Below, piece by piece: positions 1 to 64,000 of a DNA stretch of 64,000 bases; position 1 is the first letter of the stretch, and each line of letters starts with the position of its first letter. The DNA is from a virus (lineage: Duplodnaviria > Caudoviricetes): IMG/VR virus record IMGVR_UViG_3300005605_000002, positions 844-64,843 of that record; one strand, given 5' to 3'. The translations under genes were made by a program, and so were the position numbers. The notes beneath the pieces are model-generated. The model did not search any database and was not told the DNA's origin. It saw only the letters and a program-made list of their open reading frames with translations.

Positions 1-47
1 AGGTCAAAGATCAAATAGAAAAATTGGCAAAATTCATGAAAAAATAA
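1..47 (+). CDS. 3' end of an upstream gene (partial)
   Basis: Frame from nt 3 reads VKDQIEKLAKFMKK* with TAA at 45-47. Confidence 0.5.
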   Translation, partial: VKDQIEKLAKFMKK

Positions 48-50
48 TGC

Positions 51-78
51 TTGACTTATTGCTGTTTTCTGTTATAAT
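51..78 (+). promoter_or_regulatory. sigma70-type promoter
   Basis: TTGACT (51-56), 16 bp spacer, TGn-TATAAT extended -10 (73-78). Confidence 0.7.
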
Positions 79-129
79 TATAGAATAGTAAAGGTATAAA
101 AACACTTAGGCAAACAAAAGGACAAGACA

Positions 130-423
130 ATGAAGACATTTATGCTACTCTTAGCATTCACACTAACTGAACCAGATGGTACACAACGAGATGAAATTGT
201 GAATGTTCTTTCACGACACTTCGATTCAAAACCCGAATGTACTGAATTTGTTCTTGATTGGGAGGAAACTATTAGGTCACGTGGATTAGATGCTGTACAA
301 AATATGCTTAGAAAAGACTGGAAAGTTGAATTGACGCATATTGGTTGTGCAGAAAAACCCGACTTTAAAAAGATTACTTCTGTAGATCATCAAGTACAAG
401 AAGATCCTGAAATGGGAAGATAA
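130..423 (+). CDS. hypothetical protein with hydrophobic N-terminus
   Basis: 97 aa ORF, AAGGA SD, MKTFMLLLAFTL signal-like start; TAATG overlap with next gene. Confidence 0.7.
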   Translation: MKTFMLLLAFTLTEPDGTQRDEIVNVLSRHFDSKPECTEFVLDWEETIRSRGLDAVQNMLRKDWKVELTHIGCAEKPDFKKITSVDHQVQEDPEMGR

Positions 424-974
424 TGGAACGTATATATACAAGCGGTACAAAAACAGATGTAACATATTTTACTGGGTTTGAAGTAGAAAAAACTCCAGCA
501 TATGATATGGATACATTATTTGTAGTTGGTCCTCAACCCGTAGACGAAATTATTGATCAGGCTGAGCATTTCGGTTCTCAACACATTTATTTGGGTGCGA
601 ACCAAAGTTTTCATATAGATCTTATGCAACGACATCCGGGAGAAGTAGAGTTGTGGAATAAGATTATAAATCCTTTACTAGAAAAAAATTATTGGGTAAC
701 CTTAGATTATGATATTAAATATCATGAATGGGTACTTGATAATGATTGGAATTCAGAAGATAAATTTATTTCACAGATTAGCATAAAATTACCAGATATT
801 CATCATTTAAATTATAATGCTTGTATTAAACTCGATGATACAGACTTTAATCATAGCAATCCTGGTGTTTGGATACACCAAGTACATGATTTGATGGATC
901 GTAAAAAATTTACAGGTTGGGATTCGTACTCAAAAGACGAACCTGTAAAGGTTGACACAGAAACAAAAAGGTAG
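423..974 (+). CDS. hypothetical phage protein preceding QueD-like gene
   Basis: 183 aa ORF, translationally coupled; no motif I can assign. Confidence 0.75.
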   Translation: MERIYTSGTKTDVTYFTGFEVEKTPAYDMDTLFVVGPQPVDEIIDQAEHFGSQHIYLGANQSFHIDLMQRHPGEVELWNKIINPLLEKNYWVTLDYDIKYHEWVLDNDWNSEDKFISQISIKLPDIHHLNYNACIKLDDTDFNHSNPGVWIHQVHDLMDRKKFTGWDSYSKDEPVKVDTETKR

Positions 975-980
975 TATACT
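952..980 (+). promoter_or_regulatory. sigma70-type promoter
   Basis: TTGACA (952-957), 17 bp, TATACT (975-980). Confidence 0.7.
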
Positions 981-1397
981 ATGAGTACAATGGACACAAT
1001 AGGCAAAGAAAAAATTATGCGAACATCAAAACGTATGATCTGGGTTACATTCCGCAAAGAAGGGATACATAAGTATCCGGCGGCACTTGATGATCCAAAA
1101 TTAGCAACGGGAGATAAGTTTGATGTATCCTTTTTAGGATATCCACACAGACATATTTTTCATTTTAAAATAGCAATTACAGTATTCCATGATGATCGGG
1201 ATATTGAATTTATACAATTTAAAAGATGGTTGGAGGAACTATATGAAGGGGAACTAGATGTAGACTACAAATCTTGTGAGATGATGGCGGACGACTTATA
1301 TGAAAAAGTAGCTGACCGTTATCCAGGTAGAGAAGTACACATTGACATTTCTGAAGATGGTGAAAATGGTTGCCATGTTCAATATGCACATAGCTAA
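981..1397 (+). CDS. QueD/PTPS-like T-fold protein (real start possibly 990 or 1017)
   Basis: EGIH..., HRHIFH metal-binding His cluster, SCEMMA, EDGENG C-terminal strand; folE and queE nearby. Confidence 0.6.
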   Translation: MSTMDTIGKEKIMRTSKRMIWVTFRKEGIHKYPAALDDPKLATGDKFDVSFLGYPHRHIFHFKIAITVFHDDRDIEFIQFKRWLEELYEGELDVDYKSCEMMADDLYEKVADRYPGREVHIDISEDGENGCHVQYAHS

Positions 1398-1414
1398 ATG
1401 AAGGAGAACACATT

Positions 1415-1636
1415 GTGGGCTATTTTGCGAATCGACCCGACGTAGTACAGATCTTTGATGATCTAGATAAGTTAAGAGACTTTTGTCGCTTTGAAGGATA
1501 TAAGTTCGACGAACGCGATTTATATAACAAAAAGTCAAGAGTTTGGCAGGCATTTTTAGATCCTGAAAAAGCTCGAAGAGAAAGAGCGGCTAGAAGCCGT
1601 CAACGAAGGAATAAACATAACCATAGGAAATCATAA
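1415..1636 (+). CDS. small basic hypothetical protein
   Basis: AAGGAG SD, GTG start, Arg-rich tail. Confidence 0.7.
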   Translation: MGYFANRPDVVQIFDDLDKLRDFCRFEGYKFDERDLYNKKSRVWQAFLDPEKARRERAARSRQRRNKHNHRKS

Positions 1637-1638
1637 GC

Positions 1639-2700
1639 ATGACAATTTTTATAGTAGATATTGAAGCAGTTGATACACGTTATACAAAACAATGGAAAGA
1701 ACATCTTCCAGTACAACTTCAAAATTCTACTGGTGCAAATGATATTACTGTGGAAGTTATTTCCGGTGGAGAGACCCCTCAGGCTACAACGCCTGGGGCC
1801 TTTCTTAATTTTGGTGGGACTAATGTTTATAAAAGTAAACAATTAGAAACAATAGGCGAAATGTTTTGTGCAGGAAAAGTTAAAGATAATGATTATTTCC
1901 TTTATACTGATGCTTGGAATCCTACAGTTATACAACTGCGTTATATGGCAGAACTATTAGGTATTAATATTCGCATTGGTGGTCTTTGGCATGCGGGTAG
2001 TTATGACCCGGCAGACTTTTTAGGCAGATTGATTGGCGATAGACCTTGGGTTAGACATGCTGAAAAAAGTATGTATGAATGTTATAACGATAACTTTTTT
2101 GCTACAGATTTTCATATCGATATGTTTTTAAATACATTTCATGATGTTGATAAAACAAAAACACATCGTGTAGGTTGGCCTATGGAATATCTAGCACATA
2201 GTTTAGATAGTTATAAAAATATGCCTAAAGAAAATTTAATTCTTTTTCCACATAGAATCGCACCAGAAAAGCAACCAGATATATTTAGAGAATTAAAAAC
2301 AGAATTACCTGATTATGAATTCATTGTATGTCAAGATCAACAACTTACAAAAAATGAATATCACAACTTGTTAGGTCGTGCTAAAATTGTGTTTAGTGCT
2401 AACTTACAAGAAACATTAGGTATTAGTTGGTATGAAGGTGCATTGGTTGATACAATTCCAATGGTTCCAGATCGATTAAGTTATAAAGAAATGGGACTAC
2501 CAGCATTTAAATATCCATCAGAATGGACTACAACATTTAAATCTTATACGCACCATAAAGCAGAAGTTAGAGAAAGAATTATTGACTATATTGAAAATTA
2601 CGATAAGTATCTTCCTTTAATACAAAAGCAGGTTGCTAAATTGAAAACAGATTATTTTAGCGGTAAAAAACTTTATAAGGAAATATGTAATGACAATTGA
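1639..2700 (+). CDS. GT-B fold glycosyltransferase (GT4-like)
   Basis: PHRIAPEKQP and ETLGISWYEG (E-x7-E) C-terminal motifs. Confidence 0.7.
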   Translation: MTIFIVDIEAVDTRYTKQWKEHLPVQLQNSTGANDITVEVISGGETPQATTPGAFLNFGGTNVYKSKQLETIGEMFCAGKVKDNDYFLYTDAWNPTVIQLRYMAELLGINIRIGGLWHAGSYDPADFLGRLIGDRPWVRHAEKSMYECYNDNFFATDFHIDMFLNTFHDVDKTKTHRVGWPMEYLAHSLDSYKNMPKENLILFPHRIAPEKQPDIFRELKTELPDYEFIVCQDQQLTKNEYHNLLGRAKIVFSANLQETLGISWYEGALVDTIPMVPDRLSYKEMGLPAFKYPSEWTTTFKSYTHHKAEVRERIIDYIENYDKYLPLIQKQVAKLKTDYFSGKKLYKEICNDN

Positions 2701-3037
2701 TACAAAAATCTTACCAAAAACACCTATTAACATATCATATGATACTAAGCCTTCCATAGCTTCAATTGATAACGAGTATACTATTTCATTTGATAGTACT
2801 ACAATGGTTGATAATCCATCTAGTACTGTTACATATAATAATAGTTCACCTATTAGTATAAACTTAAATGATGATCCATTAGGTACTGAATGGACTAGAA
2901 AGATGTTTGATTGGCCATCGGAAGTAGTTATTAAAGATATGATTACTAAGTACCCTGGTCTTAAAGTACAATATGAAAAATTTATGACTGTATATAACTT
3001 AGTTAAAGATGATTACACATATGAAGGCGACGAATGA
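2690..3037 (+). CDS. hypothetical protein
   Basis: 115 aa, Ser/Thr-rich N-half, overlaps neighbours. Confidence 0.65.
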   Translation: MTIDTKILPKTPINISYDTKPSIASIDNEYTISFDSTTMVDNPSSTVTYNNSSPISINLNDDPLGTEWTRKMFDWPSEVVIKDMITKYPGLKVQYEKFMTVYNLVKDDYTYEGDE

Positions 3038-3474
3038 TTAAGTGGTTTAAAAATAGAAAAAGAATTATATACGACCGTAATCATAAAAAAGACTATTTGA
3101 TTCGGTATTACTTGTTCTTGAAAGATCGAAAGAAGTTCCCGTTTAATGTAACATTACATAAAATTTTAAAAAGTGATGTAGACGATTTACATGATCATCC
3201 ATGGAATTATTCTACATTAATTTTAAAAGGTGGATATTACGAACATACACCTGAAGGTAAATTTTGGCGTGGTCCAGGACACTTTCGTAGATCTAAAGCA
3301 ACTGATTTACACCGTCTTGAATTACAACGAGATAAAGACGGAAATGAAATTCCGTGTTGGTCATTGTTTATTATGGGCAAACAGCAACGAGAATGGGGAT
3401 TCATAAAAGCAATAAAAGGTAGATATACTTGGATACATAATGACAAGTACTTAAAGGAAAAATACGACTTATGA
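3034..3474 (+). CDS. cupin-like protein
   Basis: LHDHPW...GGYYEH...LHRL metal-binding cupin pattern. Confidence 0.6.
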   Translation: MIKWFKNRKRIIYDRNHKKDYLIRYYLFLKDRKKFPFNVTLHKILKSDVDDLHDHPWNYSTLILKGGYYEHTPEGKFWRGPGHFRRSKATDLHRLELQRDKDGNEIPCWSLFIMGKQQREWGFIKAIKGRYTWIHNDKYLKEKYDL

Positions 3475-4172
3475 TTGTAAATAAATATATAAACGACCAA
3501 GTTACAGTATATGATGATGTATTTTCTATTGAAAAAATTAGAGAACTAGAAGTAGAAAATTCAAGTTTACTTTTTAGTTTTGGAGCATATGATAATAAAG
3601 AAAATCCTGTTCCAACAGGACTGGCTTGTGAAGGAATAACACATACAGAAACTTTTAAATTGTTATGGAAGTTTTGTGAAGAACATTGTCCAGAACTTAA
3701 CGGACTAGCTCTTTTTAAATCTTCTTGCAATATCTTTGCACCTAGCGAAAACGCATACTATCATATTGATGATAGTGACCCAAAAGCAATGACACTATTA
3801 TTTTATCCACAAACTTTTTGGGATATTAATGAAGGAGGTGAAACTAAAATTTTAATAGATCCTAAAAAGATTATTCATAGTATAGCACCGATTCCAGGAC
3901 GTATTATGACGTTCCCAGGTACAATGTCGCATACAGCAACAGGGTTACGAGGTAGACAACGTTTTACACCTACATTAAAGTTTGTGTCACAAGAGGTGAT
4001 GAACAAGCGAAGAGACGAGTGGCTTAAAACACCTTTAAAATATCCAGGTAATGGAATAGAAGGTCGTACACCAAACGATAAAATAAAGATTGTAAAATGC
4101 AAGAAACAAGAACCTAAAAATAGATTAGAACAAATGGCATCATTAACTCATGATCCAATTGCTCATTGTTAA
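3471..4172 (+). CDS. 2OG-Fe(II) oxygenase
   Basis: HxD (YHIDD), GGET, distal H (MSHTA), R of RFT. Confidence 0.8.
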   Translation: MIVNKYINDQVTVYDDVFSIEKIRELEVENSSLLFSFGAYDNKENPVPTGLACEGITHTETFKLLWKFCEEHCPELNGLALFKSSCNIFAPSENAYYHIDDSDPKAMTLLFYPQTFWDINEGGETKILIDPKKIIHSIAPIPGRIMTFPGTMSHTATGLRGRQRFTPTLKFVSQEVMNKRRDEWLKTPLKYPGNGIEGRTPNDKIKIVKCKKQEPKNRLEQMASLTHDPIAHC

Positions 4173-4181
4173 GGATTATAA

Positions 4182-4664
4182 ATGATTAAAAAACATTACT
4201 ACAGTTGGACTAACATAGAAAATATGTGCAAACAAATTGTGCTTGGTATGTACAAAGATAAATGGATACCTGATTACATTGTAGGTATTACAAGAGGTGG
4301 AAACATACCTGCGGCTATATTAAGTAATATGTTAGATATTAGATGCGAATCATTAAAAGTTGCATTACGTGATCATAAAAGAAAAAATGAATCTAATACA
4401 TGGATGGCTGAAGATGCTGTTGCAAAAAGAAAAAATATTTTAGTAGTAGACGACATTAATGATACAGGTGCTACATTTAAATGGATTAAACATGATTGGT
4501 GTATTAATGATAATATGGACAATGTTCGCTTTGCAGTTTTAACTGAAAATTTATCAAGTGAGTTTGAGGAAGTTAAGTATTGGGCTCATGAAGTAAACAA
4601 AGCTGAAGAAGATGTATGGTTAGTATATCCATGGGAGAATGTTGGAAGTTATAAAGATGACTAA
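4182..4664 (+). CDS. type I phosphoribosyltransferase (Gpt/Hpt-like)
   Basis: VGITRGG, PRPP loop VVDDINDTGAT, C-terminal YPWE. Confidence 0.85.
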   Translation: MIKKHYYSWTNIENMCKQIVLGMYKDKWIPDYIVGITRGGNIPAAILSNMLDIRCESLKVALRDHKRKNESNTWMAEDAVAKRKNILVVDDINDTGATFKWIKHDWCINDNMDNVRFAVLTENLSSEFEEVKYWAHEVNKAEEDVWLVYPWENVGSYKDD

Positions 4665-4875
4665 TGTTGTACAATTTACTAAAAAGAAAGAAGTTTTCGT
4701 TTTAAAGTTTAAAACAAGTGATGTGATTTCATTTACTAAAGATGATTCACATAATGATATAATGTTAGAAGTACAACAAAATAAAGGTACTGCATGGGTA
4801 CCAGCACTTAATCGTAATGAAGCCCGTAAACGATTACATTCAATGATGAGTGTACTTGAGTGGGAAGAGGAGTAA
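4657..4875 (+). CDS. hypothetical protein
   Basis: ATG at 4657 overlapping PRTase end; fills the gap in the operon. Confidence 0.6.
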   Translation: MTNVVQFTKKKEVFVLKFKTSDVISFTKDDSHNDIMLEVQQNKGTAWVPALNRNEARKRLHSMMSVLEWEEE

Positions 4876-4877
4876 CA

Positions 4878-5270
4878 ATGGAATTAACTGAAACGCCGTG
4901 GTATAAATCTGGAGAAGTTGTAATTGATACACGACACTTTATTGTATATAAAGACAAATATCCTGTTACTGAAGGCCATGTCCTTATCGTGCCTAAGACA
5001 CGTGACTGGCCAGGATTAGAAAAGGCTTACAAGGCCGCTTACCAATGGGGATATGATTGGGTAGAAAGAGGTTATTGTGATGCTTTTAATATTGGTCAGA
5101 ATTGTGGAGAAGCCGCTGGACAAACAATTGACTATCCGCACATTCATTTAATTCCTAGACGTAAATCAGATATGAAAGACCCAACAGGTGGTGTACGCCA
5201 TGCTATTCCAGAAAAAGGCAATTATAAGAAACACGAACCAGACCCCCAACAAATGAGGTTGTTTGAATGA
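4878..5270 (+). CDS. HIT family nucleotide hydrolase
   Basis: DKYPVTEGHVLIVPK, AGQT, histidine triad PHIHLIPR; GAGGAG SD before ATG 4878. Confidence 0.9.
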   Translation: MELTETPWYKSGEVVIDTRHFIVYKDKYPVTEGHVLIVPKTRDWPGLEKAYKAAYQWGYDWVERGYCDAFNIGQNCGEAAGQTIDYPHIHLIPRRKSDMKDPTGGVRHAIPEKGNYKKHEPDPQQMRLFE

Positions 5271-6145
5271 GAATTGCCGCACTAGGTTGTAGTCATACTT
5301 GTGGATATCATATAGCTAATATGCCTGCTGATGATAATACACCATTAAATTATGAAACTTGGCCATTCTCAGGTAGATGGAATGATAACAACTGGGCTGA
5401 ATATTATATTAATAGTAAAGACGCTGACGGTGTTATATTTGCAAACCCTTCTAACGGTTGGTGGGAATATAGCGAGTGGTTAACTTTCCTTTTTAGAAAA
5501 TATGATGATATTAAAGAAGTTATAGTACAAAACACATACTGGAATCGTTTTAGAGTTACTTGGGTAGAACCACCGGACTATGAGAACATTATTCAATTAG
5601 AAGATTTATTTTTTAAAGAAACAACAAAAGGAAAGATCGATTGTTGGAGTAAACACATGTCAAAACAAGAACGTAACTTATCATTGTTTAAAGCATTTGA
5701 TATGCCGTTACAAGTCCATGCAATTGATATGCAAAAGAAACCAGAATTAGAAATAGAAACGAAACCATCCTTTCATTGGAAGACTCCGGACTTAAGAGAT
5801 ACTTCATATATGCAAGTAAAAACTTGGATGGAAATTTACAGTTTAAAGAACCAACGAGAATGGTTTAAAGAAATGTATATTTTACAAACTCTTTGTAAAG
5901 AATACGGAGCCGAACTAAAGCTGTTCGGACTAAATGACTTAACTTGGATACCACCTCAAATGAACGACTTTTATACATTTGATACTATGCAAGTTGCAAA
6001 AGATTCTGTAAACGATTGGTTTTTACAGAATAAACAGATTGATGTTTCGAAGCATACCAAGGATGGTGAACATTTAAATGAAGAAATTCACCGCATGATT
6101 GCTTTAGAATATCTACCATCGCAATTTAAAAAAGGAGAAGTATAA
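5267..6145 (+). CDS. SGNH/GDSL-like protein
   Basis: N-terminal LGCSHT, C-terminal DGEH (DxxH). Confidence 0.55.
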   Translation: MRIAALGCSHTCGYHIANMPADDNTPLNYETWPFSGRWNDNNWAEYYINSKDADGVIFANPSNGWWEYSEWLTFLFRKYDDIKEVIVQNTYWNRFRVTWVEPPDYENIIQLEDLFFKETTKGKIDCWSKHMSKQERNLSLFKAFDMPLQVHAIDMQKKPELEIETKPSFHWKTPDLRDTSYMQVKTWMEIYSLKNQREWFKEMYILQTLCKEYGAELKLFGLNDLTWIPPQMNDFYTFDTMQVAKDSVNDWFLQNKQIDVSKHTKDGEHLNEEIHRMIALEYLPSQFKKGEV

Positions 6146-6342
6146 TGCGAGATAAACTCTTAAACGCCTTTAAGGCGCAAATGGAGGGTAATATTGCCAA
6201 GTCAGTAGCGAATGTTGAGGTATTACTTACCAATCCTACTGGAGTAGGAGACCATCCGGATGTAATCGGTACTATTGGTACTGAGATGGAAAACATTGCC
6301 AAGTATAATGATATGCTAGAAATGGCTAACAAACATTTTTAA
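6145..6342 (+). CDS. small hypothetical protein
   Basis: AGGAG SD, TAATG coupling, helical hairpin with GVGDHPD. Confidence 0.75.
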   Translation: MRDKLLNAFKAQMEGNIAKSVANVEVLLTNPTGVGDHPDVIGTIGTEMENIAKYNDMLEMANKHF

Positions 6343-6347
6343 AGTAC

Positions 6348-6376
6348 TTGACAATAACCTAAATATACAGTATAAT
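6348..6376 (+). promoter_or_regulatory. consensus sigma70 promoter for folE-queE
   Basis: TTGACA (6348-6353), 17 bp, TATAAT (6371-6376). Confidence 0.85.
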
Positions 6377-6424
6377 AGTATATTAATTAATGGCAATCCA
6401 CTGCCTTAACATCGGAGAACAGAT

Positions 6425-7105
6425 TTGGAAAAGATAAGTGATATAATAAGACAACGTCTAGTAAAAGCAGGTGAACGGTTTCATTCCAACGATAACATTA
6501 GTAAGTTTGTACACGAAGGAGAAATAGCTTTACTGCAAGATGAAGTCGCAGAGGCATTTCGTGATGTATTAGACGCACTAGTAATTGATACTGAACACGA
6601 TCATAATACCAACGATACTGCTAGACGAGTAGCAAAGATGTATGTCAGAGAAATATTTTCTGGCAGATTTAAACCTAGACCTGCTATTACTAGTTTTCCA
6701 AATATGGGTTACAAATCACTGTACACGAGTGGGCCTATAAGTATTAGGTCCACTTGTGCCCACCATTTTCAGAATATTGTAGGTAATGCATGGATAGGTA
6801 TTGTACCTGAAGAAGAAGTTATTGGTCTTAGTAAGTTTAATAGACTAGTACACCATATTGCAGAACGCCCACAAATACAAGAAGAAATGACGACTGAGAT
6901 TGCAAACGAATTAGTTAGGTTTGCAAAAACACCTAATGTAGCAGTAGTAGTAAAAGCAGAACATCATTGCATGACACAACGTGGAGTTAAAGAACACGAG
7001 AGTGATATGACTACTGCTATTATGCTTGGTGCATTTAGCGAAGATCCAGCACTAAAACAAGAATTTTATGACATCTGTTTAAGCATGAAAGGACATTCAA
7101 AATGA
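6425..7105 (+). CDS. folE: GTP cyclohydrolase I
   Basis: TARRVAKMY, STCAHH, GLSKFNR, RPQIQE, HHCMTQRGV; TTG start after GGAG. Confidence 0.95.
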   Translation: MEKISDIIRQRLVKAGERFHSNDNISKFVHEGEIALLQDEVAEAFRDVLDALVIDTEHDHNTNDTARRVAKMYVREIFSGRFKPRPAITSFPNMGYKSLYTSGPISIRSTCAHHFQNIVGNAWIGIVPEEEVIGLSKFNRLVHHIAERPQIQEEMTTEIANELVRFAKTPNVAVVVKAEHHCMTQRGVKEHESDMTTAIMLGAFSEDPALKQEFYDICLSMKGHSK

Positions 7106-7260
7106 GTGTATCACCTGTCAGAGAGTTTTGGGATCGTAAAGTGGACAAAGCAATACAAATGTTTGAGTATGGGGCTTGGACAGAAGAAAAGTTTTTGGAC
7201 GAGATGTCCAGATTAGGCTACGATAAGGCTGTTATAAGGGAGAAGATATATGAAGGCTAG
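7102..7260 (+). CDS. 52 aa hypothetical protein (not in supplied ORF track)
   Basis: MSVSPVREFWDRKVDKAIQMFEYGAWTEEKFLDEMSRLGYDKAVIREKIYEG*; ATGA overlap with folE stop, AGGA SD, overlaps queE start. Confidence 0.7.
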   Translation: MSVSPVREFWDRKVDKAIQMFEYGAWTEEKFLDEMSRLGYDKAVIREKIYEG

Positions 7261-8116
7261 AGTATGCGAATCATTCTATAGTGTACAAGGCGAGGGTAGA
7301 TTTGTTGGTGTACCGTCGGTATTTTTACGTATGTTTGGTTGTAATTTTAAATGCCGTGGTTTTGGTATGCCACGTGGTGAATTGGCGAATGACTATGATC
7401 TAATTGCTAAGGACCACCAGGAAAACCCGGATAAGTACAAAGTATTGAAAGATTTGCCATTAGTGCATACAGGTTGTGATAGTTATGCATCATGGGATCC
7501 TAGATTTAAGAAGTTTACTACGGATTATCAACTAGATGAGCTAGTTGAAGAATTACTTTCTCTTACACCAGAAGGCAAATGGACTTGCGATAATGGGCAA
7601 GATATCCACCTAGTAATAACAGGGGGTGAACCATTGCTTGGTTGGCAAAGGATGTACATCGAGCTATTTGAACATCCTCGAATGGAGGATTTAAAAAATG
7701 TTACATTTGAAACGAACACAACGCAAGAACTTAGAGATGATTTCAAAGACTACATCTCAACTAAAGCTAGATTTCATACAACTTGGTCTTGCTCTCCGAA
7801 ACTTAGTGTCAGTGGCGAGCTATGGAGTGATGCTATCAAGCCTGAAATTGCTAATTCATATTATACTGTACCCAATACTCACTTGTATCTTAAATTTGTG
7901 GTTGCTGATAAAGTCGACGTCGACGAAGTTGAAAAAGCGGTTGCCGAGTATAGAGATGCTAAAGTGGAATGTCCAGTATACTGTATGGCGGTGGGTGGAT
8001 GCTATGAAGAGTATCAAGAAAACGCCAAAACCGTTGCCACCCTTGCCATGGGGAGGGGATGGAGGTATACCCCGAGACTACACGTCGACATCTTCGGAAA
8101 CAGTTGGGGAACCTAA
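7250..8116 (+). CDS. queE: 7-carboxy-7-deazaguanine synthase (radical SAM)
   Basis: ESFYSVQGEG, VFLRMFGCNFKC, GCDS, ITGGEPL, FETN, CSPK, PRLH. Confidence 0.9.
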   Translation: MKARVCESFYSVQGEGRFVGVPSVFLRMFGCNFKCRGFGMPRGELANDYDLIAKDHQENPDKYKVLKDLPLVHTGCDSYASWDPRFKKFTTDYQLDELVEELLSLTPEGKWTCDNGQDIHLVITGGEPLLGWQRMYIELFEHPRMEDLKNVTFETNTTQELRDDFKDYISTKARFHTTWSCSPKLSVSGELWSDAIKPEIANSYYTVPNTHLYLKFVVADKVDVDEVEKAVAEYRDAKVECPVYCMAVGGCYEEYQENAKTVATLAMGRGWRYTPRLHVDIFGNSWGT

Positions 8117-8167
8117 ACTTAAGACAGAAATTGAGCTTAATAAACTTAGAGAATCAGGAATATAACT

Positions 8168-8539
8168 ATGTTAGATAAACTAAAAAACTTAATGTCCAAA
8201 ACAACAAATAAACCTAAAGAAAAATCAAGGCTTGAGTTGTTAATGGCTGAAAAGAAAGCGGCTCAAAAAGCTAAGAAGCCTTGGGTAGCAGTTTTAGATA
8301 CTCATGTAAATGAAAAAGATATTAAAAATGGATTCTTTGAACTTGATTGGAACAATGAATTTATTGAACAACTATTAGATGCCGGATACACGGGTGAAAC
8401 AAACGAACAAATTGTTGACGGCTGGTTTAAAGATGTTGCAAGAAATATTCTTAAAGATCAAGGTCAAGATACATCACGAGGTGCTGGATATATTAATGTA
8501 GGCAATGTTAATAAAGACGGTAAAAGTGAAGTATCTTAA
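8168..8539 (+). CDS. hypothetical phage protein
   Basis: 123 aa, AGGA SD. Confidence 0.75.
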   Translation: MLDKLKNLMSKTTNKPKEKSRLELLMAEKKAAQKAKKPWVAVLDTHVNEKDIKNGFFELDWNNEFIEQLLDAGYTGETNEQIVDGWFKDVARNILKDQGQDTSRGAGYINVGNVNKDGKSEVS

Positions 8540-8548
8540 TAAATATAA

Positions 8549-9043
8549 ATGAAGTCTAAGAAACTAGAAGATCTACAAGAAAATGGCTTATGGTTAGTTA
8601 TGCACCCTGTACAACGTATGGGCTGGGAAGCTGATCAAATGTTTCCTTGGTTAGGTGCAGAAATGGTACGTATGAGTCAACGTATAAACTACTACTTAAG
8701 ACCTTGTCATCATAAGTTTATTGTTATAAATGACGATGATGATACTATATCTACATTTTCAAATTATCCTCATATGAAAACACTATCGAAATTAAACCGT
8801 TATTGTATTAAGAACGATATTACAAAACTAATATATACAGGATTTCATTATGGTGTATGTTTATTAAGTGAAAAAGAAGTAGGCATGGAAGCTATAAAAA
8901 TCCACAATAGAAGTAGTCATAGAACTTGGCATCCATATGAGATGTTTGTTAAACGTGAGTTAACTATGATAGGGCCAGGTGCTGACGAAGATAGTTGGAG
9001 TAGTGCTGACTATGAAACGGAAAAGTTTGCTCAAATTATTTAG
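8549..9043 (+). CDS. hypothetical protein, possibly isochorismatase/cysteine-hydrolase-like fold
   Basis: ITKLIYTGFHYGVCL resembles the G-x4-C motif of the family. Confidence 0.45.
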   Translation: MKSKKLEDLQENGLWLVMHPVQRMGWEADQMFPWLGAEMVRMSQRINYYLRPCHHKFIVINDDDDTISTFSNYPHMKTLSKLNRYCIKNDITKLIYTGFHYGVCLLSEKEVGMEAIKIHNRSSHRTWHPYEMFVKRELTMIGPGADEDSWSSADYETEKFAQII

Positions 9044-9044
9044 G

Positions 9045-9073
9045 TTGACAAACAATAATAAATGCGTTATACT
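9045..9073 (+). promoter_or_regulatory. sigma70-type promoter
   Basis: TTGACA (9045-9050), 17 bp, TATACT (9068-9073). Confidence 0.8.
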
Positions 9074-9106
9074 ATTAAAAAATAAAGATAAGGTGAAATA
9101 TACACA

Positions 9107-10090
9107 ATGAAATATGTTCTAGTTGATACAGCAAATACATTCTTTAGAGCTCGTCATGTAGTACGTGGCGATCTTGATATGAAAGTAGGAATGGCTTTTC
9201 ATATAACCTTTAATAGTCTAAAAAAAGCATGGAACAACTTTGATGCGGATCATATTGTATTTTGCTTAGAAGGCCGTAGTTGGCGCAAGGACGTCTACGC
9301 TCCTTATAAACGAAATAGACAAGCGGCTCGTGATGCTTTAACAGAAGCACAACAAGAAGAAGAAAAAGTTTTCTGGGAAACATTTGATAGTTTTAAAGAC
9401 TTTATTATAGAAAAAACTAATTGTACAGTCTTGCAACATGACGAATTAGAAGCAGATGATCTAATTGCAGGTTGGGTACAACATCATCCAGATGATAATC
9501 ATGTAATTATATCAACTGATGGTGATTTTGCACAACTAATATCACCTAAGGTAATTCAGTATAACGGAGTTTCTAATACAACTATTACACATGAAGGATA
9601 CTTTGATGATAAAGGTAAAAAGATTATAGATAAAAAGACTAAACAAGAAAAACTTGCACCTAACCCAGAATGGTTATTGTTTGAAAAATGCATGAGAGGT
9701 GATACAAGTGATAATGTGTTTAGTGCTTATCCCGGGGTAAGAGTTAAAGGTACACGTAACAAAGTAGGCTTAACAGAAGCATTTAACGATAAAGACACAA
9801 AAGGCTACAACTGGAATAACTTAATGCTACAAAGATGGGCCGATCACGAAGGTGTAGAACATCGAGTATTAGACGATTATAATCGTAATGTAGAACTATG
9901 TGACTTATCTGCACAACCACAAAATATTAAAGACAAGATCTTTAATACGATTATAGAAAATGCACAACCCAAAAATATACCGCAAGTGGGATTGCGGCTA
10001 ATGAAATTCTGTGCAATATACGATATGCAAAGAATAACTGATAATGCTCAGGCTTATGCTGAGCCATTACAAGCAAGGTATCCTGTATGA
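9107..10090 (+). CDS. rnh: T4-type RNase H / 5'-3' flap exonuclease
   Basis: LVD, SWRK..Y..YKRNR, EADDLI, STDGDF.QL, GDTSDN..PG. Confidence 0.88.
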   Translation: MKYVLVDTANTFFRARHVVRGDLDMKVGMAFHITFNSLKKAWNNFDADHIVFCLEGRSWRKDVYAPYKRNRQAARDALTEAQQEEEKVFWETFDSFKDFIIEKTNCTVLQHDELEADDLIAGWVQHHPDDNHVIISTDGDFAQLISPKVIQYNGVSNTTITHEGYFDDKGKKIIDKKTKQEKLAPNPEWLLFEKCMRGDTSDNVFSAYPGVRVKGTRNKVGLTEAFNDKDTKGYNWNNLMLQRWADHEGVEHRVLDDYNRNVELCDLSAQPQNIKDKIFNTIIENAQPKNIPQVGLRLMKFCAIYDMQRITDNAQAYAEPLQARYPV

Positions 10091-10599
10091 CTAACATAAA
10101 AGCAAAAGAAATATTAAAAAATAAGTTTTGGATAATTGAAGATGCAAATCAAGGAAACAAGATTGGTACATTATCCAAAGACGAGAATAACCATTATATG
10201 TATTATTGTCAGCGACCATGTGAAGGAGTAGGTTGCAGGACAAGAACTGAATATTACAGTTGTTTAAAAGATCTTAAAAAAGGTATTGGTGGAGAAATTC
10301 TTTGGAGTAATGCTACTATAAGTGATGCTAATAAAACAGTTTCAAAAGAAATTTATGGACTAGTTACTAGTACTGTTCCTTATAATGCAATGTACGATCT
10401 AAAAAGAAAATTTGCACTATTTACAAAAAGTAAAAAATCTAAGAGCTTGTATTGTGCAGGATACTTTATAATTCATTTTGAAAAAGGTTGGGTTAAAAGT
10501 TTATGTCCAAAACAAGTTACTTTAGAAAAATACGAATATCGCGGACCTTTTAAAACTGGATTAGAAATGCGTCAGGAGTTAAGCCGTGCAAACCGTTAA
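10087..10599 (+). CDS. hypothetical phage protein
   Basis: 170 aa, ATGA coupled. Confidence 0.75.
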   Translation: MTNIKAKEILKNKFWIIEDANQGNKIGTLSKDENNHYMYYCQRPCEGVGCRTRTEYYSCLKDLKKGIGGEILWSNATISDANKTVSKEIYGLVTSTVPYNAMYDLKRKFALFTKSKKSKSLYCAGYFIIHFEKGWVKSLCPKQVTLEKYEYRGPFKTGLEMRQELSRANR

Positions 10600-10828
10600 A
10601 CCATTAAACACTATTCCTTTACAACAATTTATTGATAAGGTAAAAATTGCTGATAATTCTAAAGCAATTGAAGTAAAGATAGAATTAAAAGAAGCTAAGA
10701 ACCTCGCTTTCACATTAGCAAGTGTAATGTCTAGATTACACGGAGACTTAGAAAAGCTAGTAGATCAATCTAATAAAACCGAAGAAGTTGTAAATATTAC
10801 AATGGATGGTGGTAATAGCTGGAAATAA
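10586..10828 (+). CDS. hypothetical protein
   Basis: AGGAG SD, GTG start, 80 aa. Confidence 0.7.
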   Translation: MQTVKPLNTIPLQQFIDKVKIADNSKAIEVKIELKEAKNLAFTLASVMSRLHGDLEKLVDQSNKTEEVVNITMDGGNSWK

Positions 10829-10842
10829 GCTGGAAATAAGCT
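10817..10842. repeat. 11 bp tandem repeat AGCTGGAAATA x2.4
   Basis: agctggaaata agctggaaata agct, spanning the stop codon at 10826-10828. Confidence 0.85.
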
Positions 10843-10918
10843 AATATACTCATAAATAAACTGCGTATATAACTGTTATTTTTAGATAAATAATAGTAGT
10901 ATATAACAGGATAAAGAT

Positions 10919-11209
10919 ATGAGTAGACCTAAACCCGAAATAATTTTAGAGCATGTTAATAAAAAAACATACCGCTCAGAACAAGTATTAAATGCAGAAG
11001 CCATCTGGGCTGTATTTTATACTAACAAACCATTTAATTTAAAATCATCAAATGTGCTAACAAACTATCCTGGGCCAAAATATAAAAAGGTTAGTTTTAG
11101 TAACCCAGGCCATGCACATAATCTTGCTAAAAAACTAAACGATCTTTTTAATACTAAAGACTTTACAGTTGTAAAATTAATAACTGGTGAAGTAGTAACA
11201 GAAAAATGA
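10919..11209 (+). CDS. hypothetical phage protein
   Basis: 96 aa, AGGA SD, preceded by TAAATA (10887-10892). Confidence 0.75.
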   Translation: MSRPKPEIILEHVNKKTYRSEQVLNAEAIWAVFYTNKPFNLKSSNVLTNYPGPKYKKVSFSNPGHAHNLAKKLNDLFNTKDFTVVKLITGEVVTEK

Positions 11210-11601
11210 ACTTAAAAGAAACCTACACTAAGGTGTTCTTAAAACAAGCCAACATATCAATTAATGAAAATACATTAAAAGAGTATATGCCATTATGGTG
11301 GCAGAATACTCGATCCAAAATATCAGGTGGATTACGATTAACAGAAGACGGATTTAATTTTTTATCCGAAACTTTAGAGTTATCTAATTATAATGTTCCG
11401 TTTCCTAAGGATTTTAAAGTTACGACTCAAGTTGTAATCTTCTTAGACAAGTTTATTGACTGTCCTTACTACCTTACTAACCAAGGTATTATAGTACTGA
11501 ACGAAAAGAAGGCACTCGAACTGCATCTTTTCTCCGGAGATTTAAGGAAATACGGACTTACTAAAGCTCTAAATCGGGCAAATAGCTCACTAAGTCCTTG
11601 A
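11206..11601 (+). CDS. hypothetical phage protein
   Basis: 131 aa, ATGA coupled. Confidence 0.75.
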   Translation: MNLKETYTKVFLKQANISINENTLKEYMPLWWQNTRSKISGGLRLTEDGFNFLSETLELSNYNVPFPKDFKVTTQVVIFLDKFIDCPYYLTNQGIIVLNEKKALELHLFSGDLRKYGLTKALNRANSSLSP

Positions 11602-11609
11602 TATTACTA

Positions 11610-11681
11610 CACTTTTTTTCGCACTTTTTTTCATCTTTTTTGCAGATTCTGGTTGACCTTTGACGATTATGAACGTATAAT
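11610..11681 (+). promoter_or_regulatory. sigma70 promoter with upstream phased T-tracts
   Basis: CACTTTTTTTC x2 plus T6, then TTGACC (11653-11658), 17 bp, TATAAT (11676-11681). Confidence 0.75.
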
Positions 11682-11732
11682 AGTATATAACAATAAGGCA
11701 CTGAACATTAAAAGGCAAACAAGGAGTACAAA

Positions 11733-12827
11733 ATGGAAAATCTAGCAGTAAGACAAGTAAGTCCGAATAGTGCAAAAGCAAGTATTATTCGAGCATTTAA
11801 AAAGAAACGTCCAATCTTTATTTGGGGTCCCCCAGGCATTGGAAAATCAGACATAGTTAGGCAAATTGGTGATAGCATAGAAGCCCATGTTATTGACATA
11901 CGTCTAAGTTTATGGGAACCTACAGATATTAAAGGTATTCCATATTTTGATTCTAAACAAGGTACAATGGTTTGGGCACCACCAAGCGAATTGCCAGATG
12001 AGAAAATGGCGAAAAAGCATAAACAGATTATTGTGTTTTTGGATGAAATGAATTCAGCACCACCGGCAGTACAAGCCGCGGCTTACCAATTAATTCTTAA
12101 TCGTAAGGTTGGTACTTATACACTTCCAGATAACGTTTTGATTGTTGCCGCAGGTAACAGAGAAGCTGATAAAGGTGTTACTTATAGAATGCCTGCTCCG
12201 TTAGCCAACCGTTTTGTTCACTTAGAAATTAAAGTGGATTTTGATGATTGGTTTGAGTGGGCTGTTAAGAACAATCAGCATCAAGATGTTGTTGGTTATT
12301 TGACATTTAGCAAGAAGGACTTATACGATTTTGATCCAAAATCACCGAGTCGTTCATTTGCTACACCCCGTTCATGGTCGTTTGTTTCCGAACTTTTGGA
12401 AGATGATGACGATGAAAATACCACTACAGATTTAGTTAGTGGTGCAGTCGGCGAAGGACTTGCCGTTAAGTTTATGGCTCATAGACGAGTGGCCGCAGAC
12501 CTTCCTAATCCTAGCGATATACTTACTGCTAAGGTTAAGAAGTTAGAGACTAAAGAAATCAGTGCCATGTATTCCTTAACAGTCTCTTTGTGCTACGAGC
12601 TTAAAGAAGCAAGTGATAAGAACGATAAGAAGTTTGATGATAAAGTTAATAACTTCTTAAGGTTCGCAATGGACAATTTTGATACTGAATTAGTAGTTAT
12701 GGGTATTAAATTGGCTCTTACACAATATCAACTTCCAATCGATCCAGATGAAGTTGATTGCTTTGATGAGTTCCATGAACGTTTTGGCAAATATATTAAA
12801 GCCGCACAAGGCGAGGCGTCGGCCTAA
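11733..12827 (+). CDS. MoxR-like AAA+ ATPase
   Basis: Walker A GPPGIGKS, Walker B VFLDEMN, AAGN, PLANRF, TPRSW. Confidence 0.9.
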   Translation: MENLAVRQVSPNSAKASIIRAFKKKRPIFIWGPPGIGKSDIVRQIGDSIEAHVIDIRLSLWEPTDIKGIPYFDSKQGTMVWAPPSELPDEKMAKKHKQIIVFLDEMNSAPPAVQAAAYQLILNRKVGTYTLPDNVLIVAAGNREADKGVTYRMPAPLANRFVHLEIKVDFDDWFEWAVKNNQHQDVVGYLTFSKKDLYDFDPKSPSRSFATPRSWSFVSELLEDDDDENTTTDLVSGAVGEGLAVKFMAHRRVAADLPNPSDILTAKVKKLETKEISAMYSLTVSLCYELKEASDKNDKKFDDKVNNFLRFAMDNFDTELVVMGIKLALTQYQLPIDPDEVDCFDEFHERFGKYIKAAQGEASA

Positions 12828-12839
12828 TAGGCGCTATTT

Positions 12840-12860
12840 GGAGGGGGATAATCCCCTTCC
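12840..12860 (+). terminator. GC-rich hairpin (possible terminator or processing site)
   Basis: GGAGGGGGA-TAA-TCCCCTTCC after ATPase stop; U-tract weak (AGATTT). Confidence 0.5.
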
Positions 12861-12869
12861 AGATTTCGG

Positions 12870-12898
12870 TTGACAATGAACATTAAATATAGTATAAT
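12870..12898 (+). promoter_or_regulatory. consensus sigma70 promoter
   Basis: TTGACA (12870-12875), 17 bp, TATAAT (12893-12898). Confidence 0.85.
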
Positions 12899-12922
12899 AT
12901 ACATATAATAAGAAATTGAGGA

Positions 12923-14206
12923 ATGGCACAAATGACTACAGAAATTTTAGAAAAACCAAAAACAGAAGAAGTTAAACTTTCACCAGAAGAATTAAAAGAT
13001 CTTCGAGCTGAAGTTTTGGACAAAATTATTGTTGCACGAATTGGACTACTTTTAAGACATCCATTTTTTGGTAATATGGCTACAAGACTTATTATTAAAG
13101 AATGTGATGATTGGTGTCCTACTGCCGCAACTGACGGTAGACATTTATTTTATAACTCACAGTTTTTCGCTAAAATGACAAACAAAGAAATTGAGTTTGT
13201 TATTGCTCATGAAATTCTTCATTGTGTTTTTGATCATATGACAAGACGTGAAGATAGAGATCCTCAAATCCATAATATTGCATCAGATTATATTGTTAAC
13301 AATACTCTAGTTAGAGATGCTATTGGTAGCAAACCTAAAGAGATTCCAATTTTCCAAGATTTTAAATATGAAGGTTGGACTAGTGAAGCAGTTTATGATG
13401 AGCTTTTCAAAAAATATGATGAAGAAGACCTTGAAAAATTAGGTAAATTACTTGACGAGCATATTGATTGGGATAAAGATAGTCAAGACGGCAATAGTAA
13501 AAAAGACAAAAAACAAGGTAAAAAAGGTAGTGCTCCAAGCTATTCTAAAGATGAGCTTCGTAAGATACGTGACGAAGTAAAAGAAAGTATGCTAGGGGCG
13601 GCACAGGCGGCTGGTGCAGGTAACATTCCAAAAGAAGTTGAAAGATTTATTAAGGAACTTACTGAACCTAAAATGAATTGGAGAGAGCTACTACGCCAGC
13701 AAATCCAAAGTACTATCAGAAATGATTACTCTTTCCAACGTCCGTCACGTAAAGGATGGCATACTGGAGCAATTCTTCCAGGTATGAACTTTGATACAAC
13801 TATTGATATTTGTATTGGAATTGATATGAGTGGATCAATTGGTAATAAACAAGCTGAAATATTCTTAAGCGAAGTACAAGGGATTATGCAAGAATATCAA
13901 GATTACAAAATTAAGTTATGGTGCTTTGATACTAAGGTATATAACGAACAAGATTTTACTGCTGACAATGGTCAAGAACTAGAAGACTATCAGATCATAG
14001 GTGGCGGTGGAACAGACTTCATGGCAAACTGGAAATATATGGAGGAAGAAGGGATTAATCCAAAACGTTTTATAATGTTTACTGATGGTTATCCCTGGGA
14101 AAAATGGGGTGATGAAAATTACTGTGAAACAGTTTTTATTATTCACGGGCATCACGATAAAAATTTAAAAGCACCGTTTGGTGTAACAGCACATTACGAA
14201 GAATAA
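12923..14206 (+). CDS. metallopeptidase-vWA protein (DUF2201-like)
   Basis: TAATDG, HEILH (HExxH), MIDAS DMSGS, GGGTDF, FTDG; adjacent to MoxR ATPase. Confidence 0.88.
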   Translation: MAQMTTEILEKPKTEEVKLSPEELKDLRAEVLDKIIVARIGLLLRHPFFGNMATRLIIKECDDWCPTAATDGRHLFYNSQFFAKMTNKEIEFVIAHEILHCVFDHMTRREDRDPQIHNIASDYIVNNTLVRDAIGSKPKEIPIFQDFKYEGWTSEAVYDELFKKYDEEDLEKLGKLLDEHIDWDKDSQDGNSKKDKKQGKKGSAPSYSKDELRKIRDEVKESMLGAAQAAGAGNIPKEVERFIKELTEPKMNWRELLRQQIQSTIRNDYSFQRPSRKGWHTGAILPGMNFDTTIDICIGIDMSGSIGNKQAEIFLSEVQGIMQEYQDYKIKLWCFDTKVYNEQDFTADNGQELEDYQIIGGGGTDFMANWKYMEEEGINPKRFIMFTDGYPWEKWGDENYCETVFIIHGHHDKNLKAPFGVTAHYEE

Positions 14207-14226
14207 ACGGCGTAACTGAGGAGATT

Positions 14227-14508
14227 ATGTTAACAAAAACAGGTATACCTAACGCCTTAAACTACTTCGGTATTAGAGAATTATCAGTGGCCCCACCACA
14301 TTTTGAGTACATAACTTTAAAGCAAAACTACAATTTGGAAGACGCTATTCGAAAGTGGATTCTAAAGAACTTAAAAAGTAGATTTTTTATTGGTAAAAAG
14401 ATAGATTTGGACAAAGAGAATACTATTACATCAATGGTCCACTTGGGATTTGAAGATCCAAAAGAGCTTTCTTATTTCATGTTGGCGTGTCCACTTTTAA
14501 AATACTAA
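14227..14508 (+). CDS. hypothetical protein
   Basis: GAGGAG SD, 93 aa. Confidence 0.75.
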   Translation: MLTKTGIPNALNYFGIRELSVAPPHFEYITLKQNYNLEDAIRKWILKNLKSRFFIGKKIDLDKENTITSMVHLGFEDPKELSYFMLACPLLKY

Positions 14509-14557
14509 TAAATAATGTACGTATATAACTATATAGATACTAAAAAGGAGAACATAT

Positions 14558-14902
14558 ATGTCAGACGGAAAACAAGCAATGGCACCAGAAGGTACTGATG
14601 CAACGCCACCTCAAAAGGCACCATCAGCACCAGGACCTGCCAGCGTTCCAAACACTTCAGCGGCACCAGGACCCGACGGGGCTCCAACAGGTAATCCTGA
14701 ACTTACTGTTCAAGATCTAGGTGTGTTGAAGACTATCATTGAAGTTGCTCAGACTCGTGGAGCATTTAAGCCGAACGAAATGGAAGCAATTGGAAAAACG
14801 TATACTAAACTAGATACATTTCTAACTAGTATTCAAAATCAACAAGTAGCGGCACAAGGTGATGCACCTGTAAATCCTGTTCCAGCTACACCAGGAGAAT
14901 AA
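14558..14902 (+). CDS. hypothetical protein with Pro/Ala-rich termini
   Basis: AAGGAG SD; helical core with RGAFK. Confidence 0.75.
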   Translation: MSDGKQAMAPEGTDATPPQKAPSAPGPASVPNTSAAPGPDGAPTGNPELTVQDLGVLKTIIEVAQTRGAFKPNEMEAIGKTYTKLDTFLTSIQNQQVAAQGDAPVNPVPATPGE

Positions 14903-14905
14903 ATT

Positions 14906-15523
14906 ATGGCTGACTTAAAACATATTGGTCGCATAAAAGATACAAAACGTAAGGTTGCGGTAGTATTCCGTACTTTACCTGACGAGCCAGAGTCATGTTT
15001 GGTTTGTCCAACAGAGACTTTAAGAGACGAAGATCATGATCTCTTAATTAAATTAATTGAAAGCAATGCCGGACAGAATGCTGAAGAATTAGCAGATGCT
15101 ATGCAACGTACACCACTAGGTGATGGTAGCATTATGTTAGCACGTTTTCATACAGGCGGATTCTTAACTAAAGTTAGTACTTCTAACATTGAGATGACAC
15201 CTAATACAACTACTACACTATCACTAAATGAGTTAAACGAAACGATTGCTCAGCAAAAAGGTGTACAAGTTAAAGACTTAGCAGTAGGTGGATCATCAGT
15301 AGAAGAAGTAGGATCTGTTACAGATCAAAGCACAGCACCAGCACCTAAAATGGCTACTAATGACGATGCTACATCTACTAAAGAACAAGCATTATCTGAT
15401 GAAGATTTAGCTAATAAGATGCGTAAAGACGCTGACTCTCTGTTTAAAGAAGCAACTGAGCTACGTAAACAAGCAGATAAGTTGAGCCCTAGCAAAAAGG
15501 CCGGCTCGCGTGGTAAGGCCTAA
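14906..15523 (+). CDS. hypothetical phage protein
   Basis: 205 aa, AGGAG SD, C-terminal coiled coil. Confidence 0.75.
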   Translation: MADLKHIGRIKDTKRKVAVVFRTLPDEPESCLVCPTETLRDEDHDLLIKLIESNAGQNAEELADAMQRTPLGDGSIMLARFHTGGFLTKVSTSNIEMTPNTTTTLSLNELNETIAQQKGVQVKDLAVGGSSVEEVGSVTDQSTAPAPKMATNDDATSTKEQALSDEDLANKMRKDADSLFKEATELRKQADKLSPSKKAGSRGKA

Positions 15524-15827
15524 GAAGAGGCTACCACAAGAAGTTATTAATAAGTGGCCAGAGGTTTTTAAAGACCTTGATATTAAAGCTATCCCGATTG
15601 AATATCTGCATTCTGTCAGAGTTAAATTCGGGAATGGCAAGGTATGGGATGTACTTATTAAAGATAGACAGAATCCTAATCCTGTAGGATATCTTGAAAA
15701 GATACTGAAAGATTTGTTTTCAACCTACGATGCTACTATCAAACACGTTGATTTTAGAGTAGATGTAGAACAAGTTAAAAAAGACATACAAAAACGTACA
15801 AGTAAGTTCTTAAAGAAGAATAAATAA
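15510..15827 (+). CDS. hypothetical phage protein
   Basis: 105 aa, GTG start overlapping the previous gene. Confidence 0.65.
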   Translation: MVRPKKRLPQEVINKWPEVFKDLDIKAIPIEYLHSVRVKFGNGKVWDVLIKDRQNPNPVGYLEKILKDLFSTYDATIKHVDFRVDVEQVKKDIQKRTSKFLKKNK

Positions 15828-15875
15828 AATTGTATTCAGGATAAATACATATAAGATATCCAGGAGTTAAAAAGA

Positions 15876-17234
15876 ATGGCTTTAAGACTAAGAAGAGGTA
15901 CAAACAGCGAACGAGGCTTAATTACGCCTGCTGACGGTGAATTAGTCTATACTACAGATACTAAAAGACTGTATATAGGTGATGGAACTACTGTAGGTGG
16001 TAATCCAGTTGATACTGCTGGTACGGCTTTTGGTTCTAACGTTGATCTAAATAATTACGACTTAACAGGTACTGGTAATATTAATATTACTGGTAGTATT
16101 ACAGCAACAGGCAATATTACAGCAGATGGAAATTTAACATTAGGCGGCAACCTTATTATAGGTGATGCACCTAGCGATACTGTTAGTTTTTTAGCTAAAG
16201 TAGAAAGCCATGTTCTTCCTGATGTTGACGGTGCAAGAAATCTTGGATCTAGCACTAACAAATTTAATCAAATTTGGGCTAATACTGTTCATGTTACTGA
16301 TGATATAATTTCCCCAAGTGTTAATGCAAATATTGTCGGAGACGATAGTACAGTTTTACTTAATAGAGCAACTGGAGCCTTAAATGCTACAGGTATTCTT
16401 AAAGGTGATGTTAAAGCCGTTGATGATAGCTATTTTTATAATGCAACATCAAAAGCCGTTGTTGCTGGACAAGGTACATTTAGTGGAGTAGTACAAGCTA
16501 GTAGTTTCGTAGGAAGTATAGTAGGCGATGTTCAAGGTACTGTATTTGGTGATGACTCAACTGTATTAGTAGACGGAATTAACGGAACACTTAGTAACGG
16601 AACACTTACATTTAGTGAAGGCGTTCTTGATATTACATCACAAGCAGGAATTGGTAGATATTTAACTATTGGTAAAGATACTGATATAGAAACTCAAGGA
16701 CTTATTTTTAAAGCAGGTTCGGCGGCAGGTAAATTTCTTCAAGTAGAAAGTTTATCAACTGGAACACAATCTACAGGTATAGTTTACAAAGTTTCAAGAG
16801 GCGACCTAGCAACTAAAACAGCTTTACAGGCAGGCGACGAGCTAACATCAATTAAAGTACACGGACACGACGGCACTAACGAAGACACAGTATCAAGTCT
16901 AGTTCAATTTTCTGTTGAAGATGGTGCAACAGTTTCAAACGGTGCAGTACCAGGTAAGATTTTCATTATATCAACACCAGACAATGGTGGAACTTGGGCT
17001 GGTATATCAGTTGACAGTGGTGGAAGACTTTGTGTTGGTGGAACACTAGTTGCAAACTCTGATACAAACTTAGACGTTACAGGTAATGCACAAGTAACTG
17101 GTTATATGAAAATTGGTAACTTAACTACAGTTGAAAGAGATGCATTAACACCAACAGATGGTATGATAATCTACAATACTACTGATTCTAAATTCCAAGG
17201 ACGCACTGGCGTGGCTTGGGTCGACTTACATTAA
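15876..17234 (+). CDS. tail fibre / virion fibre-like protein
   Basis: MALRLRRGT..GELVYTTDTKRLYIGDG N-terminal fibre motif, G-N/S-I-T repeats, repeated GDDSTVL, C-terminal GMIIYNTT; TAAATA at 15842. Confidence 0.75.
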   Translation: MALRLRRGTNSERGLITPADGELVYTTDTKRLYIGDGTTVGGNPVDTAGTAFGSNVDLNNYDLTGTGNINITGSITATGNITADGNLTLGGNLIIGDAPSDTVSFLAKVESHVLPDVDGARNLGSSTNKFNQIWANTVHVTDDIISPSVNANIVGDDSTVLLNRATGALNATGILKGDVKAVDDSYFYNATSKAVVAGQGTFSGVVQASSFVGSIVGDVQGTVFGDDSTVLVDGINGTLSNGTLTFSEGVLDITSQAGIGRYLTIGKDTDIETQGLIFKAGSAAGKFLQVESLSTGTQSTGIVYKVSRGDLATKTALQAGDELTSIKVHGHDGTNEDTVSSLVQFSVEDGATVSNGAVPGKIFIISTPDNGGTWAGISVDSGGRLCVGGTLVANSDTNLDVTGNAQVTGYMKIGNLTTVERDALTPTDGMIIYNTTDSKFQGRTGVAWVDLH

Positions 17235-18313
17235 GCTATATAACGATCAGGTACAGTATCTAATAATGGTAACCCATTATTAATATGTGCATCACGTAAG
17301 ATGATTTGATGTAAAAAGTTACTTACAGGTTTTCCCGGAACAAAATAAGCATAAGGTCCACATTTTAATTGTTCCATATCAATAGTTCTAGCATCACACC
17401 ATTGAATAATTCTATGAACAAGACCGTTAATCTTAACCATATAATGATATAAATTATCGTCTCCTGGTATTTTCTCCCAAGTCCATCCTTTTTTATCAGC
17501 AATACTTTTTATAAGTTTTACGTGATCACTTAAAAAGAATCTAGGTTCATCTGGAGTTCTACCTATATCTGAACCAGCTCTAATTCTATATTCAGTTCTT
17601 GGGTGATTTTTTAGACCCATAGCTTGTATTTCTTCCATTACATCGTCTACTTGGTCTATATGTTCTACTGTATAAAATATTTTCTCTACACACATACCTT
17701 CTTCATTACAAATATCTATACCAGCTACTTGCTTTCCATGTACTACTTTACCTTGATAAGACTCATGGTTTAAACTTAGAACAGCCATTTTAAGGCCAGC
17801 GTCTACAAGTGACTTAACATAATTTCTTTTGGAAAGTTTAACACCATTAGTCATAATACAAACATCATTTCCTCTGTCTGTAATAGCTTTAATTAATTCA
17901 GGTAAATCTTTACGTACTGTACATTCAGCACCTGAAAGGAATACAGTATCCATAGTAGATCGTGTTTGCTCCGTTATCATTTTAAAGATATGGTCAAAAG
18001 ATTTATCTATTATTTTATTATCGGGTTGTAGATAACAATGAGGACATTCTAAATTACAACGATCAGTTACTTCAAATAAAATACAATTTTCATAATTACT
18101 ATCATGATCTTCATCTATAGTATTCTTTCCAGTAGTAACTCTATTATATATTAAACTATTGTAAAATTCAACATCCTTTTCAATACATTCTTCCATATGA
18201 CCATGTTCGGGACACGTTTTAATAAGATAAACTCCATTATCTTTAGTAACACGGTCAGCTGGTATGTGTCTATAACACGTATGACATAAACTTAATGTTT
18301 CTCGATCTTTCAT
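17231..18313 (-). CDS. radical SAM protein with N-terminal Cys/His metal ribbon (MJ0619/Tes-like architecture)
   Basis: SLCHTC...KTCPEHG, CNLECPHC, SGAECT, MTNG. Confidence 0.8.
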   Translation of the reverse strand: MKDRETLSLCHTCYRHIPADRVTKDNGVYLIKTCPEHGHMEECIEKDVEFYNSLIYNRVTTGKNTIDEDHDSNYENCILFEVTDRCNLECPHCYLQPDNKIIDKSFDHIFKMITEQTRSTMDTVFLSGAECTVRKDLPELIKAITDRGNDVCIMTNGVKLSKRNYVKSLVDAGLKMAVLSLNHESYQGKVVHGKQVAGIDICNEEGMCVEKIFYTVEHIDQVDDVMEEIQAMGLKNHPRTEYRIRAGSDIGRTPDEPRFFLSDHVKLIKSIADKKGWTWEKIPGDDNLYHYMVKINGLVHRIIQWCDARTIDMEQLKCGPYAYFVPGKPVSNFLHQIILRDAHINNGLPLLDTVPDRYIA

Positions 18314-18322
18314 TTAATTACC

Positions 18323-18673
18323 CTAGTAGCTATATTTATCATCATCATAATAATCCATATGTCCCCTAGACATATTTGAACAATCAATTCTAACTTTCAA
18401 TTCGACCCTTTGTCTATCTTGTAGAATCGGGTCGATATCTAAAACTAATAAACACTTTTTACAAACGGCATCCATCTTGTTCCATTTCATATTTACTGCA
18501 ATTGCAGGCAATAAATTAATCCCTTGATGGTGTCTTCCGTCTTGTCCATCGTGTTCAATTGGTACATCTACTCGACCTTGGCACGATGGACAATAAATCA
18601 TTAAGGTATCTTTCTTCTTTTGCTCTTGTGCTTCTGCTACATCTGATGGGTGTGCGAAATGTCCCTCAAGCAT
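18323..18673 (-). CDS. small Zn-ribbon-like protein
   Basis: CPSC and CKKC pairs; AAGGAG SD. Confidence 0.6.
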   Translation of the reverse strand: MLEGHFAHPSDVAEAQEQKKKDTLMIYCPSCQGRVDVPIEHDGQDGRHHQGINLLPAIAVNMKWNKMDAVCKKCLLVLDIDPILQDRQRVELKVRIDCSNMSRGHMDYYDDDKYSY

Positions 18674-18682
18674 AATTTCTCC

Positions 18683-19339
18683 TTAGTGAGTTTCGGTTAA
18701 TAGTTCGTAAACTTCTGAGCCTCCTAAATAAGCAAAATAAATTGACCCAATTATAAACAGGTATTTACTGCATTGAAATATTGTATCTGTGGGAACTTTA
18801 TCCATACTCTTTCGCATTATAATAAAAAGACCTATTAAACCAGCAACACCAAGTCCACCACCTAAAAGTATCTCAAAGCCTGAGTCTACACTAGATGAAA
18901 TAAGTGCCACATAGAATAATACAATCTCAAAACCTTCACGTAGTATAGCAATAAAAACGGCAAAAGACAATGCCAAACTTGCTCCAAGCGTTATTTCTTT
19001 GTCTAATGGTTTGAGTTTCGACTGTATATCCTCTTGAAAGTGATTCTTGGCCCCGTGGCACCATATTGACAGATATGCCAATACACCCGCCGCGGTGAGC
19101 ATTGTGACTCCTTCAAACCATTCTTCGTGTTCGTGTGTTAGTCCAGCAATGTATTTGAATCCCATTGCAATGACTATTGATAGTGCGATACCACTTATGA
19201 TGCCGTACCATACGTATTTCTCTTTACCTTGTGCGTGGAACTTCTTTAAATAGGTAAAGATTAACATAGCGATTAGCATCGCCTCGAACCCTTCCCTTAG
19301 AATTATAAAGAAGGACCCAGTTAGTGGTGCTAAAGTCAT
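18683..19339 (-). CDS. FTR1/EfeU family iron permease
   Basis: Two REGFE motifs, several hydrophobic TM segments. Confidence 0.9.
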   Translation of the reverse strand: MTLAPLTGSFFIILREGFEAMLIAMLIFTYLKKFHAQGKEKYVWYGIISGIALSIVIAMGFKYIAGLTHEHEEWFEGVTMLTAAGVLAYLSIWCHGAKNHFQEDIQSKLKPLDKEITLGASLALSFAVFIAILREGFEIVLFYVALISSSVDSGFEILLGGGLGVAGLIGLFIIMRKSMDKVPTDTIFQCSKYLFIIGSIYFAYLGGSEVYELLTETH

Positions 19340-20079
19340 AGTTTATCCTTTTTTACTAACTTAATCAAAGTTGCGGCTGGGTCAAACTCCCACCAGCGTT
19401 CGCCAAATTGCCATTTAGTTGGTTTATTGTGATGATTGTTATGCCACCCTTCACCCCATGTTATAAGATTTGCTAAAAAATTATTATAACTATGATCTTT
19501 TGTATTATATGTACGATATCCAAACATATGACACCAAGCATTTATTTGACCATATGCATGAAAGGCATATACAGCAGGAATACAAAATCCAAAGATAAGC
19601 AATAAAGGATCTATTAATGTTAACCCTAATGCCCAGAAAGTTATAATACTAAAGTAATGCCTATGAATCCACATAACTGTTTTATTTTTTAGTAAGTCAG
19701 CAATAAAACGTTTATCTACTTGTATACGTCCCCAATAATGAATATATATTTTCCACCAATCTTTTTGTATTGGGGAGTGAGGATCTAATTCTTTATCTGT
19801 ATATGCATGATGCATTCTATGAGCTCCTGCCCATGCTAATGGTGATCCACCCATCGCTAAAGATCCTAGAAATAAACTTATCTTTTCAAACCAAGGATGT
19901 GTTTTATAAGCCTTGTGCGACAAGTATCTATGAAATCCTGCAGATATCCCAACGCAACCAATTACGCTCCACCAACCTAGAGCCGCAAGAAACATCCACC
20001 ATTCACCATAATATATTGCGGGAACAATTGCTAAATGATTTAATATATGTATTACTCTTAACTTCGTTTCAAAACTCAT
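19336..20079 (-). CDS. membrane fatty-acid (delta-9-type) desaturase
   Basis: His boxes HRYLSH, HRMHH, HNNHH; DPHSP; GEGWHNNHH. Confidence 0.92.
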   Translation of the reverse strand: MSFETKLRVIHILNHLAIVPAIYYGEWWMFLAALGWWSVIGCVGISAGFHRYLSHKAYKTHPWFEKISLFLGSLAMGGSPLAWAGAHRMHHAYTDKELDPHSPIQKDWWKIYIHYWGRIQVDKRFIADLLKNKTVMWIHRHYFSIITFWALGLTLIDPLLLIFGFCIPAVYAFHAYGQINAWCHMFGYRTYNTKDHSYNNFLANLITWGEGWHNNHHNKPTKWQFGERWWEFDPAATLIKLVKKDKL

Positions 20080-20783
20080 AATCTGCTATCTCGCACATAG
20101 ATTTCCTTTGCTTCTTCTATAAACTCTCTAGGATAATCTTCCCTAAAACTTTCAAAACATAACATTTGCAAATTAAAAAACTCCTCTGGCTGTTCAAAGC
20201 TAATGCCCAAATTAGCCATTGCAGGAAATAATTTTTGCTTCCTATCTTCGCTAATATGACTTAACACATCTTTAACAGCAATCTGTGGTTCTTCTTCTGA
20301 ATAACAAAAGAAATAATTTATACTTTTTAATATACCATTTACGACAAAATAACTACTAGGGTGTAAACTAAATTTATAAAGACCAAGCTCGGCGTGTTTA
20401 GCAATAATATCTAACATTTGATCTTGCCAATCCGGACAGGTTTCATCAAACCCATTTACTGAACAGCTTGATTGTTCCCAAAAATCTGGGCCGTCAACTG
20501 CTAATTTAATTTTACGTTCTTCATTATTAATAGTAATAATTTTGGGAATTAAGTTAGGTGCTTCTACTTCCATAAACTGTAAAAATACAAGTTCTCGTTC
20601 CCATTTTTGATTCATTAATACAGGATCAACTACTTGATTATGTCCTTTATGATATTCAGTATCATTATAATACCATTGTATAAACTCAGTTTGATCCTCA
20701 TTCATAAGGCTTGTATAGACTAAATTATTTCTACATAATCCTTTTCCAGGGACGTTATTATAATAATAATTATATTTACTCAT
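20076..20783 (-). CDS. hypothetical protein, possible degenerate kinase-like fold
   Basis: WERELVFL..IPKII..LYKFSLHPSSYF..INYFF; likely start MSKYNYY. Confidence 0.45.
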   Translation of the reverse strand: MSKYNYYYNNVPGKGLCRNNLVYTSLMNEDQTEFIQWYYNDTEYHKGHNQVVDPVLMNQKWERELVFLQFMEVEAPNLIPKIITINNEERKIKLAVDGPDFWEQSSCSVNGFDETCPDWQDQMLDIIAKHAELGLYKFSLHPSSYFVVNGILKSINYFFCYSEEEPQIAVKDVLSHISEDRKQKLFPAMANLGISFEQPEEFFNLQMLCFESFREDYPREFIEEAKEIYVRDSRL

Positions 20784-21348
20784 AAGTTGGCCATTTTTTT
20801 GCAGTCTGTAATTGTTTAAAATATATATCAGCATTAACCCGCCATACAGTTTGGCGTGTACCTCTGTACTCTAATACTCTTGCCTTTGTATATACTCCTG
20901 TTTCTTCTAACGTAGGAGCAACAATTTTATGTACTAATCGTTGGGTACCTTCTGCATTTTCATTTGTTGTTACATAGTAATTCTTATTAGGACCTGCCCA
21001 TTTAATACCTGCAGGTTGAAAAAATTGTTGTGTAGTGGTTTGATGATTTCTTATTGTATCAGTACCACGTAATCCTTTATATTCTTTAGGCAATTGATCT
21101 GTAAATGTACATATACGACAAGCAATACGATAACTATCAGGTCCCATTTCAGGGAACGAATGTGCCGCTGTACAACCTATAACTTTTTCTTTCCACATTA
21201 ACATCCAAACTTGAAACCTATCTTCTTTAGCTAAAGAATCAACTAACATCTTTTTAGAATTGTTATTAACAAATCCTTTTTGTTGTGCGGTTGCGTAAAA
21301 TTCAGTAAGGTCTAATGTATCCGAGTATGGTATTAACTTAAAAGCCAT
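20776..21348 (-). CDS. GNAT-like acyltransferase
   Basis: VIGCTAAH..YRI..R, YVTTN pattern; 190 aa. Confidence 0.45.
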   Translation of the reverse strand: MAFKLIPYSDTLDLTEFYATAQQKGFVNNNSKKMLVDSLAKEDRFQVWMLMWKEKVIGCTAAHSFPEMGPDSYRIACRICTFTDQLPKEYKGLRGTDTIRNHQTTTQQFFQPAGIKWAGPNKNYYVTTNENAEGTQRLVHKIVAPTLEETGVYTKARVLEYRGTRQTVWRVNADIYFKQLQTAKKWPTYE

Positions 21349-21349
21349 A

Positions 21350-22159
21350 TTAGTAATGCTCTAGGTGAGCTATACCTATCTGCTTTCTGAACTTGTCTGT
21401 GAACACACAGTCAATTCGTAAGCTATATTCTTGTTCGTTGCTGACATCACCACCATGCCAATCTTGATCATTCCAAAATGCCGCATTGGCATTAATGTAT
21501 GTTTTGTTTTTTGCTTCAGGATCCCATATATAGAAGCCTCTTTTAGTTCTATACCTTATATGAATAAACTCATTGTTATGTGGACTAAAGCCTTGTTCGG
21601 TACCTTTAGAGCCATCTAGGTCTCTGTGTTCAAATGCTTTACCACCATGTTCACAATGAAAAAATATAACTCGTCCTATTTGTGTAATAACATTTTTTTC
21701 AATTAATTCTGTAACCCACTTTACAACACCAGGAAAATATTGTTGTTCTGGTGTAGGAGTACGTTTGGCATTGCGTTTGTGCCAGTCGCCTTCTTCCCAA
21801 AGAAAATAATATATGTAAGGATCGTTTGCTCCTAAGGCTGATTTTAAATATCTTGTAAATAAATTTCTTTGTTTATAATCTTTAAAATCTTTTGGAAATA
21901 ACTCTGCACCTTGAACCTTAATAGGATCATTATCAGGTAATGCTTCATATTCCGCAAATGCTTTGTATATAGGTTTCCAATCTATAATATAGCTCATGTC
22001 GTCAAACGTAAACCCAGGCTTCATCCATGTGCCTTCTTTTGCATAGTCCCTTGCTAAAGCAAATCCTTTGCAAATTTCTGGGTGTAATTCTTTAAACCCG
22101 TCTACATCTAAATAATTATCTAATGCAATATATGGTTGCCCACCAATTCCTCTAATCAT
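21350..22159 (-). CDS. AspH/2OG-Fe(II)-like hydroxylase
   Basis: GRV..EHRD..WHG..SLRID double-stranded beta-helix pattern. Confidence 0.6.
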   Translation of the reverse strand: MIRGIGGQPYIALDNYLDVDGFKELHPEICKGFALARDYAKEGTWMKPGFTFDDMSYIIDWKPIYKAFAEYEALPDNDPIKVQGAELFPKDFKDYKQRNLFTRYLKSALGANDPYIYYFLWEEGDWHKRNAKRTPTPEQQYFPGVVKWVTELIEKNVITQIGRVIFFHCEHGGKAFEHRDLDGSKGTEQGFSPHNNEFIHIRYRTKRGFYIWDPEAKNKTYINANAAFWNDQDWHGGDVSNEQEYSLRIDCVFTDKFRKQIGIAHLEHY

Positions 22160-23060
22160 GATTATACTCCAAATATCTAATTAAAGGCGAAAGCCCATAA
22201 TTAATTTCGCCCTTTCGGGCCATATGAATTGCTTTAGTTTGTGTTAAACCAAAGTCTTTACAAATCTTTTCATTACGATCTTTATGTGTAGACCACAAAT
22301 GATCTGGTAATAAGTTATCTAAAAAATACAATCCAACTGCTACAGGGTATGTAGTTATTTGATGATAATCTTTTAATATATTAATAGTATCACTACCATT
22401 ACGTTTTCTTTTCCAACGTATTCCTATACGATTCCAACCAGCAGTACCATATCCTTTACTCATGCTTATAGCAAAAGAATGTATAGCAGGATGATCATAA
22501 TTAAAACAGATATCTTTACTAGCAGGAATCCATGCTGAATCAATATGCAACGGTATATGTCTTTGCAAACATACTTCTAAAATTTTATTCATCTCTGGAT
22601 GTTCTTGACCGTGAAAACTAAAAGGTAAACTAATAACTAACGGAACGTTGGCTCTTAATGATTCAATTGTTTTATATTGTAAATTAGGATTTATTAATTC
22701 ATGATATTTGTATTCATTTTTTAAAACCTGTATTTCTTTATTCATAACATATAGGTCATCAAAAAATTGTGTACAGCCTGCAATAATATTTACTTCTTCA
22801 AATGCATCAAACCCAGTTAAATGGTTATACATAGATGCTGTTATATGATTAGTAAAATTATGTTTAAATCTTTCAAATAAATCTTCACCAACGTTTTCCT
22901 TTAACGTCATTAATGTATGATCTAAAAATTCAATATTCTTAGTTTTTAAATTATGTATTAATTCCTCTATTCTTTTATCAAATAAAGGGACCATTCCTCC
23001 TAGCCTATCAGCGTTGATATGTTCTTCTGTATATGTGTCAGGAACTTGTATAAGATTCAT
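22152..23060 (-). CDS. PLP-dependent fold-type I enzyme
   Basis: HIDSAW, SMSKG (Schiff-base Lys), RIG. Confidence 0.7.
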   Translation of the reverse strand: MNLIQVPDTYTEEHINADRLGGMVPLFDKRIEELIHNLKTKNIEFLDHTLMTLKENVGEDLFERFKHNFTNHITASMYNHLTGFDAFEEVNIIAGCTQFFDDLYVMNKEIQVLKNEYKYHELINPNLQYKTIESLRANVPLVISLPFSFHGQEHPEMNKILEVCLQRHIPLHIDSAWIPASKDICFNYDHPAIHSFAISMSKGYGTAGWNRIGIRWKRKRNGSDTINILKDYHQITTYPVAVGLYFLDNLLPDHLWSTHKDRNEKICKDFGLTQTKAIHMARKGEINYGLSPLIRYLEYNHD

Positions 23061-23581
23061 TATCTATATCCTAGAAAGTTAAATTGGAACTTTGGTTCGC
23101 TCCCACAGTTTGCTCCAGCATGGTATAACTTATAATTAGGCCATTCATGGATTGTTCCTTGAGCTTCGTTATAAAAACATTCATCACCTAACATAAACAC
23201 ATGGCCTGGAGAAGGTTTACTTATACTTGCATGATATCTAACTAACTCGCCCTTCTTTAAATATGCTTCTTCATTATCATCATAATCCCAATGCCACGGT
23301 GCTGTTTTTCCTGGATTAACTTTGCTAATCCACGCACGAACGCATTCTTTGTTTACAAGATCACTAAATTCCTTTACTACACGAACATTAAAATCTACTC
23401 CGGGATAATAATTAAACCATTCAATTGATTCTGCTGGATAGTCTTTTAAATCTTCTATCATCTTTTGTACTTCTGGTTCATCTATCGGTAATCTAAGAGG
23501 AGCATTAAGACCTGGCTTGTCTCTAATTTCTTCTAAGACCGGATTCCAATTAATAAGGGTACATTTATTAACTATCTTCAT
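23060..23581 (-). CDS. aspartyl/asparaginyl beta-hydroxylase-like protein
   Basis: ISKVNPG..PWHWD..RYH..YHAGAN. Confidence 0.7.
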   Translation of the reverse strand: MKIVNKCTLINWNPVLEEIRDKPGLNAPLRLPIDEPEVQKMIEDLKDYPAESIEWFNYYPGVDFNVRVVKEFSDLVNKECVRAWISKVNPGKTAPWHWDYDDNEEAYLKKGELVRYHASISKPSPGHVFMLGDECFYNEAQGTIHEWPNYKLYHAGANCGSEPKFQFNFLGYR

Positions 23582-24146
23582 TTAATCCCCACACATTATT
23601 AATTTTGCTGTATCTATATGCTTCCTTCATATCAACTATACCATTTAATTCTTTGAATTGTAAAAAAAGGTCTCTTGATCGTTTTGATAAAATAGGATTA
23701 ATATGATCAAACATAACAATTTGATCTGGGAATACACATCCATAAAGATCCATTAGATGCATTTTTCCTTCTTCTAAATAAAAACAATGTGTAAACAAAT
23801 TTAATTTATAAATATTTCCACGTTCTAAGTCTTCAATAATTCTACTAACTTGTTCTCTCCAATTATCAGGTGCTCTACCTTCATGAATTAAATGGTTTAA
23901 GTTATTGTACCAGGCATGGTGTGGAAGATAGATCTTCATGTTTTCAATATCTATTTTATCTATATCTGGTGCATAATCTTTTTCAGATAATCTCTCAATA
24001 TGCTCTATTTCTTTCTGGAATATAAGCTCATTAGAGAAATGCATTAAGTATTGATTTTCACTTTGATAGGCTTCGTATGCTAAACTACCTCTTTCTAATT
24101 TACCGTCAATAATTTTACGGAATTCTTTCCATTTAGTTTCAGTCAA
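23568..24146 (-). CDS. hypothetical protein, possible kinase-like fold
   Basis: KEIEHIERL..APDI..IYKLNL..HLMDLYG (DFG-like). Confidence 0.45.
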   Translation of the reverse strand: MTETKWKEFRKIIDGKLERGSLAYEAYQSENQYLMHFSNELIFQKEIEHIERLSEKDYAPDIDKIDIENMKIYLPHHAWYNNLNHLIHEGRAPDNWREQVSRIIEDLERGNIYKLNLFTHCFYLEEGKMHLMDLYGCVFPDQIVMFDHINPILSKRSRDLFLQFKELNGIVDMKEAYRYSKINNVWGLNEDS

Positions 24147-24813
24147 TTTTTAACTCCATGTCTAACTCCGACACCTCTATTAATGTTTTAAACTCATCAA
24201 TATATTTTTTTTCTAGATCCAGATTTAGTTCTGTTTCACTAATCGGCTCAAAGTTATCAATTATCCCTTTTTTGTTTGCACGATTCAGCCACGGGCTAAA
24301 CACCATATCAAAACGGTAACGTAAATCAAATACGTCGTATCGAACTGTTAAATTAATCCTAGCTGGATCTTTTAGTTTATTGTGCGTTAGTAGTTTCCTT
24401 ACTACTAGTTCTGCTCTAGGTAGATGACCAAAATTAACGGCTGAATGGATAATACTACCATCCATTAAAAAAATTGTATCGTCAACTGTAGTTGCGTTCA
24501 TAATGCGATTGTCCATATCGATTAAATAACTACTTTCTGCATCTAATGTTAAATGGTATCGATCATCAATGTCGGCATGTTCAGAATAACACGTACCTTC
24601 TTTTATTAACATAACTCTTGCCTGGCCTGCTTCAGGCAATTTATTATATAAAGTTTCTAATGCTGTACCTTTATACTGGGGCAATAATTCCCAAGGATCA
24701 TAAAAAAAATTACCAGTTGGACTGGATAATTCGTTTTTTCCTTCTTCTAATTGCGGTAATATATCAAGGATTTCCTGTGCATCAGCATAGATAAATGTGT
24801 TTTTCAAAAGCAT
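24139..24813 (-). CDS. AspH-like hydroxylase domain protein
   Basis: QARV..EHADIDDRYH..HSAVNFG..R. Confidence 0.65.
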   Translation of the reverse strand: MLLKNTFIYADAQEILDILPQLEEGKNELSSPTGNFFYDPWELLPQYKGTALETLYNKLPEAGQARVMLIKEGTCYSEHADIDDRYHLTLDAESSYLIDMDNRIMNATTVDDTIFLMDGSIIHSAVNFGHLPRAELVVRKLLTHNKLKDPARINLTVRYDVFDLRYRFDMVFSPWLNRANKKGIIDNFEPISETELNLDLEKKYIDEFKTLIEVSELDMELKID

Positions 24814-24870
24814 ATATATACTTACCGTAAATTGTTAACTGGCCAGTTAAATGCGGTAAATACTGTTATG
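24811..24870. promoter_or_regulatory. symmetric divergent promoter with central palindrome
   Basis: CGGTAARTA-N5-ATG on both strands around perfect TTAACTGGCCAGTTAA (24835-24850). Confidence 0.7.
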
Positions 24871-25644
24871 CTAAAAGATACAAAATATGCAGAAAATATT
24901 GTTAAGTATGATGACGTAGAATTTCCTGTATTAACTAACTGGAGAAATATTGGCATTAGTTTAAGTGGCGGAGCCGATAGTGCATTATTGGCTTATTTAA
25001 TTTGTTCAAATGTTCCCCATACAACTAATATACATATTTTAACTAATATTAGAATGTGGAAAACAAGACCTTGGCAAAAATATAATGCATTAGCTGTATA
25101 TAACTGGTTAGAAGTAAGATTTCCAGATCATAGATTTACTATGCATCAAAACTTTATTCCGCCTGATTTAGAATGGGGAGATAAAGGGCCTACTATTATA
25201 GATGAATATGGTAAACTAAAAAGTGGTAATCAAATTATTCTACGTTCTCATGCAGAATATATTGCATTTAGATACGGATTAGATGCTTGGTTTGCCGGCG
25301 TAAACAAAAATCCTATTGAAGACTTTAAAGGTAAGCTAGACGATAGAGATATTGACCCTTCCGAAGACTTAACACCTTTAGTTAGAGAACACATGGGTGT
25401 AACAGTTTGTCATCCTTTTATCTATACACGTAAAGACTGGATTATTAAACAATATTACGATCATAATATTAGAGGACTATTAATACTTACTCGTAGTTGC
25501 GAAGGTGATAAAACACATTATCCTGAAGTCTTTGGTGACCTAGATTATAAAACTTACGTTCCAGGACAAGCTGTTCCAGAATGCGGAAAATGTTTTTGGT
25601 GTAAAGAACGCAACTGGGCTATAAAACAAAATGACCTCAACTAA
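24868..25644 (+). CDS. QueC-like PP-loop ATPase
   Basis: ISLSGGADS PP-loop, TRSC...CGKCFWCKER Zn motif. Confidence 0.7.
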   Translation: MLKDTKYAENIVKYDDVEFPVLTNWRNIGISLSGGADSALLAYLICSNVPHTTNIHILTNIRMWKTRPWQKYNALAVYNWLEVRFPDHRFTMHQNFIPPDLEWGDKGPTIIDEYGKLKSGNQIILRSHAEYIAFRYGLDAWFAGVNKNPIEDFKGKLDDRDIDPSEDLTPLVREHMGVTVCHPFIYTRKDWIIKQYYDHNIRGLLILTRSCEGDKTHYPEVFGDLDYKTYVPGQAVPECGKCFWCKERNWAIKQNDLN

Positions 25645-26905
25645 AAAATCATGTACATATTGTATGCACCCTTTTACGGGGTTGGCAACACGAGAAGACG
25701 GCGCAATTAAAATTTGCTGTCGTAGTCAACCTATTGGTTGGATACAAAACGAAACTTTAGAAGAAGCATGGAACAATGATACAATGCGTAAAGTTCGTAA
25801 ACAAGTATTAAACAACGAACGTCCTGAAGTATGTAAACCTTGCTTTGATTTAGAAGACCAGGGTGTAGAAAGTTTACGCCAACGACATATTAGTGATGTT
25901 ATTCCAGAGTCTAGAATTAATTTATATCCAGACGCATTAGAAACACTAAATGACGATTACACAATGCCATTTGAATTACCTACAATGGAAATTAAAATTA
26001 ATAATTTGTGTAATTTAAAATGTCGTATGTGCAATCCGTTAGATAGTACACAATGGAAAGATTGGAACTCTATTGTACATCATTATAAAGCTGAAAACAA
26101 CTACCTTGTCAAGGCTGTAGAAAACTTAGGATTAACTAAAGCACCTTATGTAGGCTTGTTTGATAATAGTCCTAATTGGTGGGAAAGTTTTGAAAAACTA
26201 TTACCGCACTTTAGACGAGTAGAATTTGCTGGTGGTGAACCGTTAATGGACCCAATGCATTATAAAATTTTAGATATGTTAGCCCCGTATGGCGATAATA
26301 TTGAAATTAAGTATGCTACAAACGGAACTGTATTAGGAATTAAAGGGGGTCGCACTATCTATGACTATTGGCCTAAATTTAAAAGTGTAGCTGTTAATGT
26401 TAGTATTGACGGGTTATGGAAAATATATGAATACATTCGTAGTGGCGGTAACTTTAAAGAAGTTGTCGAGAACGTTAACGCAATTAAACAATTTCCAAAT
26501 GTAAGTAGAGTTGTTGGTGCATTTACTGTTCAAGCTAATAATATATTACAACTACCAAAGGTTATTGAATACTTTTTAAATGATCTGGAGATAGTGTTTT
26601 ATAGCCATAGAGTACAATACCCTAGAGTATTAAGTGCTCAAGTTTTACCTAAACCTTTAAAAGATGATGTAATTAGACAACTAAATGATATGTATACTAA
26701 GATAGATAGCTATAAGTTAGTAAAAAAACATCCTATATTGAAAAAGATTACACAACAACAAATTACTGACAATATAAACTTTTTAGAAGCAAAAGATTTA
26801 TCAGAATATTGGCAAGACTGTATTGCATTTAATAAAACATTAGACTCTAGAAGAAATCAAGGACCATTTGATGTAATCAATCCTGAGTTCGCTAATTATG
26901 TTTAG
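25631..26905 (+). CDS. radical SAM protein with N-terminal Twitch/SPASM-like domain
   Basis: CMHPF..ICC..CKPC then CNLKCRMC, AGGEP, TNG. Confidence 0.9.
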   Translation: MTSTKKSCTYCMHPFTGLATREDGAIKICCRSQPIGWIQNETLEEAWNNDTMRKVRKQVLNNERPEVCKPCFDLEDQGVESLRQRHISDVIPESRINLYPDALETLNDDYTMPFELPTMEIKINNLCNLKCRMCNPLDSTQWKDWNSIVHHYKAENNYLVKAVENLGLTKAPYVGLFDNSPNWWESFEKLLPHFRRVEFAGGEPLMDPMHYKILDMLAPYGDNIEIKYATNGTVLGIKGGRTIYDYWPKFKSVAVNVSIDGLWKIYEYIRSGGNFKEVVENVNAIKQFPNVSRVVGAFTVQANNILQLPKVIEYFLNDLEIVFYSHRVQYPRVLSAQVLPKPLKDDVIRQLNDMYTKIDSYKLVKKHPILKKITQQQITDNINFLEAKDLSEYWQDCIAFNKTLDSRRNQGPFDVINPEFANYV

Positions 26906-27725
26906 AATACTATTTAAAAATAATAAAGATAGTAAATGGGTATACTTCGATACATATGATACTAATATTGCTAAAAAGTGGTATAAGGAATTATATAATC
27001 ATAACGAACTTTATGAGAATACAAGATTTACTGATTGGCCAGGGCAGGATAAAAGATATTATATTAAATTAATTAATAAACAAATTGAAATTATCAATAG
27101 ATATGATAGAGTAATAGATATATTTGTAACTAACTGCACTGATTTAAATTTATTGCATACGTACTTTGAAGACTTACGAGGTGATATTACTGAAGGTACA
27201 CAATGGTTTAACAATGCACCTAAAGAAATAAAAGTAGCTGTTGAACAATTTAATATCTTAATTCACGAATATGAATCACAAAAAAGAGGCAATGCGGCTA
27301 CCATTGTTGTAACATTTAAAGATAGGCCTAGACAAAAATTAGAGTTAGCAAACTATGACGATTTTACATTTAAATGGCAATTTGGTTGTGTATATATTAA
27401 CTATTGTCATGTAGGTAAAAATATGTTAGACATTTTTAAAGACAAAGATCAATATACTACAGATGTACCACAAACACATTATAGTTCTGATTTTATGATA
27501 AAATTTGGTAGAAGTGTTAATTGGGTTATGCATACTTTAAGAAAGCTTCAAATCAAACTATGGCTTAACAAAAAAGGTTATACGTTTAAAAAGAATAGCT
27601 TTGGGATGATTCCTGTTGCTAAAATTAATCTTATTAAAAGTGGATTAAATCATAAATCATATAAAGATATTATAGAAACTCTTTCAGTGTATAATAAAAT
27701 TGGAACTATACAATGTTTAAGGTAG
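26898..27725 (+). CDS. hypothetical protein
   Basis: 275 aa coupled ORF; LLHTYFE, LIHEYE, YCHVGK His motifs. Confidence 0.7.
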   Translation: MFRILFKNNKDSKWVYFDTYDTNIAKKWYKELYNHNELYENTRFTDWPGQDKRYYIKLINKQIEIINRYDRVIDIFVTNCTDLNLLHTYFEDLRGDITEGTQWFNNAPKEIKVAVEQFNILIHEYESQKRGNAATIVVTFKDRPRQKLELANYDDFTFKWQFGCVYINYCHVGKNMLDIFKDKDQYTTDVPQTHYSSDFMIKFGRSVNWVMHTLRKLQIKLWLNKKGYTFKKNSFGMIPVAKINLIKSGLNHKSYKDIIETLSVYNKIGTIQCLR

Positions 27726-28609
27726 AAAACAAATATCCCCATTATGCAGAAAGTATTAAGGTTGAATGGAACCTAGGCAAACGATGCAATTATGACTGTT
27801 CGTATTGCCCAGCAGAAATTCATGACATGGTTAGCGAACATACTGATATTCAAATTCTTAAAAATACTGTAGACGAATTATCTAAACTCAAAAATGTAAG
27901 AATTAGTTTTACAGGAGGAGAACCATTTGTTCATCCTGATATTACTACTTTATTAAACTATGCTCGTCCTAAAGTTAGCTGGATTAATGTAACTACAAAT
28001 GGTACAAGAACCAAAAACTTTTATGTTGATATGCTCCAAAAATATCTAGATCATATAGTGTTTAGTTTGCATTTTGAGTACGATTGGGAGCGTGTTTTAG
28101 AGACCATTATAAGCGTACATAATACATCTAAAAACAAGATGGTACTTGTACATGTCATGATGATTAACCAACGCTTAAACGACGTTATAGACGCTTGTAG
28201 ACGCCTTTCTAATGCAGGAATACCCTATGCTTTACGTCCTATACGCTGGACTGAAACACATGATATTTTTGAAGATTTGGAACGCTATTCTAAGGAAGAA
28301 TTGGACTTTTTAAAGACCGAAAATCACAATCCTCCAACTAATACATTGATTGATAACACTATTGAATGTAATGTAAACGACTTGCTTATCAATAAAACAA
28401 ACGGATTTAAAGGCTGGACTTGCCAGGCAGGTCTGGAAAGTTTAATGATAAATTGGGATGGTGATGTACACCGTGCTACTTGTAGAGTAGGCGGTAGTTT
28501 GGGTAACATTTATAAAGGTAGTTTTAAAAAACCTACTGAATCTATTACGTGTACTAGGGAATGGTGTACTTGCGCCGCAGATATTAATATTACGAAATAT
28601 ACTTCGTAA
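27713..28609 (+). CDS. radical SAM protein with C-terminal Cys cluster
   Basis: CNYDCSYC, TGGEP, WTCQAG..TC..CTREWCTCAAD. Confidence 0.9.
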   Translation: MFKVENKYPHYAESIKVEWNLGKRCNYDCSYCPAEIHDMVSEHTDIQILKNTVDELSKLKNVRISFTGGEPFVHPDITTLLNYARPKVSWINVTTNGTRTKNFYVDMLQKYLDHIVFSLHFEYDWERVLETIISVHNTSKNKMVLVHVMMINQRLNDVIDACRRLSNAGIPYALRPIRWTETHDIFEDLERYSKEELDFLKTENHNPPTNTLIDNTIECNVNDLLINKTNGFKGWTCQAGLESLMINWDGDVHRATCRVGGSLGNIYKGSFKKPTESITCTREWCTCAADINITKYTS

Positions 28610-28612
28610 TAT
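28587..28612. repeat. inverted repeat at convergent gene overlap (possible bidirectional terminator)
   Basis: ATATTACGAA-ATATAC-TTCGTAATAT. Confidence 0.75.
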
Positions 28613-29588
28613 GAGTATCAGGTAAACAATTACAAACCTTAAATGGACATTTAATTGGTTTTAAATCAAATGATTTTTCTTCAAATTCTTCTTTAAATGT
28701 TTCTGAAAAAATGTTAATTTTTGCATCTTTAAAAATATTTGCATTACATGATCCTGTAACAGTACCATCATATACTATAACTAAATTTTCTATAGGTACA
28801 TGACAAGTCCAATCATTAAAATAATTCCATTTGTTATGAATATAATCTTCAGACTTCATAGTTGTTGCAGTACCATCATTAAATAAAGCAACACTTTGAA
28901 ATACATTAAAATCATCAATATGTTTTAATATGTACTTTGGGTCTGGAACTCTTTTAATAGTATTTGCAACATAGTCTATTTGTTCTTGAGTATAAGAGTT
29001 AATATCTTTACCTGGGAATTGAACAATGCTTTTAGCTTCAATAATCCAAGGTTGTTTACTAGTTTTCATCTTCTCTACAATAGCAACGCACTTATCCCAA
29101 TGCTCACAATCCATTAACATTAATGCCCCAATATTTAAATCACATTCATATAAAAAATCACCTACTTTCATAAAATGATCTATATCTATAAATTCATGAT
29201 GGGCACTTAACGTTGCTCTATCTAAGTATTCAACATTTTGGTCCCACCATCTTAAAGTTCTAGAAGCATTAGTTGTTACTTTAAGTCGAACATTATGTTC
29301 TTTTTTAATTTCTCTACAAAATGTATTAAAATGCGGCCATAACGTTGGCTCACCGCCACCTACTAAACACAACCAAAATTCTGTTTTATTAAATTTTTTA
29401 GTATAAACATCAAACAATGTTCTGAAATTGTTTATTACAGTATCAATATTTTTAGGATACCTATGTATTCCAGGATGAGAATCAGGAAAACAATATGTAC
29501 AATCATAATCACAAATATCAGTTGGCCAGAATCTAATATCTAAAACATTAGAAGGTTGTGTTGAAACTATTCTATTAAGTTGTTTCAT
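28590..29588 (-). CDS. radical SAM protein with C-terminal Cys cluster
   Basis: CDYDCTYC, GGGEP, WTC..SC..CPFKVCNCLPD. Confidence 0.9.
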   Translation of the reverse strand: MKQLNRIVSTQPSNVLDIRFWPTDICDYDCTYCFPDSHPGIHRYPKNIDTVINNFRTLFDVYTKKFNKTEFWLCLVGGGEPTLWPHFNTFCREIKKEHNVRLKVTTNASRTLRWWDQNVEYLDRATLSAHHEFIDIDHFMKVGDFLYECDLNIGALMLMDCEHWDKCVAIVEKMKTSKQPWIIEAKSIVQFPGKDINSYTQEQIDYVANTIKRVPDPKYILKHIDDFNVFQSVALFNDGTATTMKSEDYIHNKWNYFNDWTCHVPIENLVIVYDGTVTGSCNANIFKDAKINIFSETFKEEFEEKSFDLKPIKCPFKVCNCLPDTHITKYIS

Positions 29589-31006
29589 AATAAATGTGCT
29601 ATCTCTGGAAAAATATTAGACGCCTTTAATCCTCTAATGGCATCTAGTTTGTTGACATACTCTTTAAAGCCCGGAAGTAAATGACTATTGTCCTTTGCAT
29701 CCATATGATCCATTACTGCTTCCCAACGTTTCCAACCATAAGGATTAATTTTCCAATACTCGTCATCTTGTCTATAATTAGTAAACAACCAATCTTTAAA
29801 TTCTAAATAACGTTCTCTAACTTCTTGCTTATCTTCTTTGGGTAATATTTGTATACTTAAAAATGTAGGAATATACAGTAAATGCATATTAACTAATCCA
29901 CCACCCATTTGTACACCACCTGGAACTGTACCTACATTAAGTTTTTTAAATTTAGATTCTACTTTCCATTTCATAAAATCAGGTAAGTGCTTTACATTAA
30001 AAATTTGTATAGCAGTAGCTAAACTTGTTTGTATATTGTCTGGCGTATTATCTAGCATATGAAGATTCTTTTCTACAGTTGCCCAATCTGTAGGAAAACG
30101 TATATATTCATCACGTTGAAAACAAGCGTCCATGCTAACTGCAAATTTAACTTTCTTAAACTTACTCCATAACTCAATTAAATCTTCGTCTACTAAAATA
30201 CCATTTGAATTATAACGTAACAATATCTTATCTTGATAGCCTTGGCGTATAATTTCTTCAATAAATGTTTTATGTTCTCTAATCATTAAAGGTTCACCAC
30301 CAGCAAAATACACTTGCTTTAAGTTAGGAATTTGCTTATTCATTTCCTCCCAAAACGTTTCCTTCTCATGCCACTTATTATTAAATTCTGATTTGTCCCA
30401 CGCCATTTGTCTTTTAACTTCTGGATTATCTAGTTGTGGAACTAATTGTTTCCAGTCTTTAACCCATTGACTAGAATCATGTGGACTACACATTACGCAT
30501 TTAACGTTACACGTATGACCTAAACGCAAATCTAAATATACTAGTTCTTCCGGAATTGTACCATCTTCTTGTGTTTGTTTAATTAATTCAGGAATATCTA
30601 CTCCATCTTTATACCATGTACCTGTTTCCCAAATACGTTTACTAACAACACCTATTTTTTCTTCTTGAAAACATTTAGTACAACTAGCAGGAATTTGTTT
30701 ATTAAGCATTGTAGTTCGTACAGACTTCATATAGTCATTATTCCATGCTTCCATTGGAGTTTCACGACCAAAGTTTGCAGGTTTACCATGTTCCATTTTT
30801 ACTAATCCTACTTCATGATCACCAGTAGCCGCTCCGCTGGCATTAGCACTACAACATAAACGCATATCTCCATTTGGTCTTGTGGCAAAATGTATCCATG
30901 GTAAAACACAGAAGGTAGGAGATTTAGAAACGTCTTCTAATTCACGTTGCCATTTTCCTAACTGCGAGTCTGCAGGGTTATACCAATATTCGTTACTGTC
31001 TGTCAT
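29585..31006 (-). CDS. radical SAM protein with N-terminal Twitch/SPASM-like domain
   Basis: FCVLPW..LCC..CTKC, CNVKCVMC, AGGEP. Confidence 0.9.
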   Translation of the reverse strand: MTDSNEYWYNPADSQLGKWQRELEDVSKSPTFCVLPWIHFATRPNGDMRLCCSANASGAATGDHEVGLVKMEHGKPANFGRETPMEAWNNDYMKSVRTTMLNKQIPASCTKCFQEEKIGVVSKRIWETGTWYKDGVDIPELIKQTQEDGTIPEELVYLDLRLGHTCNVKCVMCSPHDSSQWVKDWKQLVPQLDNPEVKRQMAWDKSEFNNKWHEKETFWEEMNKQIPNLKQVYFAGGEPLMIREHKTFIEEIIRQGYQDKILLRYNSNGILVDEDLIELWSKFKKVKFAVSMDACFQRDEYIRFPTDWATVEKNLHMLDNTPDNIQTSLATAIQIFNVKHLPDFMKWKVESKFKKLNVGTVPGGVQMGGGLVNMHLLYIPTFLSIQILPKEDKQEVRERYLEFKDWLFTNYRQDDEYWKINPYGWKRWEAVMDHMDAKDNSHLLPGFKEYVNKLDAIRGLKASNIFPEIAHLL

Positions 31007-31611
31007 TTTTTTCTACCTATAATCATATATCTATCATACTTAGGTAACTCTAATGTACCTGAATAAAACTCTTTACTAATATTTGATTTCCATTTAAAAT
31101 CTAATAAATTCTCTGAACAATTAATATGCTCAGGATGGGATGAGAAATTATTACTTTGTACAACTACCCATGTATCAGTTGGAACTTTGTTTAACCAAGT
31201 ATTATACTGTTCTTGTGTAATATGTTCACAACTTGTATTAATAACAATTTGTGGATCTTCTGTATATTCATAATTACACATATTTTCTGTAACTGCATCA
31301 AATTTTCCATCTATTTCATACTTTTTATTCATGCTTAATGCTATGTCCTTACACGCAGGGTCAATATCAACAGATCTAATATGTCGTACACCAAGTTCGC
31401 TATTAAAAAGCATTGTAGCCAAAATTCCATGCCAGCCTCCAAAGATAACTATTTTACTAGCTTCAGCATGAGTAACTTTAGGAAGTTCTTCACATAACCA
31501 CTTCTTACTCTCAAGCTGTCCATGCCAGAAACTTTCTAACAAACGTTTATGATCGTTTGCATCTCTAATTGCATCTACCCAATAAGCTATATCATCAATA
31601 TCAATTTTCAT
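31003..31611 (-). CDS. class I SAM-dependent methyltransferase-like protein
   Basis: VIFGGWHG, SVDID, INTSCEH. Confidence 0.7.
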   Translation of the reverse strand: MKIDIDDIAYWVDAIRDANDHKRLLESFWHGQLESKKWLCEELPKVTHAEASKIVIFGGWHGILATMLFNSELGVRHIRSVDIDPACKDIALSMNKKYEIDGKFDAVTENMCNYEYTEDPQIVINTSCEHITQEQYNTWLNKVPTDTWVVVQSNNFSSHPEHINCSENLLDFKWKSNISKEFYSGTLELPKYDRYMIIGRKK

Positions 31612-32569
31612 AAACTAACTCTTTTGGTATTTTACTATCTGCACTACTTACGCAAGTTGGGGTAATACAAACTTTGCGTTCTTTAAATAAAGTAAACCCT
31701 GTATCAATAGTACCTAATGGTTCATCATGACAGCTATAAGCACGTTTAATTTCGCCGCCTGGTTCACGAATAATACAACTTTGATATCCTGCATTACACA
31801 TCCAGCCTTTAAATTTATTAAACTGATGAGCATTCAGTCTTTCTGCTTGGTCTAATTTATATTCTATGCCTTTTTTATCAAATAACGCTATTTGGCTTAT
31901 TTCTTGTTCCATCTCATTTTGTAATATTTCTAATTGAGCTTCACTATAACCATCAACTACTGCACTTGCTATATCATTACTTTGTGGTTTAAGAGTAACA
32001 TGTAAGCCTTGGTCTTTAAAACGTTGAGCTCTTCCATAATATTCATCAAATCTATCTGGAACCATAACTTGATTAATTGTAACTAATACTCCATGCTCTT
32101 GTAAAAAGGTAAGTTTGCCTGCAAATTCTTTTTCATTAGAAAATTCTGCATGATAACTTGCTGTTATACTTTTACGATCTAATTTCTCTGTTGCTGTTAA
32201 CCATTTGTTCCACCAATTAAATCCTGGACTAGCATTAGTAGTCATGTGTACACTAAGATAGTTACTAACAGGTTCTTGGTACGCTTTAATTAAATCTATT
32301 AACCCTTTATATGCAGTTGGTTCGCCACCACTAAAACTAAAATGAAACTTATCAAAGCCGTGGGCCCTTGCTTGACTTTTAATTTCATCCATTGTACGAA
32401 TATATTCTAATAAAGGTCTATGATCTACTGTTTTACTTTTAGCATACGGCCAACAATAACTACAATCATAGTTACAAAATCTACCTAAGATCCAACTAAC
32501 CGAAAAAACATTGTTTTCTAGCATTGTTCGTTGTCCTAATTTGACTATATTTTCAAATGGTATTGTCAT
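31601..32569 (-). CDS. radical SAM protein with C-terminal Cys cluster
   Basis: CNYDCSYC, SGGEP, WMCNAG..SC..CITPTCVSSAD. Confidence 0.9.
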   Translation of the reverse strand: MTIPFENIVKLGQRTMLENNVFSVSWILGRFCNYDCSYCWPYAKSKTVDHRPLLEYIRTMDEIKSQARAHGFDKFHFSFSGGEPTAYKGLIDLIKAYQEPVSNYLSVHMTTNASPGFNWWNKWLTATEKLDRKSITASYHAEFSNEKEFAGKLTFLQEHGVLVTINQVMVPDRFDEYYGRAQRFKDQGLHVTLKPQSNDIASAVVDGYSEAQLEILQNEMEQEISQIALFDKKGIEYKLDQAERLNAHQFNKFKGWMCNAGYQSCIIREPGGEIKRAYSCHDEPLGTIDTGFTLFKERKVCITPTCVSSADSKIPKELVYEN

Positions 32570-33639
32570 GATATATTCTTTGTTGTATTAAAGATTGTTT
32601 TAGAACACGCTTTGACACAGGTCATACACTTATTATCACCATGCCAATAATTTCCCATGTGTTCCCATAGTATAATATCTTTACTAAGAATACCATCTTT
32701 ACAATTTGGTACACCTATATCTTTTAACATATCTTTTGTATTTTGTACTGTTAAATTCCTTAACGTATGAATAGGCAACGTTTCTTTTAATGGTTCTTCT
32801 AAATAGTCACTACCTATTAAACAACAAGAAAGTATATTTCCACATGGGTCAACATATATACCTTGGTCTTCCATACACTTTGGTTTAATACTAGCTTTAC
32901 TAATTACTTCATATCTAACATCATCATCTAATAAACTATCTAATGCTTTATTTGGTACTTTTTTATATTCTGATCGTGTAGCAGGTTCAAGATCATATTC
33001 ATAATTTCCATCTAAATCTTGAACTGCAAATTTATCTAAGTCATAAAATCTTGCAGTACTAACAAAATTTACTTTTTGCACTCCTTTTCCTAATAAAAAA
33101 TATTCAAGTGTTTCAATATCATCTTCGTTATGTTTAAAAACTAAACTATCTACTCTTGCTACTCCTCCAGCTTTAATAAATGCTTCCATATTATCAATAA
33201 CTTTTGAAAACTTTGTATTCCTTCTATATAGTTCGTGCTTCCCTTCAAACCCATCTATGCCAAATACAACATTACTATTACTAACTGAACCTATTACAGG
33301 AGCAAGTTTGCTCCACCATTCTTCATTACGCATACCACCATTAGTATGAAGTGCTAATCTACAAGTAGGATTTGCATCTCTTACATACTGAAAAATTTCT
33401 AAACAATCTTGTGCAAATGCAGGATCGCCATAATTTCCACAACTGTAAAAATTTGTTAACTGAGCTAAAAATTCTTTCGGAAACCATTCCTTAAACTGAG
33501 CTATGCTTATATCACCATTACGAATAAATGGACGAGGTGCTCCGCCATTAAAATTTCTTGCACACATTGGACATTGAGCTTGACACTTATCAGTCAATTC
33601 AATATGAACAGATTTTATATCAACAATTTTCTGCATCAA
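32566..33639 (-). CDS. radical SAM protein with C-terminal SPASM/Twitch domain
   Basis: CQAQCPMC, CGNYGDP, TNGG, KC..SCC..CMTCVKAC. Confidence 0.9.
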   Translation of the reverse strand: MMQKIVDIKSVHIELTDKCQAQCPMCARNFNGGAPRPFIRNGDISIAQFKEWFPKEFLAQLTNFYSCGNYGDPAFAQDCLEIFQYVRDANPTCRLALHTNGGMRNEEWWSKLAPVIGSVSNSNVVFGIDGFEGKHELYRRNTKFSKVIDNMEAFIKAGGVARVDSLVFKHNEDDIETLEYFLLGKGVQKVNFVSTARFYDLDKFAVQDLDGNYEYDLEPATRSEYKKVPNKALDSLLDDDVRYEVISKASIKPKCMEDQGIYVDPCGNILSCCLIGSDYLEEPLKETLPIHTLRNLTVQNTKDMLKDIGVPNCKDGILSKDIILWEHMGNYWHGDNKCMTCVKACSKTIFNTTKNIS

Positions 33640-34303
33640 ATTTTTCTTTTAGCCAGGCATAGTCATTAATTTTAAATAATACTTCAGTATTTCCTTTAAA
33701 TGCTTCGCCATAAAATTTACCTGCACGAGCACCTGCCATAGCATAATCTCCATTAGGTTTTCCCATTCCTTCATTACACCATACCATTAATCGCATTTCT
33801 GTTTCTTCGTCTATTTGGCCTCTAATAATTTTACTTGACAATTTAACACATTCACGAAATGCACTTTTCCATGTATTAAAAGGATCTGTATTAAATGCTG
33901 TAACATTACTAATTTCTTCATGTGCAAAAAACTTATCACTAATACTAGTTGTCATGTCTAAATTAGTAACATCCATATCTATTGTAAGTTGTCTTGGTAA
34001 TAATTTTACGCCACCATAACCATATTCTAAAAAGTTTATAGGATTTTGACAACGCCATACATGAACAGCATCTAAATCCCATTCAGACGCAATATAATCA
34101 AATTTAAAATCATCTTTTAGTCTAGCATCACCATCTACTACCCAAAACATTTTTGTAAAGCATTTTTTAGCCGCGGCTATATGGGCTTGGTGTATACCTT
34201 TTACCCCATGAACACGTTTAGCCATTGGAAATCGTGCTTTTAACTCTGCATAAACTTCATCTGCATTTGGTTCTTCGTAACTTATAAAAACAATATCATA
34301 CAT
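33620..34303 (-). CDS. GT-A fold glycosyltransferase-like protein
   Basis: ISYEEPNA..HGVKG..VVDGD (DxD); paralog of 41379-42278. Confidence 0.65.
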   Translation of the reverse strand: MYDIVFISYEEPNADEVYAELKARFPMAKRVHGVKGIHQAHIAAAKKCFTKMFWVVDGDARLKDDFKFDYIASEWDLDAVHVWRCQNPINFLEYGYGGVKLLPRQLTIDMDVTNLDMTTSISDKFFAHEEISNVTAFNTDPFNTWKSAFRECVKLSSKIIRGQIDEETEMRLMVWCNEGMGKPNGDYAMAGARAGKFYGEAFKGNTEVLFKINDYAWLKEKFDAENC

Positions 34304-35126
34304 AAGGCTCTATCTCTTCTGCTAGTTTTTTATGAAGTATCCTACCTGGATGGCCGTTATCTGGAAAATCATCAGACAATGCCATATAATTTATAACTTC
34401 TTCGTATTTGTTAACTTCCTTTTTAAATTCGTCTGTATCAGCTAGATCCGATCTTAACTCTTTAATAGCGTTAATAGAACCCCAAGATGTAAGTAATGGT
34501 ATTTGTTTACCTAATATTTTTTGTAACCAACCTTTATGAATATGTTTAATAAAAGTATAGTTACTTTCTAAGCCGTATGTTTCGCCCCAGCCTTCTATTA
34601 AAATAAAAGGAATTTTTAATTCATTATATATTTCTTGTGCGGCATCAAATGCAATCTTCATAAGTACCCGGTTTAATTCAGCAATAGATTTACATTTGTT
34701 AGTTTCATTTAATTTTAAATAATGCTTATCTAAGTCCCATAGTCCGGCGTCATCTGATGTTGTATCTTTCTTGTAATTACGACAAGGTTCTGTTAACATC
34801 CATATAATAACATCAGGTGTATAAAAAGTAGGTGCTGTAAAAGGTGGTGCTAATCCTAATGCTTCTTCACTTCTAAAAATTGCTTCAAAATTGCCTGCAC
34901 CTCCAAAACTATAATTACAAGTGGCATGACCTTTTAAATCTAAAAAGTATCCGAAGCCTGGATAAACTAATTGAAATGGTTTAGGCGAGTCTCCTTCTAA
35001 ATACTTGTCTTGGTTATACGGTCTAAAAATAGTATTATCATTGTTGTTAGCAACTCCGGGCCCCGGAGTAATTTGTCCCCATTCTCCTAATCCGTTGCTA
35101 TCGCCAATTATTAATATTTTTTTCAT
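34296..35126 (-). CDS. SGNH/GDSL-like protein
   Basis: IIGDS, GGAGN, DNGHP. Confidence 0.6.
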   Translation of the reverse strand: MKKILIIGDSNGLGEWGQITPGPGVANNNDNTIFRPYNQDKYLEGDSPKPFQLVYPGFGYFLDLKGHATCNYSFGGAGNFEAIFRSEEALGLAPPFTAPTFYTPDVIIWMLTEPCRNYKKDTTSDDAGLWDLDKHYLKLNETNKCKSIAELNRVLMKIAFDAAQEIYNELKIPFILIEGWGETYGLESNYTFIKHIHKGWLQKILGKQIPLLTSWGSINAIKELRSDLADTDEFKKEVNKYEEVINYMALSDDFPDNGHPGRILHKKLAEEIEPYV

Positions 35127-36295
35127 CTTGTATTTCCGTAATAAATCACCTTATGCTTACTAGATTTATATTGCCTCCATGGATCAACCACTATGCTATC
35201 ATCATTAAGTTTACAGTATAACTCTGGATGAGCTAATAATACTATTGCACTAAATGGTCCTGTATCAGGACTAACTAAAGGATCAACCTGCATACAAGCA
35301 TAATCTATTTCTGCACAATAATATCCCACTAGTAAACTATAACTTCCATCTATATATGGCACTCCTGGTTTATAACTAACTCCATTTAATAATATTGGTA
35401 AATCATTTTCGTGTGCTAGATTAACCAAACGTTTAGCCATGTTCTTGGCCTGTACTTCTCTAGCCTTTATTATAGCATCAAATAGATCATATTGCAAGTC
35501 TAATTTTTGAGCCAAAAAGCGTAATGCAATGTTATCTCTTGGATGGCATCCTCCGCCATCGCCCAATCCTGCTGTTAGATATTTTGAACTAATAATTCGA
35601 TTTGTACTTTTTGAAAGAGCGTTAGTGACAACATCGACATTAATATTTCCTTGCTTTTCTGCAACATCTTGAATCATATTAACAAATCCAATTTTCATAC
35701 TAATAAATGTGTTATAAAAAACCTTAATACATTCACACTCATCCCAAGTACCTATTTCATATCTTGGCTTATTTTCCATTATTGTTTTATAAAATGTTAC
35801 TAATTGTTGTGCATCAGTAGTAGACTTTCCGTCTTCAGTTCCGATAATTACCATTTCAGGATTTACCATATCCCAAGCTACAGTACCCATAGCAATAAAA
35901 TAAGGATTATATACAAAGCGAGTATTACTAATTAATGGTACAAAATGATGGCGGGTTGTTCCTGGTAAAACAGTACTAATAAGAACTAGTAGTTGTTTCT
36001 TATTCATATAAACGTTAGCTTCTCTTAACACATCAATAACAATTTCGTAATTAAAATCTTTAGGTTCTAAATGTGCTGAAGGTGTCCTACCATCATAGTC
36101 AGGATGATGTGGCGTCGGTACTGAAACAAAAACAATATCTCTATCTTCAACTACTTCTTTAATGGTTTTTTTAATTTTTATAACTTCTGATTCTATATTA
36201 ATAACATCATATCCTGTTACGTCATGGCCTTTTTCACCGACGATTTCGGCACATGGTAACCCTAGTTTTCCTAACCCTATAAACCCTATCTTCAC
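35123..36295 (-). CDS. UDP-glucose/GDP-mannose dehydrogenase family protein
   Basis: GLGKLG, VPTP, STVLPGT, K.FYNTF, GGGCHPRD, SYKPG; GTG start at 36295 after GGAGG. Confidence 0.9.
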   Translation of the reverse strand: MKIGFIGLGKLGLPCAEIVGEKGHDVTGYDVINIESEVIKIKKTIKEVVEDRDIVFVSVPTPHHPDYDGRTPSAHLEPKDFNYEIVIDVLREANVYMNKKQLLVLISTVLPGTTRHHFVPLISNTRFVYNPYFIAMGTVAWDMVNPEMVIIGTEDGKSTTDAQQLVTFYKTIMENKPRYEIGTWDECECIKVFYNTFISMKIGFVNMIQDVAEKQGNINVDVVTNALSKSTNRIISSKYLTAGLGDGGGCHPRDNIALRFLAQKLDLQYDLFDAIIKAREVQAKNMAKRLVNLAHENDLPILLNGVSYKPGVPYIDGSYSLLVGYYCAEIDYACMQVDPLVSPDTGPFSAIVLLAHPELYCKLNDDSIVVDPWRQYKSSKHKVIYYGNTR

Positions 36296-36310
36296 ATGAA
36301 CCTCCAATCA

Positions 36311-36342
36311 TTATATGCGTATATAAATACTACTAATATTTA
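36311..36342. promoter_or_regulatory. divergent late-like promoter region
   Basis: TATAAATA on + (36322-36329), TAAATA on - (36337-36342), near-palindrome TTATATGCGTATATAA (36311-36326). Confidence 0.6.
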
Positions 36343-36357
36343 TGGCGATTTTTATAT

Positions 36358-37632
36358 ATGATTCCAGTAACTGACTACATCAAAAGAAACGTATACGTAC
36401 GAAAAGTCCAAAGTTCTCTAGCCTCACAAAAGTTTTTACAAGCATTCAAAGACCTTAATCTAGACGAGTCAAACTTATGCTTGTTTCATGTATTGATAAA
36501 ATATCCCCAATGGGAAAAGGATGTTGATTTATTTCAATTTATAAGGAAAAAAAATGTAAAACAGTTACGTAAAGATCCAAAAACATTCTTTTTATTTGAT
36601 GCAAGTACTGAAGGATTTAGTACTATATATGGAAATACTCCATTTTATGATGTATTATATCATAACTGTAGAGTGCATAATATATCACCTAAAAAAGTTA
36701 TTCTTATTACATCTAATATGGTTGAAAATAAAAATTTAATTCGATATAACACTTATCATAGTATAAAAGAATCTATTCATGTTGCTAGTTTTCATAACTT
36801 TGAACACATGCTTTTTAATTTAAAAGTAGACACACTACCAGTATCAGGATTAGCTGAAGCTGAGCTTGACACTCGTATTGAAAAAGTTTATCTTAATGCA
36901 GTAAAGAATAGAAAAAGATACTATTACGGTGAAAAACATTTCTTAAGTCTTAGTAGAGTAAATAGACCTCATAGAACATTAAGCGCCTTTGAAATATTTA
37001 ATAGTAACTTATATCAGAACTGTATTTTAAGTCATGATAGGATTAAAAAACCAGAGCACTATTGTCAAGAAACAGAACTAATACGAGGATCAAAAGGGAA
37101 ACTTTCATTTAGGGCTTTAAAAAAGTTTAATCGGCACTTACCATTAATTGCAGATACTAACGATTTTAAAACTAATCATGCTATGAGTTTAAGTTCACAT
37201 CTACATTGGTCTACATTATTCCAAGTAATTGGAGAAACACTTGCAGAAGATTGGGATAACACTAGTAGATTCTGGAGTGAAAAAACATTCCGCTCTATAT
37301 TTCATATGCAACCGTTTCTTATTTGGGGACAACCTAATGCTAATAAAAACTTAGAAGACTACGGCTACAAGTTATATGACAAAATGTTTGATTATAGTTT
37401 TGATAGCGAGAGCAATACATATAAGAGATGGACTATGATTAAAGGGGAAATAGAATCTGCTGTAGCTCGCTTAAATAAGATGACTGGGGAAGACAAATTA
37501 TTATGGTGTTTTCAACAACAAGACGTACTTAAACATAACTATAAAATAATGTATCGTGAAGAATATACAAAAGAAGTATTTCAAAAACTTGCATTTACAT
37601 TAGTACAACAATCAAAGGATAATGTTGAATGA
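36358..37632 (+). CDS. hypothetical protein, possibly glycosyltransferase-like
   Basis: FLSLSRVNRPHR and SEKTFRSIFHMQPFLIWG, reminiscent of the GT10-type EK..A/S..P..G nucleotide-sugar motif. Confidence 0.45.
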   Translation: MIPVTDYIKRNVYVRKVQSSLASQKFLQAFKDLNLDESNLCLFHVLIKYPQWEKDVDLFQFIRKKNVKQLRKDPKTFFLFDASTEGFSTIYGNTPFYDVLYHNCRVHNISPKKVILITSNMVENKNLIRYNTYHSIKESIHVASFHNFEHMLFNLKVDTLPVSGLAEAELDTRIEKVYLNAVKNRKRYYYGEKHFLSLSRVNRPHRTLSAFEIFNSNLYQNCILSHDRIKKPEHYCQETELIRGSKGKLSFRALKKFNRHLPLIADTNDFKTNHAMSLSSHLHWSTLFQVIGETLAEDWDNTSRFWSEKTFRSIFHMQPFLIWGQPNANKNLEDYGYKLYDKMFDYSFDSESNTYKRWTMIKGEIESAVARLNKMTGEDKLLWCFQQQDVLKHNYKIMYREEYTKEVFQKLAFTLVQQSKDNVE

Positions 37633-38555
37633 AAAACTTAATTGCATTAAAGGTTAATAGAATTTTTACTTTTGGCTGTAGCTTTACAGACTATGCATGG
37701 GGTACTTGGGCTAATATTTTAGGATATGAATTTCCAGATGCTAAGTTTTATAATTTTGGAAAGTCTGGAGCTGGTAATCATTATATCTTTAATACATTAA
37801 TGCAGGCTGACTCTTCATACAATTTTACACACGAAGACTTAGTAATAGTACAATGGACGAATATAAGTAGAGAAGATAGATTCTTAGATGCTGAGCCTAC
37901 AGCAGATCCTAGTTTTACAGCTGGTGGCCAATGGATTACCCCAGGCAATATTTATAGTCAAGGAACATATGATGAATCATGGGTTAAAAAATACTTTAGT
38001 GAATATGGAGCATTACTTCGAGATTTAGCGTTTATTAAATCAGCTTATGAGATGCTTAGACATAAAACACAATGGCATTTTATACAAATGAATGACCTTG
38101 TTCACTATGTTGATCAATGGGACACAAAAATATCAATTGATCCAAAATATGCTGTTGAAGGTATTCAAGTACAACGAATAGAGCATCTACGAGCAATGTA
38201 CTCTGAAACTATAAACCAACTATTACCTAGTTTTTATGATACACTTTTTAATAATAACTGGGAACAAAAATTTGAAGCTGATAGAAAATTAGTTAATAAG
38301 AATTTCCAAGACGGCCATCCGCACCCATTAGAGCATTATGATTATTTAAAACGTATATTTAAACATAATTGGTCAAAAACAACTAATAAAAAAGTTGGTG
38401 AAATACAACAAAAATGGATTAAGTATATGGATGGTGCTTCACGAACAAATAAGAGATTTAGTCTTTATCAAACGGAAGAACGTTGGCGTCAGATGGTAAG
38501 GAATGAATTAGTTATACGGCCATCTCACGATATTGATTTTAGAATACACCGTTAA
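37629..38555 (+). CDS. SGNH/GDSL-like protein
   Basis: TFGCSFT, GKSGAGN, DGHPHPLEH. Confidence 0.6.
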   Translation: MKNLIALKVNRIFTFGCSFTDYAWGTWANILGYEFPDAKFYNFGKSGAGNHYIFNTLMQADSSYNFTHEDLVIVQWTNISREDRFLDAEPTADPSFTAGGQWITPGNIYSQGTYDESWVKKYFSEYGALLRDLAFIKSAYEMLRHKTQWHFIQMNDLVHYVDQWDTKISIDPKYAVEGIQVQRIEHLRAMYSETINQLLPSFYDTLFNNNWEQKFEADRKLVNKNFQDGHPHPLEHYDYLKRIFKHNWSKTTNKKVGEIQQKWIKYMDGASRTNKRFSLYQTEERWRQMVRNELVIRPSHDIDFRIHR

Positions 38556-39717
38556 GTTCAGGAAACGTTTTATTAAAATCTCTATTCCTTATTTTATCAT
38601 AATGCTCTGTATGAACTTTAAACTTATTATGAGCTTTAGCATCATATACCGAACTCTTAATATATCGTAATACCCCCTTTAACTGTTCAGCTATGCCATT
38701 ACTAGGAGCTGTTTGTAGATATTGTGTAATTCTTTGACAAGCTTCTTGTTTCTTATCATCGGGCAATATAGATATTGTATAATGTTTAGGATCAACAATA
38801 TTATATAATATTCCATTTGACACATCAAACCTCTGTTCTTGCATATATTTTAAATAATCGGTAAGTGTTAAGAGATTAAACGCACTTACTACAGTATTAA
38901 AACTCAGTCTAACATGAGGTGATTCTTTTTTAATAAGATTTAAATTATTCATTATTACAAACCATTCAGTTCCTTCACGTATATATTCAGCTCTATCACC
39001 CCAACTATCTAAACTAGCATCAACTTTAACATTAGTAAATTTATTCCATAACTTTGTAATACACTCTTTCTTATAAAACAAATTACTAACATTAGAATTA
39101 TATCTTAACATAACATCAGTACGATTATTATCAATTAAATATTCTAAAATATCATAATGCTTATCAGTAAGTAATGGCTCTCCTCCAGCAAAGTAAAAAA
39201 CATCTATATCTTTATAATAAGGTTTAAATTGCTCGTACAAGTCATCATTATCTTTACCACCTGCAAAAATATAAACTTTTTCTTTACCATCTTCTTGGGC
39301 CCAACTAGAACTAAATGTTGCACTACACGTTCTACATTTAAAATTACAAATATTACTCCAACGTATATCCATATAACGTAATTTCATCTCATCAAGACTG
39401 CCATCTGGATTAGTTTCAGAAACAAATGGCATATACTTTGCAAACTGTCTATTATGATGTATGCGTGGACTATTATTGCCTGCCTGTTCATGAACCCAGC
39501 ATTGTCTACATACGTTAGGTTGCTCTCCATTTAACATTTGTAAACGTAACTTTTTATATTCGGGGCTATTCCATATTTCTTTTATAGGAGTATTCTGAGT
39601 ATTACCTAAAGGACTGTTATAATCACCTACACAACAAGGTAATACATTACCATCTGCATTTGCATACATATGAATCCAAGGTAGGATACAAACTGTTTTA
39701 GATTTGTTTGCAGTCAT
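38539..39717 (-). CDS. radical SAM protein with N-terminal Twitch/SPASM-like domain
   Basis: CILPW..PCC..CRQC, CNFKCRTC, AGGEP. Confidence 0.9.
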   Translation of the reverse strand: MTANKSKTVCILPWIHMYANADGNVLPCCVGDYNSPLGNTQNTPIKEIWNSPEYKKLRLQMLNGEQPNVCRQCWVHEQAGNNSPRIHHNRQFAKYMPFVSETNPDGSLDEMKLRYMDIRWSNICNFKCRTCSATFSSSWAQEDGKEKVYIFAGGKDNDDLYEQFKPYYKDIDVFYFAGGEPLLTDKHYDILEYLIDNNRTDVMLRYNSNVSNLFYKKECITKLWNKFTNVKVDASLDSWGDRAEYIREGTEWFVIMNNLNLIKKESPHVRLSFNTVVSAFNLLTLTDYLKYMQEQRFDVSNGILYNIVDPKHYTISILPDDKKQEACQRITQYLQTAPSNGIAEQLKGVLRYIKSSVYDAKAHNKFKVHTEHYDKIRNRDFNKTFPELNGVF

Positions 39718-41077
39718 TATAAAATCCTTCTAGTTCTGGAAAAGTTTTTGTTAAACTACAATCTCTACGCTTATCAAACTCAGTGAACCAATTATAAAAA
39801 TCTGTCCGTGCTTGTTTAAGTTTAGCAGATTCGTAATTTGTTACACGCATATAATTAACTACACGTCTAAATTTTTCTACTTCTAGTGAGCTAAATTTTG
39901 TTCTATCCCTATCGTCTTGATATTCATGCATTAACTGTAAGTGCTTTTCCATATATGACATAAATTTGTCTTTAGGTAATATATTCATATCATATATACT
40001 TGGCTCTTTTAAATGCGGTGTATCAAATCTTATACGTTGCCATTGTGTTTCGTTTGCGGCTGAGTTATACTTACATCGCCATTCTAATATTTTTTCTAAT
40101 AATAAATTAAAACTAGTTACAGAAAAAATATTAAATGTAATCATAAATGTTACAGGCCAACCTGTATTACTTAAATAATGATCTAAATTTTCTTCCCATA
40201 ATTTAATATCTAGTCCTGTACGTGCATACTCGGCTCTTGGTCCCCAAGTATCAATACTTGTATATAATTTAAAACTTTTAATACAATTTTTTTCTTTAAG
40301 TCTTAATACTGTATTAGTTAATTTCTCAACTAATGCATGTTTAACACCCATGTTACTATTAACTTCAATTTGTATATGAGGTTTAGGATCTGCTTCTAAT
40401 TTTTCAAATAAATCCCATAAACTTTTATGCATTAAAGGTTCGCCACCAGTAATACGTAAGATGTTTAAAGTCTTACTAACTTCAGGCCACCACTTCCACC
40501 ATGCATCAACATAAGGATTTTCTTCTTCATTTTTATAAACTTTAAACCAATCAATATCTTGTCTATGAGTACTTGACATTTTATAAGGTCCATGGTCCTC
40601 AATTTCTTTCCAGTATCTGCTACTAGCCTTAGGATGACAATACCCACATTTAAAATTACATTCATTTGAAAAACTAATTTCGATATACTCAGGATTTACG
40701 TTAAATTCTGGTCCTTTTTGTTTTATTTCCGCAACTCTTTCTGGAGTATATATACTTGCTGTTTTAATATGCCTGTCGCTTACATAATCTTTACCCATAG
40801 CTTCAATTTTCCAACAATAACTACAACCATCTGGTTTTTCGCCACAAAGCATTTGCTTACGTTGATCTTTTTTCTCAATAGTATTATGTAATGCACTTGG
40901 GTTGTCTTTTAATTCTTCTAATGGTATAGGGTGCGGAGCAGGATGATAACAACTATGTGTTTCGCCTGTTGCTAGATAGATAGTAGTATGATGCCATTTG
41001 GCTAGACAAAAAGTAGGGCTAATTTCTGCATTAGTGATAGGTAATAGTCTTTTAATTTTAGCTAATTCTTTTTCCAT
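39698..41077 (-). CDS. radical SAM protein with N-terminal Twitch-like domain
   Basis: FCLAKW..SCYH..CSYC, CNFKCGYC, TGGEP; likely start MEKEL (TAATG coupling). Confidence 0.9.
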   Translation of the reverse strand: MEKELAKIKRLLPITNAEISPTFCLAKWHHTTIYLATGETHSCYHPAPHPIPLEELKDNPSALHNTIEKKDQRKQMLCGEKPDGCSYCWKIEAMGKDYVSDRHIKTASIYTPERVAEIKQKGPEFNVNPEYIEISFSNECNFKCGYCHPKASSRYWKEIEDHGPYKMSSTHRQDIDWFKVYKNEEENPYVDAWWKWWPEVSKTLNILRITGGEPLMHKSLWDLFEKLEADPKPHIQIEVNSNMGVKHALVEKLTNTVLRLKEKNCIKSFKLYTSIDTWGPRAEYARTGLDIKLWEENLDHYLSNTGWPVTFMITFNIFSVTSFNLLLEKILEWRCKYNSAANETQWQRIRFDTPHLKEPSIYDMNILPKDKFMSYMEKHLQLMHEYQDDRDRTKFSSLEVEKFRRVVNYMRVTNYESAKLKQARTDFYNWFTEFDKRRDCSLTKTFPELEGFYNDCKQI

Positions 41078-41382
41078 TAGCCTACCCAATTTAAATTTTT
41101 AGCATAGTCTTCTCTTTTTATTCTCTCTGAACGTCTAACCTGAGGATACTTTAATACAAATAACATAGCTTTTTTATCATTTTTAAATTTTGCATATAAA
41201 TGGCAATGAAGCATATCAAAGTCGCTAGGCACACTTCGTTCTTCTGTAATTGTTGCACCATACTTAAATGCATCATCTAATATAGGACCCATTTGATCTC
41301 GCATAATTTGATCGTGCCATATATCAGAACTTTCGTCATCTTTTAAACGAAACGTTCCTATATAGTATCTACAATTACTCAT
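41077..41382 (-). CDS. small hypothetical protein
   Basis: 101 aa, coupled to both neighbours. Confidence 0.65.
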   Translation of the reverse strand: MSNCRYYIGTFRLKDDESSDIWHDQIMRDQMGPILDDAFKYGATITEERSVPSDFDMLHCHLYAKFKNDKKAMLFVLKYPQVRRSERIKREDYAKNLNWVG

Positions 41383-42278
41383 TTTCTACCTATAACCCTG
41401 TCTGTATTAATGTAAACAGTTTTAAAAAACTTACTTTGGTCTGCTGTTAACGGTTGTTCACTTAATGGCAAGTCTAATTCTTTTAATCTAAAACCAAGTT
41501 CACCAACATTATGATATATTTCATCATCTTTTACTTTACTATATTTTTCATCCCACATTTTATTAAGAATAGTAAAATCTCTTGTTTGCGAAACGTCCCA
41601 GTCAGTAAGTGCAAGATGGCATCCTTCTCTTGCTCCATAAATTGCCCATATACCATTATCAACATCAGTACCAACATTCATCCATATTAATAATCTATGA
41701 TAATTTTGCCACCATACATCTTCTGCTAGGTTAGTAACTTTAGCACCTCTGTTAAGACTCATCTTAACACCTTCTCTAAATCCTGCTCTAAAGGCTTGGG
41801 CTTTAGTTGAATTAATAATACTTTCACTATAATTGTCATTTAATTGATAATAATTATCAAAATAACAGAATTCTATCATTGTATCATCATTACCATCGGT
41901 GTTTTCGTGTGTACGCATATTGCTTACAAAATCTTTAGTCCACATTTTTAAACTACCATTACCATACATTAGTCCATTGATGTTAACTTTGCCACACCAA
42001 CTAAATTGATAATCGTCGTCTACTCCTAACGCATCTAAGTCAAGTTTAACATTTAAAAAATTAGGATCAATAATTGTGTCACCATCAACTGTTACAAAAT
42101 GTTTAGTTTCAGATAACTCTGCACACGCCTTATGTGCGGCATCTGATCCTTCTACACCATGAACACGTTTTGCCCATGGTACTTTTTTAACTAAATCAAC
42201 ATAATTCTTTTCAGCATTAGGTTCGTCATAACTTAAAAAGATGATATCTTGTTCTGCAATATTAATGTACATATTCAT
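41379..42278 (-). CDS. GT-A fold glycosyltransferase-like protein
   Basis: LSYDEPNA..HGVEG..TVDGD; paralog of 33620-34303. Confidence 0.65.
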   Translation of the reverse strand: MNMYINIAEQDIIFLSYDEPNAEKNYVDLVKKVPWAKRVHGVEGSDAAHKACAELSETKHFVTVDGDTIIDPNFLNVKLDLDALGVDDDYQFSWCGKVNINGLMYGNGSLKMWTKDFVSNMRTHENTDGNDDTMIEFCYFDNYYQLNDNYSESIINSTKAQAFRAGFREGVKMSLNRGAKVTNLAEDVWWQNYHRLLIWMNVGTDVDNGIWAIYGAREGCHLALTDWDVSQTRDFTILNKMWDEKYSKVKDDEIYHNVGELGFRLKELDLPLSEQPLTADQSKFFKTVYINTDRVIGRK

Positions 42279-42868
42279 TGAATAACTCCGTATGAATATT
42301 CGTCAAATTTTTTCATTGTATAAATTGACACTTCTTCGCCTTCAAATTCAAATTTATCTGTAAAAGGTATTATAACATATTTGTTATTTTCTAAACTAGA
42401 AAAATCAACATATAAAGTCTTATAAAGAATGTTAGGATCATTCTTTCTTGTAACACTTAGACTAACTGTATTATTTAAACTAATATGTTGAGATAGAATA
42501 TTTGCTTTAAGGTTGCCACCTATTTGAATTTTCCAGCATGTATCTTTTATATTCTGTGTTATATTTAAATCTGCATTATCTAAATTGTTCTTAGGTATTT
42601 CATATATTAAATCATTAACACTATAACTATCTATATTGTTGTTTATACGTAATCTTAGTTCATAACCTTTTGTTATTTTAGAATAATGTACATAATAATA
42701 AGACATTTGGTCTTCACCTGATAATAACCCGGCAACTTCTAGAGGATCTACTTCTATAAAATCACACTTTTCTGGTTTATAATTAGGTAACGATAATAAT
42801 TCGCCAGTTTCAGAATTAAAAACAGCGTATCGTTTATTACTTTGTTCTTCTTGTTTTAATATTACCAT
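42275..42868 (-). CDS. hypothetical protein
   Basis: 197 aa coupled ORF. Confidence 0.7.
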   Translation of the reverse strand: MVILKQEEQSNKRYAVFNSETGELLSLPNYKPEKCDFIEVDPLEVAGLLSGEDQMSYYYVHYSKITKGYELRLRINNNIDSYSVNDLIYEIPKNNLDNADLNITQNIKDTCWKIQIGGNLKANILSQHISLNNTVSLSVTRKNDPNILYKTLYVDFSSLENNKYVIIPFTDKFEFEGEEVSIYTMKKFDEYSYGVIQ

Positions 42869-43626
42869 TTTTCTATTAACTTTGTTTCATGTGGGATTTC
42901 CCGCATAGTTTTATTAATACGTATAACTTCCATTAGAAGTGATAAGTCGTCTTGATGAGTACTTGCTAGTGCTTGTATATCTTTTGGAAGACATACTCCA
43001 CCAAAGCCTCGGTGACCATCATCGCCTGGAACTAAAGAATGACTATGTCCTATACGCTTATCTGCACAAACTAAACTATTAACTGTATTATAATCTAATT
43101 TTTCCTTTTCACATATAGTATACAACTGATTAAAAAATGTAACTTTTGTTGCCAGGTATGCATTTCTAAATAACTTTGCAGTAATTAACGCACGAGGGCT
43201 TTCTTTAGAAACAGTAAAAATATCTGAGAACTTTTTAATCCAGAATTTTGTATCGCCGCCACCAACATACATTATTCCTTGATCTCTAAATGCTTCTATT
43301 GGATTAGCTGACGTAAGAAATTCAGGACTAAACGTTATAAATCTTTTATCAAACATTGCTTGTATTTGATCCCATGCATGTAAACTTATTGTGCTTTTTA
43401 TTAAGATCGGTACGTTTCTAGGACAGTTTTTTAATACATCTAATACATTAGATGGATCACAAATACCATTTTTAGTAGGTGTATTAACACAAATAATAAC
43501 ACATGACGGTTTATTCCACCAACCTCCAATTGAGTTATTGTTATATTTAGGATCTACAATTTTAGCTTTAGGAAAAACGCTATGAATTGCTCTACCTACA
43601 TATCCATATCCAGCAATAACTATCAT
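42862..43626 (-). CDS. UDP-glucose dehydrogenase-like protein lacking the C-terminal domain
   Basis: GYGYVG, VNTP, KST, SPEFL, KLFRNAYLATKV, GFGGVCLPKD; about 254 aa. Confidence 0.85.
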   Translation of the reverse strand: MIVIAGYGYVGRAIHSVFPKAKIVDPKYNNNSIGGWWNKPSCVIICVNTPTKNGICDPSNVLDVLKNCPRNVPILIKSTISLHAWDQIQAMFDKRFITFSPEFLTSANPIEAFRDQGIMYVGGGDTKFWIKKFSDIFTVSKESPRALITAKLFRNAYLATKVTFFNQLYTICEKEKLDYNTVNSLVCADKRIGHSHSLVPGDDGHRGFGGVCLPKDIQALASTHQDDLSLLMEVIRINKTMREIPHETKLIEKW

Positions 43627-44459
43627 ATCTTTAACCACTCCTTGTATTTTTGAATTTTATCCTCTGTAACAAAGTCTTTTTCTGTGTAATGAAAAATTCC
43701 TTGCTGTAAATGGTTTCCTATTTTTAATTTTAAATCATCTGTTAAATAACTTCCGACACGATCTTGCCATTTGCTACTAGGATTTTCCCAACCTTGTATA
43801 TAAGACTTCATATGTGTAAAACTAGGAAATAAACATTTATTATTTGTAATTTTTTTATCACAATCAAGTATTTTAGCTACTATTGCCGCACTTAAATCTA
43901 CACTAAGGTTTTTTTGATAAAGTTCTTTAGCATATTTTCCATAAAAGAATTCCCAGTTATTCATTACTAGCTCTAACCACGAATAAAAGTCTTTTGCAAA
44001 ATCACATTTCTTAAAATAATGAAATCCTGCATATAAATTTGGTAGAGAATTAGCTGTAAATGTTTTACGATAATGATCGCTAGTTATTAATTCTCCTCTA
44101 TACGTATAAACATTACTAACAAAAAATAAATCATAATTTTTTAAGAATGTCCACCAATTTTCTAAGTCTTGCAATACTAACATATCAGTATCAAGTATAA
44201 TTGTTTCGTCATACGGTGATGCGTGATATAATTTCCAACGATTATCTACTTTCCATTCTTTATCACTAGCACTATCGTTCCACGGAATTTCTTTTATTAC
44301 ATCAAATAGACTAATATACTCAGATGGAACTGTATCATTTGTAATTAAACAAATGTTAGATTCTTTTTGTGTTGCTTTTATACTCATAGCTAAAAGACAT
44401 GCTTGTAAAACATAGTCATCTTGGCTGTTTTGTGCTATAACTACAAAGCCTTTACTCAT
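43623..44459 (-). CDS. GT-A fold (GT8-like) glycosyltransferase
   Basis: SPYDETIILDTDML, C-terminal FHY. Confidence 0.7.
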   Translation of the reverse strand: MSKGFVVIAQNSQDDYVLQACLLAMSIKATQKESNICLITNDTVPSEYISLFDVIKEIPWNDSASDKEWKVDNRWKLYHASPYDETIILDTDMLVLQDLENWWTFLKNYDLFFVSNVYTYRGELITSDHYRKTFTANSLPNLYAGFHYFKKCDFAKDFYSWLELVMNNWEFFYGKYAKELYQKNLSVDLSAAIVAKILDCDKKITNNKCLFPSFTHMKSYIQGWENPSSKWQDRVGSYLTDDLKLKIGNHLQQGIFHYTEKDFVTEDKIQKYKEWLKI

Positions 44460-45309
44460 TATCTATTATCCTATTAAGACTAAACTTATTAATTACATGA
44501 ACACTACTACCTCTAACTTTTAAAGGAGTATATTCTCCTAAGTATTTGTCTTTTTGTATTAAAAATAAAAATTTGTCGTCTGTTAAATCCCATAAAATAT
44601 CTTTATCACTAGTAAAATATAACTTTCCTGGTAGTTCATGTGAAAAATTACCTCTTTGATAACCATTCATTATATGTACAGCAATACTAAACACCCAATC
44701 ATTACGGAATGTATTTTTATTAATCTGAAAAATACTATTATAGTGTGGCCAGTTCTCTTGTATATGCTTTGTTAATTCGAAATAAATTTTATTAGTTTGA
44801 GTTTTTCTAAAAAATACACAAGTAGCCCAATAAAAATCAACACTAGTATCACTAATATGTTGAAATCGTGGATCATTCCTATATCCACTTAAATCATGTG
44901 AATTTTTATAAATTAAAAAATCATGTTCTTGTGTAAAACAATGTGTAAATAACTGATTATTAATAATATAATCACTATCTAACAATAATGTTTCATCATA
45001 TGGGGTTAAATCGTATGCTTGAGTTCGTAAATCATTTTTAAATTCTAATTGCTTGTATATATTACTGCCATCATAGTAACGTTTTATACTTAAAGGTCGC
45101 GAATATGGCACCTCTATTATCTTATCAAAGACTGTTTCATAGTCTTTATACGTATCTTTAAGATATTGAAGACTATCCGTTACAATAGACGTTGGAAGAT
45201 TTAAATATTCTTTGACACGTTTTGCTAAAAAATGAGCTTGTTTTATATAATCTATTTGAGCATTATTCCTAGCAAATATTAATACGCCTTGTTTATTGCT
45301 CATACTCAA
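44452..45309 (-). CDS. GT-A fold (GT8-like) glycosyltransferase
   Basis: TPYDETLLLDSDY, RND, HVINK; paralog of the adjacent gene. Confidence 0.7.
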   Translation of the reverse strand: MSMSNKQGVLIFARNNAQIDYIKQAHFLAKRVKEYLNLPTSIVTDSLQYLKDTYKDYETVFDKIIEVPYSRPLSIKRYYDGSNIYKQLEFKNDLRTQAYDLTPYDETLLLDSDYIINNQLFTHCFTQEHDFLIYKNSHDLSGYRNDPRFQHISDTSVDFYWATCVFFRKTQTNKIYFELTKHIQENWPHYNSIFQINKNTFRNDWVFSIAVHIMNGYQRGNFSHELPGKLYFTSDKDILWDLTDDKFLFLIQKDKYLGEYTPLKVRGSSVHVINKFSLNRIIDNE

Positions 45310-45649
45310 TTAATCCGTCTACGGACCTTTTAGTTCGTATTTTTTCATACTCTGTTTGATATTCATTAGTTGCTGTAAAGTAAATATCTAGTATATCAGT
45401 AAAAAAGGTATTTAAATCTTCAATTTTAACTGGAGTATCATTATCGTCCAGTAATACAATATCAGAATCATTACCTTTAGTACATAACATATTCACAAAA
45501 GTAATTAATTCTTTAGTTACTGCAAATTGGCCGCCATTAAAATAATGGACTGCACTTTCGTAATATTTTTCTTTTAAAATACGCTTTTGGTTATTAAGCG
45601 TTACCATATAATTAGAAAATTCTAATGCTTTGGATAAGCGTTCATCCAT
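45293..45649 (-). CDS. hypothetical phage protein
   Basis: AGGAG SD, 118 aa; heads the long minus-strand unit. Confidence 0.75.
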   Translation of the reverse strand: MDERLSKALEFSNYMVTLNNQKRILKEKYYESAVHYFNGGQFAVTKELITFVNMLCTKGNDSDIVLLDDNDTPVKIEDLNTFFTDILDIYFTATNEYQTEYEKIRTKRSVDGLIEYEQ

Positions 45650-45663
45650 AATTGTACTCCTAT

Positions 45664-45679
45664 AATATACGTATATTTA
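45664..45679 (-). promoter_or_regulatory. late-like promoter overlapping a perfect palindrome
   Basis: AATATACGTATATT (45664-45677); TAAATA on - (45674-45679). Confidence 0.6.
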
Positions 45680-45706
45680 CAGGAAAATTACTTTGGGGGA
45701 GTTAAA

Positions 45707-46612
45707 TTAGGTTAAGTTACTACTACCGTCGTTAGCATACGTTGGGGTTGCTACTTCAACATTTACGCCAGTTGGTCGGAATTGTCCTACCAAACTTGTA
45801 AGTGTACCTTTAACTGTTTCATCAACATTTGGCCAACCGCCAGCTGGATCATCATCGTTAAAGTTCATTCTAAATGTAAGTACAGTCGGATTAACTGCTG
45901 TATTACCTTTTGCTTCTATAATATAATGGTTTTCTGTATATGTTCCTGAGCCTTGTTTATCAAATATTGACTGATATGATGTAGTAAGCCCATAATATCC
46001 AATAGCTGATCCTGTACCTGTACCTGTAGCCGAAGTAGCAGTATAGTTAAACGACACAACTTGCATGTTTGCTAATACATACATCCAATCAACTGTTTTA
46101 GATTCAGTACCTACATAAGCAATATTTGCCGTAAAACGAATTTCGCCACCAGCATTAAAAAAATGTCTTGCGGCATCGGCAGTTGCAAATGTTACATTAA
46201 CAATATGATCAAGTTGACCGCTCCAAGCAGTTGTATATTGTCCTTGAACTCCTGCTTCGGAACTACCTTGATTAACGTTACATAGAAATTTACTATTTTC
46301 AAGTGTAGTAGTTAAGTTTTCAAACTGAGCTACGCCTTTTTTATTAACCGTATTACTATCTAAAATTGTATCCGTAGTGGCAATAAGAGCTATTTCAGTT
46401 GGTGTAATGTTTGTTTGATGTTTTCTACCAGCGGCAATGTCATCATATAATAATGCCATGTGCGTTGCTGTTACTATTTCTGATGCGGCTACTTGTGAAC
46501 TATTTAATGCTTGTCCCCAACCGTCATCACCAGACCCAGTTCCTAATATTGTTGCAACACGGCTTTGTAGATTATTATATCTTGCCGCTGTAATTATATC
46601 GCCAACTGCCAT
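45707..46612 (-). CDS. virion structural protein (tail-associated)
   Basis: G/T/S/A-rich, MAVGDIITAARYN, FFNAGGEIRF; follows the fibre genes. Confidence 0.65.
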   Translation of the reverse strand: MAVGDIITAARYNNLQSRVATILGTGSGDDGWGQALNSSQVAASEIVTATHMALLYDDIAAGRKHQTNITPTEIALIATTDTILDSNTVNKKGVAQFENLTTTLENSKFLCNVNQGSSEAGVQGQYTTAWSGQLDHIVNVTFATADAARHFFNAGGEIRFTANIAYVGTESKTVDWMYVLANMQVVSFNYTATSATGTGTGSAIGYYGLTTSYQSIFDKQGSGTYTENHYIIEAKGNTAVNPTVLTFRMNFNDDDPAGGWPNVDETVKGTLTSLVGQFRPTGVNVEVATPTYANDGSSNLT

Positions 46613-46615
46613 TTG

Positions 46616-48115
46616 TTATACCTTTAATATGCATTCAACTAGTTTTTCAGAAGCACTAGCATTTGATTCGAGGGCAACGCCTACAATTAATGATCCATTC
46701 TCTGAAGTTGCACATGCTGTACCTGTTCGACCAGCATAAACAATTTCACCTTTATTAACTGGTCCTGTTACTCTTACTGGAACTCGTCCTTTAAGTGCAA
46801 CATTTTGACCATCAGCATCTTTATTCATTAAAAATGCTGGACTTTCACTAATAACACCAACTGGTGCCGGTGCAATAAAGCCTAATGCCATGTCTGTATT
46901 CTTTGAATCGCATTCTGTTAATTCTTTATCGCCACCAACTACTACTACTGTACCAAATCCGTATTCTTTATCAGTTGTATATTTCTCAGCCAAGTCAGCA
47001 TATTGTGCCGCTGTAGCTGTTCCTGTAAATACGTTTGCAACTAAGTTACCACTAGCATCTCTAACTGCTACTGTATTAATTGTAGCGGCAATATCAGGGG
47101 ATCTATCATTAGCCCCTACTCTTAGAGTTGATGCACTTGATGCCAATCCAGTAAACGCTGTTGAATGAATATTAGCAAATTTTGATGTTGTTTTGCCTAA
47201 CTCAAATGTATCTGTTGTTGGTGGATATAATCCTAATGCATCTATTGTAAGGGGTTCTTTAACAGCACCTGTTACATCATCAACTTTAAATTTAATTACT
47301 GTACCAATTTGATTTTGTATTACACCTTCATTATCATTTTCGATGTAAATTTTCATGTCATTGGAATCACCAATGGCAATACCAGCATCTGCAAAAGTTA
47401 CTAATGACGTAAATGCTCCTGATCCTGAAAGAGCAAAATCTGTGTCTGACTTACCATTTAATTTTAATGAGTTACTTGCAGTTCCCCAATAATAATCTGT
47501 TGTACTAGTTACGCCACCTGTTGAATTAATTGTATTACGTAATGTAGTACCTTTCTTAATATTATCAAATCCAGTAATAAGATTAGTTGGATCTGTAGAG
47601 TCTATTGTAAATGCTATTGAACTAATAATAAAAATTACTTCATCATTAACTGTAGCGGCAATAACAATTCTGTTTACATTAGTAGTATCACGAACTGCTC
47701 TGGTTACCATCTGTGAAACAGTTGTTCCAATACCTTGTGGGCCAATTAAAATATATCCTGTTCCGTTATAAGCATAAAGTTGTTCATTTGCAGAATCCCA
47801 CCAAAGATCGCCTGTGGCTAACCCTGCTGGTGCTGTTGTGGCAACTTCTGCTCCGCCAGTAGTCCTAAACTTAGAACCATCATAAAATTTTAATTTACTA
47901 GCTGTAGCATCATACCAAACTTGTCCAGATATAGCCTTAGGTGGCTCAGCCGCTCCACTAAAACTCTCTAGTAAGTGTAGAAAGTTTTCATTCTGAATTT
48001 CACCATATCCAGCATAGTTTTTACCTACTAATTTAATATCAGTAGTTTGGTCGACTGTACCGTCTTCTACGACTACTAACGTTACTCCGCTATATCTATC
48101 TATTGTATATGCCAT
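46616..48115 (-). CDS. tail fibre protein
   Basis: Shared N-terminal GKNYAGYGE..NENFLHLLE..GQ.WYD module; C-terminal YADLAEKY..GRVPVRV domain. Confidence 0.8.
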   Translation of the reverse strand: MAYTIDRYSGVTLVVVEDGTVDQTTDIKLVGKNYAGYGEIQNENFLHLLESFSGAAEPPKAISGQVWYDATASKLKFYDGSKFRTTGGAEVATTAPAGLATGDLWWDSANEQLYAYNGTGYILIGPQGIGTTVSQMVTRAVRDTTNVNRIVIAATVNDEVIFIISSIAFTIDSTDPTNLITGFDNIKKGTTLRNTINSTGGVTSTTDYYWGTASNSLKLNGKSDTDFALSGSGAFTSLVTFADAGIAIGDSNDMKIYIENDNEGVIQNQIGTVIKFKVDDVTGAVKEPLTIDALGLYPPTTDTFELGKTTSKFANIHSTAFTGLASSASTLRVGANDRSPDIAATINTVAVRDASGNLVANVFTGTATAAQYADLAEKYTTDKEYGFGTVVVVGGDKELTECDSKNTDMALGFIAPAPVGVISESPAFLMNKDADGQNVALKGRVPVRVTGPVNKGEIVYAGRTGTACATSENGSLIVGVALESNASASEKLVECILKV

Positions 48116-48151
48116 AGTTTTTTAACCCCTGTTAAGTATATTTATCATTTA

Positions 48152-49966
48152 TTACCATAAGCCGCCGCTGGAGCTTACATCTCCATTAAAGACCCAAGTC
48201 GTTCCAACAACTATAAACCGCTTTAACCCTCTAGTAATACTTGCTGTAGTTGTTCCTGATGCATCATTAAATGCAATATCTTGTAATACACTTTCGTTCT
48301 GTACACCATTTGAATCAACAGATATGAATGATTTATTTGCTACTGATCCAATATCAATACCTGTTACGTTTACCGCGGCATGTGAAACCGTTATAACGTA
48401 AGCGAATGATCCAACTTTTTTGTTTCCTGCTGGATAAACATCTTCAATAATCGTGGCTATCTGAGCATTTGTTGGACTATCTGATATATCTAAGTTCATA
48501 ACAACAGGTTCTTGATTTATCTGATCATCTACATAAAACTTTGTAGCAACTGATGTATTAGTTGTAGGCTCAGCTACTCCTGTAATTTCTTGGTTATTTG
48601 TAATATTAATAGCACCCGTACTAGTAATTTGTAATCCGCTACCACTAGTTGAAATAGTAGTACTATCAAGGGTAATATTATCAACACTTAAAGTAGTAAG
48701 TGTACCTACTTGCGTTAATCCAGTTGCTGTAGTTACTGATGAATGTAATTCTGTCTTGTCTAGTACTTCTGTACCATCAATGAAATAACCTTTTGTCGCG
48801 GCTAAATCTATATTTTCCGAACTTCTCCATGCTTGAGTTGAATTTTGCCATAAAATTTCTTTGTCTATTTGTGATGATTTAAGTACAATACCACCACCAT
48901 CTACTCCAGCATTATTAAGTACAGTACTATCGCTTGTTATTCCTAATTCAATATTCTTATCTTCTACTCTTAAATTCTGTACTTCAACATTAAATTGAGT
49001 ACCACCAATTAGAAAGTCACCATCAACTTTCATATCACCGCCTACATGAAGTGCGTATTGTGGATCTGTTTTAAAAACTCCACAATGTTCTTCTGATGTA
49101 TCAACTACTAAAGCATCTATAAAGCCTGTTGGTTTTCTAACCCTAACTTTCCAATCATGATTAGATAGTTGATTTTCGCTAACAAATGATGTTCCTACTA
49201 CTTTTAAAATATTATTTTGTGCTAAGCCAATTGTAAGACCGCCGGAATTTTGTACAGTTAATGTACCCGTTGTAGTTGATGCCGTATCTGCAGAAAGAAA
49301 TTTTTCTGCTGATCTAACATTTCCTAAACTATCTCTTAATGCACTAGCTTGGTCGGCAATGCCTCTAAATCTAAAGTCAGTTAGTGAAACAGGAGTATAC
49401 CCTGGTTTAATATCACCTGTAATTCCAGCAATAGTATAACCAATTGCCGGTGTAAATTCTGTATTACTCCATACACCTACTGTAGTTCCAGCTATGTTCC
49501 ATTTTATTACTATTTGACTATTATTAAATGTATCAATGAGCGTAACAACTTCAGGCCCAGTTTTCTTTTGTGCTGTAGTATAAATCGGCCCTGCTAATTC
49601 TAGTTGCGAACCATCATAAAAATAAAGTTGGTTATCATCACTGTCAATCCAAAGATCTCCAGCGACCATTCCCGTCGGTGAAGCAGGTTGTACACTTGGT
49701 GCTCCGCTAGTTCTAAAACCTACACCGTCATATACTTTTACTCTTTGGGTTGCTGTATCATACCAAAGCTGTCCTATTAAAGGATTGCTAGGTGCTGAAG
49801 ATTTAGCAAAATTCTCCAACATCTTGATTAAGTTTTCGTTTAAGGACTCGCCAAAGCCTGAATAATTCTTTCCAATTAAAGAAATATCTGTTGTTGTTGT
49901 ATCTAATTGGCCGTCAACTAAATCAACTAATAAACTTCCATCACTTTTGTTTAATTTATAACTCAT
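48152..49966 (-). CDS. tail fibre protein
   Basis: Same N-terminal module; beta-rich G/T/S shaft. Confidence 0.8.
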   Translation of the reverse strand: MSYKLNKSDGSLLVDLVDGQLDTTTTDISLIGKNYSGFGESLNENLIKMLENFAKSSAPSNPLIGQLWYDTATQRVKVYDGVGFRTSGAPSVQPASPTGMVAGDLWIDSDDNQLYFYDGSQLELAGPIYTTAQKKTGPEVVTLIDTFNNSQIVIKWNIAGTTVGVWSNTEFTPAIGYTIAGITGDIKPGYTPVSLTDFRFRGIADQASALRDSLGNVRSAEKFLSADTASTTTGTLTVQNSGGLTIGLAQNNILKVVGTSFVSENQLSNHDWKVRVRKPTGFIDALVVDTSEEHCGVFKTDPQYALHVGGDMKVDGDFLIGGTQFNVEVQNLRVEDKNIELGITSDSTVLNNAGVDGGGIVLKSSQIDKEILWQNSTQAWRSSENIDLAATKGYFIDGTEVLDKTELHSSVTTATGLTQVGTLTTLSVDNITLDSTTISTSGSGLQITSTGAINITNNQEITGVAEPTTNTSVATKFYVDDQINQEPVVMNLDISDSPTNAQIATIIEDVYPAGNKKVGSFAYVITVSHAAVNVTGIDIGSVANKSFISVDSNGVQNESVLQDIAFNDASGTTTASITRGLKRFIVVGTTWVFNGDVSSSGGLW

Positions 49967-51987
49967 TATGCCGCCTCACCTGCATATATGATATAGTTAA
50001 TAGTCATATATGGATTCATAATATCTAATGCTTGTCCAATAGTTTGTCCTGTTAATACACCACCACTAGTTGGAAAGGCTTGTCCTGCTCCTGTTCCAGT
50101 TGGTGCATCATATTGAATTGCTTCTGCATCGTTAGGTGCTCCAGAAACATCTCTAATAGCATAATATTGATCACCACTATTTCCACGTAAATCATGTTCG
50201 TGTTCTGGTAAGTTAGTAAGTGTTACAGATTGCTGTTGTTGTCCTGAATGTGTTCCAATGTTATCAGCCGCTGAACTTGTAACTGTATTAGCACTAGTGC
50301 CGCCCATGTTATCTGCACCTAACGGCATTCTGCCTCTTAAATCAGGTAAACAAAAATATCCACCTGTAACTAGTGTTTGATCTTTAAAGTTATATCCTAT
50401 TGCATCATATAAATTCTGATAAACTCCAATTAATACTTCTCGCCCATCACAAATTAACCAATTAGCTGGCGGTAATAATCCACCGTATGGAGCGAGCATT
50501 CCAATAGGTATAGTTGGAATAGCTGAAAACAAAATATTCCTATTAACTTTAAATACGCCAGTATCTCCACTTACTCTATTAATTAAAAATTCATCATCAG
50601 CTTGAGTTGTAGAAGAATCTGTTTTATTAGCAATAAAAGTATTTGCAATTGACGTTGTAAACGTTTTAGTACTTTCGTCTTGTCCATCAAATGTAAATGA
50701 TGTTGCTGAAACATCTCCAGTCATTTGGAATGTTGTTGGACTTGCTAACTTATCTGCAGATCCTGAACGACCACTAACTGTACCTGTAACATTTCCTGTT
50801 AAGTTACCATGGAATGTTTGTGAATAAACATTTAACCATTGTTCATTAGTTGTTCCTAAATTACGTGCATTTGTTACATTTGGTACAATATTCTGTGTTG
50901 TAAGTAATCCTGCAACATTTGTATCACCACCAACAAATAATTTTTTAGCTATTCCTACGCCACCTTTAGTTGTAATACTACCTGTACTAATAGTTGACGA
51001 CTCTGTTGTGCCTTCAACTAATAAATTACTATCAGTTTGAATATTACCTATAACATCTAATGCTTGATCTGGCGATAAATTATTAATTCCTACTCTAGCT
51101 TGTGAATCAACTCTAATAACTGTTTTAATTGTACCAGCATCATTAACTCTTACATCAATATTAGATCCTGATGTTTGGTGAGCAATAATACCTGCTTGGC
51201 CTTCAACGCCAATTGACATAGCACTATCGGCTCCAACAATAACACCATTATTATTTTTAATTTTAAGTGCAAATAAACTTGTACTTGTTATATCATTTCT
51301 TAAAAAGCTAGAAGCAGGTACGTTAGTACCAGCAATAATTAAATTTTCTGCCTTTTCTGCTACTCCATAATATTTTCCTGCACCGTCGCCTGTAATATCT
51401 GCTGTACTTAAATTATAACCTGGATTAATAGTAGTAAATCCAGAAATAACAATCTTAGGTACAAATGTATCTGTAGCAATAATTGCCACCGTTTTTGCTT
51501 TAACTTCTACTTGTAAAATTGTATAAGAAACATTATCAGTTCCTGTAATGACTGATGGTTTAATACCTGTTGCTAATCCATCACTAAATGTTGGACCTAC
51601 TAAAATCCATCCTGAACCTGTATAAAGATAAAGTTGTTGATTATCTGTATCAACCCAAAGGTCGCCTATAACTGATTGGTTTGCGGCAGGTTCATTAGTT
51701 GCTTTTTTTAATCCACTTGCAGATATCCAATTTGTACCATCATAAATTTTTAATTGATCAACACCTACTGTAGTATCATACCACAACTGGCCTTCAACTG
51801 GATTTCTTGGGGAAGTATTAAAAGCAAAGTTTTCTAATAAATGCAAAAAATTATCTGCAATAGCAGTACCATATGCTGTAGTATTACGTCCTGGGATATC
51901 TAAACTTGTAACCTGATTAATAGTATTATCTTCAACTGTAATAGTACCTTTATTAGCTAGGTCTGTATGTGATACTGTATATGCCAT
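49966..51987 (-). CDS. tail fibre protein with tail-collar domain
   Basis: Same N-terminal module; PIG..WLICDG..PDLRGR collar; HEH and NPYMTINYII tip. Confidence 0.85.
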   Translation of the reverse strand: MAYTVSHTDLANKGTITVEDNTINQVTSLDIPGRNTTAYGTAIADNFLHLLENFAFNTSPRNPVEGQLWYDTTVGVDQLKIYDGTNWISASGLKKATNEPAANQSVIGDLWVDTDNQQLYLYTGSGWILVGPTFSDGLATGIKPSVITGTDNVSYTILQVEVKAKTVAIIATDTFVPKIVISGFTTINPGYNLSTADITGDGAGKYYGVAEKAENLIIAGTNVPASSFLRNDITSTSLFALKIKNNNGVIVGADSAMSIGVEGQAGIIAHQTSGSNIDVRVNDAGTIKTVIRVDSQARVGINNLSPDQALDVIGNIQTDSNLLVEGTTESSTISTGSITTKGGVGIAKKLFVGGDTNVAGLLTTQNIVPNVTNARNLGTTNEQWLNVYSQTFHGNLTGNVTGTVSGRSGSADKLASPTTFQMTGDVSATSFTFDGQDESTKTFTTSIANTFIANKTDSSTTQADDEFLINRVSGDTGVFKVNRNILFSAIPTIPIGMLAPYGGLLPPANWLICDGREVLIGVYQNLYDAIGYNFKDQTLVTGGYFCLPDLRGRMPLGADNMGGTSANTVTSSAADNIGTHSGQQQQSVTLTNLPEHEHDLRGNSGDQYYAIRDVSGAPNDAEAIQYDAPTGTGAGQAFPTSGGVLTGQTIGQALDIMNPYMTINYIIYAGEAA

Positions 51988-51994
51988 TTTCTAT

Positions 51995-52609
51995 TTACGC
52001 CTCATTAAAGCCAGTTAGACTTTGTACCCTTACGGTATAATCAATTTGAATTAATCTATTTAAACTCTTTTGTACAGGGTGGAAAATTACATGTGTTAGT
52101 AATCGTCCTGTACCAGATTTTGCATAACTAACAAGTCCAAGCTCGTCAAATACATATAAACTCTCGGCACCTGTTGCATTATCAATTGCATCTTGTCCGC
52201 TAGGTTCGCCATAGTCTAGCAAACAAGTTGCTAAAATATCTGTATAGTTTGTACCACTAACGTGCCGTGTTTCTAGCGTATTCCTAGTAGGATCCGTATT
52301 ATTAATTGAATTATCGTCAATTACTTTAGTATACGTTTGGTTGTATAAACTAGCATTTGTACCTGTTGAATTTGGTGACAAATATGTAATAATACCTGTA
52401 GGATCAACAGATGTTCCGCCGTTGCCAAATACCATGCTACTAACAAAGCCTTGGCCCTGATTTGCTAAACTTTCAGCTAATGCAATACTCATATTCTCAT
52501 AATGGATTGCATTACGTTTATCCACAAGTATTTCGCCCGTTTCCGGATTGTGTATTTTGATGTGTCCTTGTAAAAGCACACCGTTTTGTTCTTTAATATT
52601 GTCTATCAT
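51995..52609 (-). CDS. putative baseplate/structural protein
   Basis: 204 aa between the giant structural gene and fibres; FDELGL..THVIFHPVQKS. Confidence 0.6.
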   Translation of the reverse strand: MIDNIKEQNGVLLQGHIKIHNPETGEILVDKRNAIHYENMSIALAESLANQGQGFVSSMVFGNGGTSVDPTGIITYLSPNSTGTNASLYNQTYTKVIDDNSINNTDPTRNTLETRHVSGTNYTDILATCLLDYGEPSGQDAIDNATGAESLYVFDELGLVSYAKSGTGRLLTHVIFHPVQKSLNRLIQIDYTVRVQSLTGFNEA

Positions 52610-52631
52610 ATTTTATATCCTACTAGTGTAT

Positions 52632-55600
52632 TTATTTAGGTAACGTAACCTCTTGACTTCTTAAGAAACGTGCTATGTTATTTTCCTGCCTATGTAAAGG
52701 AATTCCTGATTCAGTCCAGGTTCTTCCTATCCTTCTTATCACTACAATTTTGCTATTAATAGCCGGTGTATCTAATAATGTTACTGTAGAAGTTGTACCA
52801 TCTACACTAAATTCAGCTGGTAATGTAATATCACCCTCTGGACTATCTAAATCACTAGTTACATCAAATGAACTAATAGCTGTTTTACGCAATCTTTTTC
52901 CTGCTACAAAAATTTCAAAATCATTAACAGACTTTGGAATAAAATCAACTGTAATACCTTTTGTTGACCCGTCCGCATCAAATACTTGCGTTAACGTTTC
53001 ATCTTTGTATGGCATTGTTTGCATTAAAGACTGATCAAATACGTCTGATCCTGCCTTGTGTAACTCTGCAATACCTGTACCTAACGTGCCTCTACGTAAC
53101 TGCCTTATTGCTCCATTTTCTTTCAAATAATACTCAATACGCTCGCCATTTATAAACAGTATACCAGGAATGCCTTTGTCTTTATTTGGAGCTGGCAAAC
53201 TCTCGTAATTTGTTACAAAAATCTTACTATCTGACCAATTTAAGTCTTCTGCTAATGTGTATTTATTATTATCTCCAAGACGTTTATAATGGGTTCTATT
53301 AAGCATATCTTTAAAGATTCTAAACCCAAATTTTGGAACAATAACGTTATTTGTAAAGTGAATTACCTCTATCTTATCGTTAGGATTAATATCAACTACA
53401 ATTCTAATATGCTTCTTATCATCAGTAACATAGTACTCAATACTAGGAGTTAATAATACTTTATTCAATGTAACCCATACATATTCAGCATCAAAGGCTT
53501 CTTCACGTAATCTAATAATGCCTTTAGTTAACTGATGATATTCTACATAGGAGTCTGTTCCTAGTGTAACTGCATTTCTTGCCACAATATCAAATGATTC
53601 TCTTTCAATCTTTCTAACATCATGCTTACTAAATTGATAGATTGTTAGTAGATCACCATTAGCCGGAGCAGTATCTAAATAAACTTCATTTGGTGTTTTA
53701 ACAAATAAACTTGTTTCACTATCAAAGTAACCCATTTGATAATCACCGCTATCAATTACAAAAATTTCTAACTTATCTCCGATTTTTCCGGTATTTTCAA
53801 ATAAGACAACTGATCCGTTAAACGAATCCCATCGGTATGTAGTACCTTGAGCTAATTCAACTCCATTTAAAAATGCTTTAACATTTTCAGCACTAACTGT
53901 AGCTGTTGAAATTTGCCATTGACGTAATTGATATTCGCGTTGTGATACTACTGTATATTGTTCATTGTATCCTGCATTTAAAATTTGATTTCCAAGTTTA
54001 ACTACAATATTTTGGCTAGTTGGCTCACTAGTAAATGGTACCTGAGCTAACTCAAATTTCTTATTAATAGCATTACCAGTAAAACTATCTGTTGTCATTT
54101 GACTAAATGTTTTTGTAGTACTATCATAAATTACATATTCAACTATAGCGCCATTATTTGGAACTGTTCCTAATTTAAAAACAACTCTACCTTCATGCTC
54201 ATATGTACTATCAGTTTCTGCAAGAGTACTAACTATTACTTCACCATCTACTGTTAATGTATATGACAATCCGGGTTTATATAAAACCGATGTTACAAAT
54301 TGTGATGTTGAACCATCACCAATAAATCTATCAAAGTCTATAATTTTCTCACCATTGTTTGACATTGTTGAAATATGTACTGGTGAACCATCTCCTGGTG
54401 TAGTAGTAATATTAATTTTTTTAGTTTGATAATTTACAGTATATTGTGTAGTATCTAGAATTGTTCCATCTACTTTAACAAATATATCTTGTTGACTTGC
54501 TGGCAACTTAGTAACAGGAAAATCAGTAGTTACTGCATCGCCAGTATAATTATGACTACTAATAATACTTGAACCATCTGATGTTCTATCAAAAACTTTA
54601 AAATCAACTGTATCAAGAATTTGTCCTGGAACTAGTTCTTCCGGTCCTTTTGAAGTTAACTCTGTAACAAATCCATCACCGTCTACAACAATTTCTTCTG
54701 ATAAAATTCCTTTAGCTGATGTATATGCTAAATCGCCACCTTGTAATAATGTATCGTAGGCATCTGGATCAGGAATAAAACTACCGTCACTAGTTGACTT
54801 TCTAAAAATAATTGTGTCACCGTCTACAGTTGGTATTAATTCTTCGTTTATTGTTATTGTTGTTGCAATACCATCACCTACAATTGATGCCATTACTGCA
54901 TTTGGGTTGCCTGTTACACCAATACTGCTTCCGTCCCATTGTGGATCGTCTACTCTAACACCATTTTTATAAACATTATAAGTTACACCATCTTCTAAAG
55001 GATTAGCAAGTGTAAACACATTTGTACTACCGTCTAATTGAAAAACTTCATCTTCATATGTATTATCATAAGTGTCCCAAGTTGATGTATAATAAGGCTC
55101 TGAACTCCATCCTGATCCGCCACTAAAGCTAAAACTTTTAACTTCTACACCACCATAATCAATTCCATCTACAAGTTGTGCTATGTCATTTCCTAACATA
55201 CCTGATGTTGGTGCATAAAACAAGTTAATACGGTCTTGTGCATGAAGCATGTCAATTGCTTTACTATATTGTACTACAATTGTGGCATTGTTAACTGGCG
55301 GTTCAGTAAATGTTATACGTCCTTTATAACGTGTATATGTTTTAGTTGTATCTATAATATTAGCAAATGTATATTCACTTGTTAATGATTCAATACTATT
55401 AACTGTGACAGTAATTTGACTAGGCCTTAAATCCATTGGCCATGTTAAGTTAAAGTTAATTTCACTTGCATTACCTGTAAAGGTTTCGCTTTGAGTTAAT
55501 GTTGTAATTAAGAATGTTCCTGAAACTCTATCATACTTTGATATAATATGATTGCTTCGTACTTTACCATTACCTAGTTTAGCATTAACAATTGCCGCAG

Positions 55601-58600
55601 TACTGCCTTCAGACTGTGTTCCTTCTATAGTAACTGTTGGTGCTGACAAATATCCTGTGCCAACATTTGTCATTTTAATCCAAGTTATCGCCCCGCCGGC
55701 ACCAATATATGCTTGTGCTTTTGCTCCAGTGCCACCTCCGCCGGATAAAGTAACTACTGGTACTTCAAGATATCCAGTACCTCCATTTTTAATTAAAAGT
55801 GCAGTAACTTCGTATCCAATATTATCCGCCCAATATTTGTTTGGATATACTGCTAATCCTGGATCTACACCAACTAATGCATTATCTGTTACTCTTAAAG
55901 TAGACGGAACAATTCTACCATCTTCTTGAGTATAAGCTGGTGGTAAATCAAAATCAGTAATTGCAGAATTTGTAGGATTCAGTTTTGTATACGAACTTAA
56001 ATATTCCCTAACCTTAGTTTTATATGGTTTTGCTTCATTAATAAAATCTTGGTAACTAGAAAGATTATCATTTTGAAAATTAATTTTCTGCGATAAATCA
56101 CCAATATTATGTTTGGCTTTTAAAAAGCTAGACTTAAATGCCCAATCAACATATAATTGTTCGCTGAATGCATAGCGTAAACTTGCAAAAAATAATTTGT
56201 TATATTCTATTGCAAGATCATCTATAAAAATATCATCACGTAATGCTTCTAATAAAATTCTAAACTCTTGAACTGGCTGATTATCATAATCACTTGTATC
56301 ATAACTTAAACTATCATAACCTATATACCAACCTTGATAATTATACAAACTTGTAGCAAATTGAATTGTGCCATTTTCCCTACCAATTGTTGTATAGTTT
56401 GTAGTATAATCAACTGCTACTGCATTACTAGTTTTTCTTAATAATAACCAACCTCCAGAACCAACTGTTTTAATTTTAATAATATCACCAATTCTATCAT
56501 CTAATGCTGTTAACTGGTAACTTTCATCTATTAAATGAGTAAAATCAGTTGCCCAACTATAACCTTCTGCATACCAATCTTTATAATTCCAGTATTTTGT
56601 TACATCATAACTTTGACTTGATGTACGATTCCATAATAAAGTAGAAGTATCATATGCAAAAATTGACCACTTATTCTCAACTGTTTCGTCAGCTTTAACT
56701 AACGCACTAAACTTTCTAACACTAATTTTTGCGGTAGACGGATAATCTTTACCTGCATACTTAATAATTGCCGAATCTATTTTTCCTAAATTATCAATAG
56801 TTAAGGTAATGTCAGCACCAGTACCAGGCCCAGACATTAAAAACTCATAACTTGGTGGTACCTTGTATCCTCTCCCTGGGTCGGTAATTGTAACATTAAC
56901 TAGTCCACCATTTTCCCAAGTTGGCGTTAATACTGCTTGTTTTACTTTAGCTGTTCCAACAAATCTTAGTTCTTCATACGTATCTACTGTTGCATCAAAT
57001 AGTCCAGAGTTGCTAGTTGGTAAGGCTTCTAATAATTGTAACTTACTAAGATCAAACTCGTCAACAATTATATATTTTGCAAGTGTTGTATTAACACGTT
57101 CAATAAATTGTTTAACTGCCTCTAACCTATTAACAAACATTGTTTGTCTAGGAGTATTTAAAATTCCGTATTTTTCTTTAACACTTAAAGTATCATCAGG
57201 AACTAATCTAAAGTTCGGATCCCAACCAATTAAACTATCAAACCATTTATTTTCTAACTCTTTCTTAGGTTTACTTGTCGCTAATCCATCACTTATTAAT
57301 TGATATTCATTATGAATATTTGTCGGATTGTCAATAGTCCAATAACGGAAGTTAATTGCTGAAGAATCTCCTGATACTAAATTTAAACAATTATATAGAG
57401 CAAATCTATTATTTGAAAACGGTGCAATATATTGATATCCTTGTGATTGCGGATCTTCAATTAATTGTGCTACATCAAAAGCACTAGTTTTTCTAAATTC
57501 TTTCGCTGGAATAAATTTTCTATTTTTAACCCAATAATAATATTTGTTACTAAACGATTGACCAACTTTATCAAATACTTGTGCTACTACTAAAGTATTA
57601 TCGTCATACTTGGGTGTTCCACTAATACCTTTTGCTAAACCTTCTTCTGTGTCAGCTTCTTCTAACCATTGCGAAGGTTTAATGGTTGTTTCAATCCATT
57701 CATAAATATCAATTGATGCTCCTGTAAACAATCTATTCCAATTAGCTGTTTGATAAATTATATTACCTTGGTATGGATTATGATATTTTACTGTACTTAA
57801 ATCCCACCACAGTTTTCCAACATATTCATCACCCCAAAAATTGCCTTCATCAACAACTGCTGGACTTACTCCTTTAGTATAAATTGCTGGATCATAAAAT
57901 GTTTTAAAAGAAAGTTCTTCTTCGGCAGTACCTGCAATCTTTCCTTGAATAGGATCAATATAATCTATTTGCTTGGTTAATTTTTGTGTCTCTGTATTGT
58001 ATATAAAAATACCTTTATATTTTGTTATATCAACTTGATCAATTGGGGTACGTAATGTAGTCCAAGATAGTTTATTTCTATCACGTTTAAAATCAAGTAT
58101 TGTTCCCATATTATTATTAGTTGGTGTTACTGTTAATTCAGGCATAGAAACATATACATGATTATTCTTAAACAATACATTATCACCAAACCTACGTGTT
58201 GTTGGGTTATCGTAAACAAATCGTTCACTATAGATTAATGTATCATTAAATCTTTGGAACATAAGTACCTGCCCACTATCTTCATTTTTATTCTTAAATT
58301 GTGTAAGATTATTATCAAGTGTTGTAGCAACTGTAGTATTAGCATCAAATGTTGTAGTTGCAATAAGGTCACCGCCTTTTGCTGTTACAACTAAATTATT
58401 ATTATCAAAGTCTAAGCTGGCTCCGAATCTTTCTGCTACATCAGATTCTGGACTATAAAGTGTTTGAAGTAATGTATATTCGCCGCCAACTTGTTTATAA
58501 ATGTAAACTACTCCATTATCATTTTCAACAGTATCATCTAACGGGCATCCAATAGCAAGTAATGATCCGTCATCTGATATTGCTATTGACGTAGCAAATC

Positions 58601-61600
58601 CGATATTTGCAGTTGGTGTTTGTATTGCCTGGCTAAATTCATAATGTCCATTAACATCTCTATAAATTATTACCTCTGTAGTTGAGCCTGTAAATTTCGC
58701 TACAACTCCTAATATATCACCTGTTTTATTTGTTGTAAATGGTTGAGCAAAGTTAGTTAACAATGTACGATCAATAACTGTTTCACTATCAACCCCTAAG
58801 CCAGTATCATTAGGAATATAACCTACATAATCTATATGACTTGACAACAATGTCCACAATGTACTATTCCACGCACCTGCAGATAAATTAGTTCTACTTT
58901 GATAAAATAAGCCAGCATATAAAACTATATCATTTTCATAGTATATTTGTGAATCACTAAAAGTACCTTTATAATTTTTATCTTTACCTAAAGCAAAAGT
59001 AAATGTATTACCATCTGCATCTGTTCCATGATTAATAAAATATACTCTACCAGCATTGCCTATACTATTAATATCATTTGTACTAATATAAAGACGATGA
59101 TACTTGTCTTTAGTAGCAAATGATATTTGCTTGCCAAGATATTTGTTAGACCCTCTGTCAGGAACTATGTATCCATACTGGAATGAATATTGCCCATCAC
59201 GGGTTCTATTATATGTACAATACATTCCTTCGTTAGTATATGCTCCTGGTGTTCCTGCAGAATGAGTGGGAATATTATAAAACTGTTTCCAGTCTTTATT
59301 TAACGGGTGTGGATAATTCGGTGTACGTGCAATACCTGTTACTGTGCTACTGGAATAAAAATGAACTTCTAATTCATTTTGAAACGTTGACGCAGTAACT
59401 GGAAATTGCGTCGAATCGTCATTTTTAACAACAACCATTTTACCTGTCGTCGCACTATCCATATCTGCATGATCTAATCTCCCTGATAGTCTATTAACCC
59501 CTGCACTAATTCTGTCTTTAATACTAATCGTGCTAGTGGCTCCATTGTTAACTCCAAAACTAAAAGTACCTACTCTATTCTTAACATATAATCTTGCTGT
59601 TAATAATTGTTCTTGTATGTATACAACCTCAGCTGTAGCACCTGTATTATCATCAACAATTATTTCTCCTTCTAGAGGAATATAAGCATTACCACTTAAA
59701 TCAAAATTTGTAAATGTAACATCAATAAATCCACTCCATATATCAAAAATTTGATGTGATGAATCATTTAGGTATGTAAATGTTAATCCTAATGATGCTG
59801 GATCAAAAACTGAAATTGGATCTACTCCGCCTTTAATAGTATTAACTCTTATATTAAATGTGTCACCATTATTTGCAGTATCAGTAAATAATTTAGGAGA
59901 TCGTAAAAACCACAATTCACTTAAATTTGGAAGACCATTTTTATCATAATAACTTAGATGTCCTAAGCGGCCGCCTTTTGTAGGATCTGAAATTTGATTT
60001 AATGCATATACTTCATCCATTGTATTACTAAACGGAACTGGTGATCTTGATTCAGCTTGTGTAATATAATCTTGCATTATAAGATTTGGTATTGTAATGT
60101 CTTGAGCTGATGCAAGTAAAGAAGTAGTAAATGCTGGCAATCCGTCAATCTTCCACCAGCCCCCAAATGTACCACTAGCATCAGTTGGATTAATTAATGT
60201 ATATGTACCACAACTATTTGCATTTAAGAAAATTGTATCAGACGTATCAAATTGTCCGCTAACATTTTCCATATAAATGATTGCTTTATTAGTATCACTA
60301 ATACGAATATATGATACCTCACCAAGTGCTGACGAAGATGAAAGTGAATCGCCAACTACTGGAATTCTTATTAAGTTATCAACATACAATATTTGATCAA
60401 TCTTTGACGTAATTGTTTTAGATCCTTCAACTGCTGATACTCCAGGACCTGTTGAACCCCATGGTAAAACTCCACTTGGATAATTTTGTGAATACTGATT
60501 CCAGTTAAGTTGTATTGTATCGCCAGCCGCAGAGCCGGCAAATTGTGTAATAGGTGCTCTAACTAAAATGTGTGTTGTAGAAACCTCTAAATTATAGTCA
60601 CCTCGTATTGCATATACTATTGGAGGATACGAATTTGTTCCTGTATTATAATTTGCATCATGAAGAACTGCTGTTGAATAAAAACTAGGAAAAGTTAACG
60701 CTCCTGTTGATCCTGTAATTGGATATTGAGCTTCCCAATATGTTTCAAGATGTGATACAACATCTGTTGTTACATATGATGTTCCAATATTAAAAGCACC
60801 TTTAAATTTAGTTTTTACATTACTAGCATTTGGAGCCCCAATAACTAGATAATCTCCGTCATCAGTTAATGCAAGACTTGATCCAAAATTTCCTGTTCCG
60901 CTATATAAGTCTGTTGGAGCAAGTATTTCTTGAGATAGATTATAATTTACATTATCAGATGCTCTTAAGTAAACATATACTTTCTCTTTTGTTTCTGCCG
61001 CAACAACTAAAATAGTATTCCTGTCATTTGATGCAATAACTTTGCCAAACCCATCGCCGGGATAATCTGCTGTTTCTGGATTTGATAGTATTTGGTGTGA
61101 GCTATAAACTGGAGTATTTTGTAATACTATCCAACGAGATGAATCATCATCGTCAACCCAAATTAGTTCTCCTGCCTTTAATTCAGTATTAAGAACTTTA
61201 GAATTTGCTTCTGTTAAATTAGTTACTCTTGATGAAGTAAACTGTGTAATAAATCCGTTTGCTGTTTCCACATCTGCTGTAGTGCCGTTTTGATAACAAA
61301 TTAAATTATCTAATGATACTTCTTTAACTTTAAAGAATTTTTCTGCACCTGTAACATCTAATACACCTATAATTTCATTTACGGTATATCTAGCTTGAGT
61401 ATTAAGTTTAAAAGTTGTTGTGCCAGCATCATCATCTGAAGTTACAACTAATACTCTGTCTGTAGTACTAACATACTTAACAACATCCCATGTTACACCA
61501 CGTAGTCCTACCCATATATAATCACCAACATTTAAATCTGTAATAGATTGAGATAAAATATCATCATAAGTAGCAACTGTTAATTTAACATCTGCTTCAT

Positions 61601-64000
61601 TAACAAATCCTGCTGTAGGAATATAATCTTCTACTCTATATTTTGTTGGAAAAGGTTTGTGTGTATAGTTGTTAGGTTTAAGATAAACTTCAAACGGTCT
61701 TTGTCTATAAATTAAATCAGTTTCTGCTCCTGAAACCGTATCTACTAACTCAAGTGGTTGTGGACTTAATTTAAATTTTGCTTCATCTAACTTAAATTCA
61801 ATTTCATCAAAGCCGTCTGAAGATCCGTATTGGCCTAATTTAACTGCCCACTCTTCATAAAATTCAATACTATCTTTATCAGAACTACTTAATGCATCAA
61901 ATAATTTTGTTAAACTATTCTTTGTACCTTTATCTTGGATAAACCCTTGATAAAATTTATATTGACTAACATCGTCATTTATAATATTACTAAGATACTT
62001 TCTCTTTTGATATCCAATTAAATGTTGTGCTATTCTTTGTTGATTTGTATCAAAGTTATCGGTATCTAAATCATAATAGTCTTTAAATTGTTTCGCTTTA
62101 TAATCTAGATTAGGCATTAGTTCTGATGTTGGTTTTTCATCTAATCTTACCCAGCTTTCTGCTTCAAAACTTTCTGTTCCTGGAATATGTATTCTAGCAA
62201 CATAATAAAATTCTTTATATTGTACTGTATCACCAATATCATAATCTTGGTAGGATTGCCATTCAGTACAAATAGCATTATCAAAAACAAATCCTGGAAT
62301 ATTTAATGTGCCATTCCAGTCATCTGTTCTATAACCTAGAACTTTAATTCTTTCTTGCCTATATCCTGGTTCTAAATCGTAAATAATATCACTAAAAACT
62401 GTATAGTTGTCTATTAAAACAATATGCTCTTTTTGTAATAACGGTAGTTGTACAAAATACACACCGTCAGCACCATTAGTTGTTAGCTGGAACTCATTAT
62501 CATTGTTTCTATAAACATTAACAGACTCAGGTAATAATTTTCGACCATCTGCTTTTAAAAGTGAATAGTCATAAAAGTTACCAAATATATTATCTGAAGC
62601 ATAAAGATCTCTTTTAAATTTTAATTTATTTGCGCCAGGACTTAATGTTATAATACTACTAGCATTCCAGTTTTGTGTAGCCCAAAATAAAAATTCTTTA
62701 CTACTTAACTGCCAATTTTCAACAGCATTAATATCTCTATTAAAATAATTAAAATCAAATCCTTGTGCAATGAGATAATTCTCATAACCTAATAAAAAGT
62801 CAACTACTTCTTGAACTGATCTATATAAATGTCCATATGATAATTCTGCTGTAACTGTAGTATCAAATTCACTTCTAAAGATTGCTGATTTACCACCAGT
62901 AATAGGAAGTTCAACTAATTTAGCAAAGCTATCGCTACTAAAAGTATCATCACTAAAGTGTTGTGTCTTAACTCTATAAAATTCATTATTAAATGATACT
63001 GTTTGTCCTTGTATGTATGTTTGTCCAGCTTTCCATACAACAAAACTATCACTAACTCCACCGATTATTTCAACTCGGTCACCTTGTCTTTCAAAATGCT
63101 TATAATATTTAAAATAAGGATTATTTTTATTATACCCTTTTACAATAAATCCTGCCGGTTGTTTCTCAATAATAACACCACTATAACTTACAAGATCAAC
63201 AACTGAACTTGTATTTAAAAATATTTTATAGTTTTCATCAGGAATAAAAACATTCCCTTCATTATAAGGAGTTCTACTATCTAGAATTAATTTAAATTTA
63301 GATTTTTCTGTAAATCCTGCAACTTTAAATCCTAATTGATTTCTTACAGCTTTTAAATGTTTCTTATAAGTTGTGTAAGATGTTAAAGTACGTGATCCAA
63401 TATAATTAGCAATATAATTAACAATACCTGATGTACTAACTCTAGATGTATCAGCGTGTGTACTTGGGAAAATTAAATCTTCTAGTCTAATTCTTTTAGA
63501 CGTTTCGCTATACACAAGTTCTTTAGCTGAGTTTCTTATAATTCTTGATCTATCAAACCCTAATCCCATAACCTTAGTCGGTTGATTAAGAATCCAGCTT
63601 AATAAAAATGCAAATGGATATTCACTACTTCTACGCCATGCTGTTTCAGTTGGTGCTTCATCACCAAAATCAAAAGGAGCTTGTGTTAAGGTAAGAATAT
63701 AATTTTTAGCAAAATTACTATCTAATGGACTTAGTAACTTACCTTCACCGTCAACTGGTATGTGTTTTGTAATATCTTTTCTAGCATACGCTGTAAGATA
63801 TTGTAATGATTTACCTGGTTCTCTAATTACTCCGTCTTCAACATCCTGCCATAAAATTTTATTTTCACTAGTATATGGTGCTGGTCCATATACAGTTGTC
63901 CACCATGTAGGACATAAAGAATATCCTAACATTTCCCACGGATGTGAATGTGGGCGATCAGTATCATACGCTTCTTTATAAATTGCTCTCCAGTATCCTG
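52632..64000 (-). CDS. giant baseplate wedge/structural protein (5'-partial, >3,780 aa)
   Basis: Frame stays open to the window edge (..GYWRAIYKEAYDTDRPHSHPWEMLG..); FG-GAP-like, GxGY and FxGDGxT repeats. Confidence 0.8.
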   Translation of the reverse strand, partial: GYWRAIYKEAYDTDRPHSHPWEMLGYSLCPTWWTTVYGPAPYTSENKILWQDVEDGVIREPGKSLQYLTAYARKDITKHIPVDGEGKLLSPLDSNFAKNYILTLTQAPFDFGDEAPTETAWRRSSEYPFAFLLSWILNQPTKVMGLGFDRSRIIRNSAKELVYSETSKRIRLEDLIFPSTHADTSRVSTSGIVNYIANYIGSRTLTSYTTYKKHLKAVRNQLGFKVAGFTEKSKFKLILDSRTPYNEGNVFIPDENYKIFLNTSSVVDLVSYSGVIIEKQPAGFIVKGYNKNNPYFKYYKHFERQGDRVEIIGGVSDSFVVWKAGQTYIQGQTVSFNNEFYRVKTQHFSDDTFSSDSFAKLVELPITGGKSAIFRSEFDTTVTAELSYGHLYRSVQEVVDFLLGYENYLIAQGFDFNYFNRDINAVENWQLSSKEFLFWATQNWNASSIITLSPGANKLKFKRDLYASDNIFGNFYDYSLLKADGRKLLPESVNVYRNNDNEFQLTTNGADGVYFVQLPLLQKEHIVLIDNYTVFSDIIYDLEPGYRQERIKVLGYRTDDWNGTLNIPGFVFDNAICTEWQSYQDYDIGDTVQYKEFYYVARIHIPGTESFEAESWVRLDEKPTSELMPNLDYKAKQFKDYYDLDTDNFDTNQQRIAQHLIGYQKRKYLSNIINDDVSQYKFYQGFIQDKGTKNSLTKLFDALSSSDKDSIEFYEEWAVKLGQYGSSDGFDEIEFKLDEAKFKLSPQPLELVDTVSGAETDLIYRQRPFEVYLKPNNYTHKPFPTKYRVEDYIPTAGFVNEADVKLTVATYDDILSQSITDLNVGDYIWVGLRGVTWDVVKYVSTTDRVLVVTSDDDAGTTTFKLNTQARYTVNEIIGVLDVTGAEKFFKVKEVSLDNLICYQNGTTADVETANGFITQFTSSRVTNLTEANSKVLNTELKAGELIWVDDDDSSRWIVLQNTPVYSSHQILSNPETADYPGDGFGKVIASNDRNTILVVAAETKEKVYVYLRASDNVNYNLSQEILAPTDLYSGTGNFGSSLALTDDGDYLVIGAPNASNVKTKFKGAFNIGTSYVTTDVVSHLETYWEAQYPITGSTGALTFPSFYSTAVLHDANYNTGTNSYPPIVYAIRGDYNLEVSTTHILVRAPITQFAGSAAGDTIQLNWNQYSQNYPSGVLPWGSTGPGVSAVEGSKTITSKIDQILYVDNLIRIPVVGDSLSSSSALGEVSYIRISDTNKAIIYMENVSGQFDTSDTIFLNANSCGTYTLINPTDASGTFGGWWKIDGLPAFTTSLLASAQDITIPNLIMQDYITQAESRSPVPFSNTMDEVYALNQISDPTKGGRLGHLSYYDKNGLPNLSELWFLRSPKLFTDTANNGDTFNIRVNTIKGGVDPISVFDPASLGLTFTYLNDSSHQIFDIWSGFIDVTFTNFDLSGNAYIPLEGEIIVDDNTGATAEVVYIQEQLLTARLYVKNRVGTFSFGVNNGATSTISIKDRISAGVNRLSGRLDHADMDSATTGKMVVVKNDDSTQFPVTASTFQNELEVHFYSSSTVTGIARTPNYPHPLNKDWKQFYNIPTHSAGTPGAYTNEGMYCTYNRTRDGQYSFQYGYIVPDRGSNKYLGKQISFATKDKYHRLYISTNDINSIGNAGRVYFINHGTDADGNTFTFALGKDKNYKGTFSDSQIYYENDIVLYAGLFYQSRTNLSAGAWNSTLWTLLSSHIDYVGYIPNDTGLGVDSETVIDRTLLTNFAQPFTTNKTGDILGVVAKFTGSTTEVIIYRDVNGHYEFSQAIQTPTANIGFATSIAISDDGSLLAIGCPLDDTVENDNGVVYIYKQVGGEYTLLQTLYSPESDVAERFGASLDFDNNNLVVTAKGGDLIATTTFDANTTVATTLDNNLTQFKNKNEDSGQVLMFQRFNDTLIYSERFVYDNPTTRRFGDNVLFKNNHVYVSMPELTVTPTNNNMGTILDFKRDRNKLSWTTLRTPIDQVDITKYKGIFIYNTETQKLTKQIDYIDPIQGKIAGTAEEELSFKTFYDPAIYTKGVSPAVVDEGNFWGDEYVGKLWWDLSTVKYHNPYQGNIIYQTANWNRLFTGASIDIYEWIETTIKPSQWLEEADTEEGLAKGISGTPKYDDNTLVVAQVFDKVGQSFSNKYYYWVKNRKFIPAKEFRKTSAFDVAQLIEDPQSQGYQYIAPFSNNRFALYNCLNLVSGDSSAINFRYWTIDNPTNIHNEYQLISDGLATSKPKKELENKWFDSLIGWDPNFRLVPDDTLSVKEKYGILNTPRQTMFVNRLEAVKQFIERVNTTLAKYIIVDEFDLSKLQLLEALPTSNSGLFDATVDTYEELRFVGTAKVKQAVLTPTWENGGLVNVTITDPGRGYKVPPSYEFLMSGPGTGADITLTIDNLGKIDSAIIKYAGKDYPSTAKISVRKFSALVKADETVENKWSIFAYDTSTLLWNRTSSQSYDVTKYWNYKDWYAEGYSWATDFTHLIDESYQLTALDDRIGDIIKIKTVGSGGWLLLRKTSNAVAVDYTTNYTTIGRENGTIQFATSLYNYQGWYIGYDSLSYDTSDYDNQPVQEFRILLEALRDDIFIDDLAIEYNKLFFASLRYAFSEQLYVDWAFKSSFLKAKHNIGDLSQKINFQNDNLSSYQDFINEAKPYKTKVREYLSSYTKLNPTNSAITDFDLPPAYTQEDGRIVPSTLRVTDNALVGVDPGLAVYPNKYWADNIGYEVTALLIKNGGTGYLEVPVVTLSGGGGTGAKAQAYIGAGGAITWIKMTNVGTGYLSAPTVTIEGTQSEGSTAAIVNAKLGNGKVRSNHIISKYDRVSGTFLITTLTQSETFTGNASEINFNLTWPMDLRPSQITVTVNSIESLTSEYTFANIIDTTKTYTRYKGRITFTEPPVNNATIVVQYSKAIDMLHAQDRINLFYAPTSGMLGNDIAQLVDGIDYGGVEVKSFSFSGGSGWSSEPYYTSTWDTYDNTYEDEVFQLDGSTNVFTLANPLEDGVTYNVYKNGVRVDDPQWDGSSIGVTGNPNAVMASIVGDGIATTITINEELIPTVDGDTIIFRKSTSDGSFIPDPDAYDTLLQGGDLAYTSAKGILSEEIVVDGDGFVTELTSKGPEELVPGQILDTVDFKVFDRTSDGSSIISSHNYTGDAVTTDFPVTKLPASQQDIFVKVDGTILDTTQYTVNYQTKKINITTTPGDGSPVHISTMSNNGEKIIDFDRFIGDGSTSQFVTSVLYKPGLSYTLTVDGEVIVSTLAETDSTYEHEGRVVFKLGTVPNNGAIVEYVIYDSTTKTFSQMTTDSFTGNAINKKFELAQVPFTSEPTSQNIVVKLGNQILNAGYNEQYTVVSQREYQLRQWQISTATVSAENVKAFLNGVELAQGTTYRWDSFNGSVVLFENTGKIGDKLEIFVIDSGDYQMGYFDSETSLFVKTPNEVYLDTAPANGDLLTIYQFSKHDVRKIERESFDIVARNAVTLGTDSYVEYHQLTKGIIRLREEAFDAEYVWVTLNKVLLTPSIEYYVTDDKKHIRIVVDINPNDKIEVIHFTNNVIVPKFGFRIFKDMLNRTHYKRLGDNNKYTLAEDLNWSDSKIFVTNYESLPAPNKDKGIPGILFINGERIEYYLKENGAIRQLRRGTLGTGIAELHKAGSDVFDQSLMQTMPYKDETLTQVFDADGSTKGITVDFIPKSVNDFEIFVAGKRLRKTAISSFDVTSDLDSPEGDITLPAEFSVDGTTSTVTLLDTPAINSKIVVIRRIGRTWTESGIPLHRQENNIARFLRSQEVTLPK

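Follow-up and report, generated by a model that had tools for sequence, protein, structure and literature searches.

The ~28-kb island at 17231-45649, in which 34 closely packed ORFs lie between the tail-fibre genes of a marine jumbo phage, may encode a glycan-building and tailoring pathway belonging to the tail-fibre module, with a virion fibre or tail protein as the likeliest acceptor. As a whole this reading is tentative; of its parts, the predicted sugar-making is well supported, while the virion as the target of the products is what we infer from gene arrangement. The window analysed is a 64,000-nucleotide stretch of an IMG/VR record that represents ~18% of a genome, so partner genes may sit elsewhere. 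A Pfam family above cut-off is missing for 20 of the 34 ORFs.

Radical SAM enzymes dominate the island. The nine CxxxCxxC genes recognised earlier all pass the Pfam Radical_SAM cut-off (30.1-54.3 against 29.5 bits), and a scan of the whole record returned the same nine. Four of them belong to NF033640, an uncharacterised N-terminal-twitch family (NCBIfam cut-off 170 bits).

17231-18313 (-): radical SAM enzyme with N-terminal Zn-ribbon, TrsS/Tes-like (Pfam Zn_ribbon_HMPTM 56.2, Radical_SAM 49.4 bits)
25631-26905 (+): N-terminal-twitch radical SAM no. 1 (NF033640, 322 bits)
27713-28609 (+) and 28590-29588 (-): two small convergent radical SAM enzymes (Pfam 54.3 and 41.2 bits)
29585-31006 (-): N-terminal-twitch radical SAM no. 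2, core-module type (NF033640, 389 bits)
31601-32569 (-): radical SAM enzyme (Pfam 47.7 bits)
32566-33639 (-): radical SAM enzyme, SPASM-like C-terminal Cys pattern (Pfam 33.6 bits)
38539-39717 (-): N-terminal-twitch radical SAM no. 3 (NF033640, 386 bits)
39698-41089 (-): N-terminal-twitch radical SAM no. 4 (NF033640, 309 bits)

The Zn-ribbon enzyme scored far under the cut-offs of the NCBIfam TrsS and Tes models. In twitch enzyme no. 1 a SPASM domain (11-71) precedes the Radical_SAM domain (122-288; Pfam). Both small enzymes have Cys clusters at the C-terminus and are paralogous with 31601-32569, whose type has counterparts of 45-52% identity in 19 bacterial loci; the 32566 type, present in 24, matches the NCBIfam BlsE model weakly (3.7e-7). 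The four twitch paralogues share 23-30% identity with one another and are each closer to bacterial homologues (up to 35-49%; no. 2 reaches 49% with Bdellovibrionota proteins), which fits separate steps rather than recent duplicates and would fit distinct old subfamilies.

The partners of these enzymes are transferases and nucleotide-sugar dehydrogenases.

33620-34303 (-): GT2-like GT-A domain protein, family A2, copy 1 (family-level PF00535)
41379-42278 (-): GT2-like GT-A domain protein, family A2, copy 2 (34% identical to copy 1)
43623-44459 and 44452-45309 (-): two paralogous GT8-like (glycogenin-like) GT-A glycosyltransferases (profile A5)
36358-37632 (+): conserved protein, 424 aa, fold unassigned (22/69 viral loci)
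35123-36307 (-): NDP-sugar 6-dehydrogenase, UDP-Glc/GDP-Man DH family (Pfam N-terminal 69.1, central 65.5 bits)
42862-43638 (-): truncated NDP-sugar dehydrogenase homologue, 258 aa (Pfam central domain 65.2 bits)

What had been counted as four or five glycosyltransferases comes to two GT8-like and two GT2-like proteins, recognised at the profile level; no Pfam GT model matched the window's own copies. Profile A5 matched glycogenin-1 (1zct, E=6.1e-5, residues 4-103) and 1091 protein clusters at E<=0.001, and the GT8-like pair has hydrophobic-DxD motifs. For A2, family members P0364, P0365, P0368, P0376 and P0384 pass the PF00535 cut-off within the domain; in profile-profile comparison of A2, neither the GT2 nor the GT8 sets reached a probability of 1%. 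Three proteins (L058:3208-5376, P0235, P0266) are natural fusions of A2 with a twitch radical SAM enzyme, and P0177 joins A2 to two GT2 domains. The 424-aa protein had no Pfam or PDB match, profile A9 included; it carries a weak hint of GT10 likeness (Atlas feature score 0.78 for GT10 clusters, below the 0.9 bar). Both dehydrogenases, as proposed earlier, have UDPG_MGDP_dh domains above the Pfam cut-off. The first matches the UDP-glucose dehydrogenase PHROG (1.3e-92) and stays below the TIGR03026 cut-off (170 against 189.8). The second lacks the C-terminal domain and a large part of the NAD-binding domain (Pfam N-terminal domain sub-threshold), and is missing in related contigs L002, L003 and L006.

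A further set of proteins could tailor the sugars.

22152-23060 (-): PLP aminotransferase-like (fold type I), short, 302 aa (profile A4)
24139-24813 (-): AspH-like Fe(II)/2OG beta-hydroxylase (Pfam Asp_Arg_Hydrox 24.0 against 22.6 bits)
24832-25644 (+): PP-loop ATPase, QueC/Asn-synthase-like (SGGxDS at residue 45; PHROG QueC-like 2e-7)
31003-31611 (-): methyltransferase-like protein, family A3 (Atlas viral clusters auto-named methyltransferase)
34296-35126 (-): SGNH-like hydrolase/acyltransferase, motifs only (GDS 8, GGAGN 75, DNGHP 256)
37629-38555 (+): SGNH-like protein, GCS variant, motifs only (GCS 16, SGAGN 46, DGHP 228)

Among three AspH/2OG-like hydroxylases claimed before, 24139-24813 holds (PDB 7v4f 'Beta-hydroxylase', E=1.2e-5), but the other two had no supporting match. 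The PLP enzyme, methyltransferase, QueC-like ATPase and both SGNH proteins survive as "-like" assignments, on profiles or motifs. Profile A4 matches PDB aminotransferase 3if2 (E=0.007), and member L013:14465-15484 exceeds the Pfam Aminotran_1_2 cut-off (24.5 against 19.7). The PP-loop ATPase falls under the Pfam QueC cut-off (16.7 bits), and homologues of it from two bacterial clusters, L056 and L062, match QueC, PP-loop and Asn_synthase. Sequence searches of Pfam and PDB gave no match for 31003-31611; as a lead, the nearest Pfam-bearing Atlas cluster to A3 has Methyltransf_31 in 21% of members. Both SGNH-like proteins have the S, G, N and H motifs in the correct order; 34296-35126 matched no Pfam family, and the motif residues of 37629-38555 are invariant across A7, a 34% relative included.

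Bacterial neighbourhoods (76 loci) point in the same direction. Twitch radical SAM relatives adjoin FdtA and NDP-hexose 2,3-dehydratase genes in L040 (Poseidonocella) and L043 (Sphingomonas). The relative in L020, from a Polyangiaceae MAG, has a polysaccharide deacetylase, an NTP_transferase and a pair of GT2 genes as neighbours, and the one in L014 (Paenibacillus) has a GT2 gene in its vicinity. Aminotransferase-like homologues adjoin twitch genes in 14 of the 76 loci, A3 occurs in 14, and Bdellovibrionota have homologous clusters rich in radical SAM genes. The earlier suggestion of unusual sugars is genuinely strengthened by these neighbours, the fusions, the GT8-like transferases and the NDP-sugar dehydrogenases.

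The remaining ORFs are less telling.

18323-18673 (-): small Cys-containing protein, 116 aa (no Pfam, PHROG or NCBIfam family)
18683-19339 (-): FTR1/EfeU-type iron permease, short, 218 aa (Pfam FTR1 93.9 bits)
19336-20079 (-): membrane fatty-acid-desaturase family protein (Pfam FA_desaturase 56.7 bits)
20076-20834, 20776-21348 and 21350-22159 (-): three ORFs, no family
23060-23581 and 23568-24146 (-): two ORFs, no family (Cupin_2 and DREV matches sub-threshold only)
26898-27725 (+): 275-aa ORF, no Pfam family (relatives in 4/69 viral loci)
41077-41382 (-): 101-aa protein, no Pfam family (conserved in 7 related contigs)
42275-42868 (-): 197-aa protein, no Pfam family (8/69 viral loci)
45293-45649 (-): conserved 118-aa protein, first in the right-hand unit (17/69 viral loci)

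The desaturase and permease labels stand, both domains exceeding Pfam cut-offs; the NCBIfam DesA-like and EfeU/Ftr1 models stay under theirs, and the permease has four hydrophobic segments. They lie in a variable four-gene module (17231-20079) that is missing from L088/L089. The ORFs at 20076-22159 keep 48-85% identity in L088-L090 and had no Pfam, PHROG or NCBIfam family; their kinase-like, GNAT-like and 2OG-like labels came from the earlier note, and family searches lent no support to these labels or to either of the two kinase-like ORFs named there.

A promoter-like motif is common to the island and the structural genes. Of the 65 listed starts, 8 have TAAATA at 25-36 nt upstream, where random positions would give 0.52 +/- 0.72 (5000 draws, maximum 4). 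These include island units 18313 (-25), 36307 (-35), 36358 and 45649, and structural genes 15876 (-34), 46616 and 51995. The copy for 45649 is at 45674-45679 on the minus strand (-30), and TATAAATA lies at 36322-36329, ahead of 36358. A TAA(A/G)TA element had been claimed before every unit; it precedes four of six, but the divergent pair 24813/24832 has no well-placed TAAATA. TTGACA..TATAAT-type sites precede 9107 and 12923, in keeping with their assignment to 0-14 kb, and sigma-70-like sites are not enriched in the island (90 against 105.5 +/- 10.9 in shuffles). From the TAAATA motif, the island may be expressed late.

Both flanks carry fibre genes, as first described.

15876-17234 (+): left-flank fibre-like gene, 452 aa (Pfam Mtd_N, N-terminal, 45.5 against 26.3 bits)
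45707-46612 (-): fibre-like, T/G/N-rich (45707-like in 21/69 viral loci)
46616-48115, 48152-49966 and 49966-51987 (-): three paralogous fibre genes, N-termini in common
51995-63932 (-): conserved 204-aa protein and 3766-aa virion structural protein (phrog_11259, phrog_10938)

A homologue of the left gene (77% identical) borders the island in L088/L089. The PHROG matches of 46616-51987 are tail fibre or tail protein, and consensus A10 is among the bases for the fibre block 45707-51987. The 3766-aa protein (52632-63932) matches a protein detected in virions by mass spectrometry (PMC8504454), ORF361 of RsoM2USA, a cultured Ralstonia jumbo phage.

Linkage to structural genes, named beforehand as a refutation test, holds across deep divergence, including in the cultured phage. 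Gene order is the same in 14 close contigs. Divergent phages (31-62% identity) keep, co-directionally and in this order, 51995-like, fibre, 45707-like, 45293-like, two GT8, A2 and twitch radical SAM genes. From marine contigs to RsoM2USA, the order of a core set of genes (fibre, two GT8, GT2-like, twitch radical SAM, GT2-like, methyltransferase-like) is preserved, and many other large phages have smaller versions of the island at this position. In the 69 viral loci (L092-L160) the two GT8-like genes occur in 28 and 27 and the 41379-type A2 in 30. Identities in RsoM2USA are 37% and 34% for the GT8-like pair, 43% for the 41379 type, 34% for A3, 35% for 45293-45649 and 37% for the 39698 type (57-58% in divergent phages). 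There a mini-cassette, ORF347-354, directly follows a gene of fibre-like type and lies near the genes for tail sheath, baseplate and structural proteins confirmed by MS. Cassettes of GT8 and radical SAM genes in fibre regions were previously known: the 'host recognition clusters' of pelagimyophages are described as combining tail fibres with GT8 transferases, a UDP-glucose dehydrogenase and cassettes of radical SAM genes (PMC7029224), and the claim that no known pathway has such a make-up was too strong. Twelve radical SAM genes are also reported from a marine T4-like genome (PMC5332604). The new observations here are the order-conserved core cassette, the fusions of A2 with twitch radical SAM enzymes, the NDP-deoxysugar genes beside bacterial homologues and the Bdellovibrionota clusters.

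What would such a pathway modify? A virion fibre or tail protein is the most likely acceptor because the cassette is welded to fibre genes. No membrane protein, flippase or polymerase is predicted in the conserved part of the island, which favours a cytoplasmic acceptor. LPS cores, however, are also among the targets of GT8 enzymes, and the similar pelagimyophage regions are interpreted as modifying the host O-chain (PMC7029224); both count against a virion acceptor. Linkage to structural genes also has an exception in Vibrio phage K566, where five twitch-radical-SAM-like genes lie among NAD-salvage genes, away from structural genes. Moreover, 7-deazaguanine genes are present within the window, placing DNA modification within the phage's repertoire, a point against the glycan reading.

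Under that preferred glycan reading, the NDP-sugar dehydrogenase would supply a nucleotide-activated uronic acid, and the PP-loop ATPase and the aminotransferase-, methyltransferase-, AspH- and SGNH-like proteins could install ordinary amide, amino, methyl, hydroxyl and acyl groups. The nine radical SAM enzymes would perform radical chemistry at unactivated sugar carbons (epimerisation, dehydration, C-methylation and decarboxylation being candidates) and, above all the four N-terminal-twitch enzymes, may partner GT-A transferases. The GT2-like and GT8-like transferases would then place the products onto a cytoplasmic acceptor, most likely one of the tail-fibre or tail proteins of the virion, which would be modified during particle assembly.

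The island (17231-45649), a block of radical SAM and glycosyltransferase-like genes lying between fibre genes, comprises 34 tightly packed ORFs, and its predicted enzymes probably form a pathway for making and tailoring sugars or glycans. The genes most relevant to this reading are as follows:

25631-26905, 29585-31006, 38539-39717 and 39698-41089: radical SAM enzymes of the NF033640 family
17231, 27713, 28590, 31601 and 32566 (starts): the five other radical SAM enzymes
22152-23060: aminotransferase-like, by family profile and relatives
24139-24813: AspH-like hydroxylase
24832-25644: protein with the PP-loop motif SGGxDS
31003-31611: methyltransferase-like, by Atlas only
33620-34303 and 41379-42278: GT2-like (family A2)
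34296-35126 and 37629-38555: SGNH-like
35123-36307: nucleotide-sugar dehydrogenase
36358-37632: sub-threshold GT10 lead only, by Atlas
42862-43638: truncated dehydrogenase (258 aa)
43623-44459 and 44452-45309: GT8-like pair

The nine radical SAM genes recognized in the earlier note by their CxxxCxxC motif all pass the Pfam Radical_SAM model (PF04055), with 30.1-54.3 bits against a gathering cut-off of 29.5 bits; a scan of the whole record recovers the same nine, and a GGE-type SAM motif is found by regular expression in seven of them. Four belong to NCBIfam NF033640 (“twitch domain-containing radical SAM protein,” N_Twi_rSAM), which they match in full (model positions 1-398) with 309-389 bits; the curated cut-off is 170 bits, and none of 14 control genomes exceeded it. 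In three of the four, a Pfam SPASM match lies N-terminal to Radical_SAM. Cysteines are invariant in NF033640 at positions 10, 28, 70, and 73 (numbering of the reference copy), in the pattern CX17GX4C(C)...CxxC. The predicted auxiliary-cluster domain of the four ORFs precedes the radical SAM core, and Fe-S cluster binding is predicted for it. The four paralogues are 23-30% identical to one another, less than each is to its nearest homologues in bacteria, which marks them as separate enzymes of long standing. The other five radical SAM proteins have C-terminal cysteine patterns with no Pfam SPASM match, no specific model matched them, and the peptide-maturase models all scored far below their cut-offs. 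Literature searches yielded neither a published function for any NF033640 member nor a functional study joining radical SAM enzymes with jumbo phage glycosyltransferases, twitch nucleotide-sugar chemistry, or tail-fibre glycosylation.

Pfam cut-offs are also passed in the island by an FTR1 permease, a fatty-acid-desaturase family protein, an AspH-like hydroxylase, and NDP-sugar dehydrogenases, whereas 20 of the 34 ORFs have no match above cut-off, and relaxing the thresholds for 18 unassigned ORFs added nothing reliable. The desaturase and iron permease labels of the earlier note are thus borne out. Of its three AspH/2OG-like hydroxylase candidates, only 24139-24813 passes PF05118 (24.0 bits, cut-off 22.6; PDB 7v4f “Beta-hydroxylase,” E = 1.2e-5). 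For the two other hydroxylase candidates, the GNAT-like ORF, and the two kinase-like ORFs, the family searches gave no reliable match. Both of the nucleotide-sugar dehydrogenases in that note carry a central domain above cut-off, but one of them is incomplete: 35123-36307 has the N-terminal and central domains above cut-off (C-terminal domain 16.7 vs. 30; PHROG 1.3e-92), while in 42862-43638 the central domain alone passes, marking a truncated member of the UDP-glucose/GDP-mannose dehydrogenase family that may be in decay or have a non-catalytic partner role.

Family alignments were built from homologues in the fetched loci. The profile of the GT8-like pair matches glycogenin-1 (E = 6.1e-5) over residues 4-103 only; DxD motifs are present and Pfam Glyco_transf_8 gives no match. 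Homologues of the GT8-like gene (1091 protein clusters) and of the 36358-37632 family retrieved in searches were only unnamed proteins with no Pfam domain. The A2 profile finds 1642 representatives, and five of 10 scanned relatives pass PF00535 within the A2 domain, seven of the 10 having been preselected by an existing GT2 label. The two copies in the window have no Pfam match, and hhalign gave probabilities of 0.95% against a GT2 set and below 1% against a GT8-like set. In three proteins (L058:3208-5376, from a fetched locus, and the A2-bearing proteins P0235 and P0266) the A2 domain is fused to a radical SAM enzyme with an N-terminal twitch, and in another (P0177) to two GT2 domains. In many longer proteins A2 forms the C-terminal domain behind long Pfam-free regions. 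In the two SGNH-like proteins the S-G-N-H motifs follow the expected order (blocks I, II, III, and V) and are invariant in the family of 37629-38555; neither a model nor a PDB entry matches these proteins. PDB sequence-profile searches with six family alignments (A2; A3, methyltransferase-like; A6; A7, SGNH-like; A9, the 36358-37632 family; A10, fibre block) returned nothing usable.

A plausible sequence of events can be drawn from these assignments. The dehydrogenase would oxidize a nucleotide sugar to the uronic acid. The PP-loop, PLP-like, methyltransferase-like, AspH-like, and SGNH-like proteins could then account for amidation, amination, methylation, hydroxylation, and acylation, and the radical SAM enzymes would carry out radical chemistry at unactivated sugar carbons, by analogy with BtrN, DesII, AviX12, and BlsE. 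Finally, the GT2-like and GT8-like enzymes would transfer the products. At the left end of the island, a four-gene module (17231-20079) encodes a Tes/TrsS-like zinc-ribbon radical SAM enzyme, a 116-aa protein, the FTR1 permease, and the membrane desaturase. Fe-S enzymes (nine or more) and Fe(II) oxygenases are neighbours of the permease, which may serve their iron demand.

Synteny was compared across related phage contigs, a check proposed earlier. The gene order of the island is kept in 14 close IMG/VR contigs, and the core recurs in divergent phages and in the cultured Ralstonia jumbo phage RsoM2USA (MG752970). The island is modular. Two close contigs (L088 and L089) lack module 17231-20079, so that the fibre gene abuts a gene like 20776; in a 185-kb contig (L096) none of the left half is present, and the locus stops at a fibre gene like 15876; the truncated dehydrogenase 42862-43638 is missing from three relatives. 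A wider scan of IMG/VR gave at least 649 stretches with twitch-radical-SAM-like genes, and in 39 of the 69 viral loci first fetched from it (L092-L160) three or more radical SAM genes lie within 21 kb or less. In divergent phages (31-62% amino acid identity) a co-directional array recurs, in this order:

gene like 51995
fibre-N-terminus-like gene
gene like 45707
gene like 45293
GT8
GT8
small ORF
A2
twitch radical SAM of the 39698 type
further twitch radical SAMs
small radical SAM
gene like 36358

RsoM2USA carries a minimal cassette at 34-43% identity (ORF347-355, all annotated as hypothetical), which begins with the fibre-like ORF355 and continues from ORF354 to ORF347:

gene like 45293
GT8
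GT8
small ORF
A2
twitch radical SAM
A2
methyltransferase-like gene

This cassette adjoins structural proteins confirmed by mass spectrometry as well as tail sheath and baseplate genes (PMC8504454). The mass spectrometry covered the most abundant gel bands only and served protein identity, and radical SAM has no occurrence in the available text of that paper (PMC8504454). Linkage to fibres is not universal in the enzyme family: as a counter-example, Vibrio phages K566 and K567 carry five twitch-radical-SAM-like genes among NAD-salvage genes. K566 (record positions 159168-171009) is KVP40-like and cultured, with a twitch radical SAM cluster of about 10 kb, and both phages could be used as a laboratory model for the enzyme family.

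Outside viruses, a scan with one genome per species found 238 cellular relatives of the twitch radical SAM, and the loci of the best 76 were analysed. Going by record title, about 53 of these 76 come from MAGs of the Bdellovibrionota type; complete chromosomes account for several. A twitch radical SAM gene that stands singly adjoins sugar-nucleotide and polysaccharide genes:

Poseidonocella and Sphingomonas: FdtA, NDP-hexose 2,3-dehydratase
Polyangiaceae MAG: NTP_transferase, two GT2 genes, deacetylase
Paenibacillus: SDR, ketosynthases, AMP-ligase, GT2

Chromosomal clusters with seven to 11 radical SAM genes per 21 kb (L041, L056, L073, and others) occur in Bdellovibrionota MAGs and in a marine gammaproteobacterial MAG. 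They also hold PP-loop, TauD/2OG, B12-radical-SAM, SDR, GT2, PMT_2, and PNP_UDP_1/nucleosidase-family genes, and no described function was found for them. In nine of the 76 cellular loci five families of the island occur together, namely the twitch radical SAM of the 29585 type (42-49% identity in bacteria), the radical SAMs of the 31601 (45-52%) and 32566 types, the methyltransferase-like family, and A2. One cellular locus (L013, a Haliscomenobacter MAG contig, 8542-17441) combines a twitch radical SAM with Metallophos/SMC-like (SbcCD-type) genes, two copies of the aminotransferase-like family, and a SegE GIY-YIG endonuclease; this stretch looks like phage or prophage DNA within a bacterial bin.

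The fibre genes that had been placed on both flanks of the island are indeed there. The left flanking gene has an Mtd_N fibre domain, and on the right three paralogous fibre genes (46616-51987) have similar N-termini (32-40% identity over the first 170-300 residues) and different C-termini, so that by sequence they look like alternative receptor-binding fibres on one adaptor. Island and structural genes also have a promoter-like motif in common. ATAAATA occurs 16 times on both strands, 11 of these within 80 nt upstream of a same-strand start, and TAAATA begins 25-36 nt upstream of eight of 65 starts (0.52 ± 0.72 expected):

18313, 36307, 36358 and 45649: island units
15876, 46616 and 51995: structural genes
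10919: a further gene

The statement in the earlier note that every island unit starts at a TAA(A/G)TA element applies to these four units, but not to the divergent units 24813 and 24832, which have no well-placed copy. It placed TTGACA/TATAAT-type promoters in 0-14 kb; sigma-70-like sites precede 9107 and 12923 and are not enriched in the island. TAAATA resembles the T4 late promoter TATAAATA. It is read as “late” because of this analogy and of its presence before structural genes, and by the same analogy the island would be expressed late. The omics paper on PA5oct, in its available text, defines only TATAATA and TTGAC promoters and no late motif (PMC7318152). Between the divergent starts of 24139-24813 and 24832-25644 there are merely 18 bp (24814-24831); thus, either both promoters are embedded in the adjacent genes or translation of 24832 does not begin at the TTG. 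An in-frame ATG is found downstream, at 24868.

The IMG/VR record whose bases 844-64843 make up the window is 64,843 bp long, with an estimated completeness of about 18% (CheckV), and no cultured phage matches the window at the DNA level. At the protein level, the ATPase 11733-12827 is 50% identical to its counterpart in PA5oct-like phages, and the 3766-aa protein 52632-63932 is ~25% identical to structural proteins of ~350 kb phages and also matches ORF361 of RsoM2USA, which is present in virions by mass spectrometry (PMC8504454). These proteins point to the PA5oct/Rak2/RsoM2USA group of jumbo myophages. The possibility of a T4-like pelagimyophage was considered and rejected, the best cultured relatives of the backbone being PA5oct, Rak2-like phages, and RsoM2USA. 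The stretch 29585-39500 is near-identical (at least 96% of sampled words) in 15 marine/seawater metagenome runs from 12 studies, and this is therefore a widespread marine phage. Short contigs (~150-580 nt, 90-99% identity) covering parts of the island and one fibre gene were found in four marine RNA-library runs (three studies); they were not counted as evidence of transcription or timing because they come from relatives and the libraries may contain DNA. Searches of the window for tRNAs and Rfam families found none. Genes of the 7-deazaguanine pathway, for GTP cyclohydrolase I and a QueE-like radical SAM, lie in an early plus-strand region (6425-8116, also 3034-4664), with endonuclease V-like, phosphoribosyltransferase-like, and cysteine-dioxygenase-like genes close by; independently of the island, a deazaguanine is probably introduced into the phage DNA.

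What would be the acceptor of the glycan? The gene content is as expected for a virus-encoded virion-glycosylation system, in that the phage has its own enzymes for sugar nucleotides and predicted transferases, in linkage with structural genes. We favour a fibre or tail protein of the virion because the conserved part encodes no predicted membrane protein and has an ancient position inside the tail module; this complete statement, pathway and acceptor together, we hold tentatively, at slightly less than an even chance. Alternatively, the same enzymes could act from the cytoplasmic side on glycans of the host envelope (LPS core, O-chain, or capsule), which would alter the surface of the infected cell and block superinfection or re-adsorption of progeny. 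GT8 is a classic LPS-core family, the bacterial relatives sit in polysaccharide-type contexts, PMT_2 and a GT2 protein of 623 aa are found in the Bdellovibrionota clusters, and the fibre-linked pelagimyophage cassettes with GT8, UDP-glucose dehydrogenase, and radical SAM have been read in this way (PMC7029224). However, the conserved cassette lacks a flippase, polymerase, ligase, initiating transferase, or other membrane protein, its genes are embedded in the tail module and share its direction, also in a Ralstonia phage from soil, where the host envelope is very different, and serotype conversion would pay less for a strictly lytic jumbo phage than for a temperate one. Envelope remodelling is rather unlikely. 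It is improbable, too, that the island hypermodifies phage DNA with tailored sugars or other groups on the bases to evade restriction. Phage glycosyltransferases that decorate DNA with diverse glycans were reportedly described by Pyle and colleagues in 2024, base-hypermodification systems are known to include PLP, PP-loop, and 2OG-type enzymes like those discussed here, and 7-deazaguanine enzymes (GTP cyclohydrolase I and QueE) are encoded in the window. Yet the cassette sits among tail genes rather than replication genes and shares its motif with the structural genes, not the sigma-70-like sites of 0-14 kb; family-model scans of the island gave no hydroxymethylase, DpdA-like, or TET/JBP match, and the bacterial contexts are NDP-deoxysugar and polysaccharide genes.

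The modular make-up of the island, seen in the absence of 17231-20079 from L088 and L089, of the left half from L096, and of the truncated dehydrogenase from three relatives, would suit a hypervariable dumping ground in which unrelated auxiliary metabolic genes pile up next to the fibres, a site of frequent recombination, without making up a single pathway, and pelagimyophage fibre regions are described as hypervariable (PMC7029224). Against such a gathering, the same five families stand together in nine of 76 bacterial loci, gene order is fixed down to 31-37% identity, and domain fusions join two of the families; the chance of it is low. Highly improbable is direct action of the radical SAM and AspH-like enzymes on amino acid side chains of a fibre or of a small precursor, by RiPP-like epimerization, cross-linking, or hydroxylation, with the sugars secondary. 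Many SPASM/twitch enzymes are peptide maturases and weak matches to such models occur, AspH enzymes hydroxylate protein residues, and small conserved ORFs (41077-41382, 45293-45649) are at hand, but every one of those maturase models stays far below its cut-off, the bacterial neighbours of the twitch family are sugar-nucleotide enzymes, and what the fusions add is a GT-A domain rather than one that recognizes peptides. Least probable of all is a free small molecule (oligosaccharide, aminoglycoside-like, or nucleoside-like) directed at the host or at competitors. As a set, the enzymes look like those of sugar-antibiotic clusters (BtrN, DesII, and AviX12, and BlsE through a model match), and “antibiotic synthesis genes,” a radical SAM among them, are suggested in the available text of a cyanophage paper (PMC12801897). 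However, neither an exporter nor a resistance gene was found, and so close and old a link with fibre genes would be surprising for a product that diffuses away.

Fibre-linked regions with GT8, UDP-glucose dehydrogenase, and radical SAM cassettes are already known in pelagimyophages, as part of the variable “host recognition cluster” of pelagimyophages and cyanomyophages, which holds fibres, GT8, UDP-glucose 6-dehydrogenase, and radical SAM cassettes (Zaragoza-Solas et al., 2020, PMC7029224). The island is like the pelagimyophage cluster in this content, in its modular variation, and in its marine setting, and AspH-like hydroxylase genes, of which the island has one, are common in those phages (PMC7029224). 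The backbones differ, T4-like in pelagimyophages and of the PA5oct, Rak2, and RsoM2USA jumbo type in the window. The available text of the pelagimyophage paper gives no radical SAM family assignment, conserved core order, fusions, or bacterial counterpart, and favours modification of the host O-chain (PMC7029224). A marine T4-like genome with 12 radical SAM genes has also been noted (PMC5332604). Our search of the printed literature did not find the NF033640 assignment, a core order reaching a cultured phage, GT-A::radical SAM fusions, or the homologous Bdellovibrionota clusters, although supplementary tables may list more on radical SAM cassettes.

The RsoM2USA cassette shares the order of the island and its position beside structural proteins confirmed by mass spectrometry; it differs in having one radical SAM gene instead of nine, in lacking dehydrogenase, SGNH, PLP, and AspH genes, and in its soil/plant host. 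Virus-encoded glycosylation of the particle is established for giant viruses and a few mycobacteriophages, and mycobacteriophage capsid and tail glycosylation was reportedly described by Freeman and colleagues in 2023. To our knowledge, radical SAM chemistry has not previously been tied to such systems, and we know of no radical SAM enzymes in those of Megavirinae or mycobacteriophages. Like the island, both encode their own nucleotide-sugar enzymes and glycosyltransferases, thought to decorate the outer virion, but their glycans have been shown chemically; for the island, a glycan is predicted from the genes. For Megavirinae, the clusters in question are those of fibril glycosylation (PMC10117803, PMC9614988). 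The clusters of Bdellovibrionota and of the marine gammaproteobacterial MAG have five families and a multiplicity of radical SAM genes in common with the island; they differ in being chromosomal, in a rearranged order, and in the absence of fibre genes and of the GT8 pair. BtrN, DesII, AviX12, and BlsE are twitch/SPASM radical SAM enzymes of sugar-antibiotic pathways. The island enzymes would resemble them in radical chemistry on sugars or nucleotide sugars, in auxiliary Fe-S clusters, and in their setting among transferases, methyltransferases, and oxygenases, but the auxiliary-cluster domain of NF033640 is N-terminal, and the characterized models all score below their cut-offs for the island.

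The cassette is common (at least 649 IMG/VR stretches, 1091 GT8-like clusters, 15 marine/seawater runs), and its occurrence in a cultured phage makes NF033640 and the “dark” families, A2 and the 36358 type, directly testable. A real fibre glycan would have a bearing on host range, ocean phage ecology, and new radical sugar chemistry. A bolder and rather doubtful proposal is that twitch radical SAM enzymes, paired with GT-A domains by docking or fusion, radically edit sugars during or after their transfer onto tail fibres. If so, large phages and predatory Bdellovibrionota would have gained a combinatorial “glycan coat” chemistry with no characterized counterpart, and the number of radical SAM paralogues (one to nine per cassette) would set the complexity of the fibre glycan and, through it, adsorption, stability, and evasion of host recognition.
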